IMG/VR virus record: IMGVR_UViG_3300042294_004161
Location: 1 to 64,000 of that record
From: a virus
Reading direction: 5' to 3' (one strand)
Length of the DNA: 64,000 nucleotides
Shown: piece after piece, positions 1-64,000 of the stretch
How positions within the stretch are numbered: position 1 is the stretch's first letter
How the letters are laid out: every line of letters starts with the position of its first letter
The notes under the pieces: model-generated
Seen by the model: only the letters and a program-made list of their open reading frames with translations
What the model was told of the DNA's origin: nothing
The model's database searches: none
Position numbers and translations under genes: made by a program

Positions 1-4
1 TTAT

Positions 5-292
5 ATGTTTACTTTAGATTGGTCTCATGAAAATCGAAACATGTTAGACACTAATTTCTCAGAGACTCCAGAACATAAATGTGGTCATGTATTTAAAATG
101 GAAAATGGAAATTATTTTATTTATCCCAATAACAGAATTATATGGATGGATAACGCTTGGACATTCAATAGAATAGACAAAAATCCAGGATATAAAATTG
201 ATATGAATGTATATAGTGTAGAGAATAGAGGAGGATATGAAACAGATTATAGCTATATGACTAATTTTTCCTCAAGTACATCTGAACAATGA
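5..292 (+). CDS. Hypothetical phage protein (probably 5'-truncated by window edge)
   Basis: ORF at window start; ATGA overlap with the next gene. Confidence 0.6.
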   Translation: MFTLDWSHENRNMLDTNFSETPEHKCGHVFKMENGNYFIYPNNRIIWMDNAWTFNRIDKNPGYKIDMNVYSVENRGGYETDYSYMTNFSSSTSEQ

Positions 293-552
293 ATCCATAT
301 ACCAATACTCAAGTAACTGACAAATATATTATTCGTGAATTTAATGAAAATATAGATCCTATTGAATTAAAATGGCATAGGGATTTAGAAGATCGTACAG
401 TAACTGTTTTAGAAGGTAATGGATGGTATTTTCAAAGAGATAATGAATTACCTGTGGAACTCAAAGAAGGAGTTCATATATTTATACCAAAATTAGAGTG
501 GCATAGGGTTATTAAAGGAACAACACCACTTAAAATAAAAATAGAAGAATGA
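289..552 (+). CDS. Small cupin-fold protein
   Basis: WHRD...E and HIFIPKLEWHRV resemble cupin motifs 1 and 2. Confidence 0.6.
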   Translation: MNPYTNTQVTDKYIIREFNENIDPIELKWHRDLEDRTVTVLEGNGWYFQRDNELPVELKEGVHIFIPKLEWHRVIKGTTPLKIKIEE

Positions 553-1100
553 AAATCATCCAACTTAGACAAATCATCAGAGAAGAATTACAGTCTTTGA
601 TATTGGAGAGATTTATTAACCTATTTAATAAAGAAGATATTAAACCATATATTCAAGATATATGGAACATAATGCAAAGAACATATGAACCTATAGGTGG
701 TTTTAAAACAGCAAATTCACCTGAAGAATTACTTAATAAAATTAATCTAGCCAAATTAGTTAGAAAAAATAACAAAATAGTAGCAGCTGCTTTATACACA
801 GACAAATATGGTCGTAAAGCAATAGCAAAAGGATCTGATGGATCAATAGATGGAATAAAAGCTATTAAACAAATATATAAAGAAGACGTAAAACTTAACA
901 GAGCTTGGGGTGAATTCTCAGGTAAAGCTGAAGATTTATTATTGAAATATGGTGGAGTACCTATCCCAAATGATATGGTAGAAGATATTTTAGATAAAGA
1001 AATCTTATCTAAAGATAAGGATGGATTCCATTATACAAGATTAATAAATGGTGAACCTATTCGCAAAATTATGATTGGAAGTTTGGATAAGCCCAAATAG
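549..1100 (+). CDS. Leader-bearing protein (putative internal head/cargo protein), body of unknown function
   Basis: N-terminal MKIIQLRQIIREELQSLILE matches leader of 5005, 54224, 54571, 54946, 55280, 56762. Confidence 0.6.
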   Translation: MKIIQLRQIIREELQSLILERFINLFNKEDIKPYIQDIWNIMQRTYEPIGGFKTANSPEELLNKINLAKLVRKNNKIVAAALYTDKYGRKAIAKGSDGSIDGIKAIKQIYKEDVKLNRAWGEFSGKAEDLLLKYGGVPIPNDMVEDILDKEILSKDKDGFHYTRLINGEPIRKIMIGSLDKPK

Positions 1101-1111
1101 TTTATTATATT
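1083..1111 (+). promoter_or_regulatory. Putative promoter TTGG-N19-TATATT (other copies start at 1810, 35649, 43509, 54168, 56125, 56706, 57049, 58822)
   Basis: Nine copies upstream of ORFs with identical spacing, equivalent to -35/17 nt/-10 geometry; seven have exact TATATT. Confidence 0.7.
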
Positions 1112-1129
1112 ACATGAGTAATAAAAGTT

Positions 1130-1723
1130 ATGGATAACAAAATAAATATATTAGTCATACATGGTTTCAATAGTGGTCCTGGTAATAAATCAGAAACTTT
1201 AAAAAACCATTTTCCTCACGCTAATGTGTATACTCCTCAATTAAATAATAAACCAATTGATGATATAAATATTCTCCAAGAATTTCTTGATAAGAATACT
1301 AATATTCATGTTGTAGGAACATCGTTAGGTGGATTTTATGGTTTATATTTAGCATTAACTAATCAAGGTAGAGATGATATTTCATTTTATATAATAAATC
1401 CATCATACACACCATATGATAATTTTAAACCTAGAATTAATCAATCTTTTAGAAATCATAAAAATGATCTTATTTCAATAGTAGATGAAAAATTTATTAA
1501 TGAATTAAAAGATTTTCAAAATAAAGTTCATTATGAATTTAAAGTATTACCAAATATATATTTTTATTTTGGTGATAAAGATGATGTCATAAACCATGAC
1601 ATTTTAAAATCAGAAATATTTAAATTTAAAGTTCCACATAATATATTTGAATCTAATCAAGATCACAGACATGAAGACATATCAAAAATTATAAAACAAA
1701 TCAAAGAAAACACAGTTTTATAA
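1130..1723 (+). CDS. YqiA/UPF0227-like alpha/beta hydrolase (esterase)
   Basis: IHGFNS oxyanion motif, GTSLGG nucleophile elbow, INP, D-D-V and C-terminal DH. Confidence 0.8.
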   Translation: MDNKINILVIHGFNSGPGNKSETLKNHFPHANVYTPQLNNKPIDDINILQEFLDKNTNIHVVGTSLGGFYGLYLALTNQGRDDISFYIINPSYTPYDNFKPRINQSFRNHKNDLISIVDEKFINELKDFQNKVHYEFKVLPNIYFYFGDKDDVINHDILKSEIFKFKVPHNIFESNQDHRHEDISKIIKQIKENTVL

Positions 1724-1796
1724 TATGTATCATAGTAAAAATAGATAGACCTATTCATAGCAGGTCGCTCATAATAGAGATAAAAAATTGATAGCT

Positions 1797-1829
1797 GTGG
1801 CATCTTCGTTTGGAGATGCCACTTTTTTT
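1797..1829 (+). terminator. Intrinsic terminator
   Basis: GTGGCATCT..AGATGCCAC stem followed by T7. Confidence 0.8.
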
Positions 1830-1862
1830 ACATACATTTAATAGTTAAAACAATATAGAAAC

Positions 1863-3230
1863 ATGAATAAAAAAATAGTAATTGTTGGAGCCGGGGTAGC
1901 AGGTATAAATGCTGCAACTAAATTAGTAGATAATGGTTATCCTGGAGAACTTATCACCATTATTGATATGGGTAAAGATCCATACAACCGCAAACCTGAA
2001 GAAGTAATGACAGGTATGTTAGGTGCTGGAGGTTGGTCTGATGGTAAATTAACATACCATACAGCCATAGGTGGTCAATTATCCAAGTATACAGGTGAAG
2101 ACAAAGCAATGCAACTAATGGATCAGGTAATCACCAATTTTAAACGTTTCCATCCTAAACCAGAAGAGGTACAATGTTCAAATCCCGAAACTGAACCAGA
2201 TTTTATTAAACCATATTTTGGTTTACGTTTATTTCCTGTTTGGCACGTAGGTACAGATTATCTATCTGAGATTGCTAAAAATTGGTATGATTATTTAGTG
2301 TCTAAAGATGTAAATTTTAAATGGGAAACTAAAGTAATCAATATTAATTTTAGACATAGTGAGGTTATCATGAAATCAGTTAAACCTGAATTTGCAAATA
2401 TGGATAACGATATGATATTTTATGATGAGCTTATATTTGGTGTAGGCAAATCAGGTATTGATTTTGCTCAAGAATTAGCCAACCAATATCAACTACCAGA
2501 CGAACCCAAATCAACCCAGATTGGAGTGAGATTTGAAAGCCCACAACACCACTTCCAAAAACTAATCGATATTTCATATGACTTTAAATTATATAGAAAA
2601 TTTGATGATAAAGGTGTTTCATTACGTTCATTCTGTACAAATAATAATGCTGCTTATGTTGCTGTAGAAGAAACATATGGTGATCATAGTTACAATGGTC
2701 ATGCTAAAAAAGATGAGCGTTACCGAAACGATATGACTAACTTTGGTATTTTAATGGAAATTAATGGTATTGAAGATCCATTTACTTGGTCAAGAGATGT
2801 TGTTTCTAAATTACAACATAATGGTACTGGTTTATATTACAGTCCATCTCGTAAACCATCTACTACATCAGAAGGAAATGAAGTAACATCTCATCAAATC
2901 AATAATCTAGATTTAGTAAGAGAGGTGATGGGTGGATATTTTCAATACATAGAAGATTTTATTGAGGATATGAAAAAAGTATTCCCAACATTAGGTGATG
3001 ATTGGGGTGTTTATATTCCTGAGGTAAAATATCTTTCACCTGAACCACTCGTAAATTATAAGGATCTTAGTTTAACTAAATTTTCAAATGTACATTTCGT
3101 AGGTGATGCTTTATCTGCTAGAGGTATTACAGTAAGTGGGGCTCATGGTATATATGTTTCTGAAGCTATACTTGGAGATTGGGAAAAAGATCAATATATT
3201 ATGGAACAAGGAACTGGAGATTTATTTTAA
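1863..3230 (+). CDS. FAD/NAD(P)-dependent oxidoreductase (uncharacterised dehydrogenase family)
   Basis: Rossmann VIVGAGVAG, GAGGWSDGKL, SFCTNN, C-terminal FVGDA...GITVSGAHG. Confidence 0.8.
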   Translation: MNKKIVIVGAGVAGINAATKLVDNGYPGELITIIDMGKDPYNRKPEEVMTGMLGAGGWSDGKLTYHTAIGGQLSKYTGEDKAMQLMDQVITNFKRFHPKPEEVQCSNPETEPDFIKPYFGLRLFPVWHVGTDYLSEIAKNWYDYLVSKDVNFKWETKVININFRHSEVIMKSVKPEFANMDNDMIFYDELIFGVGKSGIDFAQELANQYQLPDEPKSTQIGVRFESPQHHFQKLIDISYDFKLYRKFDDKGVSLRSFCTNNNAAYVAVEETYGDHSYNGHAKKDERYRNDMTNFGILMEINGIEDPFTWSRDVVSKLQHNGTGLYYSPSRKPSTTSEGNEVTSHQINNLDLVREVMGGYFQYIEDFIEDMKKVFPTLGDDWGVYIPEVKYLSPEPLVNYKDLSLTKFSNVHFVGDALSARGITVSGAHGIYVSEAILGDWEKDQYIMEQGTGDLF

Positions 3231-3236
3231 AATACT

Positions 3237-3497
3237 ATGGATAATAAAGAAAATTACAAATATGGAGATGCTAAACGTTTAGTTAAAGCAGATGGTACTA
3301 TTGCTTATGTATTTGATAACCAATATCATAATTGGGAAGGTCCAGCTCTTATCCCCGAAGGAAATAAACGTAAACGTGAGTATTATCTTAACGGAATAAA
3401 ACTTACAGAAAAACAATGGAAAGACGCTAGACGTAACAGATCAGGTTTACCATGGTTTAAAAATCCAAGTCTAAACAATTCAAGAAACGCAGGATAA
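3237..3497 (+). CDS. Hypothetical phage protein
   Basis: HNWEGPALI...EYYLNG unit typical of small phage beta-hairpin repeat proteins. Confidence 0.55.
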   Translation: MDNKENYKYGDAKRLVKADGTIAYVFDNQYHNWEGPALIPEGNKRKREYYLNGIKLTEKQWKDARRNRSGLPWFKNPSLNNSRNAG

Positions 3498-3498
3498 T

Positions 3499-4029
3499 AT
3501 GAAAATAGGATTTACAGGTACAATGTCATGTGGAAAAACCACTTTAGTTAATGCTTTAAAGGAATTACCTGAATTTGAAAATTATGTATTTAGAACAGAA
3601 CGTTCAAAATATCTAATGGAACTAGGTATTCCATTAAATACAGACTCAACCATAAAAGGTCAGGTTGTATTTTTAGCTGAACGTGCTAGTGAATTAATGC
3701 ATGAGAATATTATTACTGATAGAACTATAGTAGATGTTATTGCTTTTACTAAATCTGCTAAATCTATTTCAACATTAGAAAAAAATGACTTTAGTGAATT
3801 AGCAGCTAGACTATTATCAGAATATGATTATATATTTTATGTGTCTCCTGAAGGTGTTGAAATAGAAAACAATAATGTACGTGAGACTAATCCTGAATAT
3901 CGTAATACTATAGATACAAGTATTCAACAGATATTAAAAGTATATGGTAATCGTATTAAAAATCTCCATCAAATATCTGGAACTACTGAAGAACGTATAT
4001 TAAAAGTTAAATCTATTTTATTTCCATAA
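3499..4029 (+). CDS. P-loop kinase/ATPase (NadR/AAA_28-like)
   Basis: Walker A GTMSCGKTT, IITDRT, YDYIFY, ENNNVR. Confidence 0.75.
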   Translation: MKIGFTGTMSCGKTTLVNALKELPEFENYVFRTERSKYLMELGIPLNTDSTIKGQVVFLAERASELMHENIITDRTIVDVIAFTKSAKSISTLEKNDFSELAARLLSEYDYIFYVSPEGVEIENNNVRETNPEYRNTIDTSIQQILKVYGNRIKNLHQISGTTEERILKVKSILFP

Positions 4030-4037
4030 TATTTATA
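4029..4037 (+). promoter_or_regulatory. Putative late promoter core ATAT(T/G)TATA (other copies at 4983, 7597, 9525, 11188, 12792, 15814, 16466, 18126, 21305, 30750, 35290, 40771, 42963, 43891, 44957, 47675)
   Basis: 17 exact copies at gene boundaries, mostly 5-30 nt before start codons in the morphogenesis modules. Confidence 0.75.
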
Positions 4038-4046
4038 ACAAAAAAT

Positions 4047-4538
4047 ATGGTAGGATTTTTTCATGCTGCTACTTTTACATCAAGTGTAGTTAATACATCT
4101 GGTGGTAATTTTATATCAGCCTCAGGGACTGGCCCAGATAATTTTAAAGCAATGGCTCTTGAGGACACTTATTTTAGTGAATGGGGTACAATACCAATTG
4201 TACCTAGAATAAATGTTACTCAATCATCACCAACTCATAATAATTTCCAAAAATTATTTACTTTAGAACCAACTCCACCTGAAGATGCTACCGCAATAGC
4301 TATTTTACCTTATGTAGATGATGGGGGTAATCCATCTACATTATTGTATTCTTTTGAAAATACTAGATCTTTAATAGATAATAGTTATAGGATTCCATAC
4401 CCTCAAATAGGTGCAACATCATCTCTTAGTACAGCATCTTTTGGAAATTCACTTACAGATACAGCAATTGCTTTATCAAATGTTGGGGGATTTATTTATT
4501 ATTGGGATGGTACTAGAGATATTATATTTAGTGTATAA
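4047..4538 (+). CDS. Hypothetical protein, paralog of 4555..4983
   Basis: Shared blocks GFFH/GSFH, AILPYVDDG/AIMPYASDG, SFGN...ALxxVGG; late motif upstream. Confidence 0.6.
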   Translation: MVGFFHAATFTSSVVNTSGGNFISASGTGPDNFKAMALEDTYFSEWGTIPIVPRINVTQSSPTHNNFQKLFTLEPTPPEDATAIAILPYVDDGGNPSTLLYSFENTRSLIDNSYRIPYPQIGATSSLSTASFGNSLTDTAIALSNVGGFIYYWDGTRDIIFSV

Positions 4539-4554
4539 ATTTAAAATATAAAAT

Positions 4555-4983
4555 ATGCCAACAATTAAAGGTAGTTTTCATGTAGTATCATTAACAAATA
4601 CTGATGTAAATAATCTTCCATCAGAAAATAAAATAGCACCATCTACAGCAAATGCTAATGGAAATAAATGCTGTGCTTATCCTAACGCTAATATATCAAA
4701 TTTTGATTCATTTATAACTGATACTCAAAGAGTATTCCCATTACCTACTGATGCTTATTGGGCTATAATGCCGTACGCAAGTGATGGTGCTTGTACTTAT
4801 TATTCTTTTATTGATGAAACAGATTTACTTGCTAAAGCAGCAACTATTCCTGATCTAAATGGAGGTGAATTAGGAGGAAGTTTTGGTAATGTAAATGATG
4901 TTAGTACAGCTTTAGATGCAGTTGGTGGTCTATTAATAAGAGATGGAGGAAGTGGGGAAATTGATTTTATAACACCAGCTTAA
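4555..4983 (+). CDS. Hypothetical protein, paralog of 4047..4538
   Basis: Same shared blocks as the upstream gene. Confidence 0.6.
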   Translation: MPTIKGSFHVVSLTNTDVNNLPSENKIAPSTANANGNKCCAYPNANISNFDSFITDTQRVFPLPTDAYWAIMPYASDGACTYYSFIDETDLLAKAATIPDLNGGELGGSFGNVNDVSTALDAVGGLLIRDGGSGEIDFITPA

Positions 4984-5004
4984 TATTTATAACAAAATAT
5001 ACAC

Positions 5005-5454
5005 ATGAAAAAATCAGAATTAAAACAATTTATACGTGAAGAAATAATATCTACCCTTTCAGAAGCAGAACAAGGTATCATTCATACTAAAGATCAAAAT
5101 AAAGCAGTAGAACTTGCTAAAAAAGGATTAAATGTAAGTATTGACGAAAAGAAGAAATCTGAAGATGAAGATGAGGATGTAGAGGTAAAAGATGATTGGA
5201 ATAAAGTAGAAAAAGAAGATTCATTTGTTGAAAAAGAACCAACAGCTAAAGATCTTAAAAAAGGAGATAAAGTTACTAAGATGGCTGCTAAATTAGCTAT
5301 GGTTACTAAAGAAATGAAATCTGTAGTATCTCAATGGAAGAAAGCAGAAGGTAGTGAAAAAGATAGACTGTTAAATAGATTAAAAGAATTAACTAAAGTC
5401 AAAAAAGAATTAGATGCTTTTATCACTCCAACAATAGGTACAGATGAAGACTAA
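5005..5454 (+). CDS. Leader-bearing charged protein (putative internal head protein)
   Basis: MKKSELKQFIREEIISTLSE leader; late motif at 4983. Confidence 0.6.
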   Translation: MKKSELKQFIREEIISTLSEAEQGIIHTKDQNKAVELAKKGLNVSIDEKKKSEDEDEDVEVKDDWNKVEKEDSFVEKEPTAKDLKKGDKVTKMAAKLAMVTKEMKSVVSQWKKAEGSEKDRLLNRLKELTKVKKELDAFITPTIGTDED

Positions 5455-5456
5455 AT

Positions 5457-6032
5457 ATGAATTTATTTAATAACACAAAAAACATACTAATTTTAGTACT
5501 TGTCCTCATTATTATTTTAATGAGGACTTGTTCTACTACCCCATCCATCAAACCTAAAACAATCACTAAAACAACTATCGAATATATCCCTGTAACTGAT
5601 ACAGTTCCTGAATATATTCCTAAGTGGAGAGAGAAAATAGTTGTTCAAATAGATAGTTTTAAGGAACCAATTGATACTACTGAAATATTAAGTGACTATT
5701 ATAGCAAATATTACTATATAGATACATTAAAAGTAGATACATTTGGTTTTGTTCTAGTAAAAGATACAGTATCTCAAAACAAAATATCATCCCGTAATAT
5801 TGAATACAACATAAGTATACCTAAGATAACAATAGAAAAAACAACATTCATTAATGAACGAGAATTTTATGTAGGTCCTGGGATACAAGGTAGTACAAGA
5901 CAATTAGATTATATTGGGGGTGAGTTATATTTAAAAACAAAAACATCTCATCTATATGGAATTGGTGTTGGAATAAACAACAATCTACAACCTGTACTTA
6001 GAGGAGGAATGTATTGGAGGATAAACAAATGA
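5457..6032 (+). CDS. Membrane-anchored protein (possible lysis/spanin-like)
   Basis: N-terminal hydrophobic ILILVLVLIIIL followed by Cys; C-terminal amphipathic beta strands ending GGMYWRINK. Confidence 0.45.
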   Translation: MNLFNNTKNILILVLVLIIILMRTCSTTPSIKPKTITKTTIEYIPVTDTVPEYIPKWREKIVVQIDSFKEPIDTTEILSDYYSKYYYIDTLKVDTFGFVLVKDTVSQNKISSRNIEYNISIPKITIEKTTFINEREFYVGPGIQGSTRQLDYIGGELYLKTKTSHLYGIGVGINNNLQPVLRGGMYWRINK

Positions 6033-7597
6033 GCCAACCAGACTTAAAAGCAATAATTCGAGAAGAATATATGAAATGTGCAGAAGATCCTGCTCATTTT
6101 ATGAAGAAATATTGCAACATCCAACACCCTCAAAGAGGCCGTGTTTTATTTAATTTATACCCTTTCCAAGAAAAAACGCTACGCCTATTCCGAGATAACC
6201 CGTATTCTATCGTGTTAAAATCGCGTCAATTAGGCATTTCAACATTAGCTGCTGGGTATTCATTATGGTTAATGTTATTCCATAAAGATAAAAACGTACT
6301 ATGTATAGCTACTAAACAAGAAACAGCTAAAAACATGGTTACAAAAGTTAGATTTATGTTTGAAAGTTTACCTTCTTGGCTTAAAATACCACATGAAGAA
6401 AATAATAAACTAACTTTAAGATTAAATAATGGTTCTCAAATTAAAGCAACAGCCGCATCCTCAGATGCAGGTAGATCAGAAGCTGTATCTTTATTAATAG
6501 TGGATGAGGCTGCTTTTATTGAACAAATTGGAGAAATTTGGGCATCAGCCCAACAAACCCTAGCAACTGGTGGGGGTGCTATTGTATTATCTACTCCATA
6601 TGGTACTGGTAATTGGTTTCATCAATCTTGGGTAAAAGCAGAAAATAATGAAAACGATTTTTTACCTATAAAATTACCATGGTATGTTCACCCTGAAAGA
6701 GATGAGACTTGGAGAAAACGTCAAGATGAATTACTAGGTGATCCTAGATTAGCTGCCCAAGAATGTGATTGTGATTTTAATACCTCTGGTGATACTGTAT
6801 TCTATTCAGAATGGTTAGATTTTATAAAAGAAACAACTATACAAGATCCTATAGTACGTAGAGGAGCAGACCAAAACTTATGGGTTTGGGAACCAGCTGA
6901 TTATACTAGAGAATATATGGTAATAGCGGATGTTGCTAGAGGTGATGGTAAAGACTCATCTGCATGTCATATTATAGATATAGCAACAAACACACAAGTG
7001 GCTGAATATAAAGGTCAATTACCTCCTAAAGAATATGGTTATTTTTTAGTAGGCTTAGCATCAGAATATAATAATGCTTTACTAGTAATTGAAAATGCTT
7101 CTATAGGATGGGCCACATTAGATGCTGTTATAGAAAGAGGATATAGAAATTTATATTACTCACCTAAATCAGATCATCTAACTGCAGAATCTTACTTAAA
7201 CATATATGAGGGAAATTCAAATTTAACTCCTGGATTTACAATGTCTTTAAAAACAAGACCTTTAGTAGTTAATAAATTTAGAGAGTATATAGGAGATCGT
7301 TCAGTAACGATTCGTTCTAAAAGATTACTAGAAGAAATGAAAGTCTTTATATGGAAGAATGGTAGACCAGAAGCTCAAAGTGGGTATAATGATGATTTAG
7401 TAATGAGTTTTGGTATAGGAATGTATTTAAGAGACACATCTTTAAAATTCCAACAACAATCTCATGACATGACTAGAGCAACGCTTGGTAATATAACTAA
7501 GACTACGTATATTGGAGCTTACAACAATTCTAACACTCAAAATCCATACCTATTACAAACAGATAAAGGAATGGAAAATATTAGTTGGTTGTTGTAA
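6029..7597 (+). CDS. terL: Terminase large subunit (T4 gp17-like)
   Basis: LYPFQ, KSRQLGIS Walker A, LIVDEAAF Walker B, STPYG, ADVARG nuclease, NDDLVM; start moved to ATG 6029 (ATGA overlap). Confidence 0.95.
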   Translation: MSQPDLKAIIREEYMKCAEDPAHFMKKYCNIQHPQRGRVLFNLYPFQEKTLRLFRDNPYSIVLKSRQLGISTLAAGYSLWLMLFHKDKNVLCIATKQETAKNMVTKVRFMFESLPSWLKIPHEENNKLTLRLNNGSQIKATAASSDAGRSEAVSLLIVDEAAFIEQIGEIWASAQQTLATGGGAIVLSTPYGTGNWFHQSWVKAENNENDFLPIKLPWYVHPERDETWRKRQDELLGDPRLAAQECDCDFNTSGDTVFYSEWLDFIKETTIQDPIVRRGADQNLWVWEPADYTREYMVIADVARGDGKDSSACHIIDIATNTQVAEYKGQLPPKEYGYFLVGLASEYNNALLVIENASIGWATLDAVIERGYRNLYYSPKSDHLTAESYLNIYEGNSNLTPGFTMSLKTRPLVVNKFREYIGDRSVTIRSKRLLEEMKVFIWKNGRPEAQSGYNDDLVMSFGIGMYLRDTSLKFQQQSHDMTRATLGNITKTTYIGAYNNSNTQNPYLLQTDKGMENISWLL

Positions 7598-7621
7598 TAT
7601 TTATAACATATAAAAAACAAA

Positions 7622-9514
7622 ATGGCAGATACCAATTTATTCCCCCGATTAAAAAGATTATTCTCAACAGACGTAATAATCAGAAATCAAGGTGGTGATA
7701 CACTAAAAGTAATGGATGTTGATTCAATCCAACGTTCAGGTGATATAGCTACAAATTCCTTAGTAGACAGGTACAATCGTTTATATTCCCCAGCAACTAC
7801 CTCATTATTAGGTTCTCAAATCAATATGAACTGGCAGTACTTACGTACTATGGTTTATTCAGACTATGATAATATGGATTATGATGCTATTGTAGCCTCA
7901 GCTTTAGATATTATCTCTGATGAGAGTACATTAAAAAATGATATGAATGAAGTATTACATATCAAAAGTTCAAATGAGGATATTCAACAAATCCTATATA
8001 ACTTATTTTATGATGTATTAAACATTGAATTTAACTTATGGTCTTGGATTCGTCAGATGTGTAAGTATGGTGATTTTTTCTTAAAGTTAGAGATTGCTGA
8101 AAAATTTGGTGTATATAATGTTATCCCATACACAGCATATCATATTGAAAGACAAGAAAATTATGATAAAGATCACCCAAATGCTGTAAGATTTAAATAT
8201 TCACCTGAAGGAGTATATGGTGGTGGTTCTGGATATTATGGTTCTCCTACTCTTAACACATATACAGACAATCAAAATGGCATATATTTTGATAATTATG
8301 AAATAGCTCACTTTAGATTATTAACAGATGTTAATTACTTACCTTATGGTCGTTCATATCTAGAACCAGCTCGTCGTATCTTTAAACAATATGTGTTAAT
8401 GGAAGATGCTATGTTAATTCATAGAATATCACGTAGCCCAGATAGACGTATATTTTATATTAATGTGGGTTCAATACCACCAAATGAAGTAGAAAACTTC
8501 ATGCAAAAAACAATCTCTACCATGAAACGTACCCCGTTAATGGATAGTAATACTGGTGAATATAATCTTAAGTATAATATGCAAAATTTACTTGAAGATT
8601 TTTATATTCCTGTAAGAGGTAATGACAGTGCCACTAAAATGGAAACTGCACCTGGTTTACAATATGATGGTATTAATGATGTAGAGTATTTAAGAGACAA
8701 ATTATTTGCTGCTCTTAAAGTACCTAAAGCATTCATGGGTTATGAAAAAGATTTATCTGGTAAGGCTACATTAGCTGCAGAAGATATTAGATTTGCCCGT
8801 ACAATTGATAGAATTCAACGTATAACATTATCAGAATTATATAAAATAGCATTAGTACATTTATATTCACAAGGTTATACAGGTGAAGAATTAACTAATT
8901 TTGAATTAGATTTAACAGGTCCTTCAATTATATATGATCAGGAAAAAATAGCTTTATTAACCCAAAAAGTTGATTTAGCTGCTAAAATCATGGAAACTCA
9001 ATTACTTCCTACAGACTGGATTTATGATAACATATTCAAATTCAGTGAGGAACAATATGATGAATATAGAGACATGATATTAGAAGATCAAAAACGTGCC
9101 TTTAGATATGCTCAAGTAAAAGAAGAAGGTAATGATCCTAAAATCACAGGTAAATCATATGGTACACCACATGATTTAGCCTCACTATATGGTAAAGGTA
9201 GAATGTATTCTGACCCAGAAAATGTACCTGTAGGATTTGGTGATGATGTAAAATTAGGTCGTCCTGAAGAAAGTCCAACAGATCGTAATACTCAAAATGA
9301 TAATTTTGGTAAAGATAGATTAGGGGCTAAAGGAATGAAAAATGATGATAATGAATCAGATTCTATTAATCCTAAATTTAAAGGTGGTTCACCATTAGCT
9401 TTAGAAGCTAAACAGGTTTATCTAAAAAATAAAAGTCTAATAGAAAGTTTAGTGAAAAACAAAACTGTAATTGCAGAAAGTTCACTATTAGATGAAAAAC
9501 AAATAAGAGAATAA
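7622..9514 (+). CDS. Portal protein (T4 gp20-like)
   Basis: MEDAMLIHRISRSPDRRIFYINVG, LEDFYIPVRG, LFAALKVPK; follows terminase. Confidence 0.93.
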   Translation: MADTNLFPRLKRLFSTDVIIRNQGGDTLKVMDVDSIQRSGDIATNSLVDRYNRLYSPATTSLLGSQINMNWQYLRTMVYSDYDNMDYDAIVASALDIISDESTLKNDMNEVLHIKSSNEDIQQILYNLFYDVLNIEFNLWSWIRQMCKYGDFFLKLEIAEKFGVYNVIPYTAYHIERQENYDKDHPNAVRFKYSPEGVYGGGSGYYGSPTLNTYTDNQNGIYFDNYEIAHFRLLTDVNYLPYGRSYLEPARRIFKQYVLMEDAMLIHRISRSPDRRIFYINVGSIPPNEVENFMQKTISTMKRTPLMDSNTGEYNLKYNMQNLLEDFYIPVRGNDSATKMETAPGLQYDGINDVEYLRDKLFAALKVPKAFMGYEKDLSGKATLAAEDIRFARTIDRIQRITLSELYKIALVHLYSQGYTGEELTNFELDLTGPSIIYDQEKIALLTQKVDLAAKIMETQLLPTDWIYDNIFKFSEEQYDEYRDMILEDQKRAFRYAQVKEEGNDPKITGKSYGTPHDLASLYGKGRMYSDPENVPVGFGDDVKLGRPEESPTDRNTQNDNFGKDRLGAKGMKNDDNESDSINPKFKGGSPLALEAKQVYLKNKSLIESLVKNKTVIAESSLLDEKQIRE

Positions 9515-9548
9515 AAATCTTTATATATTTATAATTAAACAACCAAGG

Positions 9549-10406
9549 ATGAATATAAAACATTCGAAGTATAAAAATACAGGAATCTTATTTGAATTAC
9601 TTGTCAGACAAATTACATCAGATACATTGTCAGGTAAAGATTCTAAGGCGACTGATATTTTAAAAAAATACTTTATTAAGAGTGAACTAGGAAGAGAATA
9701 TAAACTATATGAGGCTCTTTCAAAGTATAAAAATTTAACAGAGGGTAAAGCAGAATTAGTAATTAATTCCATTGTTGAGTCTTCTAAAAATTTAAACAGA
9801 GGTACTTTAAAGAGACAAAAATATAACTTAATTAAAGAAATATCTAAACATTACAATTTAGAAGAATTTTTTAAAACTAAAATTTCTAGTTACAAATATT
9901 ATGCCTCTTTATATACTTTATTAGAAATATATAACAGTGATCAATTATCTAACCCTGATCAAATCATAGATAATAAAATAGCAATTTTAGAGACATTAAC
10001 CTCTAAAAATATTAACAAACAAAAGATTGAAGACGAATTATTAACTGAGTTTCAATCATACGATAAAGATTTACGTATTCTAACATATAAAGTTATGTTA
10101 GAGAAATTTAATGGCAAATATGCCTCATTAAATGAAAACCAAAAAGAAATATTAAAAGAATTTATTAACTCAGTAGATTCAACTCCTAAATTAAAAGAAT
10201 TTTACAATACTAAAATTCAAGAAATTAAAACAAAATTAAATCAACATAAATCAAAAATAACAGATAAAACTATTCAAATTAAATTGAATGAAGTTAATAG
10301 TTTACTGTCACCTGTAGGAAAAACTAAAAATATAGGTAATGATGATTTGGTCAATTTATTACAATATTATGAACTTTTAGAAGAACTTAGTAAAGTAAAT
10401 GGGTAA
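9549..10406 (+). CDS. Hypothetical head-module protein (helical, Lys/Glu-rich)
   Basis: Between portal and protease; late motif at 9525. Confidence 0.6.
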   Translation: MNIKHSKYKNTGILFELLVRQITSDTLSGKDSKATDILKKYFIKSELGREYKLYEALSKYKNLTEGKAELVINSIVESSKNLNRGTLKRQKYNLIKEISKHYNLEEFFKTKISSYKYYASLYTLLEIYNSDQLSNPDQIIDNKIAILETLTSKNINKQKIEDELLTEFQSYDKDLRILTYKVMLEKFNGKYASLNENQKEILKEFINSVDSTPKLKEFYNTKIQEIKTKLNQHKSKITDKTIQIKLNEVNSLLSPVGKTKNIGNDDLVNLLQYYELLEELSKVNG

Positions 10407-10959
10407 GTTCAAATATAAAATAAAAGAAACATCCTCAATTGGTTCAAATTCAGGATTTATATCAGGTGGTGAAGGTGAAAACCATACAGGTCCATCTCCT
10501 CGTAAATCAACATATGGAGCATATACTCAGGCTGGATTTAAAAAAGTAGAAGAAGGACCAGGAGCAACATTTGGTCCAGGTCCAGCTGCTGGTCCTGAAG
10601 GTGTAAAAGACAATGTTTATGTTAAAAAATTTAACTATAAACTAGTTAACCAAAAAGAATTAAATAAAAAAGCAAAAGGTATTATAGTTAAACCACTTTG
10701 GGAATCTGAAGATGTAGATTCATATTTAGATGGATTAAATATAACTGACCCTGATAGAAGAAAATTTATATCAAGCCGATTAAAAGGTTTTGATTTATTA
10801 GAAGATAAACTAAATGCTTTAATACCATTTCTACAAAAAGCAAAACATGAAACTATGGATTTCTATAGAGAAAATCCAGATTCATTCACTGTAGTATATG
10901 GTACAGATTTAGCTAACGATTATTTAAACGACTTAATAGAACTATTTAAACAAGAATAA
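10399..10959 (+). CDS. Hypothetical head-module protein
   Basis: Overlaps upstream gene; Gly/Pro-rich segment. Confidence 0.55.
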   Translation: MGKFKYKIKETSSIGSNSGFISGGEGENHTGPSPRKSTYGAYTQAGFKKVEEGPGATFGPGPAAGPEGVKDNVYVKKFNYKLVNQKELNKKAKGIIVKPLWESEDVDSYLDGLNITDPDRRKFISSRLKGFDLLEDKLNALIPFLQKAKHETMDFYRENPDSFTVVYGTDLANDYLNDLIELFKQE

Positions 10960-10960
10960 A

Positions 10961-11188
10961 ATGGCAAACGTACCAGTTAACGCAACAGGATTAGTAACAA
11001 CAGCATCAATAACAGGATCTTTCGCTGGATTCACAGTAGTCTCAGGTTCAGCAACTTTTACAGGACTTAAAGATTATCAAGGAGTTAATTTAGCAACTAC
11101 AAATTGGACACTTCCAGCAGGAACTACAGTACCAATTTATGTTACAAGTGCTTCTTTATCATCAGGTGCAGTATTATTCTATCTATAA
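10961..11188 (+). CDS. Small Ser/Thr/Gly-rich putative virion protein
   Basis: 75 aa beta-type composition, tightly packed in head module. Confidence 0.5.
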   Translation: MANVPVNATGLVTTASITGSFAGFTVVSGSATFTGLKDYQGVNLATTNWTLPAGTTVPIYVTSASLSSGAVLFYL

Positions 11189-11200
11189 TATTTATAACAA

Positions 11201-12079
11201 ATGGAAAAGACAATACAACAACAATACGACCTTATTAAAGAAGGCAAAGGAAACAAAGACGACTTTTTAAAAAGTGCTCGTCGTGTATTCCCTGAACTAA
11301 TAACTCCAGGAAATGACTATAATACTGCTGTTCATATATTAAAAAGCAAAAGCATATTATCTGAAGGTACTAGTACTGTAACAGCAAATAAAAATTGGTT
11401 CAAAATATTTGAAACAAATTTAAAAGAAGCTGTTGGTGTTAAAGACACTAAAGAATATGGTGACCAAAACACATTTGAAAAAATTGACAAAGATGTTAAA
11501 GCTGCTTTAGATCATCAATTTGACAATAAAGATCCTAAAAACATAGATAACGTTTATGGTCAATCATTCTTAATCGGGTATTTAGCTGAAATGGATGATC
11601 CAAAAAATGCTAAAAAAACAGTTGACGAATTAAAAGCTATTGTATTAAAAAACATGGCTAAAGATATTAACTATTATGCTAAGAATGGAATGTTTGGTGT
11701 TAAAGGTATTGGTTTAGAAACATCAAAAGTATCAAAACCACTTAAAGGTAAATTTAAATCAAGTGGATATGGTGATTTAAAAGAAAATCAATCAACAAAT
11801 GAAGGTATTGGAATGTTTAATGATCCTATGGGATTTAAAAAACCTGAATTAAGTAATATAAATAAAATATTTACTAAAGAATATAAAGGGGAGGGAATGT
11901 ATGATATTTTTAAAAATGGAAAAAAAGTTAAATCTATTGAAGGTGAAGGCAATGCTAATGCTTGGATAAATACTGAAAAAAGAAAATTAAATGACATGAG
12001 TGAGGAAAAATTGGATTCTTTAAAAGAAAACAAACTCCGCTCAGTAATTCGTAATTTAATAAACGAAGAATTAAACTAA
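11201..12079 (+). CDS. Putative prohead core protein
   Basis: Directly upstream of protease; many (L/I)-x-E sites; C-terminal LRSVIRNLINEE resembles the shared leader helix. Confidence 0.5.
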   Translation: MEKTIQQQYDLIKEGKGNKDDFLKSARRVFPELITPGNDYNTAVHILKSKSILSEGTSTVTANKNWFKIFETNLKEAVGVKDTKEYGDQNTFEKIDKDVKAALDHQFDNKDPKNIDNVYGQSFLIGYLAEMDDPKNAKKTVDELKAIVLKNMAKDINYYAKNGMFGVKGIGLETSKVSKPLKGKFKSSGYGDLKENQSTNEGIGMFNDPMGFKKPELSNINKIFTKEYKGEGMYDIFKNGKKVKSIEGEGNANAWINTEKRKLNDMSEEKLDSLKENKLRSVIRNLINEELN

Positions 12080-12685
12080 ATGAAACAAGTACTAATTGAA
12101 ACTATACCATTTAATGTATCTCCCATACAATTAACTGAAGGTTTAAAAGCACCTTCTGGTAATCCTATGGTAGAGGGTGTACTAGCCACAGCTGAAGTTA
12201 AAAATGGTAATGGTAGATATTATCCTAAAGAATTATGGGAGAGAGAAATGGATAAATACTCCCAAATCATTAAAGAAAATAGAGCTATGGGTGAATTAGA
12301 CCATCCTGATTCTTCTATAATCAATTTAAAAAATGTATCTCATGTTATTAGAGAAGTAAGATGGGATGGAGATAAAGTACTTGGTAAAATAGAAATATTA
12401 CCTACTTCATCTGGAAATATATTAAAAGCACTCATAGAAAATAATGTTACAGTAGGTGTGTCTTCTCGTGGAATGGGAAGTTTAAAACAAATTGGTGAAA
12501 CATTAGAAGTACAAGATGATTTTGAATTATTATGTTGGGATTTCGTTTCTACACCTTCAAACCCAGGCTCATATATGCACTTGGTTAGAGAAGGTAAAGA
12601 ACATAACATTGAAGATAAATTCGCAAAAGTAAATTCTTTATTAATGGAAATACTTTGCGCTAATGGGACTTGTCCTATTATTTAA
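12080..12685 (+). CDS. Prohead core protease (T4 gp21-like)
   Basis: NGNGRYYP, GELDHP, VSH, GVSSRGMGS, DFVSTPS. Confidence 0.95.
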   Translation: MKQVLIETIPFNVSPIQLTEGLKAPSGNPMVEGVLATAEVKNGNGRYYPKELWEREMDKYSQIIKENRAMGELDHPDSSIINLKNVSHVIREVRWDGDKVLGKIEILPTSSGNILKALIENNVTVGVSSRGMGSLKQIGETLEVQDDFELLCWDFVSTPSNPGSYMHLVREGKEHNIEDKFAKVNSLLMEILCANGTCPII

Positions 12686-12735
12686 GAAGCCTGCTACCAT
12701 AGGTAATCGCCCCTCAAAGATAGTATCTTTGGACT

Positions 12736-12762
12736 AAAGCCCACGAAAGTGGGCTTTTTTTT
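12736..12762 (+). terminator. Intrinsic terminator
   Basis: AAAGCCCAC-GAAA-GTGGGCTTT plus T run. Confidence 0.9.
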
Positions 12763-12913
12763 CTAACTCTGCGATTTTCAAATATCCTCATATATGTATA
12801 TGAGAAATATATGGTTTCTTATACCATATTAATATAAATAATTTCTATTACGCTTTAACATTCGTTAACAATAAGCGTATTTCCAACAACAATTTAATTT
12901 GAGGACAAAAGGT

Positions 12914-14017
12914 ATGAACAGAAGTTTGCTAACCGAAGCAATCGCTGATGCAAAAGCCGTAAAAGAAACCGCTATTGCAAATGCAAAAGCCGCTCTAGAA
13001 GAAGCATTCACACCGTATTTGAAAGAAAAGTTAGCTGCAAAGTTAGCTGAAATGGATAATATGGATGAAGCTGATGATATGATGGCAGAGAAAAAGGAAG
13101 AAATGGAAGAAAATTTCGACATGGATGAATCTAAAGAAATGGATGAAGCAACTCACATGGATGAGGCTGAAGACATGGAAGAAGGTAAAGATATGGAAGA
13201 AATGGACTTAGATGAACTCCTTAGAGAACTAGAAGGAATGGAAGAAGGTGAAAAAGAAGAAATGATGGAAGGTGAAGAGGACTTAATCAACGATCCCAAA
13301 GGACCCACAGCACATGGTAATGTGGCTGAAGAGGAAGATATGGAAATGGGCGAAGAAGATGAAGAAATGGATCTGGAAAACATGACTGAAGAAGACCTTA
13401 AATCATTCATTGAAAGTGTAATCGCTGATATGGTAGCCGCAGGTGAACTGGAAGGTGAAGTAGAAGGCGAAATGGGTGATGATGAAATAGAAATGGAAGA
13501 TGAAGAAGAAGTTGACATCGAAGAATTATTAGCCGAATTAATGACTGAAAGAAAGAAATATGGTGGTAATAAAGGAGATGTACCTGCTAAAAAACGTGGT
13601 GATAAAAAAGACACAGCAGAAGAAGAAGGAGTTGAAGACTACAAGAAGAAAGCCAAGAAAATGGAAGAACAACTTGCAGAAGCTAATAAAGCAATCAACA
13701 CTATCAGAGCTGAACTTAACGAAGTTAATTTATTAAACGCTAAGTTACTTTACACTAACAAAATCTTCAAAGCCAGAACATTATCAGAATCACAAAAAGT
13801 GAAAGTATTGGAAGCTTTTGATAAAGCAGCAACAGTAAAAGAAGTTAAACTTGTATTTGAAACACTATCTAATAATGCTAAAGAAAAGAAAACTTCTATC
13901 AACGAATCAATGTTCGGAGGTGCTTCTAAAGCATCAGGTGTTGCTCCAACAAAGAAACCAATACTTGAAGTAAACGACCAATTCTCCAGATGGCAGAAAT
14001 TGGCCGGTATTAAGTAA
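12914..14017 (+). CDS. Prohead scaffolding protein (gp22-like position)
   Basis: Very acidic coiled-coil protein between protease and capsid; start moved to ATG 12914. Confidence 0.8.
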   Translation: MNRSLLTEAIADAKAVKETAIANAKAALEEAFTPYLKEKLAAKLAEMDNMDEADDMMAEKKEEMEENFDMDESKEMDEATHMDEAEDMEEGKDMEEMDLDELLRELEGMEEGEKEEMMEGEEDLINDPKGPTAHGNVAEEEDMEMGEEDEEMDLENMTEEDLKSFIESVIADMVAAGELEGEVEGEMGDDEIEMEDEEEVDIEELLAELMTERKKYGGNKGDVPAKKRGDKKDTAEEEGVEDYKKKAKKMEEQLAEANKAINTIRAELNEVNLLNAKLLYTNKIFKARTLSESQKVKVLEAFDKAATVKEVKLVFETLSNNAKEKKTSINESMFGGASKASGVAPTKKPILEVNDQFSRWQKLAGIK

Positions 14018-14053
14018 TAAAATTTAACAAAAACTAAAAACCAAATTTAAAAA

Positions 14054-15763
14054 ATGTCACAAGTACAACAATTATTAGAAAGCGCTGCAGGTTCTTGGAA
14101 GAACATGCAAAGCGATGCTGCTAGATTAGCTGGCAAGTGGGCTAAAACAGGCTTACTTGAAAGTTTAGGTGAAATCGAAAAGAATAACATGTCTATTCTA
14201 TTAGAAAACCAAGCTAAGCAGTTAGTAACAGAAGCAAACACTATCTCTTCAAATTCATCTTTCGTATCAAACGGACAAGGTGAGAACTGGGCTGGTATTG
14301 CTCTTCCTTTAGTTAGAAAAGTATTCGGTACTATCGTAGCTAAAGAGTTTGTTTCAGTTCAACCAATGAACATGCCTTCAGGCCTGGTGTTCTTCTTAGA
14401 TTTCCAATATGGTAATTCTAAGTCACCATTTACTGCAGGTTCTTCATTATATGGTAACAGAAACACTGCCTCAAGATTCCCATTCTCTACTCCAGAAGCA
14501 GTTGGCGGTTTATATGGTGGTCCAGAAGGTCGTTTTACATATGCAACTAACCAATTCTCTGGTTCAGCTACAATCACTACAGCTTCAATTTCATCAGCTT
14601 CATTTGCTGACGTAAATTTTGATTCTGCTTTCTCAGCATCAGTAGCTGCTGGTACAATTAAGGAAATTATTTTCCCTGATGCTAGCACAAACTTAGTAGC
14701 ATTTGACCAAGATGCAGTACGTGGATTTATCTTAACTTCAGGTTCAACTTTAGCCGTTGAGGATTGTTTAAACCAATTCACTACTTACAACTACACTAAC
14801 AACACTATTACTTTCTACGTATCAGCTTCAACTGCTGAAATCGCAAACACTGGTCCATACGTTGTAACTTATCAGAAAGCCGGTAACCAAGAAGGTATTC
14901 CAGTATTCTCAGGTGGTAACAACTTCAGTGGTTCAGGTAGAGGTGATTTTGAAGCTGAAGGTGCTTTCTCAGTACCAAACGCTGCTTCAACAACAGACAT
15001 CGTTATTCCTGAAATCAATGTTAGAATGCAATCATCTGCCATCACTGCAAAAACCAAGAAATTGAAAGCAGTATGGACGCCAGAATTTGCTCAAGACTTA
15101 GCTGCTTACCAGAACATTGACGCAGAAGCTGAATTAACAAACATCATGAGTGAGTATATTTCAATGGAAATTGATTTAGAAATCTTAGATATGTTAATCG
15201 AAGATGCTGCTGCTGAAACTGAATACTGGTCAGCTATTAACAACCAAGTAATCAATGCTACTGGTACTGCATTTGAAAACAATGCTTCAGCATTCTACAA
15301 CACTCAAGGTCAGTGGTTCCAAACTTTAGGTACTAAAATCCAAAAAGTATCTAACAAGATCCACCAGTTAACCTTAAGAGGTGGTGCTAATTTCTTAATC
15401 ACTTCACCAACTGTAGCAACTATCCTTGAGTCAATCCCAGGATTTGCTTCTACAAACAACGGTGAAGCTGATCAAATGGAATATGCATTCGGTGTTCAGA
15501 AAATTGGTTCAGTTAACGGTCGTTACAAGGTTTACAAGAACCCATACATGACTGAAAACTTGATCTTAATGGGATACAAAGGTTCACAATTCCTAGAAAC
15601 AGGTGCTGTATTTGCTCCTTATATTCCGTTGATCATGACTCCATTAGTGTACGATCCAGAAACCTTCACACCAAGAAAAGGTCTCTTAACCCGTTACGCT
15701 AAGAAAATGCTTCGTCCGGAATTCTATGGCAAAATTTATATCAATGGTTTAAACACCATCTAA
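14054..15763 (+). CDS. Major capsid protein (T4 gp23-like) with Ser/Thr-rich insertion
   Basis: LLENQ, VSVQPMNMPSGLVF, KLKAVWTPEFAQDL, DAEAELTNI, FAPYIPL, TFTPRKGLLTRYA. Confidence 0.96.
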   Translation: MSQVQQLLESAAGSWKNMQSDAARLAGKWAKTGLLESLGEIEKNNMSILLENQAKQLVTEANTISSNSSFVSNGQGENWAGIALPLVRKVFGTIVAKEFVSVQPMNMPSGLVFFLDFQYGNSKSPFTAGSSLYGNRNTASRFPFSTPEAVGGLYGGPEGRFTYATNQFSGSATITTASISSASFADVNFDSAFSASVAAGTIKEIIFPDASTNLVAFDQDAVRGFILTSGSTLAVEDCLNQFTTYNYTNNTITFYVSASTAEIANTGPYVVTYQKAGNQEGIPVFSGGNNFSGSGRGDFEAEGAFSVPNAASTTDIVIPEINVRMQSSAITAKTKKLKAVWTPEFAQDLAAYQNIDAEAELTNIMSEYISMEIDLEILDMLIEDAAAETEYWSAINNQVINATGTAFENNASAFYNTQGQWFQTLGTKIQKVSNKIHQLTLRGGANFLITSPTVATILESIPGFASTNNGEADQMEYAFGVQKIGSVNGRYKVYKNPYMTENLILMGYKGSQFLETGAVFAPYIPLIMTPLVYDPETFTPRKGLLTRYAKKMLRPEFYGKIYINGLNTI

Positions 15764-15786
15764 TATAAAACCATAGAATGATTATT

Positions 15787-15812
15787 AAGAGCCGCATTTT
15801 GCGGCTCTTTTT
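15787..15812 (+). terminator. Intrinsic terminator after capsid gene
   Basis: AAGAGCCGCA-TTT-TGCGGCTCTT plus Ts. Confidence 0.9.
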
Positions 15813-15844
15813 AATATGTATAATAGACCTGAAAATTCTGGACT

Positions 15845-16432
15845 ATGGATAATAAAATATGTAAAATGTGTAATTCACAATATAATATAAATGAATTTTA
15901 TAATAAAAAAACATCAAGTGATGGTAAACATATTTACTGTAAAACTTGTATGAAACAAGAAAAAAAACAATATTATTTACAAACTAAAGATATTCGCTCA
16001 GACTACTATAAAACATACCGAGATCAAAATAAAGAATATTTTAATCAATATTGTAACAATCATTACCATACTAAAAAAGAATTATATCGAGAATGGAATA
16101 AAAACCAATACCACACAGATATATCATTTAGAATAAAACATGTAACATCAGCTAGAATTAATGAAGCTCTTAAAACATATCAGACATTAAAAAGAAATCG
16201 TACCATAGAATATTTAGGATGCAATATGGATGAATATACTCAGTATCTTGAATATCAATTTACTTCAGAAATGAATTGGGATAATTATGGAGAATATTGG
16301 GAAATAGATCATATTAAACCAGTAGATTCTTTTGATTTGAATAACGAAGAAAATTTATATAAATGTTTTCATTACCTTAACACTCAACCTTTAGAAAAAA
16401 CTAAAAACCGAGAAAAAAGTAATAAATATTAA
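15845..16432 (+). CDS. HNH homing-endonuclease-like protein with N-terminal Cys4 zinc finger
   Basis: CKMC...CKTC; YLGC, MNWDNYGEYWEIDHIKP...HYLNTQPL...NREK. Confidence 0.85.
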   Translation: MDNKICKMCNSQYNINEFYNKKTSSDGKHIYCKTCMKQEKKQYYLQTKDIRSDYYKTYRDQNKEYFNQYCNNHYHTKKELYREWNKNQYHTDISFRIKHVTSARINEALKTYQTLKRNRTIEYLGCNMDEYTQYLEYQFTSEMNWDNYGEYWEIDHIKPVDSFDLNNEENLYKCFHYLNTQPLEKTKNREKSNKY

Positions 16433-16440
16433 ATGAATAA

Positions 16441-16464
16441 CCCCGCGAAAGCGGGGCTTTTTTT
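16441..16464 (+). terminator. Intrinsic terminator after HNH gene
   Basis: CCCCGC-GAAA-GCGGGG-C-T7. Confidence 0.9.
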
Positions 16465-16486
16465 CATATGTATAATAAAAACACTC

Positions 16487-16768
16487 ATGTTTAATATTTT
16501 TGAAGAAATAACATGGCCTCAATTTAGCCAATTATCCCATATTTCTAAACTCCAAATAAACGAACAAGTACAATACTACAATCAGTATTTATATCAATTA
16601 AGTGAAGCTAGAAGTAATTGGACAACATATCAAAATAAAGGTCCTTATATCCCTACAATTCAAAATATAGGATTTTTAGCACAGGAAGAATATAATTCTA
16701 TTTCTCAAGATTATTTTACTATCTTACAAGAAGATAGTTCATCAATATTTGTAACAGCTTTAATTTAA
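16487..16768 (+). CDS. Hypothetical putative virion protein
   Basis: Start moved to ATG 16487, downstream of the terminator and the late motif at 16466; C-terminal ILQED motif. Confidence 0.55.
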   Translation: MFNIFEEITWPQFSQLSHISKLQINEQVQYYNQYLYQLSEARSNWTTYQNKGPYIPTIQNIGFLAQEEYNSISQDYFTILQEDSSSIFVTALI

Positions 16769-16772
16769 TAAT

Positions 16773-17402
16773 ATGCCAAATTTACCAATATCACAACTTC
16801 CATCATCTGATCCTTTAACAGGTAATGAATTATTTGCTATAGTGCAAGATGGAGTAACAAAACAAACAACATTTGATGAAATTTATACTGGATTAACTGG
16901 TTCCTTTGTATCATCTTCAACTTTTAATAGCTATACAAGCTCAGTTCAAAGCTATTATTTATCGGCTTATCATACAGCTTCTTTAACTACAGTAGCCCAA
17001 AATACTCCATATTCTATGTCTTTTAGTTCAACAGATTTTAGTAGTGGTATAACTATAGGAGGACCAATTAGAAATCAAATTCAAATATCTAATACTGGAA
17101 TATATGATATCCAATTTTCAGCCCAAGTTGATAAAACAAGTGGTACTACTGTAAATGGGTATATTTGGTTAGCAAAAAATGGAACAAATGTACCTGAAAC
17201 TAATACTCAAATAACATTAGCTGGGGGGCAAAATGATGCTCAAGTAGCTGCTTGGAATTTTTATATATCTGCCTCTGCTGGAGATTATTATGAATTAAGA
17301 TATGGTGCAGATCAAACTAATTTTAGAATCCATTATAATACTTCACCAACTGTAGGTCCTGATATCCCCTCAATTATATTAACTGTTGGTAGAATAGCTT
17401 AA
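16773..17402 (+). CDS. Putative head/neck fibre or decoration protein with C1q/TNF-like C-terminal domain
   Basis: N-terminal ISQLP...IVQDGVTKQ; TGIYDIQFSAQ and AGDYYEL beta-sandwich pattern. Confidence 0.55.
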   Translation: MPNLPISQLPSSDPLTGNELFAIVQDGVTKQTTFDEIYTGLTGSFVSSSTFNSYTSSVQSYYLSAYHTASLTTVAQNTPYSMSFSSTDFSSGITIGGPIRNQIQISNTGIYDIQFSAQVDKTSGTTVNGYIWLAKNGTNVPETNTQITLAGGQNDAQVAAWNFYISASAGDYYELRYGADQTNFRIHYNTSPTVGPDIPSIILTVGRIA

Positions 17403-17448
17403 AAATAATAAACATTTAAAGAAAATGTTTTAACTAAAAAAATAATTT

Positions 17449-18126
17449 ATGAGAGAATCAAACAGAGAACGGAAATCTGAAATTAAAGCGATTAGTCAAA
17501 TTCAACTTAACACTGAACAAAAAGAAGCCAAACAAACAATTATAGATAACCAAATTGTTATAATAACAGGAAGAGCAGGTTCAGGTAAGTCTTTAGTTTG
17601 TGCTCAAACAGCCTTAGATTTCTTAAAAAAGAAACAAATAGATTGTATCTATAACACAAGATCAGCAATTGAAGTAGGTCGTAGTCTAGGATATCTACCA
17701 GGAGCATTAAATGAAAAATTTGATCCATATATGGAGGCTTTAGTAGAAAATCTAAACAAATGCTGTGTTGATAAAACTGAAGTTCCAAAACTTATTACAG
17801 ATGGAAAAATTAAAGCAATGCCTGTTCAATTTATTAGAGGAAAAACAGTAGATGATGTTCTAATAGTTGAGGAAGCACAAAACCTAACAAAATCAGAAAT
17901 GTTAGCCATATTAACTCGTTTAGGTAAAAATGGTAAAATCATAATTAATGGAGATAATGAACAAACTGATATTAAAACTTCAACAGGTGAAATGAATGGT
18001 TTATCATATGTTATTGAATTATCTAAAAAAATAGATGAAATTAAATGGGTTAAATTAAAAGAAAACCATAGATCTGATTTAGTAGGTAAAATATTAGATT
18101 ATGAATATAAAAACAAAACATCTTAA
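17449..18126 (+). CDS. phoH: PhoH-family ATPase
   Basis: GRAGSGKS, LGYLPG, FIRGKT, VEEAQN, LTRLG, GDNEQTD, HRSDLV. Confidence 0.93.
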   Translation: MRESNRERKSEIKAISQIQLNTEQKEAKQTIIDNQIVIITGRAGSGKSLVCAQTALDFLKKKQIDCIYNTRSAIEVGRSLGYLPGALNEKFDPYMEALVENLNKCCVDKTEVPKLITDGKIKAMPVQFIRGKTVDDVLIVEEAQNLTKSEMLAILTRLGKNGKIIINGDNEQTDIKTSTGEMNGLSYVIELSKKIDEIKWVKLKENHRSDLVGKILDYEYKNKTS

Positions 18127-18143
18127 TATTTATAAATAAAAAC

Positions 18144-18566
18144 ATGGCAACTTTTACTTCTCAAATATTTGAAATATTAAATTTAAATGGAGACAATGTA
18201 GGATCCTCTGTTACTAACACTATTAATAATATTAATTATGTTGATAATAGAAGTCTTAGTGTCCCATCAGGATCAGTTACTACATTATTTTCAATGGATG
18301 CAAACCCAGGAGCTGGTACTTTTGTAACAAGTAGTATTCAGTATGTTAGAGTAACTAACAATTCAACATCTACTCCTATTAAATTAATTATATCTTCATC
18401 AAATGAGGCTATGAGTTATTTAATTTCTACTGGTAGTTCATATATGTTATCTACTAGTAAAATGACAGGAAGTACTAGTGGATTAACATTTGATGATATT
18501 AAATCAGTAAAAGTTCAACCTTCAACAACATCAGCAAATATAGAATATTATATTGCTACAAACTAA
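18144..18566 (+). CDS. Ser/Thr-rich putative virion protein
   Basis: Late motif at 18126; YVRVTN; located before neck genes. Confidence 0.5.
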   Translation: MATFTSQIFEILNLNGDNVGSSVTNTINNINYVDNRSLSVPSGSVTTLFSMDANPGAGTFVTSSIQYVRVTNNSTSTPIKLIISSSNEAMSYLISTGSSYMLSTSKMTGSTSGLTFDDIKSVKVQPSTTSANIEYYIATN

Positions 18567-18576
18567 ATAGAAAAAC

Positions 18577-19809
18577 ATGTCATCAACCTCAATAGCTATT
18601 TGGCCTGGTTCAAGTTCATTTGCCCAAGTATCATCATCATTCTATGTAAGCCAAAGTTGGCCACCACCAACTCCATTTGGTTTCTATGATAATGATGGTG
18701 AATTCCAAAATGATGCTAACAGGGTTGCTAACTTTTGTGCTCTTCGTTTAGGATATCCTATTGAGAATGTTGAATTACAAGATATTAATTTTTGGGCTGG
18801 ATTTGAAGAAGCCACAACTATATATGGTAATGAATTATACGCGTTTCAAACTAGAGACAATTATTTATCTTTAGAAGGAGCATCAACTACTGTAAATGTA
18901 AACACAGATATTATTACTCCATCAATGGCTAATATTGTTAGAATATCTCAACAATATGGAGAAGAAGCAGGAGCTGGTGGTAATGTTACTTGGTATAAAG
19001 GTCAATTAGAACTACAACGAGGTGTACAGAGATATGATTTAACAAAATGGGCAGAAGATGAAAATATTGTAGGTGGAATTGAAATTAAAAATGTATTCTA
19101 TCAACCACCCCCAGCAGTAAGTCAATTATATTCTACCACTCTAATGACTGGACAAGGTGGATTAGGTGGAGTACCAGCAGCAGGTTTATATGGATTTGGA
19201 TATGGATTCGCTAATTACTTAATGATGCCTACAAGTTTCAATATGCAAAATATACAAGCTATTGAAATGCAGAATACAGTAATGTTATCTAATTATACTT
19301 TTAATATTGTAAATAATATATTAACTGTATTTCCTATTCCTGGTACTGGAGGATTTGATATTGGAGAAGAAGATCGAGGAGATTTAGGGTATGGACATTT
19401 CTTAATATTTGATTTCATTAAGATCCAAGAACGATTAGACTCAGCATTTACTAATGGAACCAACAAAATAAATAACACCTCAGATGTTCCTTATGTTAAC
19501 CCAACATACTCTAAAATTAACTCAATTGGTAGAAGTTGGATATTTGAATATACTTTAGCATTAGCTAAAGAAATGTTAGGATACACTAGAAATAAATACT
19601 CTCAAATTCCAATCCCAGGTGCTGAAGTAACATTAAATGGTGATACTTTAATAACAAGTGCTCAAACATCAAAAGAAGCATTAATCTTAAGATTAAGAGA
19701 ATATTTTGATCAAACTTCACGTCAAGCTTTACTTGAAAGAAGAGCAGCAGAAACAGTTGCTCGTGTTCAAGAAATTAGTCAAGTACCAATGCCAATATAC
19801 ATTGCTTAA
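18577..19809 (+). CDS. Neck protein (T4 gp13-like)
   Basis: LRLGYPIENVEL, WIFEYTLALAKEMLG..RNKY..IPIPG..VTLNG. Confidence 0.85.
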   Translation: MSSTSIAIWPGSSSFAQVSSSFYVSQSWPPPTPFGFYDNDGEFQNDANRVANFCALRLGYPIENVELQDINFWAGFEEATTIYGNELYAFQTRDNYLSLEGASTTVNVNTDIITPSMANIVRISQQYGEEAGAGGNVTWYKGQLELQRGVQRYDLTKWAEDENIVGGIEIKNVFYQPPPAVSQLYSTTLMTGQGGLGGVPAAGLYGFGYGFANYLMMPTSFNMQNIQAIEMQNTVMLSNYTFNIVNNILTVFPIPGTGGFDIGEEDRGDLGYGHFLIFDFIKIQERLDSAFTNGTNKINNTSDVPYVNPTYSKINSIGRSWIFEYTLALAKEMLGYTRNKYSQIPIPGAEVTLNGDTLITSAQTSKEALILRLREYFDQTSRQALLERRAAETVARVQEISQVPMPIYIA

Positions 19810-19818
19810 ATAAATAAT

Positions 19819-20340
19819 ATGGCTCTTTTTGGAGAAAAACGCGACATAAGCATGTTCAGACATGTTAATAGAGAATTGATGCATAAAATCATTTCTCAAC
19901 AGATTGTCTTCTACAAATATAAAGTAGGAGAGACACCTGTTAACATGTATGGGGAAGCAGCTGAAGGAAGATATTTTGTAGACCCAGTATTATTATTTGC
20001 ACTTATTGAACCATCAGCCTTTGATTATACAGTAGATGATTTAGGTACAGACTTTAACTGGTCTGTAACATTTAAATTTTTACGTGATGATCTTGTAGAT
20101 TCTCAAGTATTCCCAGAAATAGGAGATGTAATTATGTATCAAAATGGATATTGGGAAATAGATAATGTTAATACAACTCAATTCTTTGTAGGTAAAAATC
20201 CTCAATATCCTTATTTAGATGCAGATGGAAATAATCCATATGAAACAGATTTAGGAGATTTTGGATATAACGTATCTGTAATTTGTACATGTCATTACAC
20301 TCCATCTGATAAAATTAACATTGAAATATCTAGACTATAA
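19819..20340 (+). CDS. Neck/head-closure protein (T4 gp14-like)
   Basis: NMYGE, PEIGDVI...WEIDNV; synteny. Confidence 0.75.
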   Translation: MALFGEKRDISMFRHVNRELMHKIISQQIVFYKYKVGETPVNMYGEAAEGRYFVDPVLLFALIEPSAFDYTVDDLGTDFNWSVTFKFLRDDLVDSQVFPEIGDVIMYQNGYWEIDNVNTTQFFVGKNPQYPYLDADGNNPYETDLGDFGYNVSVICTCHYTPSDKINIEISRL

Positions 20341-21293
20341 TGAGCGAAGGAAGACTACATAAACCCACACCGAAGACCCAACGCCAAATTAGCGTAGACC
20401 AGCATAAATCAACGTATAGTCCTGCTGGAAACCCCAATTTCGCGGACCCTGATGTCCCTGGGATACAACGTGCGTTAAATACATCATTTAAAGGAGATAA
20501 TGTAAAACCATTCAGTATCGGTATTCAAGATATTGATGAAGCTGTGTTTTACTATTTTGAAAACGTTATCCAACCCTCAGTAATACAAAATGGTCAACGT
20601 TTACCTGTTCCTGTAATTTATGGTTCTCCTGAAAAATGGAAATCATATCAAAAAGATGGATATTATAGAGATCAAAAAGGTAAAATTATGGCACCTTTAA
20701 TGATGTTTAAAAGAGATTCCATGGAGAAAAACAGATCTATAGGAAACAAATTAGACGCTAACAACCCCCACAACTACAGTATATCACAAAAGAAATATGA
20801 TCCTAGAAATTCATATGACAATTTTAAAGTACTAAACAATAGAATTCCAGAAAAACAATATTATGCTACTGTAATACCAGATTATGTAACAATAACTTAC
20901 AGTTGTGTTGTATTCACATATTATGTTGAACAATTAAATAAAATTGTTGAAGCAATGGAATATGCTTCTGATTCATACTGGGGTGATCCACAACGTTTTA
21001 AATTTAAAACTATGATTGATTCGTTTGGATTCCAAACAGAATTAGTTCAAGACAATGATCGTATTGTTAAAAGTACATTTAATTTAAAATTACATGGATA
21101 TATAACACCAAACATATTACAAAAAGATTTAAATTCATTAAAGAAATTCTCAGATAAAACTAAAGTTATATTCTCTATAGAAGCATCTTCAGTAGATGCT
21201 ATATACGATGGTGAAGTAAATAATAATGGAACCATCACAACCCCAGAAACTATAAAAGCTTTAGAAATAAAGAAAAAAGTAAATGCAATATAA
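20340..21293 (+). CDS. Tail terminator/sheath stabiliser (T4 gp15-like)
   Basis: VPVIYGSPEKW, QLNKIVE, TFNLKLHGYI; synteny. Confidence 0.75.
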   Translation: MSEGRLHKPTPKTQRQISVDQHKSTYSPAGNPNFADPDVPGIQRALNTSFKGDNVKPFSIGIQDIDEAVFYYFENVIQPSVIQNGQRLPVPVIYGSPEKWKSYQKDGYYRDQKGKIMAPLMMFKRDSMEKNRSIGNKLDANNPHNYSISQKKYDPRNSYDNFKVLNNRIPEKQYYATVIPDYVTITYSCVVFTYYVEQLNKIVEAMEYASDSYWGDPQRFKFKTMIDSFGFQTELVQDNDRIVKSTFNLKLHGYITPNILQKDLNSLKKFSDKTKVIFSIEASSVDAIYDGEVNNNGTITTPETIKALEIKKKVNAI

Positions 21294-21330
21294 TTGTTTT
21301 TTAAATATTTATAGAGGATAATAACATATA

Positions 21331-24300
21331 ATGGCTCAAGTAAGATTTTTAGACCAAGTTCCTGTAGGGGTATATAATATAGATCCAACAAGTGGTGGAG
21401 GCACAATTGATATTTACCAAAATGGTACATTAGTTAGTTCTAGTGTTCCCTTTATAAACTTTTCAGGCTCTGTTGAATTAACCTCTTTTGACACAAATGG
21501 TATAACAGTATATATTACTAGTTCTGGAGGTTCAGGAACAGGATTTCCTTTTTCAGGTTCAGCTGTTATTACTGGTTCTTTAGTAATTTCAGGTTCAACT
21601 CAACCAATTGTATTACAAACACTTCCTGTTCAATCTGGTCCTTATGTTGTAACTTACAATCCAGAAACAGGAATAATTGGATATGTAAATTCTACATCTG
21701 GTACAAGTGGACTTTCAGGCTCCTCAGGTACTGCAGGTGTATCAGGTACATCTGGCACATCAGGATCAAATGGATCTTCAGGAAATACAGGCATTTCAGG
21801 TACATCTGCTGAATCTGGTACATCAGGTTCAAGCGGTAGTGCTGGATCTTCAGGCAATATAGGAGCAAACGGAACTTCAGCAGCTTCAGGTACTTCAGGT
21901 ACCTCAGGTTCATCTGGTTCAAATGGTGTAACCGGTGAAAATGGAACAAGTGCAATTTCAGGAACTAGTGGATCTTCAGGTTCATCTGGTACAAATGGTA
22001 TAACCGGTGAAAATGGAACAAGTGCAATTTCAGGAACTTCAGGTTCAAGTGGTAGTGCTGGTTCATCAGGTAATATAGGAGCATCAGGTGAAAGTGCGGT
22101 CTCAGGAACTTCAGGTTCATCTGGCTCAACAGGTTCAAATGGTGTATCTGGAGGAAATGGCACTTCAGGCACTTCAGGTGAATCAGGTTCATCTGGTTCA
22201 AACGGTGAATCTGGTATTTCAGGTCAAAGCGCAACCTCTGGCACTTCAGGTTCATCTGGTTCAAATGGTGAAACTGGTATTTCAGGCGAAAGTGCAATTT
22301 CAGGAACTAGTGGATCTTCAGGTTCAGCAGGTTCTTCAGGTAATATAGGGACAAATGGAAATTCAGCAGTCTCAGGTACTTCAGGTTCATCAGGTTCTGC
22401 AGGTTCAAATGGTGTAGCTGGAGAAGATGGAGCAAGTGCCACCTCAGGTACATCAGGTTCTTCAGGTTCAAATGGTACTTCTGGTGATATAGGAATAAAC
22501 GGAGCTTCCGCATCTTCAGGTACTTCAGGTTCATCAGGTTCAAACGGATCAAATGGTGTAGCTGGAGAAAATGGAACTTCAGGTACTTCAGGCACATCAG
22601 GTTCATCTGGTTCAAATGGTGAAGCCGGTATTTCAGGCGAAAGTGCAATTTCAGGTACTAGTGGATCTTCAGGTTCAGCTGGTTCAAATGGAGCAGTTGG
22701 AGCAAACGGAGCTTCAGCATCTTCAGGTACTTCAGGTTCATCTGGTTCAAACGGATCAAATGGTATAGTTGGAGAAGATGGAATAAGTGCTATTTCAGGT
22801 ACTTCAGGTTCATCAGGTTCATCAGGTTCAAACGGATCAAATGGTGTAGCTGGAGAAAATGGTACTTCAGGTACTTCAGGTGAATCAGGTTCAACAGGTT
22901 CAAATGGTACATCTGGAGAAAATGGAGCCTCAGGTATTTCAGGCACTTCAGGTACTTCAGGTACATCTGGCTCAACAGGTTCAAATGGTGTAGCCGGAGG
23001 AGATGGAGATAGTGCTATTTCAGGAACTTCAGGTTCATCTGGCTCAACAGGTTCAAATGGTATAGCTGGAGAAAATGGAACTTCAGGCCTTTCAGGTACT
23101 TCTGGTTCAAACGGATCAAATGGTGTATCTGGAGGAAATGGCACTTCAGGCACTTCAGGTGAATCAGGTTCATCTGGTTCAATAGGAACAAGTGGTGAAT
23201 CAGGAATTTCAGGTTCATCAGGTATTTCTGGAACTTCAGGTTCAACAGGTTCTTCTGGTTCTTCAGGAGCAAATGGTACTTCAGGAATAAGTGGTTTAAG
23301 TGGTAGCTCAGGTTCATCAGGTACGTCAGGTGAAGATGGTATATCTGGTACTTCAGGTACTTCAGGTTCATCAGGATCAAATGGTACTTCAGGAGATGAT
23401 GGAATTTCAGGTACAAGTGCAATTTCAGGTACATCAGGTACCTCAGGTTCAAATGGTAATTCAGGACAAAATGGTACATCAGGTGTAAGTACTACATCTG
23501 GTACTAGCGGATCTTCAGGTTCTATAGGTACTTCAGGAGATGCAAGTACTTCAGGAGAAAGTACTACTTCAGGTACAAGTGGATCTTCAGGTTCTATAGG
23601 TACTTCAGGTAATGCCGGTGAATCAGGTCAATCTAATACATCAGGTACATCAGGTACATCAGGATCTATAGGTACTTCAGGAGAAAGTGCAACTTCAGGC
23701 ACTTCTGGTACATCAGGTTCTTCAGGTACATTAGGTTCATCAGGTTCAAGTAGTGAGAGCGGAACATCAGGTTCTTCAGGTACATCAGGCTCATCAGGAG
23801 AAAGCGGAACTAGCGGTTCTTCAGGAACTTCAGGTTTATCAGGAGAAAGCGGAACTAGCGGTTCTTCAGGAACTTCAGGTTCATCAGGAGAAAGCGGAAC
23901 TAGCGGTTCTTCAGGTTTAAGTGGTGAGAGCAGAACATCAGGTTCTTCAGGTACATCAGGTTCAAGTGGCTCATCAGGAGATAATGGTATATCAGGTATC
24001 AGTGCTACCTCAGGTACATCAGGTTCAAGTGGTTCATCAGGAGATAATGGAATTTCAGGAATAAGTGCTACTTCAGGCACCTCAGGTACCTCAGGGTCAA
24101 ATGGAATTAATGGAGATGCAGGTACCTCAGGTATAAGTGCAACTTCAGGCACATCAGGTTCAAATGGTACTTCAGGAAATGATGGAATTTCTGGTACAAG
24201 TGCTATTTCTGGTACTTCAGGAACTTCAGGTTCAAATGGTACCTCAGGAAATAATGGTAATGCAGGTACTTCAGGTATAAGCTCAACTTCAGGTACTTCT

Positions 24301-27300
24301 GGTTCAAGTGGCACCTCAGGAGATAACGGAAACTCAGGTACAAGTGCTATTTCTGGTACTTCAGGTACCTCAGGTACATCAGGATCAAATGGAGTTAATG
24401 GAGAAAATGGAACTTCAGCAATCTCAGGTACTTCAGGTACAAATGGTTCAAGCGGTACCTCAGGAGTAGCAGGTGATTCAGGTCTATCCAGAACATCAGG
24501 TACTTCAGGAACTAATGGTTCATCAGGTACCTCAGGTAATGAAGGAACATCAGGTGTTAGTGCATTATCAGGAACATCAGGTACAAATGGCTCAAACGGA
24601 ATTGATGGTATAGCAGGCACTTCAGGTGTTAGTGCAACATCTGGAACAAATGGTTCAAGCGGTACCTCAGGAGTAGCAGGTGATTCAGGTCTATCCAGAA
24701 CATCAGGTACTTCAGGCACCTCAGGTTCATCTGGCTCAAATGGAGTCACAGGAGATGATGGTATAAGTGCAGCCTCAGGTACAAGTGGTACTTCAGGTTC
24801 AGCAGGTACAAATGGAGAGGCAGGTATAAATGGAACAAGTGCAATTTCAGGAACATCAGGAACATCAGGTACTTCAGGTTCAAACGGAAATATAGGAGAA
24901 GATGGAACTTCAGCTCTATCTGGTACTAGTGGATCTTCAGGTTCAAATGGTACCTCAGGAAATAATGGTGCCTCAGGAACAAGTGCTATCTCAGGTACTT
25001 CAGGTACAAATGGTTCAAGCGGTACCTCAGGAGTAGCAGGTGATTCAGGTCTATCCAGAACATCAGGTACTTCAGGCACCTCAGGTTCAGCCGGTACAAA
25101 TGGTATTGATGGAGTTGCTGGTACCTCAGGTGTTAGTGCATTATCAGGAACATCAGGTACAAATGGTTCAAATGGTATTGATGGTGTAGCAGGTACCTCA
25201 GGTATAAGCTCAACTTCAGGTACAAATGGTTCCTCAGGTACAAATGGTATTAATGGTGTAGCAGGAACATCAGGTGTTAGCGCGGTCTCAGGCTCATCAG
25301 GTTCAAATGGCACAAATGGAATAAATGGAAATACAGGTACTTCAGGTGTAAGTGCAGTCTCAGGTACCTCAGGTACAAATGGTTCAAATGGTATTGATGG
25401 AGTTGCTGGTACTTCAGGTGTTAGCGCGGTCTCAGGTACCTCAGGTTCTAATGGTACAAACGGAATCAATGGAGTCGAAGGCACATCAGGTGTAAGTGCT
25501 ACCTCAGGTACTTCAGGTTCAAATGGTACCTCAGGTAACGCAGGAGCTTCAGGAGCTAGTGCTACTTCAGGTACTTCAGGAACAAATGGATCAAGTGGTA
25601 CTGCTGGAGCAGCTGGAGCCTCAGGTGCAAGTGCGGCCTCAGGTACCTCAGGTACTAATGGCTCTTCAGGTACAAATGGAGTTAATGGTAATGCTGGAAC
25701 TTCAGGTGTAAGCGCGGTCTCAGGCACAAATGGTACCTCAGGCACAAATGGTGTTAATGGTAACGCTGGAGCATCTGGTGTAAGCGCAACTTCGGGTACT
25801 AATGGTACAAATGGTACAACTGGAGCAACAGGTAATGCTGGAGCTTCAGGTGAATCAAGAACCTCAGGTACAAATGGTACTTCAGGCACAAATGGCACTT
25901 CAGGAGTTAACGGAGCATCAGGTGTAAGCGCAGTCTCAGGTACAAACGGTACATCAGGTACAAATGGAGTTAATGGTAATGCAGGAACTTCAGGTGTAAG
26001 CGCAGTCTCAGGTACAAACGGTACATCAGGTACAAATGGAGTTAATGGTAACGCTGGAGCATCTGGTGTTAGCGCAGTTTCAGGTACCTCAGGTACAAAT
26101 GGTACAAACGGAGCTAATGGTAATGCAGGTGCAAATGGTGCAAGTGCGGTATCAGGTACCTCAGGTACTTCAGGTACAGCAGGAAATAATGGTAATGCAG
26201 GAGGATCAGGTGTAAGTGCTACCTCAGGTACAAATGGTACTTCAGGTACTACAGGAGCTAATGGTAATGCAGGAGGATCAGGTGTAAGTGCAGTCTCAGG
26301 CACATCAGGTACAAATGGTACAAATGGTGCTAATGGAGCAGCAGGTGCAAATGGTGCAAGTGCAGCCTCAGGTACCTCAGGTACTTCAGGTACAGCAGGT
26401 ACAAATGGTTTATCTGTAAATGGTACTGCAGGTATAAGTGGAAATACATTTAATAATCAACCAGGATTCCCAGTACTTACATGTAATACTACTCAAATTC
26501 AAAGTACAAGCTTAATGTTCTTTGATGCTGGAAATAGTAGAGTATGTACCCCTGGAGATATGTTAATACATGGTGTATTTGTTGGTAAAGGTCCAGGAGC
26601 TATTGATACAAATACTAGAGTAGGGCCTGGAAATAATTTCAGCGGTAATACAACAGGTTATAGTAATGTAGCTATTGGAAGTAATGCTATGAAAGATAAT
26701 ACTACTGGAGCAAATAACGTAGCTGTTGGTAAGGATGCTTTACTAGATAATACTACAGGAGCTAGTAACATAGGAATAGGACGTAATGCCTTATATAATA
26801 CAAATTCCTCTAATAATATAGGTATTGGAACTAACTCTTCATTTAATAATTCAAGTGGTAATAAAAATGTAGCAATTGGATCTTCAGCATTATATTCTAA
26901 CACAACAGCTGCTACTAGTACAGCAATTGGTTATAGAGCGCAGTTATATTATAATCATTCTAATATTATAGCTGTTGGATCTGATTCTTTAGCATCAGCA
27001 GCTAACCACACAGTTTGGGGAAATTCAGCAAATGATGTTTGTAATTGTGTTTATGTAGCATGGTCAGAAGTTTCTGATTGTAGAGATAAAACAGAAATAG
27101 AAACATTATCTTCTGATTTAGGATTAAATTTAATTCGTAAACTAAGACCAGTATCCTTTAAAAAGGATCATAGAGATACATATGTAAGAGAATGTGGTTT
27201 TAAATATGGAGAAAAAGATGGCACATTAGCTGGAGAAAAAGAACATTATGGTTTAATAGCTCAAGAATTAAACCAAGCATTAACAGAATTAGACACTAGA

Positions 27301-27435
27301 TTTGATGCTTTAGGACATGATCCTAAAAAAGACGCATATCGTGTGACTTATACAGAATTAATAGCTCCTGTAATTAAATCAATTCAAGAATTAGACGAAA
27401 GATTAAAAATTGTTGAAACTAGATTGGAAATCTAA
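21331..27435 (+). CDS. Giant Gly-X-Y repeat fibre protein (2034 aa) with C-terminal peptidase S74-type intramolecular chaperone
   Basis: About 1580 aa of G-X-S/T/N triplets; then NVAIG..AL..NTTG beta-roll repeats; SDCRDK...LRPVSF...GLIAQE...YTELIAPVIKSIQEL. Confidence 0.85.
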   Translation: MAQVRFLDQVPVGVYNIDPTSGGGTIDIYQNGTLVSSSVPFINFSGSVELTSFDTNGITVYITSSGGSGTGFPFSGSAVITGSLVISGSTQPIVLQTLPVQSGPYVVTYNPETGIIGYVNSTSGTSGLSGSSGTAGVSGTSGTSGSNGSSGNTGISGTSAESGTSGSSGSAGSSGNIGANGTSAASGTSGTSGSSGSNGVTGENGTSAISGTSGSSGSSGTNGITGENGTSAISGTSGSSGSAGSSGNIGASGESAVSGTSGSSGSTGSNGVSGGNGTSGTSGESGSSGSNGESGISGQSATSGTSGSSGSNGETGISGESAISGTSGSSGSAGSSGNIGTNGNSAVSGTSGSSGSAGSNGVAGEDGASATSGTSGSSGSNGTSGDIGINGASASSGTSGSSGSNGSNGVAGENGTSGTSGTSGSSGSNGEAGISGESAISGTSGSSGSAGSNGAVGANGASASSGTSGSSGSNGSNGIVGEDGISAISGTSGSSGSSGSNGSNGVAGENGTSGTSGESGSTGSNGTSGENGASGISGTSGTSGTSGSTGSNGVAGGDGDSAISGTSGSSGSTGSNGIAGENGTSGLSGTSGSNGSNGVSGGNGTSGTSGESGSSGSIGTSGESGISGSSGISGTSGSTGSSGSSGANGTSGISGLSGSSGSSGTSGEDGISGTSGTSGSSGSNGTSGDDGISGTSAISGTSGTSGSNGNSGQNGTSGVSTTSGTSGSSGSIGTSGDASTSGESTTSGTSGSSGSIGTSGNAGESGQSNTSGTSGTSGSIGTSGESATSGTSGTSGSSGTLGSSGSSSESGTSGSSGTSGSSGESGTSGSSGTSGLSGESGTSGSSGTSGSSGESGTSGSSGLSGESRTSGSSGTSGSSGSSGDNGISGISATSGTSGSSGSSGDNGISGISATSGTSGTSGSNGINGDAGTSGISATSGTSGSNGTSGNDGISGTSAISGTSGTSGSNGTSGNNGNAGTSGISSTSGTSGSSGTSGDNGNSGTSAISGTSGTSGTSGSNGVNGENGTSAISGTSGTNGSSGTSGVAGDSGLSRTSGTSGTNGSSGTSGNEGTSGVSALSGTSGTNGSNGIDGIAGTSGVSATSGTNGSSGTSGVAGDSGLSRTSGTSGTSGSSGSNGVTGDDGISAASGTSGTSGSAGTNGEAGINGTSAISGTSGTSGTSGSNGNIGEDGTSALSGTSGSSGSNGTSGNNGASGTSAISGTSGTNGSSGTSGVAGDSGLSRTSGTSGTSGSAGTNGIDGVAGTSGVSALSGTSGTNGSNGIDGVAGTSGISSTSGTNGSSGTNGINGVAGTSGVSAVSGSSGSNGTNGINGNTGTSGVSAVSGTSGTNGSNGIDGVAGTSGVSAVSGTSGSNGTNGINGVEGTSGVSATSGTSGSNGTSGNAGASGASATSGTSGTNGSSGTAGAAGASGASAASGTSGTNGSSGTNGVNGNAGTSGVSAVSGTNGTSGTNGVNGNAGASGVSATSGTNGTNGTTGATGNAGASGESRTSGTNGTSGTNGTSGVNGASGVSAVSGTNGTSGTNGVNGNAGTSGVSAVSGTNGTSGTNGVNGNAGASGVSAVSGTSGTNGTNGANGNAGANGASAVSGTSGTSGTAGNNGNAGGSGVSATSGTNGTSGTTGANGNAGGSGVSAVSGTSGTNGTNGANGAAGANGASAASGTSGTSGTAGTNGLSVNGTAGISGNTFNNQPGFPVLTCNTTQIQSTSLMFFDAGNSRVCTPGDMLIHGVFVGKGPGAIDTNTRVGPGNNFSGNTTGYSNVAIGSNAMKDNTTGANNVAVGKDALLDNTTGASNIGIGRNALYNTNSSNNIGIGTNSSFNNSSGNKNVAIGSSALYSNTTAATSTAIGYRAQLYYNHSNIIAVGSDSLASAANHTVWGNSANDVCNCVYVAWSEVSDCRDKTEIETLSSDLGLNLIRKLRPVSFKKDHRDTYVRECGFKYGEKDGTLAGEKEHYGLIAQELNQALTELDTRFDALGHDPKKDAYRVTYTELIAPVIKSIQELDERLKIVETRLEI
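21700..26442 (+). repeat. Coding 9-bp-period repeat (GGT ACT TCA type) with higher-order duplications
   Basis: Continuous triplet periodicity; e.g. 24421..24509 is repeated at 24988..25076. Confidence 0.95.
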
Positions 27436-27488
27436 AATTAAATTAATATATTTTATATCAAATTAAATACTTATAATAAAAAATAAAT

Positions 27489-27854
27489 ATGGCACAAACA
27501 GCAATTTTTGGCAAAATCAACCCAGTTATTAGTATTGTTGAACAAACAACATTATTTAATCCTTCTCCAGCATATATTACTGGAGATTACATTACAGCGA
27601 CCGCAAATCCTTATGTCTTAGGAACTAATGAAGTAAATTTCCGTGTATATTATGGAAATTGTACTTTTAATAATGATGGAGAAGTAGTTAGTTTTAAAAG
27701 TATTTATGTTGACAGTGTAAAACTTTCAGGCAGTGCAATTACTAGTTGGGGAGAAGATGATAGTGTTATTTTAGATACTATAGCTACTCAACAAGGTACC
27801 ACAGTTACACAAGTTGTATCTGGTAGTTTAGGAATTGGAGAAATAATATATTAA
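27489..27854 (+). CDS. Hypothetical protein (possible fibre accessory)
   Basis: Follows fibre 1; variant late motif ATACTTATA at 27467. Confidence 0.55.
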   Translation: MAQTAIFGKINPVISIVEQTTLFNPSPAYITGDYITATANPYVLGTNEVNFRVYYGNCTFNNDGEVVSFKSIYVDSVKLSGSAITSWGEDDSVILDTIATQQGTTVTQVVSGSLGIGEIIY

Positions 27855-27887
27855 AAATATTTAAATTAGTTTTAAATTAAAAAAGTT

Positions 27888-28709
27888 ATGATAGAAAAAG
27901 TATTTTATAATAGTTCTATGCCGAGGGCTGGGTCTACTTTAATACAAAATATTTTAGGACAAAACCCAGAAATATATGCTACTCCAACATCTGGTTTATT
28001 TGAGATGATGGCTACCTCTAGAACTATATTTACAGATAGTTTAGAAATTAAAGCTCAAAATGAGCAAGAAATGTTAAATGGCTTTAAAGGCTTCCTTAAA
28101 GGAGGTCTTTATAATTTTTACAATAATATAACTGATAAACCTTATGTAATAGATAAATCAAGAGGATGGAATTCAGAATGGGAATTTATTAATGCTTTTG
28201 ATCCTAATCCTAAAATTATTTGTATGATTAGAGATATAAGAGCAGTATATTCTTCTTTAGAAAAAAAATTTAGAAAACATCCACTACAAGATCATCATTT
28301 AGCTAATTGGGTTAATTTAACAGGTACTACAACTGACAAAAGAATACAATTCTGGTTTACAAACCCACCTATTGGTCCTTCTATGGATAAAATATACCAA
28401 ACATTAATTCAGGGAATACATAAAAATATTTTATTTATTAAGTTTGAGGAACTTTGTTCTGATCCTGATATACAATTAAAAAAAATATATGAATATCTTG
28501 AATTACCATTCTATCAACATGATTTTAAAAATATTCAACAAATAACACATGAGGATGATAAATGGTATGGTATTTTTGGAGATCATATTATTAGGCAAGA
28601 ACTTAAACCTGTAGAAGATGATTATTTAGAGGTATTAGGACCTAATGCTTGTAGACTGATTGTAGAAAATTATGGTTGGTTTTTTAATGATTTTGGTTAT
28701 AAAATTTAA
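27888..28709 (+). CDS. PAPS-dependent sulfotransferase
   Basis: 5'-PSB loop SMPRAGSTL, VIDKSR, 3'-PB IRDIRAVYSS, IKFEELC. Confidence 0.88.
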   Translation: MIEKVFYNSSMPRAGSTLIQNILGQNPEIYATPTSGLFEMMATSRTIFTDSLEIKAQNEQEMLNGFKGFLKGGLYNFYNNITDKPYVIDKSRGWNSEWEFINAFDPNPKIICMIRDIRAVYSSLEKKFRKHPLQDHHLANWVNLTGTTTDKRIQFWFTNPPIGPSMDKIYQTLIQGIHKNILFIKFEELCSDPDIQLKKIYEYLELPFYQHDFKNIQQITHEDDKWYGIFGDHIIRQELKPVEDDYLEVLGPNACRLIVENYGWFFNDFGYKI

Positions 28710-28711
28710 TT

Positions 28712-29680
28712 ATGAAAGTAGGTTATAAATCTAAATTTGATACAGAAATTATTGAAGAAGAATTAGATCAAGAAATCATTTCATTTGATAAGAAAACTAA
28801 ATATTTAGTTTGGCATATTGAAGGAGGATTAGGGAAAAACATAGCAGCTACTGCTCTTTTAAAATCTATTGATGAAACATATCCTGACAGAAAAATAATT
28901 ATTGTAGCCTCATATCCTGAGATTTTTATAAATAATCCATCTGTTTATAGAGTATATAAAGTTGGTATGACTAGTTATTTTTATGATGACTATATTAAAG
29001 ATAAAGACACACTTATATTCAGGCATGAACCTTATTTTCAAACATCACATATTCTTAAACAAAAACATTTAATTGAAAATTGGGCAGATTTATTGGGGGT
29101 TAAATATAAAGGTCATTTTCCTGAAATACATTTTAATCTAGTTCAAAAACAATTACCTCTTAGTTGGCTTAGAGATAAACCAATATTATTATTACAAACA
29201 AATGGAGGTCCATTTTATAATCAAAAACTAAGTTATTCTTGGACTAGAGATATACCATATAATATAGCAACTCAAATTGTTGAAGAGTTTAAAAAAGATT
29301 ATCATATTATTCAAATAATGAGACAAGGTTCTATTCCATTAGAGAATGCTGAAGTTATTGATTATCAAATGAGTAATATGGAATTATTTGGATTAGTAGG
29401 GGTATCTGATAAACGAGTATTAATAGACTCTAGCATCCAACATATAGCATCTGCTTTAAATTTATCATCAACTGTTTTATGGGTAGGAACTTCACCTAAA
29501 AATTTTGGATATACTATTCATTCTAACATAGTATCAAAACCACCAAAAGGTAATACTAAATTAATAGATGCTTATTTATTTGATTATTCATTTGAAGGTG
29601 TACCATATGAATGTCCATATATGGATGTTAATGAAATGTTTGATATTAATGAAATTATAAACTCAATTAAAAACACATGA
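28712..29680 (+). CDS. GT9-like (heptosyltransferase-fold) glycosyltransferase
   Basis: GGLGKNIAAT, YPEIFINNP, IDSSIQHIASAL...TVLW. Confidence 0.7.
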   Translation: MKVGYKSKFDTEIIEEELDQEIISFDKKTKYLVWHIEGGLGKNIAATALLKSIDETYPDRKIIIVASYPEIFINNPSVYRVYKVGMTSYFYDDYIKDKDTLIFRHEPYFQTSHILKQKHLIENWADLLGVKYKGHFPEIHFNLVQKQLPLSWLRDKPILLLQTNGGPFYNQKLSYSWTRDIPYNIATQIVEEFKKDYHIIQIMRQGSIPLENAEVIDYQMSNMELFGLVGVSDKRVLIDSSIQHIASALNLSSTVLWVGTSPKNFGYTIHSNIVSKPPKGNTKLIDAYLFDYSFEGVPYECPYMDVNEMFDINEIINSIKNT

Positions 29681-30120
29681 TATATTGGCTCACAGGACAA
29701 CCAGGACATGGTAAAACAGTTTTATCTAAAATGTTAAAACATTACATTGAATTAAATGAAAATACAACAGTATTTAATATTGATGGAGATGATTTACGCG
29801 AAATTTTAACTAATAAAGATTATTCTAAACAAGGTAGAGAAAATAACATAAAAACAGCACATTCTATTGCAAGATATTTGGCAAATCAAGGATTTGATGT
29901 TATCGTATCGTTAGTATCACCTTATAGAGAATTAAGAGAAGAATTTAAATCTTTAGGAAATATAACTGAAATATATGTTCATACAACTGAAATTAGAGGC
30001 AGAGAACAATTTCATGTAGAAGATTATGAACCACCATTATCTAATTTTATAGATATTGATACTACTAACCAAACACCAGGACAAAGCTTAAGTACTATTT
30101 TAAATTATATTCATGGATAA
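29677..30120 (+). CDS. cysC: Adenylyl-sulfate (APS) kinase
   Basis: WLTGQPGHGKT, IDGDDLR, DYSKQGRENNI, VSLVSPYRELRE, YEPP. Confidence 0.9.
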   Translation: MIYWLTGQPGHGKTVLSKMLKHYIELNENTTVFNIDGDDLREILTNKDYSKQGRENNIKTAHSIARYLANQGFDVIVSLVSPYRELREEFKSLGNITEIYVHTTEIRGREQFHVEDYEPPLSNFIDIDTTNQTPGQSLSTILNYIHG

Positions 30121-30523
30121 TAAAATATGGGATAAAAAATATCATGTAGAATCATCAATGGTTAATGATGAAGATGGATTCGCAATGTTCTTAGGTAGAT
30201 GGCAACCTCTACATGACGGGCATAAAAATTTATTCTCACAAGCATTAAATTCAGATAAAAATATCTGTATTATGATACGTGATACACCAGTAAGTGAAAA
30301 AAATCCATTTACCTCTGAACAAGTAAAACAAAATATTGAAGAATATTATAGTAAGGGTGTAAAAAATGGAAATGTAGTTGTTATGGTTGTACCAAATATT
30401 ACTTCAATCAATTTTGGAAGAGGAGTAGGATATGATATTATAGAACATATCCCACCTACAGAAATTGCTGACATATCAGCAACTAAAATTAGAGAACAAA
30501 TGAAACAAGATGGTAGACTATAA
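30113..30523 (+). CDS. Small HxGH nucleotidyltransferase (cytidylyltransferase-like; candidate minimal sulfate adenylyltransferase)
   Basis: GRWQPLHDGH, KNPF, ISATKIRE; overlaps cysC. Confidence 0.75.
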   Translation: MDNKIWDKKYHVESSMVNDEDGFAMFLGRWQPLHDGHKNLFSQALNSDKNICIMIRDTPVSEKNPFTSEQVKQNIEEYYSKGVKNGNVVVMVVPNITSINFGRGVGYDIIEHIPPTEIADISATKIREQMKQDGRL

Positions 30524-30728
30524 AAGACATATAGCCAAAACCATAAGTTATCGTATCTTAAGTACAGGAATAGGTTTTATAACAATGTGGGTTATAACAG
30601 GCAGTATTAAAATAAGTACTGCCTTTAGTATTATAGAATTAGTATGGAAACCTATCCAATATTATGTTCACGAAAGAATATGGTATAAATGGATAAAATA
30701 CGGAGTTGAATCTAAAGAACAAAACTAA
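30510..30728 (+). CDS. DUF2061-like small membrane protein
   Basis: RHIAKTISYRIL...K...YYVHERIW. Confidence 0.75.
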   Translation: MVDYKRHIAKTISYRILSTGIGFITMWVITGSIKISTAFSIIELVWKPIQYYVHERIWYKWIKYGVESKEQN

Positions 30729-30774
30729 ATACATTTTGTAAAATTTTCAATATTTATATGAAACAATCATATAG

Positions 30775-33700
30775 ATGGCTGAAAATAGAAGTAGTGGAGT
30801 TAATAGGTTAGATAGTCCAGATAAAGGTAGAGGATTTTTTAACAACTCTTTAGGTTTTAATAAAAATAATCTACCTGTAGTTACTCAAGGATGGGAAAAT
30901 TATGTATTAACAATAGATGATACAGGTCTTGTATCTTTAGTTCAAGTATCATCAACAAGCACATCAGGAACAGCAGGTACTTCTGGTACAAGTGGTACAT
31001 CAGGCTCAAACGGTACATCAGGTTCAAGTGGTGCTTCCGGTTCAAGTGGTATCTCAGGTTCAAGAGGTACATCAGGTATAACTGGTTCATCAGGTACATC
31101 AGGTAGCTCATCAGGTACTTCAGGCTCAAGTGGCTCTTCAGGTACAGCAGGTGCAGACGGTCAGTCAGGTTTAAGTGCTACTTCAGGTACCTCAGGCACT
31201 TCAGGATCCTCAGGTACCTCAGGTCTAACAGGTTCATCAGGAATATCTAGAACCTCAGGCAGTTCAGGCTCAAGTGGTACATCAGGTTCCTCAGGTACAG
31301 CAGGTGCAGATGGTCAATCAGGATTAAGTGCTACCTCAGGTACATCTGGTTCCTCAGGCTCTTCAGGTACATCAGGTCTAACAGGTTCTTCTGGATTATC
31401 TAGAACCTCAGGTACATCAGGCTCATCAGGTTCCTCAGGTACAGCAGGTGCAGATGGTCAATCTGGCCTTAGCACTACATCTGGCACCTCAGGTTCATCA
31501 GGTTCAAGTGGTACCTCAGGTTTGGTAGGTTCATCAGGATTATCTAGAACCTCAGGTACTTCAGGCACCTCAGGATCAAATGGATCTTCAGGTACAGCAG
31601 GTGCAGATGGTCAATCAGGTTTAAGTGCTACATCTGGCACCTCAGGTTCATCAGGTTCAAGTGGTACCTCAGGTTTGGTAGGTTCATCAGGTTTATCTAG
31701 AACTTCAGGTTCAAGTGGTTCATCAGGTTCCTCAGGTACAGCAGGTGCAGACGGACAATCAGGTTTAAGTGCTACCTCAGGTACATCTGGTTCTTCTGGT
31801 TCTTCAGGTACCTCAGGTTTAGTAGGTTCTTCAGGACAGTCTAGAACCTCAGGTACATCAGGCTCAAGTGGCTCATCAGGTACAGCAGGTGCAGATGGTC
31901 AATCTGGACTAAGCTCAACTTCAGGCACTTCAGGATCAAGTGGCTCTTCAGGCACATCAGGTCTAGTTGGTTCATCAGGAATATCTAGAACTTCAGGTAC
32001 ATCTGGTACAAATGGCTCATCGGGTACAGCAGGAGCAGATGGTCAATCTGGATTAAGCGCTACCTCAGGTACATCAGGTACTTCAGGTTCAAGTGGAACT
32101 TCAGGTTTAGTAGGTTCTTCTGGTTTATCTAGAACATCTGGTGCTTCAGGTACATCAGGTACTTCTGGTACTAATGGTTCAAGTGGTACAGCAGGTGCAG
32201 ACGGTCAGTCAGGTTTAAGTGCTACCTCAGGTACAAGTGGAACTTCAGGTTCAAGTGGTACATCAGGACTAGTAGGTTCCTCAGGACTATCTAGAACATC
32301 AGGTACCTCAGGTACCTCAGGTTCTTCAGGTACATCAGGAACAAATGGTTCTTCTGGTACTTCAGGAAATGCTGGAGTTTCAGGAGTAAGCTCAACTTCA
32401 GGCACTTCAGGTACCTCAGGATCATCAGGTACATCAGGTCTAGCTAGAAGTTCAGGTACTTCAGGTAGTTCAGGTACAAGTGGTACATCAGGAGATATAG
32501 GTTCCTCAGGTGCCAGTGCAGCTTCAGGAACCTCAGGTACAAATGGCTCAAATGGTACCTCAGGTAATGCAGGTGTCTCAGGTGTAAGTTCTACCTCAGG
32601 TACAAGTGGTACATCAGGTTCTTCAGGTACATCAGGTTTAGCTAGAACTTCAGGTACCTCAGGTACCTCAGGTTCTTCAGGTACATCTGGTGATATTGGG
32701 ACAAGTGGTACAAGTACAGTCTCAGGTACCTCAGGTACCTCAGGTTCAAGTGGTACATCAGGAGATATAGGCACTTCAGGTGCAAGTGCGGCCTCAGGTA
32801 CCTCAGGTACTAATGGCTCTTCAGGTACAAATGGAGCAATAGGTACTTCAGGAGCCAGTGCCACCTCAGGTACTTCAGGATCCTCAGGTACAAATGGTAA
32901 TGCAGGTGTCTCAGGTGTTAGTTCAACCTCAGGTACTTCAGGTACCTCAGGTTCTTCAGGTACATCTGGTCTATCCCAAAGTTCAGGCACTTCAGGCACC
33001 TCAGGTTCTTCAGGTACATCTGGTGATGCAGGAGCTTCAGGTTTATCTAGAACCTCAGGTACTTCAGGCACTTCAGGATCAAATGGTACCTCAGGTAACG
33101 CTGGAGCCTCAGGTGCAAGTGCCACCTCAGGTACCTCAGGTACTAATGGATCTTCAGGTACAAATGGAGCAATAGGTACTTCAGGAACAAGTGCAGCCTC
33201 AGGTACCTCAGGTACAAACGGATCCTCAGGCACAAATGGTAACGCAGGTGTTTCAGGTGTAAGCTCTACCTCAGGTACAAGTGGTACATCAGGCTCAAGT
33301 GGCACTTCAGGTTTAGCTAGAAGTTCAGGTTCCTCAAGTGCTTCAGGTACCTCAGGTACCTCAGGTTCAGCTGGTACTTCAGGTATATCATTTAATGGTA
33401 CAAGTGGAATATCAGGTGGTGTATTTACAAACCAACCAGACTTTTTAGTACGAACTACAGGTACTACTACAATACAAAGTGTACCATTCCTATTTGCAGA
33501 TATAACTAATAGTAGGTTGGGTATTGGTACTACTACCCCGAACGCTCTTTTAAGTCTAGGAACATCAGTCCAAGATAATAAAATTTATCTTTACGATGGA
33601 ACCTCAGATAAATACGGTCTAGGAATACGCAGTAATCAACTTATAATTTATAGTGGCGCAGCTGCGGCTTCTACTGGGGGAATTCTTTTTGGCACCTATG

Positions 33701-35274
33701 ACGGTACAACGTTTGCCGAACTAATGAGAATAAGGAAAGATGGCAACGTAGGTATTGGAATAACATCCCCTGGCTCCCGTCTAGTAGTCCAAGGTTCAGG
33801 TGCAACATCAGCAACCTCTGCTCTAAATATAACCAACTCAACTCCAACAAGTCTATTGTTTGTAAGAGATGATAGCAACGTCGGTATTGGGACGACGGCG
33901 CCTGAAGCACTGCTACATTTAAGTAAATCATCGGCAGGTGGAGAAGGGGCATTTTTGTTTATTGATAACCCCGCAGCATCTACGTTAGACAATAAAGCTG
34001 GAATTAGATTTGCGACAAACGCTGGAGCTTCATTCTCAGGGTATGGTTCATTCATTGAAGCTATAAATACGAATGCTGGCAACGGTGCTGAATCATTAGC
34101 CTTTGGAACTTGGAATGGGGCAGCAAGAGGAGAGCGTATGCGTATTGATGCATCAGGCAACGTCGGCATTGGTACTACGAGTCCAAGTTCTTTGCTTGAT
34201 GTTGTTACAAACACGGTTGGCCTTGCTACAAATTCTATAAAATTAGGAAACGCAGCTGGAGACTCTAGAAGTGTTGGTCAATTTCTTGGCGACCAAGCGG
34301 TTTATAATCCAGCAGCGGCAACAAACACTACAAATGGTTCAGTTGCTGGAATTAAGTTCAATTGGTATAGCGAAAATTGGATGTTGTCTGCTACACGTGG
34401 TGGGGGCGCTGATATAGAAGGATTAGTAATTAGTAGAAATGGTACTGAAAGATTAGTTATTAGCTCAACAGGTAATGTAGGCATTGGCACGACGGCGCCA
34501 TTCTCAACTGCAAAATTACAAGTTAAGACTGCCACGGATATAAACGTAGCAATACAAACTGGTACAACAAATACTTCCGGAATTAAAATAAATGCATTTA
34601 ACGATGCTGGTAATGCAAATATACCTTTAGAATTAAACGGTTCTATTTTAAGTCTAAAAACGGGTGAGGCAGAACGGATGCGTATTGATGCATCAGGCAA
34701 CGTCGGCATTGGCACGACAAGTCCAGGCTCTCGCCTAGTAGTCCAAGGCTCAGGCACAACATCAGCAACATCAGCTCTCAATGTAACCAACTCAACCCCA
34801 ACAAGCCTATTGTTTGTAAGAGATGATGGAAACGTAGGTATTGGAACTTCTTCTCCTTTATACCCTGTAGTGATAGCAAATAGAGGTCCAGCAGGAACTC
34901 CTCAACGTTCTCTAGCAATAGGTAACACAGCAACTAATGGTACATTTATGTATCTTGGATCTTCAGCATCTACATCAGGATATAATTTAATACAATCAGT
35001 AACTACTGAGGGTACAGCTTACGGTAATTTAGTACTACAACCAGAAGCTGGTGATGTAGGTATAGCGACAACATCTCCACAAGCAAAACTTCATGTAGCT
35101 GGAACAGTAAGAATAGATAGTACATCCTCTACCCCCAATAGTTTAGGAGGTAGTGTAGATACATTATTAACAAATACAGCCACAGATAATATAGCTATGG
35201 GGGTTCCTGATACTTGGCTTCAAATTAATATAAATGGTGTAGATTATGCTATCCCAGTATATCAACCTGCTTAA
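30775..35274 (+). CDS. Second Gly-X-Y repeat fibre protein (1499 aa) with C-terminal GNVGIGTTxP tail-fibre modules
   Basis: About 820 aa of G-X-S triplets, then about eight (G/S)NVGIGTTxP-type units. Confidence 0.85.
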   Translation: MAENRSSGVNRLDSPDKGRGFFNNSLGFNKNNLPVVTQGWENYVLTIDDTGLVSLVQVSSTSTSGTAGTSGTSGTSGSNGTSGSSGASGSSGISGSRGTSGITGSSGTSGSSSGTSGSSGSSGTAGADGQSGLSATSGTSGTSGSSGTSGLTGSSGISRTSGSSGSSGTSGSSGTAGADGQSGLSATSGTSGSSGSSGTSGLTGSSGLSRTSGTSGSSGSSGTAGADGQSGLSTTSGTSGSSGSSGTSGLVGSSGLSRTSGTSGTSGSNGSSGTAGADGQSGLSATSGTSGSSGSSGTSGLVGSSGLSRTSGSSGSSGSSGTAGADGQSGLSATSGTSGSSGSSGTSGLVGSSGQSRTSGTSGSSGSSGTAGADGQSGLSSTSGTSGSSGSSGTSGLVGSSGISRTSGTSGTNGSSGTAGADGQSGLSATSGTSGTSGSSGTSGLVGSSGLSRTSGASGTSGTSGTNGSSGTAGADGQSGLSATSGTSGTSGSSGTSGLVGSSGLSRTSGTSGTSGSSGTSGTNGSSGTSGNAGVSGVSSTSGTSGTSGSSGTSGLARSSGTSGSSGTSGTSGDIGSSGASAASGTSGTNGSNGTSGNAGVSGVSSTSGTSGTSGSSGTSGLARTSGTSGTSGSSGTSGDIGTSGTSTVSGTSGTSGSSGTSGDIGTSGASAASGTSGTNGSSGTNGAIGTSGASATSGTSGSSGTNGNAGVSGVSSTSGTSGTSGSSGTSGLSQSSGTSGTSGSSGTSGDAGASGLSRTSGTSGTSGSNGTSGNAGASGASATSGTSGTNGSSGTNGAIGTSGTSAASGTSGTNGSSGTNGNAGVSGVSSTSGTSGTSGSSGTSGLARSSGSSSASGTSGTSGSAGTSGISFNGTSGISGGVFTNQPDFLVRTTGTTTIQSVPFLFADITNSRLGIGTTTPNALLSLGTSVQDNKIYLYDGTSDKYGLGIRSNQLIIYSGAAAASTGGILFGTYDGTTFAELMRIRKDGNVGIGITSPGSRLVVQGSGATSATSALNITNSTPTSLLFVRDDSNVGIGTTAPEALLHLSKSSAGGEGAFLFIDNPAASTLDNKAGIRFATNAGASFSGYGSFIEAINTNAGNGAESLAFGTWNGAARGERMRIDASGNVGIGTTSPSSLLDVVTNTVGLATNSIKLGNAAGDSRSVGQFLGDQAVYNPAAATNTTNGSVAGIKFNWYSENWMLSATRGGGADIEGLVISRNGTERLVISSTGNVGIGTTAPFSTAKLQVKTATDINVAIQTGTTNTSGIKINAFNDAGNANIPLELNGSILSLKTGEAERMRIDASGNVGIGTTSPGSRLVVQGSGTTSATSALNVTNSTPTSLLFVRDDGNVGIGTSSPLYPVVIANRGPAGTPQRSLAIGNTATNGTFMYLGSSASTSGYNLIQSVTTEGTAYGNLVLQPEAGDVGIATTSPQAKLHVAGTVRIDSTSSTPNSLGGSVDTLLTNTATDNIAMGVPDTWLQININGVDYAIPVYQPA
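30967..33420 (+). repeat. Coding 9-bp-period repeat with higher-order unit (GTAGADGQSGLSATSGTSGSSGSSGTSGLVGSSGLSRTS)
   Basis: GADGQSGLS unit recurs about eight times in 31140..32300. Confidence 0.95.
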
Positions 35275-35309
35275 TAACTTTTAAAATTAATATTTATAAA
35301 TAAATAATT

Positions 35310-35642
35310 ATGGCAATTCAAACAACATCAAATTTTGAGTACAATTATGGAACATATTCAAATCCATATTTTCGTTTAGTACTTCATCTTCCCCAAAGCG
35401 GTCAAGATACACCAGTAGACTGTTTTATGTATCATTCTAAAGAAATGTATGAAAGCGGAAGTCAAGCTATTACATGTCTTCCATTCTATATCCCAAATGC
35501 TTCCGCCTCAATAAACAACCAAGGTATAGATGTAGTAAACAAATATCTACTATATGTTACTGAACAAGTTACAGGATCATTAGAAACTTTATCTTCAGGT
35601 TCAGTATTTGAAATAGTAGAAATACCTACAGAATTAGATTAA
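35310..35642 (+). CDS. Hypothetical protein (possible fibre accessory)
   Basis: Follows fibre 2; late motif at 35290. Confidence 0.55.
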   Translation: MAIQTTSNFEYNYGTYSNPYFRLVLHLPQSGQDTPVDCFMYHSKEMYESGSQAITCLPFYIPNASASINNQGIDVVNKYLLYVTEQVTGSLETLSSGSVFEIVEIPTELD

Positions 35643-35683
35643 TTAGGTTTGGAAAACTAAAAATTAGTTATTATATTATTGTT

Positions 35684-37678
35684 ATGAAAAAACTGTTATA
35701 TATAGCCCCTCACCTATCAACTGGGGGATTACCACAATATCTAACTAAAAAAATAGAACTACTTAAAGATAAATTTGAAATTTATCTTGTAGAATGGGTT
35801 GATTGTACAGGTGGTGTTTTAGTAGTTACTAGAAATAAAATTGTAAAGCTTATCGACAGTGATAAGTTTTTTACATTAGGAGACAACAAACAAGAACTAA
35901 TTAACATTATATCTAAAATAAAACCAGATATAATTCATTTAGAAGAAATACCAGAATTTTTTATGGATTCTGATATTACTAAACAAATATATAATCCTAA
36001 TAGAAAATATGTTATTGTAGAAACATCTCATGACTCATCATATGATGTATCAAATAAACAGTTCTTTCCAGACAAATTTATGTTTGTCTCACAATGGCAG
36101 ATAGATCAATATAAGAGCATTGATGTACCTAGTGTATTAATCGAATATCCTATTGAATATATAGAACGTCCCGACCGTACTGAGGTACTACGTAATTTAC
36201 ACTTAGATCCAACAAAAAAACACATTTTACACGTTGGGTTATACACATCAAGAAAGAATCAAAAAGAATTCTTTGAATATGCTAAAGCATTTCCTGAGTA
36301 TGAGTTTCATAGTTTAGGTAATAGAGCAGACAACTTTAAATGGTATTGGGAACCATTAGAACAAAACACTCCTCCTAATTTAACATGGTGGAATGAAAGA
36401 ACAGATGTAGATGCTTTTTATCAAGCAATGGATTTGTTTTTGTTTACTTCTAGAGGAACAAATAATGATAAAGAAACTATGCCTTTAGTAATCCGAGAGG
36501 CAATATCTAATCAGATACCAACTTTAATTTACAATCTAGAGGTATATCAGAACTATTTTGATAAGTTTGAAAAAGTAAATTATCTTGATTTTGATAGTTT
36601 TAGAACAAATTGTGATATAATCAAAAATACTCTAGAACAAAATAATAATATAAATCTTGATGAAGAAGCAATTGTTATATCAACATACCCTATATCAAGT
36701 TCTACAATACAAACAACTAAAGAATGTATTGAATCTTTAAGACAAACTGGTAGAAAAATTATATTAACATCTCATATTCCTATTCCTGAAGAATTACAAA
36801 AAATTGTAGATTATTGTTTATATGATTCTAATAATATTTTAACTAAACATACATTCTATAAACACACATGGGTTGATTATGATACATGGAGAGTTGATTT
36901 AAATTTAACCGGAGAAGATAATGATGTATATCATGGACCTGCTGTTTATACAAATTATTATAATGCAGCTGTATTAGCTAATAATTTAGGTATTAAAAAA
37001 TTGTACTTTTTAAATTATGATTACTATTTAAAAAATTCTTTATATATAGATAATATATCTTTAATTTTAAATAATAAAAAAGCATATGTTTGTTTAAAAA
37101 AAGAACAAGAAGGTAATACAGTTACTACTTTCTTTTTAGCATCTGATCCACAGTTCTATTTAAATCATTTTCCATTAATTAAAACATCTAAAGATTATGA
37201 TGATTTAATGGTAAAATGGGGTAGTGAATCTAATGGTTTGGAAAATTTAGCATATCATACATTTAATCAAGATAAAGATAAAATATATTGGGAAGAAGAA
37301 TCTAAATTCAATAATTTAATAACTGAAAATTTTGAACATAAAGATTACTCTAGAATCGAATATTTTTCAGTAATCCCTATAAAAGATAATCTAAATCAAT
37401 TTGCTGTATTTTTACATGTAAATAATTTTCAAGATAGTAGAGTTATTAATATAACAATAACTGAAAATGATAATCTTATATCTGATGATAATATAAATTT
37501 TACCAATAAAATGTCATGGTTTAAACAAATATTTTCAAATATAGAAAATATATATGAAATAAAATATAAATCATTTGATGAAATAAATGGTTCTTTAATT
37601 GAAACAAAAGTTATTAAAATAGATAAAGATTATTTTGAAAATAAAATTAATCAAAACGGTTTACTTATATTAAAATGA
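35684..37678 (+). CDS. Multidomain glycosyltransferase (N-terminal GT-B/GT4-like plus uncharacterised C-terminal domain)
   Basis: PHLSTGGLPQY, VGLYTSRKNQ, FYQAMDLFLFTS...ETMPLVIREA. Confidence 0.8.
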   Translation: MKKLLYIAPHLSTGGLPQYLTKKIELLKDKFEIYLVEWVDCTGGVLVVTRNKIVKLIDSDKFFTLGDNKQELINIISKIKPDIIHLEEIPEFFMDSDITKQIYNPNRKYVIVETSHDSSYDVSNKQFFPDKFMFVSQWQIDQYKSIDVPSVLIEYPIEYIERPDRTEVLRNLHLDPTKKHILHVGLYTSRKNQKEFFEYAKAFPEYEFHSLGNRADNFKWYWEPLEQNTPPNLTWWNERTDVDAFYQAMDLFLFTSRGTNNDKETMPLVIREAISNQIPTLIYNLEVYQNYFDKFEKVNYLDFDSFRTNCDIIKNTLEQNNNINLDEEAIVISTYPISSSTIQTTKECIESLRQTGRKIILTSHIPIPEELQKIVDYCLYDSNNILTKHTFYKHTWVDYDTWRVDLNLTGEDNDVYHGPAVYTNYYNAAVLANNLGIKKLYFLNYDYYLKNSLYIDNISLILNNKKAYVCLKKEQEGNTVTTFFLASDPQFYLNHFPLIKTSKDYDDLMVKWGSESNGLENLAYHTFNQDKDKIYWEEESKFNNLITENFEHKDYSRIEYFSVIPIKDNLNQFAVFLHVNNFQDSRVINITITENDNLISDDNINFTNKMSWFKQIFSNIENIYEIKYKSFDEINGSLIETKVIKIDKDYFENKINQNGLLILK

Positions 37679-38625
37679 AAATAGCACAAATACATCCAGG
37701 TTGTGGGATATCAGTTCCTCCTCCATCTTGGGGAGCAATAGAAAAAATAGTATGGGAATTTATGGTGAATCTTAAAAAATTAGGTCATCAAGTAGATTTA
37801 AAATGGGCTAACGAAGTTAAACCAGGAGAATATGATTTAGTAATGGTTCATGTTGCTAATTTAGCATTAGAATTAGCTGATAAAGGAATACCATATATTT
37901 TTCAACATCATGACCATCATGCTTTTCATTATGGAAAAACATCTGATGTATATAAACAAAATAAAGAGGCTATGGAAAAATCAGTATTTTCCTTAGTTCC
38001 AGCAAGATATTTAGTTAATTATTTTGAGTTACCAAATGTTTATTATTTTTCACATGGTATAAACAATGAAGAATTTTATCCTATAAATAAATCTAAACCT
38101 ACTGAACCTAAATTACTTATGATAGCTAACAATGGATTAGCAGGTGATCCTGGTTTTGATAGAAAAGGATTTACATATGGAATAGCATTAGCTCAAGCTC
38201 GTAATCTACCTATTACAATAGCAGGACCATCAAATAATAAACATTTCTTTAATAATCATTTATGGGTGTTGGCTTATCCAAAACTTAATATTATATTTGA
38301 TTTACCAAATGAACAACTATTAAATCTATACCATCAACATGATATATTTATACATCCAACAATGTTAGAGGCAGGTCATCCTAATTTAACAATGTTAGAG
38401 GCAGTAGCTTCTGGTTTACCATTAATTGCAGATTGGGAACATGAAACTATATTTCATGGGGCTTGGAGGTCACCTAGAGATGTCTTTGAAATGTCTAGAG
38501 GATTAGATGATATAATGAATAATTGGGAATTATATAGAACAAAATGTTCAGAAACAGCTAAAGAATTATCATGGTACAATCGTTCAAAAGAATTAATAAA
38601 TTTATATAATGAACATGCGAACTAA
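37675..38625 (+). CDS. GT4-family glycosyltransferase
   Basis: VPPPSWGAIEKIV, RKG, DIFIHPTMLEAGHPNLTMLEAVASGLP. Confidence 0.85.
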   Translation: MKIAQIHPGCGISVPPPSWGAIEKIVWEFMVNLKKLGHQVDLKWANEVKPGEYDLVMVHVANLALELADKGIPYIFQHHDHHAFHYGKTSDVYKQNKEAMEKSVFSLVPARYLVNYFELPNVYYFSHGINNEEFYPINKSKPTEPKLLMIANNGLAGDPGFDRKGFTYGIALAQARNLPITIAGPSNNKHFFNNHLWVLAYPKLNIIFDLPNEQLLNLYHQHDIFIHPTMLEAGHPNLTMLEAVASGLPLIADWEHETIFHGAWRSPRDVFEMSRGLDDIMNNWELYRTKCSETAKELSWYNRSKELINLYNEHAN

Positions 38626-39301
38626 ATTTTATACAAAAAATAACCAACTAATTGACATATCAACATGGGATATATCAGGTGATATAAATGATATAGGAAA
38701 TAGATATGGTTGGGAAGGATCAATGGCTTATGGTAATTTAATACATGATGAATTAAATATCCATGGACCTGGAATGCAATATGGTGATATTTATTTAGAT
38801 TTAGGGGCTAACATTGGTATGTCTGCTATTAGAGCTGAGTCCAAAGGATGTTCTAAAATATATTGTATCGAACCAGATCCTGGAGTGTTTGAGGCTTTAA
38901 ATAAAAATAAAAGTTATAATTGGATCGTAGATAATATAGCTATAGGTACAGAACAAGGGTATATTGATATTTCTAAATGGCCTGATTGGTGGGATGTACA
39001 ACCAATTCAATGTATTACATTAGATCAATTTTTTGCGAAACATAATCTTAGTAAAGTAGATTATATGAAGTGTGATATTGAAGGTCATGAAAAATATGTT
39101 TTTGAAAATGTAAGTCAAATAACATGGGATAAAATACAAAAAATATTTTTTGAATATCATGAAGACACTCAAAATTTAAATGAAGAACAAAGAAATGAAG
39201 AACGATTAAAATTTGTTAAATTTTTTGCTGATAAAGGTTTTAATAATCATTTTGTTTCTCTTGGATATTATCAAAGTTTTATATATTATTGGAAATCATG
39301 A
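38609..39301 (+). CDS. FkbM-family SAM-dependent methyltransferase
   Basis: YLDLGANIG, IEPDP, TLD...VDYMKCDIEGHE, FEYH. Confidence 0.88.
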   Translation: MNMRTKFYTKNNQLIDISTWDISGDINDIGNRYGWEGSMAYGNLIHDELNIHGPGMQYGDIYLDLGANIGMSAIRAESKGCSKIYCIEPDPGVFEALNKNKSYNWIVDNIAIGTEQGYIDISKWPDWWDVQPIQCITLDQFFAKHNLSKVDYMKCDIEGHEKYVFENVSQITWDKIQKIFFEYHEDTQNLNEEQRNEERLKFVKFFADKGFNNHFVSLGYYQSFIYYWKS

Positions 39302-40494
39302 AAAACATATTAATTAACGAATACAACAATACCCCAATCCTAAATTTAGAGAATAAAAAACCACAAAATAAATTTATAATTAATTTTATAGATGGTGCTT
39401 TCTTAGAAATATTAGGTCCTGTAAATCTAGAATATAAAGCTAAATTTATAGATCGAAAAACTAAAAAAGTACTCCATGAAACTACACTTAGTAATAACAT
39501 GTGGACTCGTACTAATATTAAATATTGTATTAATTGGCGAGTAGAAGTTTATCAAAACAATAATTTAGTGTATGAACATGATTGGGATCCAACAGGTAAA
39601 AGAGTCTATATTGCTTTAGATTCAGGAGCCTTAGGTGATACATTAGCTTGGTTTCCATATGTAGAAGAATTTAGAAAAACATTTATGTGTGATGTTGTAT
39701 GTTCTACATTCCATAATGATTGGTTTAAAGAAAACTATCCAAATATTGAATTTATAAAACCAGGTACAGTAGCGAATGATTTATATGCTATGTATCCAAT
39801 TGGATGGTTTTATGATAATAAAAAAGTAGTATATGATAAAGTACCAATTGATTTTAAAAAATATCCATTACAACAAACAGCTAGTGAAATTTTAGGATTA
39901 AGCTATAGTGAAACAAAACCAAATCTAGTTACACCTAATATAAAAACAGATATTGAAGGAGAATATGTAGTAATAGCACCTCATGCTTCAGCTCATGCTA
40001 AGTACTGGATGTATGAAAAAGGATGGCAATCTATAATAGACTATTTAAATGAAAAAGGATATAAAGTAGTTATGTTAACTGGAGAGCCTTTAAATGATGA
40101 ATGGCATGATTCAAAATTAGGAGGTACACTAACTGGAGTAATAAATAAAACTGGATATCATATAGATATTAAAGACCGAATGATTGATATTAGAGATGCT
40201 AAAGCATTTATAGGAGTAGGTAGTGGATTAAGTTGGTTATCATGGTCATTAAACACCCCTACAATTTTAATATCTGGTTTTAGTTATCCATATACTGAAA
40301 TGCAAGACTGTGAACGTATATTCCCTGAAAATAAATCAGTATGTACTGGATGTTTTAACAGACATTGGCTAAACCCAGGAGATTGGGAATGGTGTCCTGA
40401 TCATAAAGATACTCCAAGACAATTTGAATGTACTAAAACAATCACCCCAGATCAAATAATTAAATCAATAAATAAAATTTTAAAAATCAAATAA
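39298..40494 (+). CDS. Autotransporter heptosyltransferase-like protein O-glycosyltransferase (TibC/Aah, BAHT family)
   Basis: GALGDTLAWFPYVEEF, AKYW...GW, FIGVGSGLSWLSW..ILISGFS, Cys motif CTGC...WCPDHKDTPRQFECTKTIT; start moved to ATG 39298. Confidence 0.85.
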   Translation: MKNILINEYNNTPILNLENKKPQNKFIINFIDGAFLEILGPVNLEYKAKFIDRKTKKVLHETTLSNNMWTRTNIKYCINWRVEVYQNNNLVYEHDWDPTGKRVYIALDSGALGDTLAWFPYVEEFRKTFMCDVVCSTFHNDWFKENYPNIEFIKPGTVANDLYAMYPIGWFYDNKKVVYDKVPIDFKKYPLQQTASEILGLSYSETKPNLVTPNIKTDIEGEYVVIAPHASAHAKYWMYEKGWQSIIDYLNEKGYKVVMLTGEPLNDEWHDSKLGGTLTGVINKTGYHIDIKDRMIDIRDAKAFIGVGSGLSWLSWSLNTPTILISGFSYPYTEMQDCERIFPENKSVCTGCFNRHWLNPGDWEWCPDHKDTPRQFECTKTITPDQIIKSINKILKIK

Positions 40495-40497
40495 AAC

Positions 40498-40746
40498 ATG
40501 GAAAAATTAACAACAGAAGAATTACAAAAATTGCAAAATCTTCAAGATAAAGGTCAAGCTTTAATTAATGAATTAGGTCAAATTGAAGTAGCTAAAATTT
40601 CACTTGAAATTAGACATGAAAAAGCAAAACAAACATTAGTTGAACTTCAACAAGAAGAAATAGACTATGGAAAACAAATGAGTGAAAAGTATGGTCCTAT
40701 TTCAGTTAATCCAGAGACTGGAGAGATTACAAAAGTTGAGGCCTAA
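40498..40746 (+). CDS. Small coiled-coil protein
   Basis: Heptad pattern, LGQIE, KYGPISVNPETGEI. Confidence 0.6.
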   Translation: MEKLTTEELQKLQNLQDKGQALINELGQIEVAKISLEIRHEKAKQTLVELQQEEIDYGKQMSEKYGPISVNPETGEITKVEA

Positions 40747-40798
40747 CATCGATTTTTAAAAGTTTCTGTCATATTTATAATCAACAAAATTATAAAAT

Positions 40799-42904
40799 AT
40801 GGCAGAAACCTTAATATCCCCAGGCGTATTAGCACTGGAAAACGACAATTCATTCGTATCATCTCAACCAGTAACGGTTGGAGCAGCTATTATAGGACCA
40901 ACAGTAAAAGGTCCAGTAGAAATTCCAACTATTGTTACATCTTATAGTGAGTATCAAAACAAATTTGGTACTACATTCATAAGTGGTGGTCAAGTTCAAA
41001 GCTACTTTACATCAGTAGCAGCTTTCAATTACTTTAACAACGGTGGTGAAACATTATTAGTAGCTAGAGTAGTAAGTGGATCATTCAATCCAGCTTCTTC
41101 TAGTATCTATAATTTAAATTTAGCTAGTACAGCCTCTGTAAACGCTAATTTAACTTATGTTTCAGCTAGTGTAGCTGCTGTTGGTTCAGGTTCATTTAGT
41201 GTTAATGGTATTGAATTCTTCTTTACTGGATCTACAGTAGCAAATACATCAACTAGAATATCTGTTAATACAGGTTCATTTGCAGCTAGTACAGCAGCAG
41301 ATTATGCGGCTACTGCATCAGCAGTATTTAATGTAAGTAAATCAATTGCCCCATACAGTACTGTATTATCTGGTATAACATCTTCAGTATCAGCATCAAC
41401 TGGAATTAAATTAGATGCTGGTGTAGTAGGAGGTGAATTTAATTATTTATTATTAAATGAATTTACATTTACATCAGGAAGTACTGTTACTAAATTTAGT
41501 GGTGCTATAGGTACTGAAGCTTTAGAATTAAAAACTATTTCTGAAGGAAATATAATGAATAATGCTGGACCTACAGGATCTAACAATTCATTAATATCAG
41601 GATCAGCAGATAATGTAAGATGGCAAATTACAAACAGAGACACAGCCTCAGGTACATTTAGTTTATTAATCAGAAGAGGTGACGATGATAATATCAATCC
41701 AGTTGTATTAGAAACATGGACTAACTTATCATTAGACCCAACCCAACCAAACTATGTATCTAAAGTAATTGGTAATCAATTCCAACAATTTAGTTCACAA
41801 GATAATCAGATTGAGGTAATTGGTGATTTTCCAACAAGATCAAGATACGTCTATGTAGCATCAGTAAATTCTCCAACTCCTTTCTATTTAGGAAACAATG
41901 GTTTAGCTAAATCTGAATTTACTTCATCTATACCTTTCAATACCAATGGAACATTTGGTGGAGCAACAGGTGATTTATTTTATGGTGGAGGAGCTGATTA
42001 TCATAATAACATTAATAGTGCTACAACTGCACCTCAAGGTATCTCATCCTCAGATTATAATGGTATGATTAACTTATTAGCTAATGCTGATGATTATAGA
42101 TTTAATGTATTGGTAGTTCCTGGTTTATTTGCTTCAACAGCAGATTTAGGTGCTTCACAAATAACAGCTATTATTAATAACACTCAAAATAGAGGTGATT
42201 CTATTTATATATCTGATTTAGTACCATTTGGTTCAAATATAGGTGATGTTACAACTCAAGCAAATGCTAAAAACACATCATATGCTGCTACATATTGGCC
42301 TTGGGTTCAAACAATTGACCCAGACTCAGCTCAATTAGTATGGGTTCCAGCATCAACAATGATGGTAGGTGTTTACGCTTATAATGATAATGTAAGTGAG
42401 CCTTGGTTCGCCCCAGCTGGTATTAACAGAGGTGGATTAGGAAATGTAATAAGAGCTGAAAAGAAATTAACTCAAGCTAACCGTGATACTTTATATTCAA
42501 ATAAAGTAAATCCAATAGCAACATTCCCAGGAACTGGAATAGTAGCATATGGTCAGAAAACATTACAAACTAAAGCCTCAGCTCTTGATAGAGTAAATGT
42601 TCGTAGATTATTAATTTCTCTTAAGTCTTATATTTCTCAAGTAGCACAAAACTTAGTATTTGAACAAAACACAATTGCTACAAGAAATCAATTCTTAAGT
42701 CAAGTAAATCCATATCTAGAATCAGTACAACAACGTCAAGGTTTATATGCTTTCAAAGTAATTATGGATGATAGTAATAATACTGCTGATGTAATTGATA
42801 GAAACCAGATGGTAGGTCAGATTTATATTCAACCAACTAAAACAGCTGAATTTATTTATCTAGATTTCAACATCTTACCAACAGGCGCAGTATTTCCCGC
42901 TTAA
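40799..42904 (+). CDS. Tail sheath protein (T4 gp18-like) with Ser/Thr-rich insertion
   Basis: ISPGV, GPTVKGP, YAATYWPW, PWFAPAGINRG, RVNVRRL, FEQN, IQPTKTAEFI. Confidence 0.96.
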   Translation: MAETLISPGVLALENDNSFVSSQPVTVGAAIIGPTVKGPVEIPTIVTSYSEYQNKFGTTFISGGQVQSYFTSVAAFNYFNNGGETLLVARVVSGSFNPASSSIYNLNLASTASVNANLTYVSASVAAVGSGSFSVNGIEFFFTGSTVANTSTRISVNTGSFAASTAADYAATASAVFNVSKSIAPYSTVLSGITSSVSASTGIKLDAGVVGGEFNYLLLNEFTFTSGSTVTKFSGAIGTEALELKTISEGNIMNNAGPTGSNNSLISGSADNVRWQITNRDTASGTFSLLIRRGDDDNINPVVLETWTNLSLDPTQPNYVSKVIGNQFQQFSSQDNQIEVIGDFPTRSRYVYVASVNSPTPFYLGNNGLAKSEFTSSIPFNTNGTFGGATGDLFYGGGADYHNNINSATTAPQGISSSDYNGMINLLANADDYRFNVLVVPGLFASTADLGASQITAIINNTQNRGDSIYISDLVPFGSNIGDVTTQANAKNTSYAATYWPWVQTIDPDSAQLVWVPASTMMVGVYAYNDNVSEPWFAPAGINRGGLGNVIRAEKKLTQANRDTLYSNKVNPIATFPGTGIVAYGQKTLQTKASALDRVNVRRLLISLKSYISQVAQNLVFEQNTIATRNQFLSQVNPYLESVQQRQGLYAFKVIMDDSNNTADVIDRNQMVGQIYIQPTKTAEFIYLDFNILPTGAVFPA

Positions 42905-42923
42905 TTAATTTAAAATGAATAGA

Positions 42924-42960
42924 AGAAAAGGTATCTCATTTGATATCTTTTCTTTCTCTT
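42924..42960 (+). terminator. Possible terminator/attenuator between sheath and tube
   Basis: AGAAAAGGTATC..GATATCTTTTCT stem, pyrimidine-rich tail. Confidence 0.55.
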
Positions 42961-42990
42961 CAATATGTATAAGAAAATAAATAACATAAA

Positions 42991-43479
42991 ATGGCAATAT
43001 TAGATCCAAACGAAATATTTTTCACCGCTTTTGAACCAAAACAAGCTAACCGATTCATCATGTATATTGATGGTATCCCTGCTTATGAAATCAAAGGGGT
43101 AAGTGCAGTAAGTTTAACTCAAGGTACCGTAGCTTTAAATCATATTAACGTACAACGTTTTGTTAAAGGCAAATCTACTTGGGGACCAATTACATTCACA
43201 TTATTTGATCCAATCACACCTTCAGGTGCTCAAGCAGTAATGGAATGGGTACGTTTACATCACGAATCAGTAACTGGTAGAGATGGTTATAGTGATTTCT
43301 ACAAGAAAGACTTAACATTTGATGTATTAGGACCAGTAGGTGATATTGTATCAGAGTGGATTATTAAAGGTGCTTTAATTACTGAAGCTAATTTTGGCGA
43401 TTATAACTGGGATACAGTAGATACAGCTATTAACATTACAATGACAGTACAACCAGATTACTGTGTATTAAATTTCTAA
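42991..43479 (+). CDS. Tail tube protein (T4 gp19-like)
   Basis: FEPKQANRF, WGPITFTLFD, VMEW, YKKD, W.IKGA; follows sheath. Confidence 0.9.
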   Translation: MAILDPNEIFFTAFEPKQANRFIMYIDGIPAYEIKGVSAVSLTQGTVALNHINVQRFVKGKSTWGPITFTLFDPITPSGAQAVMEWVRLHHESVTGRDGYSDFYKKDLTFDVLGPVGDIVSEWIIKGALITEANFGDYNWDTVDTAINITMTVQPDYCVLNF

Positions 43480-43500
43480 TTATTTTTACTTTTATTTTTA

Positions 43501-43532
43501 AAGAGAACTTGGCTATGTCAAGTTCTTTTTTT
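43501..43532 (+). terminator. Intrinsic terminator after tube gene (overlaps TTGG promoter motif)
   Basis: AGAACTTG..CAAGTTCT stem plus T run. Confidence 0.8.
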
Positions 43533-43535
43533 ATG

Positions 43536-43900
43536 TTATAATATTATAGGGAAAGTTCTTTGACATTATGTTTAACAATTTAAATTAAAAAATATGACAA
43601 CATTCTATTTTGTATTAGGTATGGTTGTAGTCTTGGTAATAGCTGAGGTTATAGCTATGGTTATAGCAATTAAAATAATTAATTCACTAAACCAACAAGT
43701 AACAAATTTTAAAAATGAATTAAGATCAATTTATGAAGATTTTAATAATTTAAGACGAGATACAGATCAACAATTTCAAGAAGTTTATCGACAAATTGAT
43801 TCTCGATTAGATAAATTAGAAACTAGGTTAACAACATCACCAAAACAAGTTATAAAAGGATAAAAAATCGTTAAAGAACTTTCTCCTATAATATTTATAA
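43536..43900. repeat. ~30-bp imperfect inverted repeat (43536..43564 / 43870..43900) enclosing the small membrane gene
   Basis: ATATTATAGG-GAAAGTTCTTTGAC versus the reverse complement of the right arm, ATATTATAGGAGAAAGTTCTTTAAC. Confidence 0.8.
43594..43863 (+). CDS. Small membrane protein (N-terminal TM helix plus coiled coil)
   Basis: Hydrophobic residues ~4-29 followed by heptads ending IDSRLDKLE. Confidence 0.7.
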   Translation: MTTFYFVLGMVVVLVIAEVIAMVIAIKIINSLNQQVTNFKNELRSIYEDFNNLRRDTDQQFQEVYRQIDSRLDKLETRLTTSPKQVIKG

Positions 43901-43927
43901 TAAATAAAGTTACATTAAATAAAAATT

Positions 43928-44653
43928 ATGACAGAATTTAAATTCCCTACAGAAATTGTAGAATTACCTTCAAAAGGTTTAGTATATCCTGAAGGTTCTC
44001 TTTTAGCAGAAGGTAAAATTGAAATGAAATACATGACTGCTAAAGAAGAAGATATTCTTACAAACCAAGCTTACATTAAACAAGGTACAGTTTTAGATAA
44101 GCTATTACAATCTTTAATTGTAAGTAAAATTAACTATGATGATTTAATTGTAGGTGATAAAAATGCATTATTTATTGCAGCTCGTATTTTAGGTTATGGT
44201 AAAGATTATACCTTTTCATACAATGGAGAAGAAATTACAGTAGATTTATCATCTTTAAATAATAAACCATTTAATGAATCTTTAGTTACTAAGGGTTTAA
44301 ATGAATTCCATTTTACACTTCCATCTTCACAAACAAAAATTACTTTTAAAATTCTTACAAGTGGGGATGATAGAAAAATTGATACTGAAATAACAGGACT
44401 AAAGAAAATCAATAAAGATGCATCTCCAGAATTATCTACTCGTCTAAAATATATTATTACATCTGTTAATGGAGATAAAGATGAAAAAACAATTCGTGAA
44501 TTTGTAGATAATTACTTATTAGCTCGAGACTCTAGAGCTTTAAGAGAATATATTAAACAAATTCAACCTGATGTTGATTTAACTTATATTACTGATGGTG
44601 GTGAGGAGGTCACTATTCCAATTAATTTAAACTTTTTTTGGCCTGACATTTGA
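43928..44653 (+). CDS. Tail assembly chaperone / baseplate hub assembly protein (T4 gp26-like)
   Basis: VELPSKG..Y, MTAKEEDIL, GDKNALFIAARILGYG, IPINLNFFWP; between tube and tape measure. Confidence 0.8.
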   Translation: MTEFKFPTEIVELPSKGLVYPEGSLLAEGKIEMKYMTAKEEDILTNQAYIKQGTVLDKLLQSLIVSKINYDDLIVGDKNALFIAARILGYGKDYTFSYNGEEITVDLSSLNNKPFNESLVTKGLNEFHFTLPSSQTKITFKILTSGDDRKIDTEITGLKKINKDASPELSTRLKYIITSVNGDKDEKTIREFVDNYLLARDSRALREYIKQIQPDVDLTYITDGGEEVTIPINLNFFWPDI

Positions 44654-44939
44654 TATAGTTCCACAAGTTAGAATTAATCTATTTACTCAAATTCATGAAA
44701 TAGTATTCCATAGTAATGGAGGTTATGATTGGCATACAATATATAATATGCCAATATGGTTAAGAAAGTTTACATTTAATAAACTTAAAGAACATTATGA
44801 CAAAATAAATAATAATGAAAGTAGTGATAATGTTTCTAAATCTATAGAAGCTATGAAATCAGCTGGATCTGTAAATAAAACTCCAATACCAAAAACTATT
44901 ACACCTAATACTTATATTACAAAGGCATCAAAAAAATGA
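44631..44939 (+). CDS. Frameshift-accessed extension of the tail chaperone (gp51-like segment)
   Basis: The frame of the 44748 ORF is open from 44631 (TAA at 44628) across a T7 run and encodes FFGLTFD...IHEIVFHSNGGYDWHTIYNMPIWLRKF; no ATG before 44748. Confidence 0.75.
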   Translation, partial: TFFGLTFDIVPQVRINLFTQIHEIVFHSNGGYDWHTIYNMPIWLRKFTFNKLKEHYDKINNNESSDNVSKSIEAMKSAGSVNKTPIPKTITPNTYITKASKK

Positions 44940-44948
44940 TGCCTTTTT
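44921..44948 (+). terminator. Intrinsic terminator
   Basis: AAAGGCATCA-A6-TGATGCCTTT plus Ts. Confidence 0.75.
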
Positions 44949-44981
44949 ATTTTATAATATTTATAAATAAATAATATTTAA

Positions 44982-47669
44982 ATGGCAACTCCTGAGGAAA
45001 TACAAAAATTACTTAAAGACTTAGAAAAAGTTTATAAAGAATTAGGTACTAAAAATCCATTTGCTAATTTTGATGCTTCTAAAGTTTCAGATGCTAGTGC
45101 AGCTGTTGCTATTCTTAATGCAGGATTAAGAGATGCTAAACGAGAATTAAATGACATAAATGGGGATTTAAATGATACTGTCACAGCTTTTAAAAAAACA
45201 GTTGATGAAATTAAAAATACTAACTCAGGTCTTACATTAGCCTCTAAAACATTTAGTGGTTTAAGTGATATAGCTCGAAAATTAAAATCAGACCAAGCTG
45301 GAATTAATGAACTTTCAGGAAAAGAATTAAAAACATTACAAAAACAAGCTAAAGAAAAACGAGAAGATTTAATAGTTTCTAAAGATCTTCTTACATCCAG
45401 AATTTCAGAATTAAAAGAACTAGAAAAAAAAGGTGAATTAAATAAAAAAAATGAAAAAGAATTAATTCAATCTATAAATGCGGCTAAAGCTATTAAAAAT
45501 GAATTAAGAGAACAAGATACTCTTTCTGCTTTAATTAATGGTAGATTAAATCAACGTATAAAACAAGAAGAAAGAATTGAAGGATTACTAGGTTTAGGTG
45601 GCGCCTCTATAGAAGGTGCTAAAAAAGCATTAGATAAATTAGGTTTTGGAGGATTAGCAAATGCCCTTGGTTTAGATAAAGTCAAGGAGAAAATGGAAGA
45701 AGTAGCTGAGACTACAGAAAAATCTGAAGGATATACTGGAGGATTTTCTGATAAAATGAAAGTACTTAAATCAGGAATTTCTGAAGCTGGGGTTCAATTT
45801 AAAAAATCTTTAACAGATCCAACAGTAGTTACTACATTTTTAATTAATGAAATGGTATCTGCTCTTACCTCTGCTGATAAAGCTACAGGTGAATTAGCTA
45901 AATCTTTTGGTACTTCATATTCTGAGGCTACATCATTAAGAAATGAGTTAAATACAGTAGCTAATTTAAGTGGTGATATAAATGTTAATACAGCAGCTCT
46001 CCAAAAATCATTAATAGCTATTAATAAAGAATTTGGAACAGCATCAATGCTTAATGGTGAACTTCTTAAAGATTTCACTCAATTAACTACAGCAGCTGGT
46101 TATACTGAAGAGGCGGCATTAGGTTTATCTAAAATTACTGTAGCTACAGGTACAGATTTATCTGAAAATACATCTGAGATTTTAGGACAAGCAATGGCTT
46201 TTAATGCTACTAATAAGTTAGCTTTAAATGAAAAAGAAATTGTTGAAGGTGTAGCTAAAGCATCTGCAGCTACTACTTTATCTTTAGGAATGCAACCTAA
46301 AGAAATAGCTAAAGCTGTAGCCCAATCTAAAGCATTAGGTGTATCTTTACAACAAGTAGAACAAATAGCTAATTCATTACTTAATTTTGAACAATCTATT
46401 TCATCTGAATTAGAAGCAGAATTATTAACAGGTAAAGAACTTAATTTAGAAGAAGCAAGAAGATTTGCACTTAATAATGATATAGCTGGAGTAGCTAGAG
46501 AAATAGCAAAACAAATAGGAACAGCTGCTGATTTTACTAAAATGAATGTTATTCAACAAGAAGCATTAGCAAAGTCTGTTGGAATGACTCGTGAAGATTT
46601 AGCTAACTCTTTAATAGAAAGAGAAGCATTAGCTAAAATTGGTAAAGGAGAAACAAATGCTCTAGAAGCATATAATAGACTTAAAAAAGAAGGACTATCT
46701 GATGACCAAATAGCAGCTAGATTAGGAGATGAAAAATTAGCAACTCAATTAAAATCTCAATCAGTTCAAGAACGTTTTAATGCCTCAGTTGAAAAATTAA
46801 GAGAAATTTTTGTTAGTTTAGCAGAACCTGTTTTACAAATAATATCTCCATTTATGGATTTAGCAACAACAATATTACCTTTAATTAATATAGCATTAAC
46901 TCCAATTACAGGAATTCTTAAATTTTTAGGAGAATCAATCCAATTTACTTTAGGATTAATAAGATCACTTTTAAAAGAAATTGGAGATCTTTTAAGCCCA
47001 TTAACTAATATTCTTAATCCTTTATTTAAAGGCTTTTCAGAATTTGTAGAACAATCTAAAATTTTAAATACAATTTTAGAAGTCACAAAATCTATAGTAG
47101 GATCTATTGTTATTGCTTACGGAGCAATAGCAGCTTATAATGCAACTGCTAGTTTTTTTGCTGGACTAAGAGCAAAAGCTGAACAATCAACAGAAAAATC
47201 TTTAATTAGACAAGGTATTGTTATGTTAAAAAATTTAGGAACAGCTATTTTAGAGGCTGTTGCTAAAGTTACAGGAGCTAGTGCTGCTACTTTAGGAGTT
47301 GCTGCCGGCATAGCAGCAGTCGCCGGAGCTTCAGCTTACGCTTTTTTAAATAGCAAAAAAGGTAATGATATAATATCCCCAGGATATGGTGAACGTACAT
47401 TATTCGGTCCAGAAGGAGCAATAGCATTAAATAATAAAGATACAGTAATAGCAGGTACTAGTTTGTTTGGAGAAAATAAAAATCAATCAATAAATGAATC
47501 TACATCTGCATCTCCCTCATCCCCCTCAATTAACTTATCACCATTAATTGAACGTATGATGGCTGTAGAAAATGTATTAGTACAAATTCTAAATAAAGAA
47601 GGTGGAGTATATTTAGATGGTACTAAAGTAGGTACAGCAATGGCTGTAAGTACTTACAGAGTTCAATAA
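44982..47669 (+). CDS. Tape measure protein
   Basis: 895 aa Ala/Leu-rich helical protein after the chaperone; amphipathic repeats; C-terminal VYLDGTKVG. Confidence 0.85.
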   Translation: MATPEEIQKLLKDLEKVYKELGTKNPFANFDASKVSDASAAVAILNAGLRDAKRELNDINGDLNDTVTAFKKTVDEIKNTNSGLTLASKTFSGLSDIARKLKSDQAGINELSGKELKTLQKQAKEKREDLIVSKDLLTSRISELKELEKKGELNKKNEKELIQSINAAKAIKNELREQDTLSALINGRLNQRIKQEERIEGLLGLGGASIEGAKKALDKLGFGGLANALGLDKVKEKMEEVAETTEKSEGYTGGFSDKMKVLKSGISEAGVQFKKSLTDPTVVTTFLINEMVSALTSADKATGELAKSFGTSYSEATSLRNELNTVANLSGDINVNTAALQKSLIAINKEFGTASMLNGELLKDFTQLTTAAGYTEEAALGLSKITVATGTDLSENTSEILGQAMAFNATNKLALNEKEIVEGVAKASAATTLSLGMQPKEIAKAVAQSKALGVSLQQVEQIANSLLNFEQSISSELEAELLTGKELNLEEARRFALNNDIAGVAREIAKQIGTAADFTKMNVIQQEALAKSVGMTREDLANSLIEREALAKIGKGETNALEAYNRLKKEGLSDDQIAARLGDEKLATQLKSQSVQERFNASVEKLREIFVSLAEPVLQIISPFMDLATTILPLINIALTPITGILKFLGESIQFTLGLIRSLLKEIGDLLSPLTNILNPLFKGFSEFVEQSKILNTILEVTKSIVGSIVIAYGAIAAYNATASFFAGLRAKAEQSTEKSLIRQGIVMLKNLGTAILEAVAKVTGASAATLGVAAGIAAVAGASAYAFLNSKKGNDIISPGYGERTLFGPEGAIALNNKDTVIAGTSLFGENKNQSINESTSASPSSPSINLSPLIERMMAVENVLVQILNKEGGVYLDGTKVGTAMAVSTYRVQ

Positions 47670-47699
47670 TTTTAATATTTATAACTAAAACATAAAAAC

Positions 47700-47942
47700 A
47701 TGAGTGTATTAGATTTACTTAACAACGGGTCTCAACTTACCGCATATGACGGTAGAACCCCAGCATCATATGATGGTGCATCTCAATTTCAAAGAGGATT
47801 AGAAGTATCACAATTAGATTTAAATGGTAGAAGACCAATACCATTTGATGGAACAACTCAATATGAAAGAGGATTAGCAGTTTCTCAACTAGATTTAGAT
47901 GGTAGAACTCCTAACAGATATTTAGATAATCCACCTAGATAA
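47700..47942 (+). CDS. Small protein with three ~25-aa SQLDLDGRTP-type repeats
   Basis: Repeat visible in the translation; late motif at 47675. Confidence 0.65.
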   Translation: MSVLDLLNNGSQLTAYDGRTPASYDGASQFQRGLEVSQLDLNGRRPIPFDGTTQYERGLAVSQLDLDGRTPNRYLDNPPR

Positions 47943-50234
47943 ATGGCTCTTATTAATCTTCAAACTGACCTTAAATCTCTTAGGTATGGTAAAGACACTC
48001 CAGGTGGTGGTGATAGTGGACAACCATATATTAAAAAAACCATACCACGTGTTTTTGTAGGAGCCAGTGAAGATTTTCTGTTAAGAGGAGGAATAAACGC
48101 TGTAACAGACTCACTTACGGATGTTGCTCGTTTAGCTAAAATGTTCACTGATACCAAATCACCAAATGGTTTGTTATTTATTGCTAAACAACAGTTATTA
48201 TCACGTACTGCTTCACCAGCACAAGGTGGGACACCACAATCACCACGATTATTAAATGAAGGCGTTTATAACCCGTTAAGTACACTAGCTCAGGCAGGTG
48301 TAGTAGCGTTTGGGGGTCATTTAAATAAACAAGGTATTAATCCATTTGCTGAAACAGGGGCATATTCTAAAAATCCTAATTTATATTTTAATAAAGTTAA
48401 AGCATCAAATTTAAGTGCTGACAACTATATTAGAACAGATGAAGTAGTTACTCAAGCTGATACTATTACAACTCCTATAAGAGTTTTCAATTCAGATCTA
48501 CCATACGCTGATCAAATATATAATGGTTTTGATGTATTAGGAAATGATACAACACAATTTTCTACTTCAAAAGTTACTAGTGCTGATTTTCAAAATAGAC
48601 TAGCTAATTTATGGTATAATAAAGTAGAACAAAAAACATCAGATATTAATGTTTTAACATATAATGGAGGACCTGGTTCTATATTAGGAATCGGAAAAAC
48701 TAATATTAGATTTGCAGATCAAAGAACAGGAGTAAATAGTGATAAACCTATTACAGGGGGAGTGACTTGGACTCCAAATCAATCAATTAATAGAGAATTC
48801 ACTACATTAATAGGAATTGAAACTTCTAAAGGAGCTTCAAAAGCGTATGCTACTACTAATGGGTTAACATTAGATAATGATGTTGTTGATGGAACTAGAG
48901 TTTATAACTCAGCTGTAGGTCTTAATGCTAAATTATTTAATCCTTTAGCTAATAGTCCAATAACTTGGACTCCAAAACTAGAACAAACTAAACCAGATAG
49001 AACTCTTCCATTTAATATAACTATAGGTAAATTAAGTGATATAATAAATAATGATCCTGTATTTGATAGTCTTGATAACTTAAATACAAATAGAGGATTT
49101 ACAACTCCTACAGTTTATCAACCAGGTCCTGATCAAACTATATTAAATAATACAGACTTAATATATGCTAATAATACTTATACTTATACTCAAAAACAAA
49201 TATTAGAAAATCCATATGGCAATGAAAATACAGGAGAAACAATATCATCTCGTTCTAATGTAGGAAAATTAAATGGTTCACCTATATGGCAAGATTTTAG
49301 AAAAAAAATTAGAGAAACTTTAGGAGAAAATTCTGAGCAAGTTAAAAAAGCAAAAGAAAAAGGAGCTCTTCCTAATTCTCCTAATTATGCTTTTAAAGGA
49401 ATTGAAAATAGAGTAAATATAGGTGGAAAAAATAATTTAGGACCTGGAAATTTTACTGGTAAAAATTTATCATCATATACAGCTGGTTCAGGTATAGGAC
49501 CAATAGATAAAATAAATGCTTTACCAATATATAGAAGTAAAAATGTTGAAACAAATTCTCAAGATTATCCTATAAATGATCTAGTTAAATTTAGAATAGC
49601 TGTAATAGATAATAATTCCCCTAACTTTAAAACATTCATACATTTTAGGGCATTTATTGATTCAATGTCTGATTCATATAATGCTACTTGGAATGGATTT
49701 AATTATTTAGGAAGAAGTGAACAATTTTACAATTATGGTGGGTTTACTAGAACTGTTTCATTATCATGGACGGTATCAGTTCAATCAAAACAGGAACTTA
49801 TTCCAATGTATAAAAAATTAAATTATCTAGCTTCATCATTAACAGGTGATTATAGTCCAGATGGATATATGAGAGGTAATTTAGTGCAATTAACTATTGG
49901 AGGATATTTATATGAACAACCAGGTATAATAACTTCATTAACATATGATGTTCCCACAGAATCACCTTGGGAGATTGGAATAAATGATGAAGGTGGATTT
50001 GATTCTAGTGTAAAAGAATTACCTCATATTATACGAGTAACAGGATTTAACTTTATACCTATCCAAAATTTTGTACCACAAAAACAAAAATTAACATTTG
50101 GTGATAATAATACAACAGGCAGTACTGATAGTTCTACAGGATTTGTAAAAACTGAAGGATTTCAAAGATATATAGCTTTAGCTAATGGAGATGATAAAGA
50201 TAAAAGTTTTACTAATTATACAAACCCATCATAA
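47943..50234 (+). CDS. Baseplate / tail-tube initiator-like protein
   Basis: C-terminal FRAFIDSMSDSYNATW..YLGR..Y.Y.GFTRTVSLSW, LTIGGYLYEQPGIITSL; synteny. Confidence 0.65.
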   Translation: MALINLQTDLKSLRYGKDTPGGGDSGQPYIKKTIPRVFVGASEDFLLRGGINAVTDSLTDVARLAKMFTDTKSPNGLLFIAKQQLLSRTASPAQGGTPQSPRLLNEGVYNPLSTLAQAGVVAFGGHLNKQGINPFAETGAYSKNPNLYFNKVKASNLSADNYIRTDEVVTQADTITTPIRVFNSDLPYADQIYNGFDVLGNDTTQFSTSKVTSADFQNRLANLWYNKVEQKTSDINVLTYNGGPGSILGIGKTNIRFADQRTGVNSDKPITGGVTWTPNQSINREFTTLIGIETSKGASKAYATTNGLTLDNDVVDGTRVYNSAVGLNAKLFNPLANSPITWTPKLEQTKPDRTLPFNITIGKLSDIINNDPVFDSLDNLNTNRGFTTPTVYQPGPDQTILNNTDLIYANNTYTYTQKQILENPYGNENTGETISSRSNVGKLNGSPIWQDFRKKIRETLGENSEQVKKAKEKGALPNSPNYAFKGIENRVNIGGKNNLGPGNFTGKNLSSYTAGSGIGPIDKINALPIYRSKNVETNSQDYPINDLVKFRIAVIDNNSPNFKTFIHFRAFIDSMSDSYNATWNGFNYLGRSEQFYNYGGFTRTVSLSWTVSVQSKQELIPMYKKLNYLASSLTGDYSPDGYMRGNLVQLTIGGYLYEQPGIITSLTYDVPTESPWEIGINDEGGFDSSVKELPHIIRVTGFNFIPIQNFVPQKQKLTFGDNNTTGSTDSSTGFVKTEGFQRYIALANGDDKDKSFTNYTNPS

Positions 50235-50240
50235 TAATTA

Positions 50241-50540
50241 ATGAATAGATATCAAAACATACCTAAAACTAAAATTAATAAAAAATTAGTATATCAAACA
50301 TCAAGATATCCTGAGGTTTTATTATCTCCTAATGACATATATGTGTATACTACACAAGGAGATAGATTTGATACTCTAGCTCAACAATATTATAATAATA
50401 GTTCATTATGGTGGGTAATTTCAATAGCAAACACAGACAAAGTAAACCAAAGTACAATAGTAATCCCAGAAGGATTACAAATTAGAATACCAGCAACATA
50501 TGCTAATGTAATACAAGATTTTAATATAATAAACGCTTAA
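50241..50540 (+). CDS. LysM-like baseplate protein (gp53/tail X type)
   Basis: GDRFDTLAQQYYNNSSLWWVISIAN...GLQIRIP. Confidence 0.85.
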   Translation: MNRYQNIPKTKINKKLVYQTSRYPEVLLSPNDIYVYTTQGDRFDTLAQQYYNNSSLWWVISIANTDKVNQSTIVIPEGLQIRIPATYANVIQDFNIINA

Positions 50541-50541
50541 T

Positions 50542-53502
50542 ATGGGAAACATAGTAGGGGAAGGTTTTGATCAAATAATTATAGATCAAATAAATCAAAG
50601 ACAAAAAATATATGGTTCTATTAATAGAACTAATGAAATATTAAATTACATAAATAATAAAACAGGTTGGTGTCGTTTAGTATCATCGGTTGATGTTGTT
50701 GTACCTCCTCCAAATAGAAACTTACCTAATAGAGGTGTAGACCTTGCTAAAAATTTTATTTTATTTAATGGCACTTCATTCCAAGGGAATCAACAAAGAG
50801 GAGGAGTATGGCCTGGTACAGATGATCCTAGTTTTAATGACTATGCTTATGGTATGGGAGGTACTAATTTTGGATTACGTCCAATGCCTGGTATTACTCA
50901 AGCAACAATAAAAACAGAAACTAGAGGTTCTCTTAAAACAGCAACAATTAATATTAAAGCAAATAATAGAGAACAATTTGATATAATTGATGTTCTTTAT
51001 CTTCGTTTAGGATATACAATGTTATTAGAATGGGGTAGTAGTTCTTATTTTAGAAATAATGGAGATTATGAATCTAATAATTCTAATAGTTTAGTAAATG
51101 ATTTTTTAAACGCAGGCCCCGCTACCCCACCTAGTCCTACTTCAAGTACAAATCCAAATATTACAAATATTACAAATAATCCTTTAGTCTTTCAAACACC
51201 CCAACTTATTACAGGAAATACAACACCATCAAACACAAATAAAATTTTTAGTTATGCCAATTATCCTGAAAAGATTAAAGAAAAAAGATTAGAAGCTGTA
51301 GGTAATTATGATGCTATTATAGGTAAAGTAGTTAATTTTAATTGGACTTTTACAAAAGATGGAACCTATGATATTACTGTAATTTTAAGAAGTATGGGAG
51401 ATGTAATTGAATCTCTTAAAACAAATATTCTACTTCCTGGAACTACAATTAATACTAATTCTGGAGATACTCAACCATCTGATAAACCAATTGAAGTAAT
51501 TAAATCCTTTTCAGAAATTCATAGTATAGGAAAAGAATTTTATAGATTACAACAAAAACTCCCTTCAGCAAATACTCAAGGTGGGGGCATATTTAGAATT
51601 TTAGCTAAGTCTCAAGACAAAAATAATATGGCTTTTGAAGACAATAGTATTGATCCAAATTCAGTTATAGCTTTTTCTCAAATATATAGTGGAGAAGGTG
51701 GAGGTACTCATTATTATATTCGTTTAGGATATTTTTTAAAATTTTTAGAAAGAAAAATTATTCCTTATGTAAATATACCAGAAGTAGCTTTAATGGAATT
51801 TGATACAGATGTTAGGTCTAATATTATATATTTACAAGCTCGACAAATTAGTAATAATCCAGGAATATGTGTAATTAATACTACTATAACTTTTAATGAA
51901 AATGGAAAAGAAGTAAAATTTGCTCCTGGTTGTGATCAGTTTAAAACTACATTACCTGGTAGTAAAAATACATATGGAAGAATAATGAATATTTATTTTG
52001 ATATGGCTTGGATATTAACTACTATGGATTCATTAAAAGATAAAGATGGAAAAATATCATTATATTCCTTATTAGAAAGTATTTGTGATGGATGGAATAC
52101 AGCAACAGGTAATTTTAATAAATTAGAACCAACAGTAGAAGAAAAAACAATACGTTTTATAGATGAAACAGCTCTTCCTGATAGAGATAGATGGTTAGAA
52201 TTATTAGGTCAATCTGTAAAACCTGCGTTTTTTGATGTATATGGTTTATATCCTAGTAATCAAACAGCAGGATTTATTAAAGATTTAAGTTTTAATACAA
52301 CTGTACCTCCAAATTTAGCTACTATGATTACTATAGGAGCTACTTCTAAAGGATATGTTGTAGGACAAGATTCAACTGCTTTATCTCGAATGAATGCAGG
52401 TTTTACAGATAGATTTAAAAAAAATATAGAATTCTCAGAAGATAAATCACCTCCAGGAACTTCATCTATTATTAATAACTATTCAGAAGTATTAAAAAAT
52501 TATAATACTTTTCTTTTAGAATTAGGATCTGTTGATGAAGGAAAACCAAACTGGAATCAAGAAGCTATAGATAACTTTACAAATACAGCTGAAACTTTTT
52601 ATGAATATGATCAAGCTAAACAAACATTAGAAGCTGTTGGATTATCAAAAGATTTAGCTGTTAAAGTAGTATCAGGAGAAACAACTACATCAGTAGAAGA
52701 TTATGTAAATTATTTATCATCAGCTCCTGCATCTTCAATTGGATTTTTACCTTTTGATCTACAATTAATAATGGATGGCCTTTCTGGAATGAAAATATAT
52801 CAAAAATATACAATTGATACTACTTATTTACCTGCTAATTATCCAACATCATTAGAATTTTTAATTAAAGGAATAACTAATAATATTCAAAACAATGAAT
52901 GGACTACTACTATAGAATCAATAGCTATACCTAAAAATCCATTTGGTTCTGTTCTTGGGAAAGGGGCGGTTGGTAATGCTTCTCGAGATAATAATAGAGG
53001 TGCTGCTCCTACACCAACCGGATCTACACCAAACGCTAATAGATTAAGAACAATCTTAACAAGTTTAGGATACCGTGAAAAAGGTAGAGAATTATCTAAC
53101 GGTGGAGATATTTCAAATGATCTAGTAAATTATGCTGCTTCAGTATTTAGAGAAATTAAAAACCAACTTCCAAGTTTAATAATCACAGTAACTGGAGGTA
53201 ATGATGCTTATCACCAAAGATTAGCTTACAAATCATCTCATACCTTGGGCCAAGGATTAGATTTTGTAATTTCTCCATTAACAATAGATAATAAAAATGC
53301 TGTTGATAAAATATTAGGAGGATTTGCAGCTGGTAACCAATCTAAAATTGTTAGCTTTATTAATGAATATGATTATCCATCTTCAGCAGCTACAGCAGGT
53401 CACTTCCATATTAGAATTGGAGGTAAAGTTGAAAGTAAAAGAATAGCTACATTTATAGCTCAAGCAAATAAAGGTCAATTAACAACATATCCAATAGTTT
53501 AA
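50542..53502 (+). CDS. Baseplate hub protein with C-terminal putative Zn peptidase (peptidase M15/LAS-like)
   Basis: RPMPGIT, YLRLGYTMLLEWG, WTTTIES hub motifs; C-terminal SSHTLGQGLDF...HFH. Confidence 0.65.
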   Translation: MGNIVGEGFDQIIIDQINQRQKIYGSINRTNEILNYINNKTGWCRLVSSVDVVVPPPNRNLPNRGVDLAKNFILFNGTSFQGNQQRGGVWPGTDDPSFNDYAYGMGGTNFGLRPMPGITQATIKTETRGSLKTATINIKANNREQFDIIDVLYLRLGYTMLLEWGSSSYFRNNGDYESNNSNSLVNDFLNAGPATPPSPTSSTNPNITNITNNPLVFQTPQLITGNTTPSNTNKIFSYANYPEKIKEKRLEAVGNYDAIIGKVVNFNWTFTKDGTYDITVILRSMGDVIESLKTNILLPGTTINTNSGDTQPSDKPIEVIKSFSEIHSIGKEFYRLQQKLPSANTQGGGIFRILAKSQDKNNMAFEDNSIDPNSVIAFSQIYSGEGGGTHYYIRLGYFLKFLERKIIPYVNIPEVALMEFDTDVRSNIIYLQARQISNNPGICVINTTITFNENGKEVKFAPGCDQFKTTLPGSKNTYGRIMNIYFDMAWILTTMDSLKDKDGKISLYSLLESICDGWNTATGNFNKLEPTVEEKTIRFIDETALPDRDRWLELLGQSVKPAFFDVYGLYPSNQTAGFIKDLSFNTTVPPNLATMITIGATSKGYVVGQDSTALSRMNAGFTDRFKKNIEFSEDKSPPGTSSIINNYSEVLKNYNTFLLELGSVDEGKPNWNQEAIDNFTNTAETFYEYDQAKQTLEAVGLSKDLAVKVVSGETTTSVEDYVNYLSSAPASSIGFLPFDLQLIMDGLSGMKIYQKYTIDTTYLPANYPTSLEFLIKGITNNIQNNEWTTTIESIAIPKNPFGSVLGKGAVGNASRDNNRGAAPTPTGSTPNANRLRTILTSLGYREKGRELSNGGDISNDLVNYAASVFREIKNQLPSLIITVTGGNDAYHQRLAYKSSHTLGQGLDFVISPLTIDNKNAVDKILGGFAAGNQSKIVSFINEYDYPSSAATAGHFHIRIGGKVESKRIATFIAQANKGQLTTYPIV

Positions 53503-53503
53503 A

Positions 53504-54166
53504 ATGTATTACCCTAAATCACAAATAAAAACTAATTTATACACTAATGGGGATGAGTATATTGTTGAATTAACTCAAACACCATATATAGGATATTATT
53601 ACTTAACAAGTACAGGAAGAGCATTTACTGGAAGAACACCTGATGATAGACCAAATCAAGAATTAATTAAAGTTGAACCGGTAACAAAAGATGAAGGTGA
53701 TTCTTCAACAGTAATAAGACCCTCAACAGCTACTATTTTTTCATCTCATAATCCGGGAGCAATAGATGCAGTTACTTCTTTAGATTATAATTCAGCTTTA
53801 AATTATGCCCAATTAAAAAATATAAACGTATATAACCCTCCAATTAAAATTTTACCTTATTACTCCCCAACCCTCCCAACCCCACAAGACTACCAAAACG
53901 GAGAATTTCAAAGATATTTTTGTAAAAAAACAAACGAAATAAAATATATTGAAATAAATAAGGAACAATTTGATAAATTAGTAGCCCAAGATCCTCAAAT
54001 TGAATTCTCACTATATCAACCATTTACTATAACATGGATTATATCAGGTGATAAAGATACAGTAGCTAAAACTAATAGAAATATAGTAGAATTAGCATCA
54101 TTTAGACAAAAATTACCTAGATTAGCTGATTATCTTCGATTTGATTACACTAAGTATTTAAAATAA
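53504..54166 (+). CDS. Hypothetical baseplate-region protein
   Basis: NLYTNGDEY..YIGYY; PTPQDYQNGEFQRYF. Confidence 0.6.
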   Translation: MYYPKSQIKTNLYTNGDEYIVELTQTPYIGYYYLTSTGRAFTGRTPDDRPNQELIKVEPVTKDEGDSSTVIRPSTATIFSSHNPGAIDAVTSLDYNSALNYAQLKNINVYNPPIKILPYYSPTLPTPQDYQNGEFQRYFCKKTNEIKYIEINKEQFDKLVAQDPQIEFSLYQPFTITWIISGDKDTVAKTNRNIVELASFRQKLPRLADYLRFDYTKYLK

Positions 54167-54273
54167 TTTGGTAATCTTACTTTTCTTTCATATATTTATC
54201 ATAAATAATTAAAAAACATAAACATGAAAGTAACACAACTACGTCAATTAATCAGAGAAGAAATTCAATCTGT
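54155..54273 (+). repeat. 119-bp exact direct repeat A, copy 1 (upstream gene end, promoters and leader codons)
   Basis: Identical to 56693..56811. Confidence 0.92.
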
Positions 54274-54559
54274 GGTTAAAGAAGCTAAAATCAAAAATCA
54301 ATATGTCATTAAAGATGAAGAAGAAAGTGATGAAGATTTTGATTTTTATGTAATTGATAAAAAGAAAGCATTTGAATATCTGAAACAATTTGATAAAAGA
54401 GGAAGTGTAAATGCTAAACAATTCATTAAGGATGATGAGGGTTGGGGTGAATTTGAACAATATTTAGAAGATGTTGAAAAAATGTCAGATAAACAGTTAG
54501 AAAAAGCAATGCGTGAAGAAATGAGTTATTATTTCTTTAGCGAACCAGATGGTATTTAA
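54224..54559 (+). CDS. Leader-bearing acidic protein (putative internal head cargo)
   Basis: MKVTQLRQLIREEIQSVVKE leader. Confidence 0.65.
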   Translation: MKVTQLRQLIREEIQSVVKEAKIKNQYVIKDEEESDEDFDFYVIDKKKAFEYLKQFDKRGSVNAKQFIKDDEGWGEFEQYLEDVEKMSDKQLEKAMREEMSYYFFSEPDGI

Positions 54560-54570
54560 AATATAAAGGC

Positions 54571-54933
54571 ATGAAAATTACTCAGCTACGTCAATTAATC
54601 AGAGAAGAAATTCAATCTGTAGTTAAAGAAGATAAAATTCATATAAAAGTAATTAATAAAGGCTTAAATAAATTTGGAGCAGAACAAATGAATAAAGCTT
54701 TTAAAAGTAATAGAGAAAAATATCCTGAAGCTATTGATGATTACTTTTTTAAAGTTGGAGATAAAATAGGTAAACCTAATAAAGTAATTAAACAACCTAA
54801 ACTATTTAATAGCAACCCAGGCAAAACTAGTATGGGATTATATCATGTTCATAGTGTAGACCAAGGAATAATTGAAATACCATTAGAATGGCTAGATTAT
54901 GATACTAAAACATTTAAAATTGTAGAAATTTAA
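54571..54933 (+). CDS. Leader-bearing basic protein (putative internal head cargo)
   Basis: MKITQLRQLIREEIQSVVKE leader; unrelated body. Confidence 0.65.
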   Translation: MKITQLRQLIREEIQSVVKEDKIHIKVINKGLNKFGAEQMNKAFKSNREKYPEAIDDYFFKVGDKIGKPNKVIKQPKLFNSNPGKTSMGLYHVHSVDQGIIEIPLEWLDYDTKTFKIVEI

Positions 54934-54945
54934 ATAATTAAAATA

Positions 54946-55275
54946 ATGAAAGTAAGACAACTTAGACAAATTATTAGAGAAGAAATTCAATCTGTGATGA
55001 AAGAACAAGAAGCTATTAAAATTACTCCTGAACAAAAAGCAGCATTTTTAGATAGGATTAAAGGATATGCTGAAGATGAAGGAGCAGATAGTGCTTTTTT
55101 TGAAGCAGGTAATATATTAGCTCGTGTACTTACTGATGATGAAGCTGAATTTATAGAAGATGTTGAAGATTTTGGATATAATGCCCAAGAAGTTGAAGAT
55201 TATGCTCAAGATTTAGTAGGTTCTTTGGATTTAGAATTCGATTATGACGATAATGATTACGACGATGATTTCTAA
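54946..55275 (+). CDS. Leader-bearing acidic protein (putative internal head cargo)
   Basis: MKVRQLRQIIREEIQSVMKE leader; body paralogous to the N-half of the next gene. Confidence 0.65.
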   Translation: MKVRQLRQIIREEIQSVMKEQEAIKITPEQKAAFLDRIKGYAEDEGADSAFFEAGNILARVLTDDEAEFIEDVEDFGYNAQEVEDYAQDLVGSLDLEFDYDDNDYDDDF

Positions 55276-55279
55276 TCAT

Positions 55280-56101
55280 ATGAAAAGAAAGCAGTTTAAT
55301 CAACTACGCCAACTAATCAAAGAAGAAATTAAGTTAGCAATAAAAGAGCAAGAAGCTATTAAAATTACTCCTGAACAAAAGAAAGAATTTCTTAGATTAG
55401 TTAAAAGAACTATGGGAGAATTATATCTCAACACAGGAAAAGAAGTGGTGAATGATGGGGAAGTAGATCGTCTTTTAGTTTCAGTTTTAACTAATGATGA
55501 AACCGATTGGTTAGAAGATATAGATCAATACGGATATGACCCAGATGCTGTAAAAAAATACGCTGAAGAACTAGTATTACTTAGATTCCCAGACCCTCTA
55601 CCTCCACCTCCTAAGGACTATGAAAATATTATACAACAATATATTCAAAATGGAAATAAAGGTGATTTAGATTTAATGGGTTATGATAAACCTACTTTAC
55701 CTAATAATTTTCCTTCTGAAATAGGAGGAAATTTGTATTTAAATGATTCATCTATAAAATCTTTACCTGATGGATTAACAGTACATGGTAACTTAGGTTT
55801 AAGTAAATCATCTATAAAATCTTTACCTAATAGACTAACAGTACATGGTACTTTGAGTTTAGCAGGTTTACCTATAAAATCATTACCTAAAGATTTAGTA
55901 GTAAAACAAAGAAAAAGAAACCGATTAGCTGATACTATATGGTTAACAAATACCCCAATTAGTAAAAAATATACAAAAGAAGAACTAGAAGCTTTATCTC
56001 CCGGAATTAAAGGTCTTCAATGGCTTGCAGGAGTATGGAATGAAGAAGATATTAAAGATCATAATTTAAAGAGAAAACCTGACGGAACTTTTTATAGATA
56101 A
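55280..56101 (+). CDS. Leader-bearing protein with leucine-rich repeats
   Basis: Start moved to ATG 55280; QLRQLIKEEIKLAIKE; three 20-aa GxLxLxxxxIKSLPxxLxV repeats. Confidence 0.7.
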   Translation: MKRKQFNQLRQLIKEEIKLAIKEQEAIKITPEQKKEFLRLVKRTMGELYLNTGKEVVNDGEVDRLLVSVLTNDETDWLEDIDQYGYDPDAVKKYAEELVLLRFPDPLPPPPKDYENIIQQYIQNGNKGDLDLMGYDKPTLPNNFPSEIGGNLYLNDSSIKSLPDGLTVHGNLGLSKSSIKSLPNRLTVHGTLSLAGLPIKSLPKDLVVKQRKRNRLADTIWLTNTPISKKYTKEELEALSPGIKGLQWLAGVWNEEDIKDHNLKRKPDGTFYR

Positions 56102-56114
56102 AACAACATATTTT

Positions 56115-56153
56115 AAAGTAAAGCTTGGGAAACCAGGCTTTCTTTATTATATT
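56115..56153 (+). repeat. 39-bp exact direct repeat B, copy 1 (terminator-like hairpin fused with TTGG-N19-TATATT promoter)
   Basis: Identical to 57039..57077; AAAGCTTGG-GAAA-CCAGGCTTT hairpin. Confidence 0.9.
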
Positions 56154-56159
56154 TACATT

Positions 56160-56405
56160 ATGAAAATAATAATTAATAGAATCCTCAATTTAGATGGAAC
56201 ATGGCAAAGCTATAAAATTTCATCTCCTAATGCTTATACAAAACCAACTTGGAAAGAATTAGGTAAACAATTTAACACATTAAATGATATAATTGATTTT
56301 TATAAATTACAAAATGTAAGAGAACTAGGTGTAAAATATTCTTATGATAATAAGGATAGAAAATATGGAATTGAAGAACATGAAGCAATTTTACCATTAA
56401 TTTAA
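56160..56405 (+). CDS. Hypothetical protein
   Basis: ORF with its own promoter motif and downstream hairpin. Confidence 0.55.
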   Translation: MKIIINRILNLDGTWQSYKISSPNAYTKPTWKELGKQFNTLNDIIDFYKLQNVRELGVKYSYDNKDRKYGIEEHEAILPLI

Positions 56406-56425
56406 TAATTTTAAATTTTTTAATT

Positions 56426-56450
56426 AAAGCTTAATTATTTAAGCTTTTTT
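56426..56450 (+). terminator. Probable terminator
   Basis: AAAGCTTAA-TTAT-TTAAGCTTT plus Ts. Confidence 0.6.
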
Positions 56451-56479
56451 GTTATATCATATTAAATAATAAATAATTT

Positions 56480-56704
56480 ATGAATTATTATACAAGACTT
56501 TTATATAAAGATAAAATGCATCCTGAAATTTATAATTCAAATATTCCTATAGACCAAAAATTATTTCTTCAAAATCAATTGGAGAAGTTTGGAGGAGATT
56601 TTGATAAACTTCTAGAAGATATGGAAAAATATGCTATACTTACTGATGTAGAAGATTATGAAAATGCAGCTAAGATTAGAGATTATAGAAAATATTTAAA
56701 ATAA
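56480..56704 (+). CDS. Small protein with UvrB/UvrC (UVR)-like motif
   Basis: LLEDMEKYA...EDYENAAKIRD. Confidence 0.65.
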   Translation: MNYYTRLLYKDKMHPEIYNSNIPIDQKLFLQNQLEKFGGDFDKLLEDMEKYAILTDVEDYENAAKIRDYRKYLK

Positions 56705-56811
56705 TTTGGTAATCTTACTTTTCTTTCATATATTTATCATAAATAATTAAAAAACATAAACATGAAAGTAACACAACTACGTCAATTAATCAGAGAAGAA
56801 ATTCAATCTGT
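56693..56811 (+). repeat. 119-bp exact direct repeat A, copy 2
   Basis: Identical to 54155..54273. Confidence 0.92.
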
Positions 56812-57022
56812 AAAGAAAACATCCATAAATGAAAATATGACCTCAGAATATTGGAGTATAATGGTTGAAAATCAACCCGAAGATGTAATTAAGATTTTAG
56901 TTGATTTAACTAATGGTAAACTATCTTATCGTGACTTTTTAGAATCTACAGAAGCTGATATATATGATTCCTTTAGAGATGAAATGGGAGAAGATGAAGA
57001 TGATGAGTTTGATGAAGATTAA
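56762..57022 (+). CDS. Leader-bearing acidic protein (putative internal head cargo)
   Basis: MKVTQLRQLIREEIQSVKKTSINE leader. Confidence 0.65.
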   Translation: MKVTQLRQLIREEIQSVKKTSINENMTSEYWSIMVENQPEDVIKILVDLTNGKLSYRDFLESTEADIYDSFRDEMGEDEDDEFDED

Positions 57023-57038
57023 TAAATAAAAACCATTA

Positions 57039-57077
57039 AAAGTAAAGCTTGGGAAACCAGGCTTTCTTTATTATATT
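57039..57077 (+). repeat. 39-bp exact direct repeat B, copy 2
   Basis: Identical to 56115..56153. Confidence 0.9.
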
Positions 57078-57103
57078 ATATGTCAATAAAAGGTTATAGA
57101 TAA

Positions 57104-58384
57104 ATGTTTTGGCTAATAGAAAAAGACTCACAAATTGAATATTTAATAAATAAAAAATATGAAGAAGTATTTGTTGAGGTAATCTCTTATAATGATAATT
57201 TACATCCAATCCTCAACGATGTGTCTTTAATATATTATAAACCGTTAAAATCCAATAAAGGGTTTATGTTATGTATTGACCATAGTGAATCATTAAATGC
57301 AGATAAAACACTAATAGACACGTTATTAACACAAACATCTCGTATATGGGTACGAGATAAGAAAAAAACATTATATTATTTACCTATTAAAAATTTATAT
57401 GATGTAAATTTAATTGATACACCATATGAACCAGCTTTAACACCCACTCATATTTATTTTCAAAACAAATATCCTGAGTATAAGAAAATAAATAAATTAA
57501 TTCCTATATCAAAACATTATGAATTATGTGAGGGTATATATAATAATGTAAAACATAATTTTGATAAAGAATTACCATCTTATTTTGAGTTTTATAACAA
57601 TAAAGCAACACTTGCTTTTTTTGGAATAGAAAAAAATGGAATAACAATAAACGAAAATATATTTTATGAACATTTTAAACCAAATCAATCTTTTTATTCT
57701 ATCCAAGATTCAAAGATTTATACCAATTACAACTTATATACAACTACACGCAGACCCAGCAACGCTTTTAATGGGGTTAACTTTGCCGCATTAAATAAAG
57801 AAAATGGTTCTAGAAAAAGTTTTATCCCACAAAACCACAGATTTGTTGAAATTGATATAAGTGCTTATCACCCTCACCTAACAGCCAATTTAGTTGGTTA
57901 TGATTTTGGAGATCAAGATGTACACCAAGTATTTGCAGATATGTATGGTGTCTCATATGATGAATCTAAAAATCTTACATTTAAACAGTTATATGGTGGA
58001 GTATTCAGAGAATATGAAAACCTAGAATATTTCCAACTCATAAAACAATACATTAATAATATCTGGGAGGAGTTCAATAACTCAGGTAAAGTTATTACAC
58101 CAATTTCAGGTTATTGCTTTGAAAAAAGTAAATTAGATAATATGAACCCTCAAAAATTATTTAATTACATATTACAAAACTATGAGAGTTCAAATAATGT
58201 TCATATATTGATGGACATTCATAAATTATTAAAAGGAAAAAATACTAAGTTAATTTTATACACATATGATTCAGTATTAATAGATTATGACGATGAAGAA
58301 AAATTATTTAATAGTATAAAAAACATATTTAAAAAACACAATTTAAAAATAAAGGTTAAAAATGGAACCAACTACGACTTTTGA
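57104..58384 (+). CDS. polA: Compact family A DNA polymerase
   Basis: TTTRRPSN..NFAALNK, motif A EIDISAYHP, motif B KNLTFKQLYGG, NYILQ, motif C LYTYDSVLID. Confidence 0.8.
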   Translation: MFWLIEKDSQIEYLINKKYEEVFVEVISYNDNLHPILNDVSLIYYKPLKSNKGFMLCIDHSESLNADKTLIDTLLTQTSRIWVRDKKKTLYYLPIKNLYDVNLIDTPYEPALTPTHIYFQNKYPEYKKINKLIPISKHYELCEGIYNNVKHNFDKELPSYFEFYNNKATLAFFGIEKNGITINENIFYEHFKPNQSFYSIQDSKIYTNYNLYTTTRRPSNAFNGVNFAALNKENGSRKSFIPQNHRFVEIDISAYHPHLTANLVGYDFGDQDVHQVFADMYGVSYDESKNLTFKQLYGGVFREYENLEYFQLIKQYINNIWEEFNNSGKVITPISGYCFEKSKLDNMNPQKLFNYILQNYESSNNVHILMDIHKLLKGKNTKLILYTYDSVLIDYDDEEKLFNSIKNIFKKHNLKIKVKNGTNYDF

Positions 58385-58820
58385 TAATTACTATAATATT
58401 TATTGGGAGAACACCCAATTAAATACTAAAGATTTGAATAACCGACTGTTATGCACGTTTGTATCTGAGGATACATTAGATGATATGATATATAGTATAG
58501 AGAATGCTTACTCTATCATGTACAATAAAATGTTTGTACTTTTTATTAAAAGCACAGGTGAATATGCTATTACCTATAATGTAGACCAAGGTAATGTTAG
58601 TAACATTCCTAAAAATACTATATTAGTTCACCGTAAAAAAGAGTTTAATGTTTTATATAGTTTAAATGGTTTAAACGAAATAATTAAGACGTTAAATGGA
58701 GGTGTAGTAGATCCGTCATTTAAAATAAATTGGCAACATTATCAAAATAGTATTCTATTAACTCAAGAAGGTCAATTAAAACAGCTAAATACAAAAATTC
58801 ACAAGATTGTTGAATTATAA
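58362..58820 (+). CDS. Hypothetical protein coupled to the polymerase gene
   Basis: Overlaps the polymerase stop; LVHRKKE..LYSLNGLNE. Confidence 0.65.
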   Translation: MEPTTTFDNYYNIYWENTQLNTKDLNNRLLCTFVSEDTLDDMIYSIENAYSIMYNKMFVLFIKSTGEYAITYNVDQGNVSNIPKNTILVHRKKEFNVLYSLNGLNEIIKTLNGGVVDPSFKINWQHYQNSILLTQEGQLKQLNTKIHKIVEL

Positions 58821-58879
58821 TTTGGCTAAGCCAAAATAAGTTATTATATTATAGTTAAACTAAAAATTAAAACACAGTT

Positions 58880-59713
58880 ATGGATTTAAACGAAATGAAA
58901 AACCGACTGGCATCTATCCAGTCAAAATCAACAGGGAAAGGTGGTAACAACCAAAAATCAGTTTTTTGGAAACCATCTGTAGGTAAACAAGTTATCCGAG
59001 TTGTACCTAATAAGTACAATAAGAAAAACCCATTTACAGAATTGTATTTTCACTATGGTATTGGAAAAAACACTATGGTGTCTCCATCAAATTGGGGAGA
59101 AAAAGACCCGATCATCGAGTTTGCAAAACAACTACGGGGTACTAGTGACAAAGAAAATTGGAGATTAGCTAAGAAGCTTGATCCTAAAATGAGGGTTTTT
59201 GTACCTATTATTGTACGAGGTGAAGAAAGTGAAGGAGTACGTTTGTGGCAGTTTGGTAAAGAACTTTATATGGATTTTCTTAATCTAGCTGATAATGAAG
59301 ATGTAGGTGACTTTACAGATGTTCATGAAGGTAGAGATATTACATTAACTACTGTAGGACCAGAAGTAACAGGAACAAGTTACAACAAAACAACAATCAT
59401 GCCTAAAGTTAAAATTACAGCTTTAGCAGATGATAAGAAAACTATTGAAGCATTGCTTGAAAATCAACCAAATCCTAAAGAAGTATTTAAGAAATACTCA
59501 TATGAGGAAATGAAGCAATCTTTACAAGAATGGTTAGCTCCTGAAGAAGATGAAAGTGATACTCCAGTTGAAGAAGATGAAACCCCAGTTACCAAACAAT
59601 CTACAGGTACTGAGTATGCTCTAAAAACACCTGCAGCAAAAGTAAGCAAAGCAGAAAAATTTGATGCTTTGTTTGATGATGAAGAGGCTGGGGACCTTCC
59701 TTGGGAAAAATAA
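58880..59713 (+). CDS. Single-stranded DNA-binding protein (T4 gp32-like)
   Basis: FWKPSVG..IRVVP, DPIIE, LWQFGK, DFTDVHEGRDI, acidic tail ending DLPW. Confidence 0.8.
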   Translation: MDLNEMKNRLASIQSKSTGKGGNNQKSVFWKPSVGKQVIRVVPNKYNKKNPFTELYFHYGIGKNTMVSPSNWGEKDPIIEFAKQLRGTSDKENWRLAKKLDPKMRVFVPIIVRGEESEGVRLWQFGKELYMDFLNLADNEDVGDFTDVHEGRDITLTTVGPEVTGTSYNKTTIMPKVKITALADDKKTIEALLENQPNPKEVFKKYSYEEMKQSLQEWLAPEEDESDTPVEEDETPVTKQSTGTEYALKTPAAKVSKAEKFDALFDDEEAGDLPWEK

Positions 59714-59727
59714 AATTAATTTAATTT

Positions 59728-60837
59728 ATGGCAAGATCTAAAAAAAGTGAAACACTTATGGCTGCCTTCTCCTCAGAGCTTAAATCTAAATTTGATTTAG
59801 AAAAGTTTAAAGAGAAAAAGTTATTAAGTGCTAATTCTAAATTCAAATCACAGAAATGGATCCCATTTTCACCTGCTATCCAAGAGGCACTCTCGATTCC
59901 GGGAGTGCCAATGGGTCATATCACAATATCAAGGGGTGGATCTGATACAGGTAAAACCACATTATTAATTGAAACTGCTGTAGCAGCTCAAAAAATGAAC
60001 ATTTTACCAGTTTTTATTATTACTGAACAGAAATGGGATTTCTCTCATGCTCAAAAAATGGGTTTAGAATTACAAGAAATCCCAGATGAAGAGACTGGAG
60101 AAATTATGGATTATAAAGGTTTCTTTCTATATGTAGATAGATCATCTTTAAATTCTATTGAAGACGTTTCTGGTTTTATTGCTGATATATTGGATGAACA
60201 GAAAAAAGGTAATTTACCATATGATTTATTATTTTTATGGGATTCATCAGGTTCAATTCCATGTAGAATGAGTATTGAACAAAACAATAACAATCCAATG
60301 TGGAATGCAGGAGCAATGGCTGCTCAATTTGGTAATTTTATCAACCAAAAATTCCCATTATCTCGTAAAGAAAGTTCACCATATACAAATACATTTTTTG
60401 TTATTAATAAAACAGGTGTTCAACCAGCATTAGTTCCAATGGCACAACCCAGAATGACTAATAAAGGAGGTAATGCAATGTATTGGGATGCTACAATTGT
60501 TATCACATTTGGTAATATTACTAATAGTGGTACCTCAAAAATTAGTGTTCAACATACTGGTAAAAAAGTTGAATTTGCAAAACGTACTAAGATTGCAATT
60601 GATAAAATTCATGCTGATTATGGAATTGCTACTACATCAACAGTTATTGTAACACCACATGGATTCATTGATGACACAAAAGAAGCTATAAAAGAATATA
60701 AAGCTAAACATGCTCATGAATGGTTTAATGATCAAGTGAATGTTACTGAATTAGCACTTATTGAAGACAACTCAGAATGGGAAGAAAGTAGTAGAATATC
60801 TCCTACAATGTCTGTAGATGAGGATGAAACAAATTAA
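59728..60837 (+). CDS. RecA/UvsX-like recombinase
   Basis: GVPMGHIT..GGSDTGKTT Walker A, FIITE, FLWDS, KGGNAM. Confidence 0.8.
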   Translation: MARSKKSETLMAAFSSELKSKFDLEKFKEKKLLSANSKFKSQKWIPFSPAIQEALSIPGVPMGHITISRGGSDTGKTTLLIETAVAAQKMNILPVFIITEQKWDFSHAQKMGLELQEIPDEETGEIMDYKGFFLYVDRSSLNSIEDVSGFIADILDEQKKGNLPYDLLFLWDSSGSIPCRMSIEQNNNNPMWNAGAMAAQFGNFINQKFPLSRKESSPYTNTFFVINKTGVQPALVPMAQPRMTNKGGNAMYWDATIVITFGNITNSGTSKISVQHTGKKVEFAKRTKIAIDKIHADYGIATTSTVIVTPHGFIDDTKEAIKEYKAKHAHEWFNDQVNVTELALIEDNSEWEESSRISPTMSVDEDETN

Positions 60838-60844
60838 TTAAATT

Positions 60845-61882
60845 ATGAACAAAAAAGACCTACTTAAACTTCTCAACAATGTTGTTGAGAATGAGGAGCC
60901 AGTATCTGTAAATCGTTATGACAGAGTGCTTTTAATAGATGGATTAAATTTATTCTTTAGGAATTTTGCAATGATGAATATTGTTAATTCTCAAGGGGCG
61001 CATGTTGGGGGTTTAGGTGGTTTTATTAGGTCATTAGGAACTTTAATAAATCAAATCCAACCTACATCTATGTTTGTTATATTTGATGGGATGGGTTCTT
61101 CCACCAACAGGAAGAACCTACTCCCAGAATATAAATCAGGTCGTAATGTTAATAGAATTACTAATTGGGATGTATTTGAAAATTTAGAAGAAGAAGATGA
61201 TGCTAAAATATCTCAAATAGTAAGGTTAGCTCATTATCTAAAATGTCTTCCTGTTAAAACAATAGCAATAGACAAATCTGAAGCAGATGATATTATAGCA
61301 TATTATAGTCAATTATTACCTGAAAAATATAATTCTAAAGTATTTATAGTATCTAGTGATAAAGATTTTATTCAATTGGTAAATAAAGATGTTACTGTTT
61401 ATCGACCAACTGAAAGAGAATATTATACTCCAGAAATAGTTAAACAAAAGTTTGGAGTTCCACCTGAGAATTTTATCTTATATAAAATGTTATTAGGTGA
61501 TAATTCAGATAAAGTTCCGGGTGTTAAAGGATTAGGAGATAAAGGATTACTTAAAAGATTTCCTGAATTGACTGAAGAAATATTAACTAAAGATGATATA
61601 TTTGATATAGCAAAAGAAAAATATAAAGAACATGTTATCTACTCTCGAATAGCATTTGAACAAACCCGATTAGAACAAAATTTTAAAATAATGAATCTAA
61701 GTAATCCGTTATTAGATGATGAAGATAAATTACTTTTAGAAGAATTTGCAGAAGGTAAAAACCCAATTTTGAATCGTGAAGATTTTTTACGATTTTACAA
61801 TGATGATGGTTTAGGTCATCTAATTAAAAATGTTGATTTTTGGATCAGCGACACTTTTAAAGTATTAAATAGTTTTAAATAA
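60845..61882 (+). CDS. 5'-3' exonuclease / flap endonuclease (T4 RNase H, Pol I N-terminal type)
   Basis: LIDGLN, FDG, YKSGR, EADDIIA, SSDKDFIQL, GDNSDKVPGVKGLG. Confidence 0.93.
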   Translation: MNKKDLLKLLNNVVENEEPVSVNRYDRVLLIDGLNLFFRNFAMMNIVNSQGAHVGGLGGFIRSLGTLINQIQPTSMFVIFDGMGSSTNRKNLLPEYKSGRNVNRITNWDVFENLEEEDDAKISQIVRLAHYLKCLPVKTIAIDKSEADDIIAYYSQLLPEKYNSKVFIVSSDKDFIQLVNKDVTVYRPTEREYYTPEIVKQKFGVPPENFILYKMLLGDNSDKVPGVKGLGDKGLLKRFPELTEEILTKDDIFDIAKEKYKEHVIYSRIAFEQTRLEQNFKIMNLSNPLLDDEDKLLLEEFAEGKNPILNREDFLRFYNDDGLGHLIKNVDFWISDTFKVLNSFK

Positions 61883-61896
61883 AAAGTTATAAATAA

Positions 61897-63276
61897 ATGA
61901 CATTAAGTTCACTAAATTCATATGGCTCATCTTTTCAGGTCAAAGTATTATCTGCTTTATTAACCCGTAAAGAATTCCTTTTAAACATACATGATGTCTT
62001 AAATGAAGAATATTTTGAAAATTCAGCTCATCGTTGGATAATTAAAGAAATATTGAAATATTATCAAAAATATCATACTACACCTTCATTAGAAACATTA
62101 AAAATTGAATTAAAGAAAATTGATAATGAAGTACTACAAATTTCAGTTAAAGAACAACTTCGGGAAGCTTATAAATCATCAGATGAAGATTTAAAGTATG
62201 TTGAAGAAGAATTTGCTAATTTTTGTAAGAACCAACAGTTGAAAGCAGCGCTTTTAAACAGCGTCCAATTCTTAAACGCCGGAGATTATGACTCTATAAG
62301 GTCATTGATTAATAACGCGTTAAAGGCAGGACAAGACAAAAATATTGGCCACGAGTATAATAAAGATGTTGAATCAAGATATCGTGAAGACCATAGAGTA
62401 GTAGTACCTACACCTTGGGATTTATTTAATGAATTCCTTCAAGGTGGATTAGGTAATGGAGACTTTGGTTTAATATTTGGTAATCCTGGAGGTGGCAAAT
62501 CATGGGCTTTAATAGCATTAGGTGGTTATGCTGTTAAAATGGGGTACAATGTTGTTCATTACACATTAGAGTTAGGTGAGGATTATGTAGGAAGACGATA
62601 TGATGCCTTTTTTACTAATATACCTGTTGATAAAATAACAGACAAAAATAATAGGGCATCTGTAGAAGATACCGTTACAAATCTTTCAGGACAATTAATT
62701 ATTAAAGAATATTCACCAGGAAGAGCATCTATATCAACAATTGAAGCCCACATTAAAAAATGTATAGACCAACAAGATTTTCAACCTGACTTAGTACTTA
62801 TAGATTACGTTGATCTTCTTCGTTCTAAAAAAACAAACAGAGAACGAAAAGATGAAATTGATGATATTTATATAAGCACTAAAGCACTTGCTCGTGAATT
62901 AAATATTCCGATATGGTCTGTATCACAAGTAAATAGAACAGGTGCAAAAGACAATATTATTGAAGGTACATCTGCAGCTGGATCATATGATAAAATGATG
63001 ATTACAGATGTAGCTATGTCTCTTTCACGTAAAAGACAAGACAAAGTAAATAATACTGGAAGATTTCATATTATGAAAAACAGGTATGGTATGGATGGAA
63101 TGACGTATAATGCAAATGTTAACACATCAACTGGACATTTTGAGATTTTAGGTGAATTTGATGAGAATGATGAGGATGAAACACCAAAACCATCAAAACC
63201 ACAAAAATTTGATACTGTGGATTATATGGATAAAAAAGAACTAAAAAATAAATTTTTTGAATTAAATGGAAACTAA
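61897..63276 (+). CDS. Replicative DNA helicase (DnaB / T4 gp41-like)
   Basis: GNPGGGKS, YTLEL, IIKEY, LIDYVDLL, SQVNR, KNRYG. Confidence 0.92.
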   Translation: MTLSSLNSYGSSFQVKVLSALLTRKEFLLNIHDVLNEEYFENSAHRWIIKEILKYYQKYHTTPSLETLKIELKKIDNEVLQISVKEQLREAYKSSDEDLKYVEEEFANFCKNQQLKAALLNSVQFLNAGDYDSIRSLINNALKAGQDKNIGHEYNKDVESRYREDHRVVVPTPWDLFNEFLQGGLGNGDFGLIFGNPGGGKSWALIALGGYAVKMGYNVVHYTLELGEDYVGRRYDAFFTNIPVDKITDKNNRASVEDTVTNLSGQLIIKEYSPGRASISTIEAHIKKCIDQQDFQPDLVLIDYVDLLRSKKTNRERKDEIDDIYISTKALARELNIPIWSVSQVNRTGAKDNIIEGTSAAGSYDKMMITDVAMSLSRKRQDKVNNTGRFHIMKNRYGMDGMTYNANVNTSTGHFEILGEFDENDEDETPKPSKPQKFDTVDYMDKKELKNKFFELNGN

Positions 63277-64000
63277 AAACATATTATCACCTCGAAATTA
63301 TTATAAGCCGTTTGAATATGAACAGGCTTTTAAATTCTTTAAAGACCAACATCGCAGTCACTGGCTAGCAGATGAAGTGCCTCTATCCTCAGATGTTAAT
63401 GATTGGAAACTTAAATTAACAGAAACTGAAAAAAGTTTATTAGGAAATATCTTAAAAAGCTTTACTCAAACAGAAGTTCATGTTAATGATTACTGGTCCA
63501 CTAAAGTATCAGCTTGGTTTCCAAAACCTGAAGTACAAGCTATGGCTCGTGTATTTGCTGATTTTGAAAGTATTCATGCTGAAGCATATGCAAGACTAAA
63601 TGAAGAACTAGGTTTAGATGATTTTAAAGCATTTCTTGAAGATGAAGAAGCAAAAGCTAAAATTGATAGATTAGTAGAACTACCAGGTGATACATTAGAA
63701 GAAAAAGCACTGTCATTAGCTATATTTTCAGCGTTCACAGAAGGAGTAAATTTATTTAGTTCATTTGCAGTATTAATGTCTTTTCAATTAAGAAACTTAA
63801 TGAAAGGTACTGGACAAATTGTAGCATGGAGTGTACGAGATGAATCTTTACACTCTCAAGCAGGATGTTGGTTATACAGAACATTAATTGAGGAAAATCC
63901 AGAATTAAAAAATGATACAATGTTAAATAATCTCCAAAAAGCATGCGATTTATCTGTAAAATTAGAATTTGATTTTATTGACAAGGCTTTTGAAATGGGA
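63266..64000 (+). CDS. nrdB: Ribonucleotide reductase class I beta subunit (3'-truncated; absent from ORF track)
   Basis: Manual translation from ATG 63266: YKPFEY...HWLADEVPLSSDVNDW, FTQTE, ESIHAEAY, FTEGVNLFSSF, RDESLH. Confidence 0.93.
   Translation, partial: METKNILSPRNYYKPFEYEQAFKFFKDQHRSHWLADEVPLSSDVNDWKLKLTETEKSLLGNILKSFTQTEVHVNDYWSTKVSAWFPKPEVQAMARVFADFESIHAEAYARLNEELGLDDFKAFLEDEEAKAKIDRLVELPGDTLEEKALSLAIFSAFTEGVNLFSSFAVLMSFQLRNLMKGTGQIVAWSVRDESLHSQAGCWLYRTLIEENPELKNDTMLNNLQKACDLSVKLEFDFIDKAFEMG

Follow-up and report, generated by a model that had tools for sequence, protein, structure and literature searches.

Organisation of the fibre island

The DNA analysed here is a stretch of 64,000 nt (the window) from a 99-kb contig (59 % complete) of an uncultured T4-like water phage. 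Between its neck and tail sheath genes lies an island in which two giant fibre ORFs (2034 and 1499 aa) alternate with two blocks of enzyme genes. The upstream edge is formed by three neck or head-tail connector genes (18577..21293, + strand; 410, 173 and 317 aa; head-tail adaptor phrog_211, 1.3e-8) and the downstream edge by orf82, the tail sheath and the tail tube (40498..43479, + strand). The sheath (40799–42904) displays 46 % identity to that of Flavobacterium phage immuto, and the tube (42991–43479) matches phrog_4542 (7.6e-24). All of the island genes are encoded on the + strand, packed tightly or overlapping, within the neck-to-sheath structural operon. In relatives that do not carry the island (e.g. 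L213, L184 and L220), the same three neck genes abut orf82 and the sheath, and comparison with relatives identifies the neck/sheath junction as a variable insertion site. An earlier sequence-only reading of this DNA had described two giant fibres and two enzyme blocks between neck and sheath; each gene that it listed was recovered at its coordinates on the + strand, and the placement of sheath and tube, together with the island-free relatives, confirms the location.

Two small ORFs, one after each fibre, did not feature in that reading. The ORF following fibre 1 (27489..27854, + strand, 121 aa) and that following fibre 2 (35310..35642, + strand, 110 aa) returned no matches in Pfam, PHROG or NCBIfam and are not homologous to one another; homologues of the former hold the equivalent position in loci L082, L083, L116 and L121.

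Two proline-free collagen-like fibres

Fibre 1 (21331..27435, + strand, 2034 aa; Pfam Collagen 1.4e-170, Peptidase_S74 7.5e-9) consists, in order, of an N-terminal domain, a collagen-like tract (residues 124–1693, 1570 aa), NxxAIG-type repeats and a C-terminal Peptidase_S74 intramolecular chaperone, predicted from its family match to be a self-cleaving trimerisation chaperone. Fibre 2 (30775..35274, + strand, 1499 aa; Pfam Collagen 1.9e-83) has a collagen-like tract at residues 65–870 (806 aa) and a C-terminal domain carrying GNVGIGTTSP-type repeats. The two proteins contain 758 and 569 Ser+Thr in total, respectively, and their coding DNA is periodic at 72 bp (fibre 1) and 72/144 bp (fibre 2).

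Both tracts display the Gly-X-Y periodicity of the collagen triple helix (PF01391), with 466 triplets in fibre 1 and 235 in fibre 2, mainly Thr/Ser at X, mainly Ser/Asn at Y and a Ser+Thr content of 42–51 %. The register is kept through the 55 and 32 interruptions, nearly every one of which is a single in-register triplet with Gly swapped for Ala, Arg, Thr or Ser. Neither tract contains any Pro, Lys or Tyr, and Asp, Glu and Arg are few; both hence depart from typical bacterial collagens, which carry Pro or charged residues at X/Y and have about 19–31 % Pro at X (PMC8968730). The Gly repeat with hundreds of Ser/Thr that had been described as G-X-S is real, but is more exactly a collagen-type Gly-X-Y repeat. 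Beta-helix-type repeats were found only at the C-terminus of fibre 1 and in the fibre of locus L019, the neighbours of the enzymes here being otherwise collagen-like.

A TibC/Aah-family enzyme and its neighbours downstream of fibre 2

The last gene of the island (39289..40494, + strand; likely true start the ATG at 39298) encodes a putative TibC/Aah-family protein O-heptosyltransferase (BAHT), and by every sequence test applied it is a true member of this family. It scores 298.6 bits against TIGR04414 (equivalog cut-off 200; profile positions 15–374 of 374) and aligns with TibC (4rap) across residues 21–397 (5.6e-51). D117 of its LGD motif, invariant in 14 phage homologues, aligns with D110 of TibC, the catalytic residue whose D110A mutant is inactive (PMC4358343). 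The four iron-finger cysteines listed for TibC (C339, C342, C358 and C370; PMC4358343) are all aligned to Cys (C352, C355, C369 and C381), and these are invariant across the phage family. Members of the BAHT family studied so far modify proteins, not lipids or DNA (PMC4358343). The search for an autotransporter beta-helix passenger near the enzyme found none in the window, where its neighbours are the collagen-like fibres. TibC-type enzymes assemble as a ring-shaped dodecamer and take ADP-heptose as donor; ADP-heptose pathway genes, including rfaE-domain-II and GmhA-type (SIS_2) genes, were not found in the contig (99 kb, 59 % complete).

Three further enzymes separate fibre 2 from the BAHT gene. 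The first is a 664-aa GT4-type glycosyltransferase (35684..37678, + strand; Glycos_transf_1 2.8e-9, residues 166–295), which adjoins BAHT in nearly all loci; its uncharacterised C-terminal half (residues 330–664) is virus-only, returning nothing but viral hypothetical clusters in the atlas. The second, also of GT4 type (37675..38625, + strand, 316 aa), is conserved together with BAHT. Both exceed the PF00534 cut-off of 26.4 bits (37.2 and 28.6 bits, the second marginally). The third is an FkbM-family methyltransferase (38609..39301, + strand; Methyltransf_21 1.2e-14) scoring 55.3 bits against PF05050 (cut-off 22.7) and 76.1 bits against TIGR01444 (cut-off 37.7), an optional member of the block that is present in some BAHT loci only. 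The earlier assignments of a TibC/Aah-like glycosyltransferase, two GT4-like glycosyltransferases and an FkbM methyltransferase are all upheld by these scores, and the first also by the retained catalytic Asp and four Cys.

A putative sulfation cassette downstream of fibre 1

The block between the two fibres begins with a putative PAPS-dependent sulfotransferase (27888..28709, + strand; Sulfotransfer_3 1.8e-16, Sulfotransfer_1 3e-12), which scores 61.5 bits against a gathering cut-off of 27 (PF13469/PF00685). Across 22 homologues its PRAGST and RDxR...S motifs do not vary (P12, R13, G15, S16, T17, R115 and S123), and this conservation of the PAPS-binding loops agrees with its original annotation. 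The nearest solved relative is TPST1, a weak match (E value 2e-3).

The adjacent ORF (28712..29680, + strand) returned no Pfam match even at E ≤ 1 and no PDB sequence match. Its AF2 model (pLDDT 80), searched with Foldseek, matched 3tov (3.5e-12), 1psw (5e-11), WaaC (1e-9), TibC (1e-9) and also WaaF, so that the modelled product has a GT-B fold nearest to GT9 members. The proposal of a GT9-like glycosyltransferase holds at the level of this predicted fold but not at that of the family profile, as PF01075 did not match and, in the N-terminal G-D motif, an invariant Lys42 seems to take the place of the catalytic Asp: in a low-confidence hhalign alignment (probability 19 %, E value 0.0012), GGLGK is set opposite GALGD of BAHT, with K42 facing the catalytic residue. 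The GT9-fold protein is an obligate partner of the sulfotransferase, the two being paired in 45 of 47 loci. A complex of the two was predicted with a score of 0.63 (best control 0.00; among 80 solved complexes 58 attain the mark for this score, and among 110 mismatched pairs 2 do so), with at least 51 % of contacts shared between runs and a partner pLDDT of at least 75. The predicted interface comprises residues 1–11 of the GT9-fold protein only, an N-terminal extension that most homologues do not have.

A short P-loop kinase of 147 aa follows (29677..30120, + strand; Pfam APS_kinase 2e-17), with P-loop, DGD and SP motifs and 64 bits against PF01583 (cut-off 21.1; profile positions 4–110 of 152). 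Its earlier designation as cysC is favoured by the Pfam match and the motifs, but the protein falls under the NCBIfam equivalog cut-offs (apsK, TIGR00455: 66.2 bits, cut-off 138.7), and we refer to it as APS-kinase-like. The next gene encodes a 136-aa HxGH adenylyltransferase (30113..30523, + strand; CTP_transf_like 3e-6), in accordance with the nucleotidyltransferase first proposed, whose GRWQPxHxGH and ISATxxR motifs are invariant among homologues; its best PDB profile match is NMNAT (1e-8) and its fold matches NMNAT/PPAT. The Sat (PF01747) and CysD (PF01507) families had no match anywhere in the contig, this protein included. However, an APS kinase lies near the adenylyltransferase in 77 of 80 loci (immediately upstream in 74), and fusions of the two exist in both orders, one of which (P0036) contains a bona fide APS-kinase domain (149 bits). 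Because of these fusions and this linkage, the 136-aa protein is a candidate non-canonical ATP sulfurylase, and the PAPS arm of the island is supported by the same two lines of evidence. The block ends with a small DUF2061 membrane protein (30510..30728, + strand; PF09834 1.6e-14), again as first read, which 51 of the 80 cassette loci contain and which P0063, P0074 and P0075 carry as a fusion with APS kinase.

Association of the enzymes with fibres across viral loci

A Gly-repeat fibre ORF adjoins the close BAHT relative in all 39 informative viral loci (those with at least 3 kb visible beyond the enzyme block), although these come from related phages with shared ancestry and are not independent. 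The co-occurrence anticipated by the sequence-only reading is hence borne out for BAHT. Thirty-five of the 39 fibres are of G-X-Y type with at least 25 % Ser+Thr. The pairing comes in four or more arrangements: in one the fibre gene lies upstream and shares the strand of the enzymes, in another it lies downstream on the other strand and no sheath is present, L085 has the genes interleaved, and L015/L019 have a beta-helix-type GGGxxNTASG fibre.

The sulfation genes behave as a five-gene mobile cassette (sulfotransferase, GT9-fold protein, APS kinase, adenylyltransferase and DUF2061) that is complete in 43 of 80 loci. They are physically merged with BAHT/GT4 genes in L015/L019 and L085, and elsewhere always adjoin large Ser/Thr-rich fibre-like ORFs. 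The expected association of sulfation genes with such fibres was therefore recovered, but that with BAHT was not: BAHT occurs within 10 kb at only 4 of the 80 cassette loci, and sulfation is therefore independent of BAHT glycans. The glycosylation and sulfation arms are separable.

A candidate system for modification of the phage's own fibres

From the gene context, we judge it somewhat likelier true than false that the island is a late-expressed system by which the phage post-translationally modifies its own fibres, and the phage probably coats these fibres with methylated, sulfated sugars. The original proposal of fibre glycosylation plus sulfation gains from the BAHT assignment, the GT9 fold, the late operon, the adjacency to fibres and the PAPS linkage, but has to accommodate two arms that can occur apart. 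We found no publications describing such an island, and fibres coated with methylated, sulfated sugars are not known to have been shown for any bacterial virus.

In such a system, BAHT would attach the initial sugar to Ser/Thr residues of the fibres, after which GT4 enzymes would lengthen it and FkbM would methylate it. The adenylyltransferase, replacing ATP sulfurylase, and the kinase would make PAPS from sulfate and ATP. The sulfotransferase, in complex with the GT9-fold protein or directed by it, would sulfate the glycan or a second fibre sugar. The outcome would be hydrated, negatively charged fibres of roughly 450 and 230 nm (residue count multiplied by a rise of about 0.29 nm). The tracts have no Pro and few charged residues, so that the helix may depend on the glycan for its stability, by analogy with the proposal for BclA. 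A shield, a stabiliser and a bait for a glycan-foraging host are candidate roles for the glycan coat.

The strongest alternative, which we nonetheless consider fairly unlikely, is that the virion is indeed glycosylated and sulfated, but mainly on other structural proteins or just on the C-terminal fibre domains outside the collagen tracts. Candidate acceptors are neck proteins, insertion domains of the sheath or capsid, and the small Ser/Thr-rich ORFs of relatives. Distant BAHT fusions (755–1243 aa; L189, L195, L201 and L240) occupy the neck-sheath site with no fibre in view, the sheaths of the clade range from 573 to 889 aa with 19–23 % Ser+Thr, and runs of about 200-aa ORFs with 26–32 % Ser+Thr lie by the enzymes in L169 and L092. 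Because the substrate recognised within the TibC ring is a folded beta-helix (PMC4358343) rather than a collagen helix, the C-terminal repeats of a fibre or another virion protein may be the acceptor, and both fibre 1 and the L019 fibre have repeats of beta-helix type. The glycosylated proteins of mycobacteriophages are likewise capsid and tail tube (PMC12619734, citing Freeman 2023). Against this, a Gly-repeat fibre accompanies the close BAHT relatives at every informative locus, sheath-free layouts included, and Ser/Thr sites are by far most numerous in the collagen tracts.

We regard as unlikely an action of the enzymes on the host surface during infection (LPS, capsule, S-layer or host adhesins), which could block superinfection or keep progeny from sticking to debris, the place beside the fibres then being an accessory-gene hot spot. 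Bacterial gene clusters for surface polysaccharides typically include GT4, GT9-fold, FkbM and sulfotransferase members, and the island resembles these in its enzyme families. DUF2061 is a membrane protein, the neck/sheath junction accepts variable insertions, and no sugar-nucleotide pathway was found in the contig (59 % complete), so that host pools would be used. However, the equivalog assignment of BAHT indicates a cytoplasmic protein substrate, profile searches found no flippase, polymerase, ligase or lipid-carrier transferase among the island ORFs, the genes are part of the late structural operon in a lytic, T4-like phage, and the link to fibres is kept where the cassette has moved to other genomic contexts.

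Finally, it seems improbable that the kinase, adenylyltransferase and DUF2061 form an auxiliary metabolic module apart from the fibres (e.g. one that raises sulfur assimilation in the host, or that supplies NAD or some other adenylylated cofactor), with the sulfotransferase targeting a small molecule, for although the adenylyltransferase is nearest NMNAT/PPAT in sequence and fold, the kinase is under the NCBIfam APS-kinase cut-offs and in about 30 of the 80 loci the kinase and adenylyltransferase occur but the sulfotransferase homologue that served as probe does not, all five genes including the sulfotransferase occur together in the 43 complete loci, both the adenylyltransferase and DUF2061 are found in fusions with bona fide APS-kinase domains (as in P0036), and the cassette remains beside fibre genes.

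Comparison with known systems

The nearest enzymatic parallel to fibre modification by BAHT is provided by TibC/TibA and Aah/AIDA-I of E. coli (TIGR04414; PDB 4RAP/4RB4; PMC4358343), to which the phage enzyme aligns at full length and above cut-off and which are similarly encoded beside a long, repetitive Ser-rich surface protein. Those systems are bacterial, have an autotransporter acceptor and add single heptoses, whereas the viral enzyme adjoins a fibre of collagen-type triple helix with no autotransporter, is accompanied by GT4 enzymes, a methyltransferase and the sulfation cassette, and has no heptose pathway found in its contig.

The PAPS arm is reminiscent of bifunctional PAPS synthases, which combine APS kinase with a Sat- or CysN-type ATP sulfurylase (NF004040, NF004035), in that a kinase and an HxGH-superfamily adenylyltransferase are encoded together and sometimes fused. 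In the phage, the pair adjoins a PAPS-using sulfotransferase, and the 136-aa NMNAT/PPAT-like adenylyltransferase is neither Sat nor CysD, its putative ATP sulfurylase role being read from linkage only.

Precedents for glycosylated collagen-like surface proteins are BclA and BclA3 of the Bacillus and C. difficile exosporium, Gly-X-Thr collagen-like filaments on the particle surface whose Thr residues receive O-glycans from a dedicated glycosyltransferase with a neighbouring gene, such as SgtA, with a glycan thought to aid helix hydration and stability (PMC8968730, PMC7157674). These are bacterial, use other glycosyltransferase families and have no sulfation, and the BclA repeats are proline-rich (GPT); the island is viral, with sulfation genes and tracts without any Pro. 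Phage-encoded virion glycosylation has a precedent in mycobacteriophages, whose glycosyltransferases put O-linked glycans on the phage's own structural proteins (Freeman et al. 2023, PMC10527164, as cited in PMC12619734). The targets in that account are the C-termini of capsid and tail-tube subunits, and the enzymes belong to other families, with no BAHT, collagen-like fibre or sulfation/PAPS genes described. That system is proven by experiment, whereas the island is known from its genes.

Among eukaryotic viruses, the giant Mimivirus encodes collagen-like or fibril proteins plus their glycosylating enzymes (L230 and the fibril glycosylation genes), its route being hydroxylysine-linked glucose via a hydroxylase-glycosyltransferase fusion. 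The phage island differs in its bacterial host, its candidate Ser/Thr O-glycosylation by BAHT and its additional PAPS/sulfotransferase arm.

Genomic setting of the island

The record behind the window is a linear contig of 99,130 bp with an IMG/VR completeness rating of 59 %, and the window comprises its first 64 kb. Nearly all genes of the contig lie on the + strand, and the GC content of the window is approximately 30 % overall and 44–46 % within both fibre genes. The tail sheath (40799-42904) shares 46 % identity with that of Flavobacterium phage immuto, and the tail tube (42991-43479) matches phrog_4542. A related tube protein is encoded by more than 600 viral contigs, the best 80 of which are 80–94 % identical; judging from these sequences, the phage belongs to a large clade of T4-like myoviruses, most of them uncultured. 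A PhoH-like gene (17449-18126; phrog_170, 6e-58) lies just 5′ of the neck genes, the position that it also occupies in immuto. A tRNA scan found none and hence gave no clue to the host.

The fibre genes and their associated enzyme blocks had been described from the sequence as an island between the neck and sheath genes, and the related loci bear out this placement. In the island-free relatives (loci L213, L184, L220, L230 and L231), the three neck genes join an 82-aa ORF (orf82) and the sheath directly, indicating that the island is an insertion at the neck/sheath junction. orf82 itself (40498-40746) is kept directly 5′ of the sheath in almost every relative, island-bearing and island-free alike. 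The sheath ranges from 573 to 889 aa across the clade, suggesting variable insertion domains, and some relatives encode tandem sheath paralogues (e.g. 702 and 707 aa; L092:13188-17463, L100:10945-14467). Promoter and terminator predictions across the island were no more numerous than those for shuffled sequence and hence uninformative.

Two collagen-like fibres

The two giant Ser/Thr-rich ORFs of the island, fibre 1 (21331-27435, 2034 aa) and fibre 2 (30775-35274, 1499 aa), proved to be genuine collagen-type proteins. The tract of fibre 1 spans 1570 residues with 466 Gly-X-Y triplets and that of fibre 2 spans 806 residues with 235, with X being chiefly Thr or Ser and Y chiefly Ser or Asn. Ser and Thr together account for 42 and 51 % of the respective tracts, while Pro, Lys and Tyr are absent from both. 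Since typical bacterial collagens carry Pro at approximately 19–31 % of X positions (PMC8968730), the proline-free phage tracts are unusual. Interruptions are found 55 times in fibre 1 and 32 times in fibre 2, and 54 and 30 of these, respectively, affect one triplet only, whose Gly is substituted without loss of register; the underlying DNA repeats every 72 bp or a multiple of this length. No other ORF in the contig contains a collagen repeat.

The C-terminus of fibre 1 consists of NxxAIG-type repeats followed by a Peptidase_S74 intramolecular chaperone, which fits a C-terminally nucleated trimer, while fibre 2 terminates in a domain of approximately 630 aa with GNVGIGTTSP-type repeats. The collagen helix rises by approximately 0.29 nm per residue, and the tracts would be approximately 450 and 230 nm long if fully helical. 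Within the fibres, the minus strand contains ORFs as long as 891 aa (21654-26303 and 32205-34790; e.g. 23628-26303), which are not genes and merely mirror the stop-free repeat of Gly-X-Y codons. The small ORFs that follow the fibres (27489-27854 and 35310-35642) are mutually dissimilar, which does not support a shared fibre chaperone.

A TibC/Aah-type glycosyltransferase accompanies the fibres

The glycosylation block (35684-40494) encodes, in order, a 664-aa GT4 enzyme, a second GT4 enzyme, an FkbM methyltransferase and, immediately downstream of the latter, a putative protein O-heptosyltransferase of the TibC/Aah family (BAHT; 39289-40494). The C-terminal half of the first GT4 enzyme belongs to a virus-only family without assigned function, and the match for the second is marginal. 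The TibC/Aah-like assignment held firmly: BAHT scores 298.6 bits (cut-off 200) on NCBIfam TIGR04414, the equivalog model for the Aah/TibC autotransporter O-heptosyltransferases, and aligns with TibC over almost its full length (4RAP, E value 5.6e-51). BAHT D117 matches the TibC catalytic Asp D110, and counterparts are present for all four iron-finger Cys residues (339, 342, 358 and 370; residue roles from Yao et al. 2014, PMC4358343). The catalytic Asp and the four Cys are invariant in 14 phage homologues.

BAHT relatives are encoded by 189 viral contigs, 80 of which (61–75 % identical) were compared. The block order GT4-GT4-(FkbM)-BAHT-orf82-sheath-tube is conserved. A Gly-repeat fibre ORF adjoins the block in all 39 loci showing at least 3 kb past the enzymes on the relevant side, these being related loci with several near-duplicates and not 39 independent events. 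Most of these fibres (35) are of the G-X-Y type with at least 25 % Ser+Thr, two are G-X-Y fibres with less and two are of a beta-helix type, with GGGxxNTASG repeats and an S74-like terminal domain. The association recurs in at least four layouts, in one of which (L047-L052, L056, L058, L061, L072 and L081) the opposite strand carries the fibre, downstream of the block, and no sheath gene is close by. Distant BAHT-domain fusions of 755–1243 aa (L189, L195, L201 and L240) likewise sit at the neck/sheath junction, and no fibre gene is visible there. A tube-anchored control was set aside, as its 10-kb flank stops in or barely past the enzyme block, confounding the 2×2 table of BAHT against collagen-like ORFs.

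Some relatives encode additional ORFs around these blocks. In L031:500-2986 and L079:250-2735, a 414-aa ORF that by eye resembles a GT2-methyltransferase fusion and two ORFs of approximately 200 aa lie upstream of the GT4 block; the latter show, again by eye, 2OG-Fe(II)-oxygenase-like HxD...H motifs and might be collagen hydroxylase-type enzymes. Runs of ORFs of approximately 200–330 aa with 26–32 % Ser+Thr, which have no counterpart in the window, lie between enzyme blocks and orf82/sheath (L169:6000-7871, L092:10855-12849 and L019:11209-12204) and may encode additional fibre or decoration proteins of small size, which would also be candidate acceptors.

A putative sulfation cassette

The sulfation block (27888-30728) encodes a sulfotransferase, a GT9-fold protein, a kinase, an adenylyltransferase and a 72-aa DUF2061 protein (30510-30728), the last as originally proposed. 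The sulfotransferase (27888-28709) was also correctly called, with conserved PAPS-binding loops; its closest solved relative, by a weak match, is protein tyrosine sulfotransferase. The supposed GT9-like glycosyltransferase (28712-29680) was upheld in fold but not in sequence. Searches of Pfam (E ≤ 1), NCBIfam and the PDB (phmmer and profile) returned no family, so it is identified by its predicted fold only; the best structural matches of the model (pLDDT 80) are GT9 proteins (3tov, WaaF, WaaC and TibC; E values 1e-9 to 3.5e-12). In a low-confidence profile alignment, its invariant GGLGK is placed opposite the BAHT GALGD, and a Lys thus seems to replace the catalytic Asp.

A predicted complex of the sulfotransferase and the GT9-fold protein scored 0.63, a value reached by 58/80 solved complexes and 2/110 mismatched pairs, compared with 0.00 for the best control; contact agreement between runs was at least 51 % and partner pLDDT at least 75. 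The confident interface is formed by residues 1–11 of the GT9-fold protein alone, an extension that is modelled with low confidence in the monomer and is absent from most homologues. The prediction lends modest support to such a pairing, for this phage only.

Of the proposed cysC and HxGH nucleotidyltransferase genes, the first encodes a shortened, APS-kinase-like kinase (29677-30120), and the second a 136-aa HxGH protein (30113-30523) that is closest, by both sequence and fold, to archaeal/NadM NMNAT and PPAT and not to ATP sulfurylase. No Sat, CysD/PAPS-reductase, rfaE domain II or GmhA-type SIS protein was found in the contig, which is weak evidence given its incompleteness.

Using the adenylyltransferase as a probe, we retrieved 80 loci. 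An APS-kinase homologue is present in 77 and directly upstream in 74, and a contig end truncates two of the three exceptions. DUF2061 was found in 51 loci, the sulfotransferase in 47 and the GT9-fold protein in 45, never without the sulfotransferase; all five members occur together in 43. APS kinase and adenylyltransferase are fused in both orders (proteins P0024, P0003 and P0036 versus P0042), P0036 carrying a full APS_kinase domain (149 bits), and DUF2061 is fused to APS kinase in P0063, P0074 and P0075. Together with the lack of Sat and CysD in the contig, this linkage and these fusions suggest that the kinase, adenylyltransferase and DUF2061 form a coherent PAPS-making unit, with the adenylyltransferase a candidate, by linkage and not by homology, for the ATP sulfurylase step. 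Among other adenylyltransferase homologues, P0017 (431 aa) and P0043 (291 aa), one has three NUMOD3 motifs before the enzyme domain, suggesting a homing-endonuclease-type insertion, and the other is fused to phosphomannomutase domains.

Cassette gene order is variable, and large fibre-like ORFs with 25–31 % Ser+Thr always adjoin the cassette. BAHT lies within 10 kb in only 4/80 adenylyltransferase loci. In L015 and L019, the GT9-fold/sulfotransferase pair is directly joined to GT4-GT4-BAHT; L085 has the cassette interleaved with a BAHT fusion, next to a collagen-like ORF of 1525 aa.

Proposed modification of the fibres

The observations of the sequence-only reading were confirmed, and its interpretation is supported in part. 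Gene content, family membership, linkage and the late-operon location are established, and from them we infer a modification chain. BAHT would O-glycosylate Ser/Thr of the fibre chains in the cytoplasm; the glycan would be extended by the GT4 enzymes and methylated by FkbM; the adenylyltransferase and kinase would produce PAPS; and the sulfotransferase, with its GT9-fold partner, would sulfate this glycan or another sugar that is added independently. The chains of animal collagen are obligatorily modified before trimer formation (PMC8968730), while the TibC substrate is a folded beta-helix held within the enzyme ring (PMC4358343). The acceptor may instead be the C-terminal beta-structure domains and not the collagen tract.

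With fibre ORFs adjoining both enzyme blocks, we lean towards the view that the island modifies the phage's own fibres. Another virion protein as the target is unlikely, and modification of the host surface, by enzymes encoded here within a late operon, rather improbable. A metabolic module unrelated to the fibres is very unlikely. DNA as the target was set aside on account of the structural-module location and because no known DNA-modifying BAHT, GT4, FkbM or sulfotransferase members lie near these sequences.

Own-fibre modification can be extended, tentatively, to a less probable joint reading in which a widespread group of freshwater phages makes proteoglycan-like fibres: proline-free collagen helices would need O-glycans added by a viral BAHT to fold or remain stable, and these glycans would be sulfated via a minimal and hitherto unrecognised PAPS pathway, with the NMNAT-like 136-aa adenylyltransferase replacing ATP sulfurylase and a GT9-fold pseudo-enzyme guiding the sulfotransferase. 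If true, glycosylated and sulfated fibres resembling mucins or proteoglycans are encoded on hundreds of phage contigs from the environment, which would alter the view of phage adsorption, particle stability, aggregation and contact with polysaccharide-binding surfaces. The adenylyltransferase can be tested as a candidate member of a new class of ATP sulfurylase of very small size, and the viral BAHT might serve as a tool for glycosylating designed collagen-like materials. All components are small and soluble and can be produced in E. coli, a species with its own ADP-heptose supply.

Relation to known systems

Among known systems, the nearest are TibC/TibA and Aah/AIDA-I, the glycosylation of mycobacteriophage virions, glycosylated collagen-like filaments of the BclA type and bifunctional PAPS synthases. 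A viral BAHT, collagen-like fibres and a PAPS/sulfotransferase cassette do not occur together in any of them. To our knowledge, phage-encoded virion glycosylation has been shown experimentally only for mycobacteriophages. Our literature search, which covered sulfotransferases in phages, sulfated virions, TibC homologues of phages and Microcystis phage Mel-JY01, yielded neither an account of a comparable phage system nor one of a sulfated phage particle. Among cultured phages, a BAHT homologue was found in Mel-JY01 alone (PP395634.1; L165:4750-8430): a 1226-aa protein, annotated simply as 'methyltransferase FkbM', whose C-terminal BAHT domain is 46 % identical to the BAHT of the window; a 639-aa 'cytidylyltransferase like protein' is encoded 3 kb downstream of this fusion.

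Follow-up and report, generated by a model that had tools for sequence, protein, structure and literature searches.

Leader A, an amphipathic N-terminal helix of 20 residues common to seven genes of the window (the whole 64,000-nucleotide stretch of viral DNA that was analyzed), is probably a capsid-targeting tag of the T4 type that is clipped off during processing. The genes, named here by their start positions, are 549, 5005, 54224, 54571, 54946, 55280 and 56762. In the proposed mechanism, the helix would attach the newly made protein to the prohead during assembly, either at the scaffolding core or at the inner shell, and the S77 prohead protease would then cut after Glu20, at a hydrophobic-[K/N]-Glu site; an additional cut by the same enzyme after the invariant Ile10-x-Glu12 is possible. 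The mature cargo would remain in the head and probably exit with the DNA at infection. Selection maintains leader A at the peptide level, and hundreds of cargo families bear it as a portable unit. The T4-type protease, scaffold and capsid occur together with it, and related genes show that, at a Glu site, it can be replaced by a tag copying the tail of the scaffold. The original prediction spoke of a distinct plug-and-play packaging tag: modularity, portability and a T4-type cut site are all recovered at the sequence level, and calling the tag distinct is justified, but the concept is that of the known T4 capsid-targeting sequence (CTS).

Within the record, leader A is confined to these genes. 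A six-frame fuzzy search with the core QLRQLIREEIQS, allowing up to four mismatches, matches only the seven N-termini, both in the window and across all 99,130 bases of the record. The seven gene starts originally listed as sharing the leader are all in place on the plus strand. When 116 genes are compared all against all over their first 28 residues, every pair among the seven (21/21) falls in the top 23, the other two being one signal-peptide pair and one pair tied in last place. A short N-terminal peptide shared by otherwise unrelated proteins, a trait of T4-type CTS systems, is found in 7/7 leader-A genes of the record. As predicted, Glu stands at residue 20 in five of the seven; in gene 55280 the end motif is displaced by three residues, giving Glu23, and in gene 56762 the candidate cut site is Ile-Asn-Glu at residues 22 to 24, ending in Glu24. 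Leu6, Arg7, Ile10 and Arg11 are invariant, and each is encoded by two to three different codons, a variation that crosses codon families for Leu and Arg. These residues are kept despite synonymous codon changes, which argues for selection on the peptide and not only for a DNA repeat.

Table 1. Coordinates of the leader-A genes, head genes and associated DNA elements in the window.
Feature	Position	Strand	Description
Leader-A gene	549..1100	+	183 aa; leader = residues 1-20, ending Ile-Leu-Glu; GNAT-fold acyltransferase-like cargo
Promoter-like motif, perfect copy	4984..4991	+	precedes gene 5005; rank 9 in record
Leader-A gene	5005..5454	+	149 aa; diverged leader ending Leu-Ser-Glu20; charged cargo
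Prohead protease, Peptidase_S77, T4 gp21 type	12080..12685	+	96.5 bits
Acidic gp22-like scaffold	12914..14017	+	invariant Ile350-x-Glu352, then conserved 15-residue tail (13970-14014)
Major capsid protein, Gp23 family	14054..15763	+	predicted propeptide 14054-14233
Repeat copy 1 (upstream region, start codon, leader)	54143..54298	+	90% identity to 56681-56836
Promoter-like motif, one mismatch	54193..54200	+	31 nt before gene 54224; weak, rank 28 in record
Leader-A gene	54224..54559	+	111 aa; acidic cargo, mature pI about 4.5
Leader-A gene	54571..54933	+	120 aa; basic cargo, mature pI about 9.3
Leader-A gene	54946..55275	+	109 aa; very acidic cargo, net charge -24
Leader-A gene	55280..56101	+	273 aa; leader shifted by 3 residues (Glu23)
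Terminator-like hairpin	56120..56141	+	ends four-gene leader array; identical to 57044-57065
Repeat copy 2 (upstream region, start codon, leader)	56681..56836	+	pairs with 54143-54298
Leader-A gene	56762..57022	+	86 aa; very acidic cargo
Terminator-like hairpin	57044..57065	+	3' of gene 56762

The cargos carried behind the leader differ widely (Table 1). None of the seven proteins is assigned to a family by Pfam or PHROGs, and cargo 54224 has no match in the ESM Atlas. Protein 549 has an AF2 model (pLDDT 88.6) with a helix at residues 3 to 19 followed by a strand at residues 20 to 25. All of its top structural matches are GNAT enzymes, with Z up to 10.4 and alignments beginning at residue ∼19, so that in the model the GNAT fold starts exactly at the leader end; homologues of this cargo retain a Leu-x-Glu|Arg junction. 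Cargo 55280 contains three LRR-like repeats of 20 residues (55727-55906) and has an N-domain in common with 54946. Gene 5005 lies directly upstream of the terminase region, and three relatives (L014, L016 and G001) encode a leader-bearing gene at the matching position. Several of the cargos are extremely acidic, compared with the basic internal proteins of T4.

The record, from an uncultured T4-like phage, encodes a T4-type head module comprising Portal_T4, Peptidase_S77, a gp22-like scaffold and a Gp23 capsid protein. The gp21-like protease of the original prediction is indeed there; its triad is intact, with His, Ser and Asp at the positions aligned to chain 5JBL, and it is presumed to be the enzyme that removes the leaders. 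The scaffold and the capsid protein follow the same Glu-site logic as the leaders. In the scaffold, the invariant Ile-x-Glu directly precedes the conserved tail, and the predicted propeptide of the capsid protein ends at an invariant Val58-x-Glu60, after which comes a variable linker; the capsid protein of Flavobacterium phage immuto, a cultured relative, reads Val-Ser-Glu|Ala at the equivalent place. S77 is encoded on 9/10 long leader-A contigs, a figure that stands without a base rate for S77; the tenth contig, which lacks it, is 28% complete.

The profile search for leader-bearing cargos that had been suggested as a check recovers 872 protein clusters at E<=0.001 among 1.84 billion representatives. 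The leader is N-terminal in 136 of the 150 best-matching clusters. Among the top database matches, position 20 is Glu in 133/148 (∼90% hydrophobic-[K/N]-Glu ending), P3 is L/M/I/V in 137/148 and P2 is N/K in 121/148. The bodies that follow are mostly unrelated, in agreement with the original description: 124 leader-A cargos among the top matches sort into 95 families. One database cargo is an ART-PolyVal ADP-ribosyltransferase, with the domain beginning at residue 24. At the DNA level, 78/85 matches of a degenerate pattern for leader A lie at gene starts, and five further matches read Val at the start position, likely reflecting GTG starts. Database proteins also contain 26 apparently internal leader copies; about 20 retain the leader's own Met, and three are found at the extreme protein end. 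Rather than true internal tags, these copies probably reflect neighboring genes merged into a single predicted protein, or truncated contigs. Inside the cargos, cut-site depletion gives a mixed picture, with a slight deficit of [LIVM]-x-Glu (z -2.5) and a slight excess of [LIVM]-[KN]-Glu (z +2.5). Among the cultured cyanophages and the pelagiphage examined (Syn9, S-PM2, S-WAM2, DSL-LC02 and HTVC008M), none matches the leader-A profile, and a 30-residue leader protein gives one weak tblastn match against phage records.

In relatives, the same cargos are also found behind either of two further leaders, named B and C. Any of the three may precede orthologues of cargo 54224, and the junction is in every case [LIV]-x-Glu plus one residue; a second cargo family likewise occurs with all three leaders, and the family of cargo 549 with leader A or B. 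Leader C is a copy of the scaffold C-terminal tail; about 55 head modules, and immuto as well, retain this conserved tail. In the present record, the scaffold protein alone carries the tail motif. One complete relative bears leaders A, B and C on 17/249 genes. All three are present in immuto (vB_FspM_immuto, host Flavobacterium sp. LMO8), with leader A on gp080, gp094 and gp095, leader B on gp092 and gp069 and leader C on gp083, and three leader genes there lie within the head module; since this phage is cultured, the idea is open to bench testing.

The interchange raises a bolder reading, in which leaders A, B and C form a small address code of T4-like aquatic phages, each copying a conserved assembly segment of the scaffold, so that the cargo poses as scaffold. 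We consider this unlikely. The assignment of leader C to the C-terminal tail is clear, and those of leader B to the MDLDELLRELE island and of leader A to the DLKSFIESVI island are only hinted at. Leader B compared with the scaffold by profile-profile alignment gives E 0.016 (probability 3%) on its island, which is suggestive only, and leader A gives E 0.33 over six columns, no significant likeness. Neither HMM nor profile-profile comparison matches leader A to the scaffold tail, of which it is therefore not a copy, and neither leader A nor leader B shows any profile-profile likeness to the capsid protein. Similar helices had been claimed in the putative core protein and the scaffold; the segments exist (12035-12070 and 13397-13423, respectively) but neither matches the leader significantly, and the claim is unsupported because the profile comparisons with leader A are not significant. 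A complex prediction pairing the leader alignment with the capsid protein and scaffold alignments scores 0.01, a value that counts neither way on binding. If the address code were true, the phages would make in advance, package and inject proteins of more than 800 families, acyl- and ADP-ribosyl-transferases among them.

It is equally improbable that the leader targets the capsid while the cargos are accessory core or scaffold parts, degraded or expelled at maturation instead of being injected. Very acidic cargos (3/7) resemble the scaffold in this respect, leader genes lie between the portal, protease and scaffold genes in some relatives, and the T4 core proteins gp67 and gp68 are likewise cleaved (PMC5694885). 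However, folded cargos such as the GNAT, LRR-like and ART-PolyVal proteins make little sense as filler, and about 95 unrelated families in the top matches suggest a fast-changing arsenal.

Quite doubtful is an account in which the helix serves oligomerization, docking to a host factor, tail or baseplate, or folding and solubility, the Glu motif being incidental. An amphipathic helix could pack against many partners, and the leader-gene array sits at the end of the tail/baseplate module. This account nevertheless leaves unexplained the 90% conserved hydrophobic-[K/N]-Glu at the exact leader-cargo boundary, the interchange with a scaffold-tail copy and the link to the S77 protease.

Very unlikely is a leader that acts as the recognition sequence of a modifying enzyme or host protease, as in a RiPP-like leader or a degron. 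Genes of radical-SAM-type queuosine enzymes, recognized by N-terminal sequence only, are encoded elsewhere in the record and would fit such a scheme. Against it, the leader genes occupy three places (549, 5005 and 54224-57022) with no evident neighboring gene common to all three, the cargos are folded domains and not short peptides, and the fact that the leader can be exchanged for a scaffold-tail copy directs attention to the head.

Repeat copies of promoter-leader and terminator DNA flank the leader array (54143-57077), an arrangement through which cargo cassettes would be exchangeable by recombination; megablast of the array against phage records returns no match. At least 13 structural genes have, 12 to 36 nt upstream, a promoter-like motif with the core TATTTATA. 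Late-type motifs had been reported before leader genes, and copies are present at 479, 4984, 54193 and 56731, the last being the twin of the one-mismatch copy at 54193, but the motif is strong only before gene 5005. Late-promoter enrichment of leader genes relative to all genes, in this record and in a complete relative, is not significant (p about 0.13). That the conservation lies in DNA or RNA, as a cassette of promoter, translation start and first codons kept under gene conversion for strong expression with a roleless peptide, is barely credible: repeats of 156 nt and 86 nt do span upstream DNA and leader, and identical terminators bracket the units, yet the invariant residues use different codons, genes 549 and 5005 have the peptide in common but not the upstream DNA, and the peptide is kept in 872 clusters from many phages.

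The mechanism by which T4-type heads select their protein contents is, to our knowledge, not understood; the T4 CTS works, and we know of no receptor for it. Three sequence-distinct, interchangeable leaders, one of them a scaffold-tail copy, narrow this question to what the partner of the scaffold tail is and whether leaders A and B dock at the same site. With the leader profile, candidate packaged proteins of uncultured phages can also be catalogued by the hundreds; some of them may be early-acting host-takeover or counter-defence enzymes.

Several known systems resemble the proposed tag. Encapsulin cargo-loading peptides are short and portable and send diverse cargo inside an HK97-fold shell, as leader A is proposed to do, but they are usually C-terminal and uncleaved and need neither scaffold nor protease. 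In the giant phages phiKZ, 201phi2-1 and SPN3US, ejection proteins carry long propeptides cut by S80 proteases at (S/A/G)-x-Glu (PMC5694885). The likeness to phiKZ-type phages lies in head-internal proteins cut after Glu by a related protease and in paralogues that share N-termini (PMC5694885). Unlike leader A, however, their propeptides mostly exceed 100 residues and do not form a short portable tag, and P3 holds small residues there whereas it is hydrophobic in leader A.

The closest counterpart is the T4 CTS, the gp21-removed propeptide of IPI, IPII, IPIII and Alt. The sites that gp21 cleaves, behind the Glu, are ITE, LTE and LIE, and its propeptides of 10 to 19 residues direct proteins to the core (PMC9026906, PMC5694885). 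Among T-even phages, the internal-protein cargo set is variable and the CTS alone is conserved (PMC3012670, PMC9026906). Leader A is likewise a short N-terminal propeptide on unrelated proteins, shares the Ile/Leu-x-Glu type of ending, and belongs to a phage with a gp21-type protease, a gp22-type scaffold and a gp23 capsid. Aligned by eye with a two-residue gap, the first 12 residues of leader A share 5/10 positions (M, K, Q, I and E) with the T4 CTS (PMC8442874), on a peptide too short for a statistic; in this alignment, the invariant Ile10 and Glu12 fall on T4 processing residues 8 and 10. There are also differences. Leader A spans 20 residues instead of 10 and has a different sequence, may contain two cut sites, and has acidic proteins among its cargos. 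It also coexists with two other leader classes in the same genomes, the three being interchangeable on one cargo. The concept is that of the known T4 CTS, but leader A, the hundreds of cargo families behind it and the exchange with leaders B and C are undescribed. The parallel extends to the cargo, as the ART-PolyVal ADP-ribosyltransferase found in the database recalls Alt, the packaged enzyme of T4.

The best-supported reading of leader A, a 20-residue N-terminal helix, is that of a T4-style capsid-targeting tag that is clipped off, a reading we hold to be somewhat probable. In this record, the sequence MKxxQLRQLIREEIQSVxKE, or a diverged form of it, opens genes 549, 5005, 54224, 54571, 54946, 55280 and 56762 (named by start coordinate). 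The sharing of this leader, as described in the original prediction, is borne out by fuzzy search, HMM and N-terminus comparison. The leader core was found nowhere else in the record (six frames, ≤4 mismatches), the leader HMM run on the record gave no match beyond the seven genes, and in an all-against-all comparison of the first 28 residues of 116 genes, the 21 pairs among the seven occupy 21 of the top 23 places. Past the leader, a seven-way alignment reveals little conservation, except for an N-domain common to 54946 and 55280, and the seven bodies matched no family in Pfam or PHROG. Leader A is conserved as a peptide, since codons vary at its invariant residues: Leu6 is encoded by CTA, CTT or TTA, Arg7 by AGA, CGC or CGT, Ile10 by three codons and Arg11 by two. 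A stretch resembling the leader core, DLKAIIREEY, lies at the N-terminus of the large terminase (6029-6100); as it is kept in relatives as part of that N-terminus, the similarity probably arises by chance from helix composition.

The confidently predicted structure of cargo 549, the body behind the leader of that gene (pLDDT 88.6), places the leader helix at residues 3-19 and the first strand from residue 20. Its top structural matches are all GNAT acyltransferases (Z up to 10.4), and they align from about residue 19, so in this model the leader is an appendage to a complete GNAT domain. Cargo 55280 contains three LRR-like repeats of 20 residues each. Very acidic cargos (54224, 54946 and 56762) occur alongside basic ones (549 and 54571). 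That the acidic cargos are DNA mimics, and the cargos effectors, is speculation.

A profile search to catalogue cargos, proposed alongside the original prediction, matched 872 clusters at E≤0.001; the query profile had 30 columns and was made from 14 leaders, and the database comprised 1.84 billion representative proteins. In 136 of the best 150 clusters, the leader begins no later than residue nine, and the 124 cargos of at least 40 residues fall into 95 families. The general consensus is MKKS-[EQ]-LRQ-[IL]-I-[KR]-EEISKVL-[KN]-E. Within the same 150 clusters, L, M, I or V occupies position 18 in 137/148, N or K position 19 in 121/148 and Glu position 20 in 133/148, followed by a small or polar residue. 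This conservation is not a mere echo of the profile, since Leu18 and Asn19 are not the main residues of the query. Almost none of the database cargos carries a Pfam family; one is an ART-PolyVal ADP-ribosyltransferase starting at residue 24. At the DNA level, IMG/VR contains at least 119 stretches that match a degenerate pattern for the leader core. The loci fetched contain 85 matches, of which 78 follow a Met at a distance of four or six codons and 5 more have a Val at the start position, likely a GTG start. Among the database proteins, most apparent internal copies have a Met of their own and look like neighbouring genes that were read through as a single one.

The strongest indirect evidence for the capsid-tag reading is the interchange of leaders. 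In related contigs, orthologues of cargo 54224 carry leader A, leader B (core FDLKKYLxENK) or leader C (core RMQKLAGI), and in 21/22 of them the first cargo residue is immediately preceded by [LIV]-x-Glu plus one residue, at the end of the leader or of an upstream domain. All three leaders occur on a second cargo family, and the cargo 549 family carries A or B. Leader C duplicates the scaffold C-terminal tail, whose conservation extends over about 55 head modules and to Flavobacterium phage vB_FspM_immuto; in this record, leader A alone is used and the tail motif is found on the scaffold only. Single genomes can hold all three: unbiased N-terminus clustering of a complete 171,684-base relative (249 genes) gave five B, eight A-like and four C, and one 7-kb contig holds five A, one B and one C. 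In immuto, leader A opens gp080, gp094, gp095 and gp072, leader B gp092 and gp069, and leader C gp083; two of these genes, gp069 and gp072, are located within the head module. In three relatives (L020:2403, L022:3245, L023:5605), the cargo of 54224 forms the C-terminal half of a 238-243-residue, polyprotein-like product, with an internal leader-C motif directly before the cargo and flanking Leu-x-Glu sites.

Recent copying at the DNA level has also taken place. Positions 54143-54298 and 56681-56836 are 90% identical, upstream DNA included, and the same terminator-like hairpin is found downstream of both the four-gene array and gene 56762. The locus is thus made of promoter-leader and terminator repeats, which could serve as a means to exchange cargo cassettes. 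Two small leaderless genes (56160-56405 and 56480-56704) lie between the two leader units, past the first hairpin. Insertion points differ among relatives (contigs L007-L013 versus window 54224-58880): there, leader-cargo genes lie between 152-aa and 277-aa genes, here upstream of a 426-aa gene, and in L014/L016 near the terminase. Cargos move between hot spots. The database protein P0201 is a recombinant that joins leader A and residues 1-13 of cargo 549 to an unrelated body, which shows that exchange does not always take place precisely at the Glu site.

The whole IMG/VR record (99,130 bases, of which the window is the first 64 kb; 31% G+C, estimated 59% complete) has nearly all genes on the + strand and a T4-type head module, which includes the gp21-like protease claimed in the original prediction.

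Head-module genes of the record
Feature	Position
Large terminase	6014-7597
Portal_T4	7622-9514
Peptidase_S77	12080-12685
Acidic gp22-like scaffold	12914-14017
Gp23-family capsid protein	14054-15763

The closest cultured phage is immuto (capsid proteins 55% identical). This relationship, together with Bacteroidota-style signal peptides on several proteins beyond the window (66520-72500), fits a host in Flavobacteriia. The gene preceding the protease (11201-12079) is highly variable in relatives (183 to 593 residues, several unrelated C-termini), and a helix flagged earlier forms the C-terminal end of its product only in this record and contig L059.

At least 13 structural genes have TATTTATA on the + strand, 12-36 nt ahead of them. 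AATATTTATAA lies on the + strand at the same distance upstream of structural gene starts (13 sites, e.g. 4030, 7598, 9526, 11189, 18127, 21306, 30751, 35291, 40772, 43892, 44958 and 47676) and is a candidate late promoter of the phage group, its sequence corresponding to the reverse complement of the T4 late-promoter core. Late-type motifs had also been reported before the leader genes. Copies do exist there. Scored with a weight matrix that was derived from twelve structural-gene sites, those before gene 5005 and 70 nt before gene 549 rank ninth and twentieth record-wide; those before 54224 and 56762 rank twenty-eighth, and enrichment at leader genes over all genes is not significant.

Peptidase_S77 is encoded in 9/10 long leader-bearing contigs (a raw count), and the one lacking it is only 28% complete. 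When this record's protease is aligned to the solved T4 gp21 chain 5JBL, His, Ser and Asp fall at the corresponding positions. The site logic of the leader is also visible in this phage's own capsid protein and scaffold. In the group, 35 capsid proteins all keep Leu57, Val58 and Glu60 and continue into a variable linker, and in position this Val58-x-Glu60 site matches the T4 propeptide cut. Ile350 and Glu352 are invariant in 46 scaffolds, directly before the conserved 15-residue tail. The claimed likeness of the leader to scaffold helices did not reach significance by HMM or profile-profile comparison. Among the cultured phages checked, none that is proteomically studied was found with leader A, and the literature searched does not describe capsid-targeting leaders in aquatic T4-like phages. 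In T4, gp21 cleaves behind the Glu of sites that include ITE, LTE and LIE, and internal proteins carry 10-19-residue propeptides that address the scaffolding core and are later removed (PMC9026906; PMC5694885). Across T-even phages, the internal proteins vary and the targeting sequence alone is conserved (PMC3012670).
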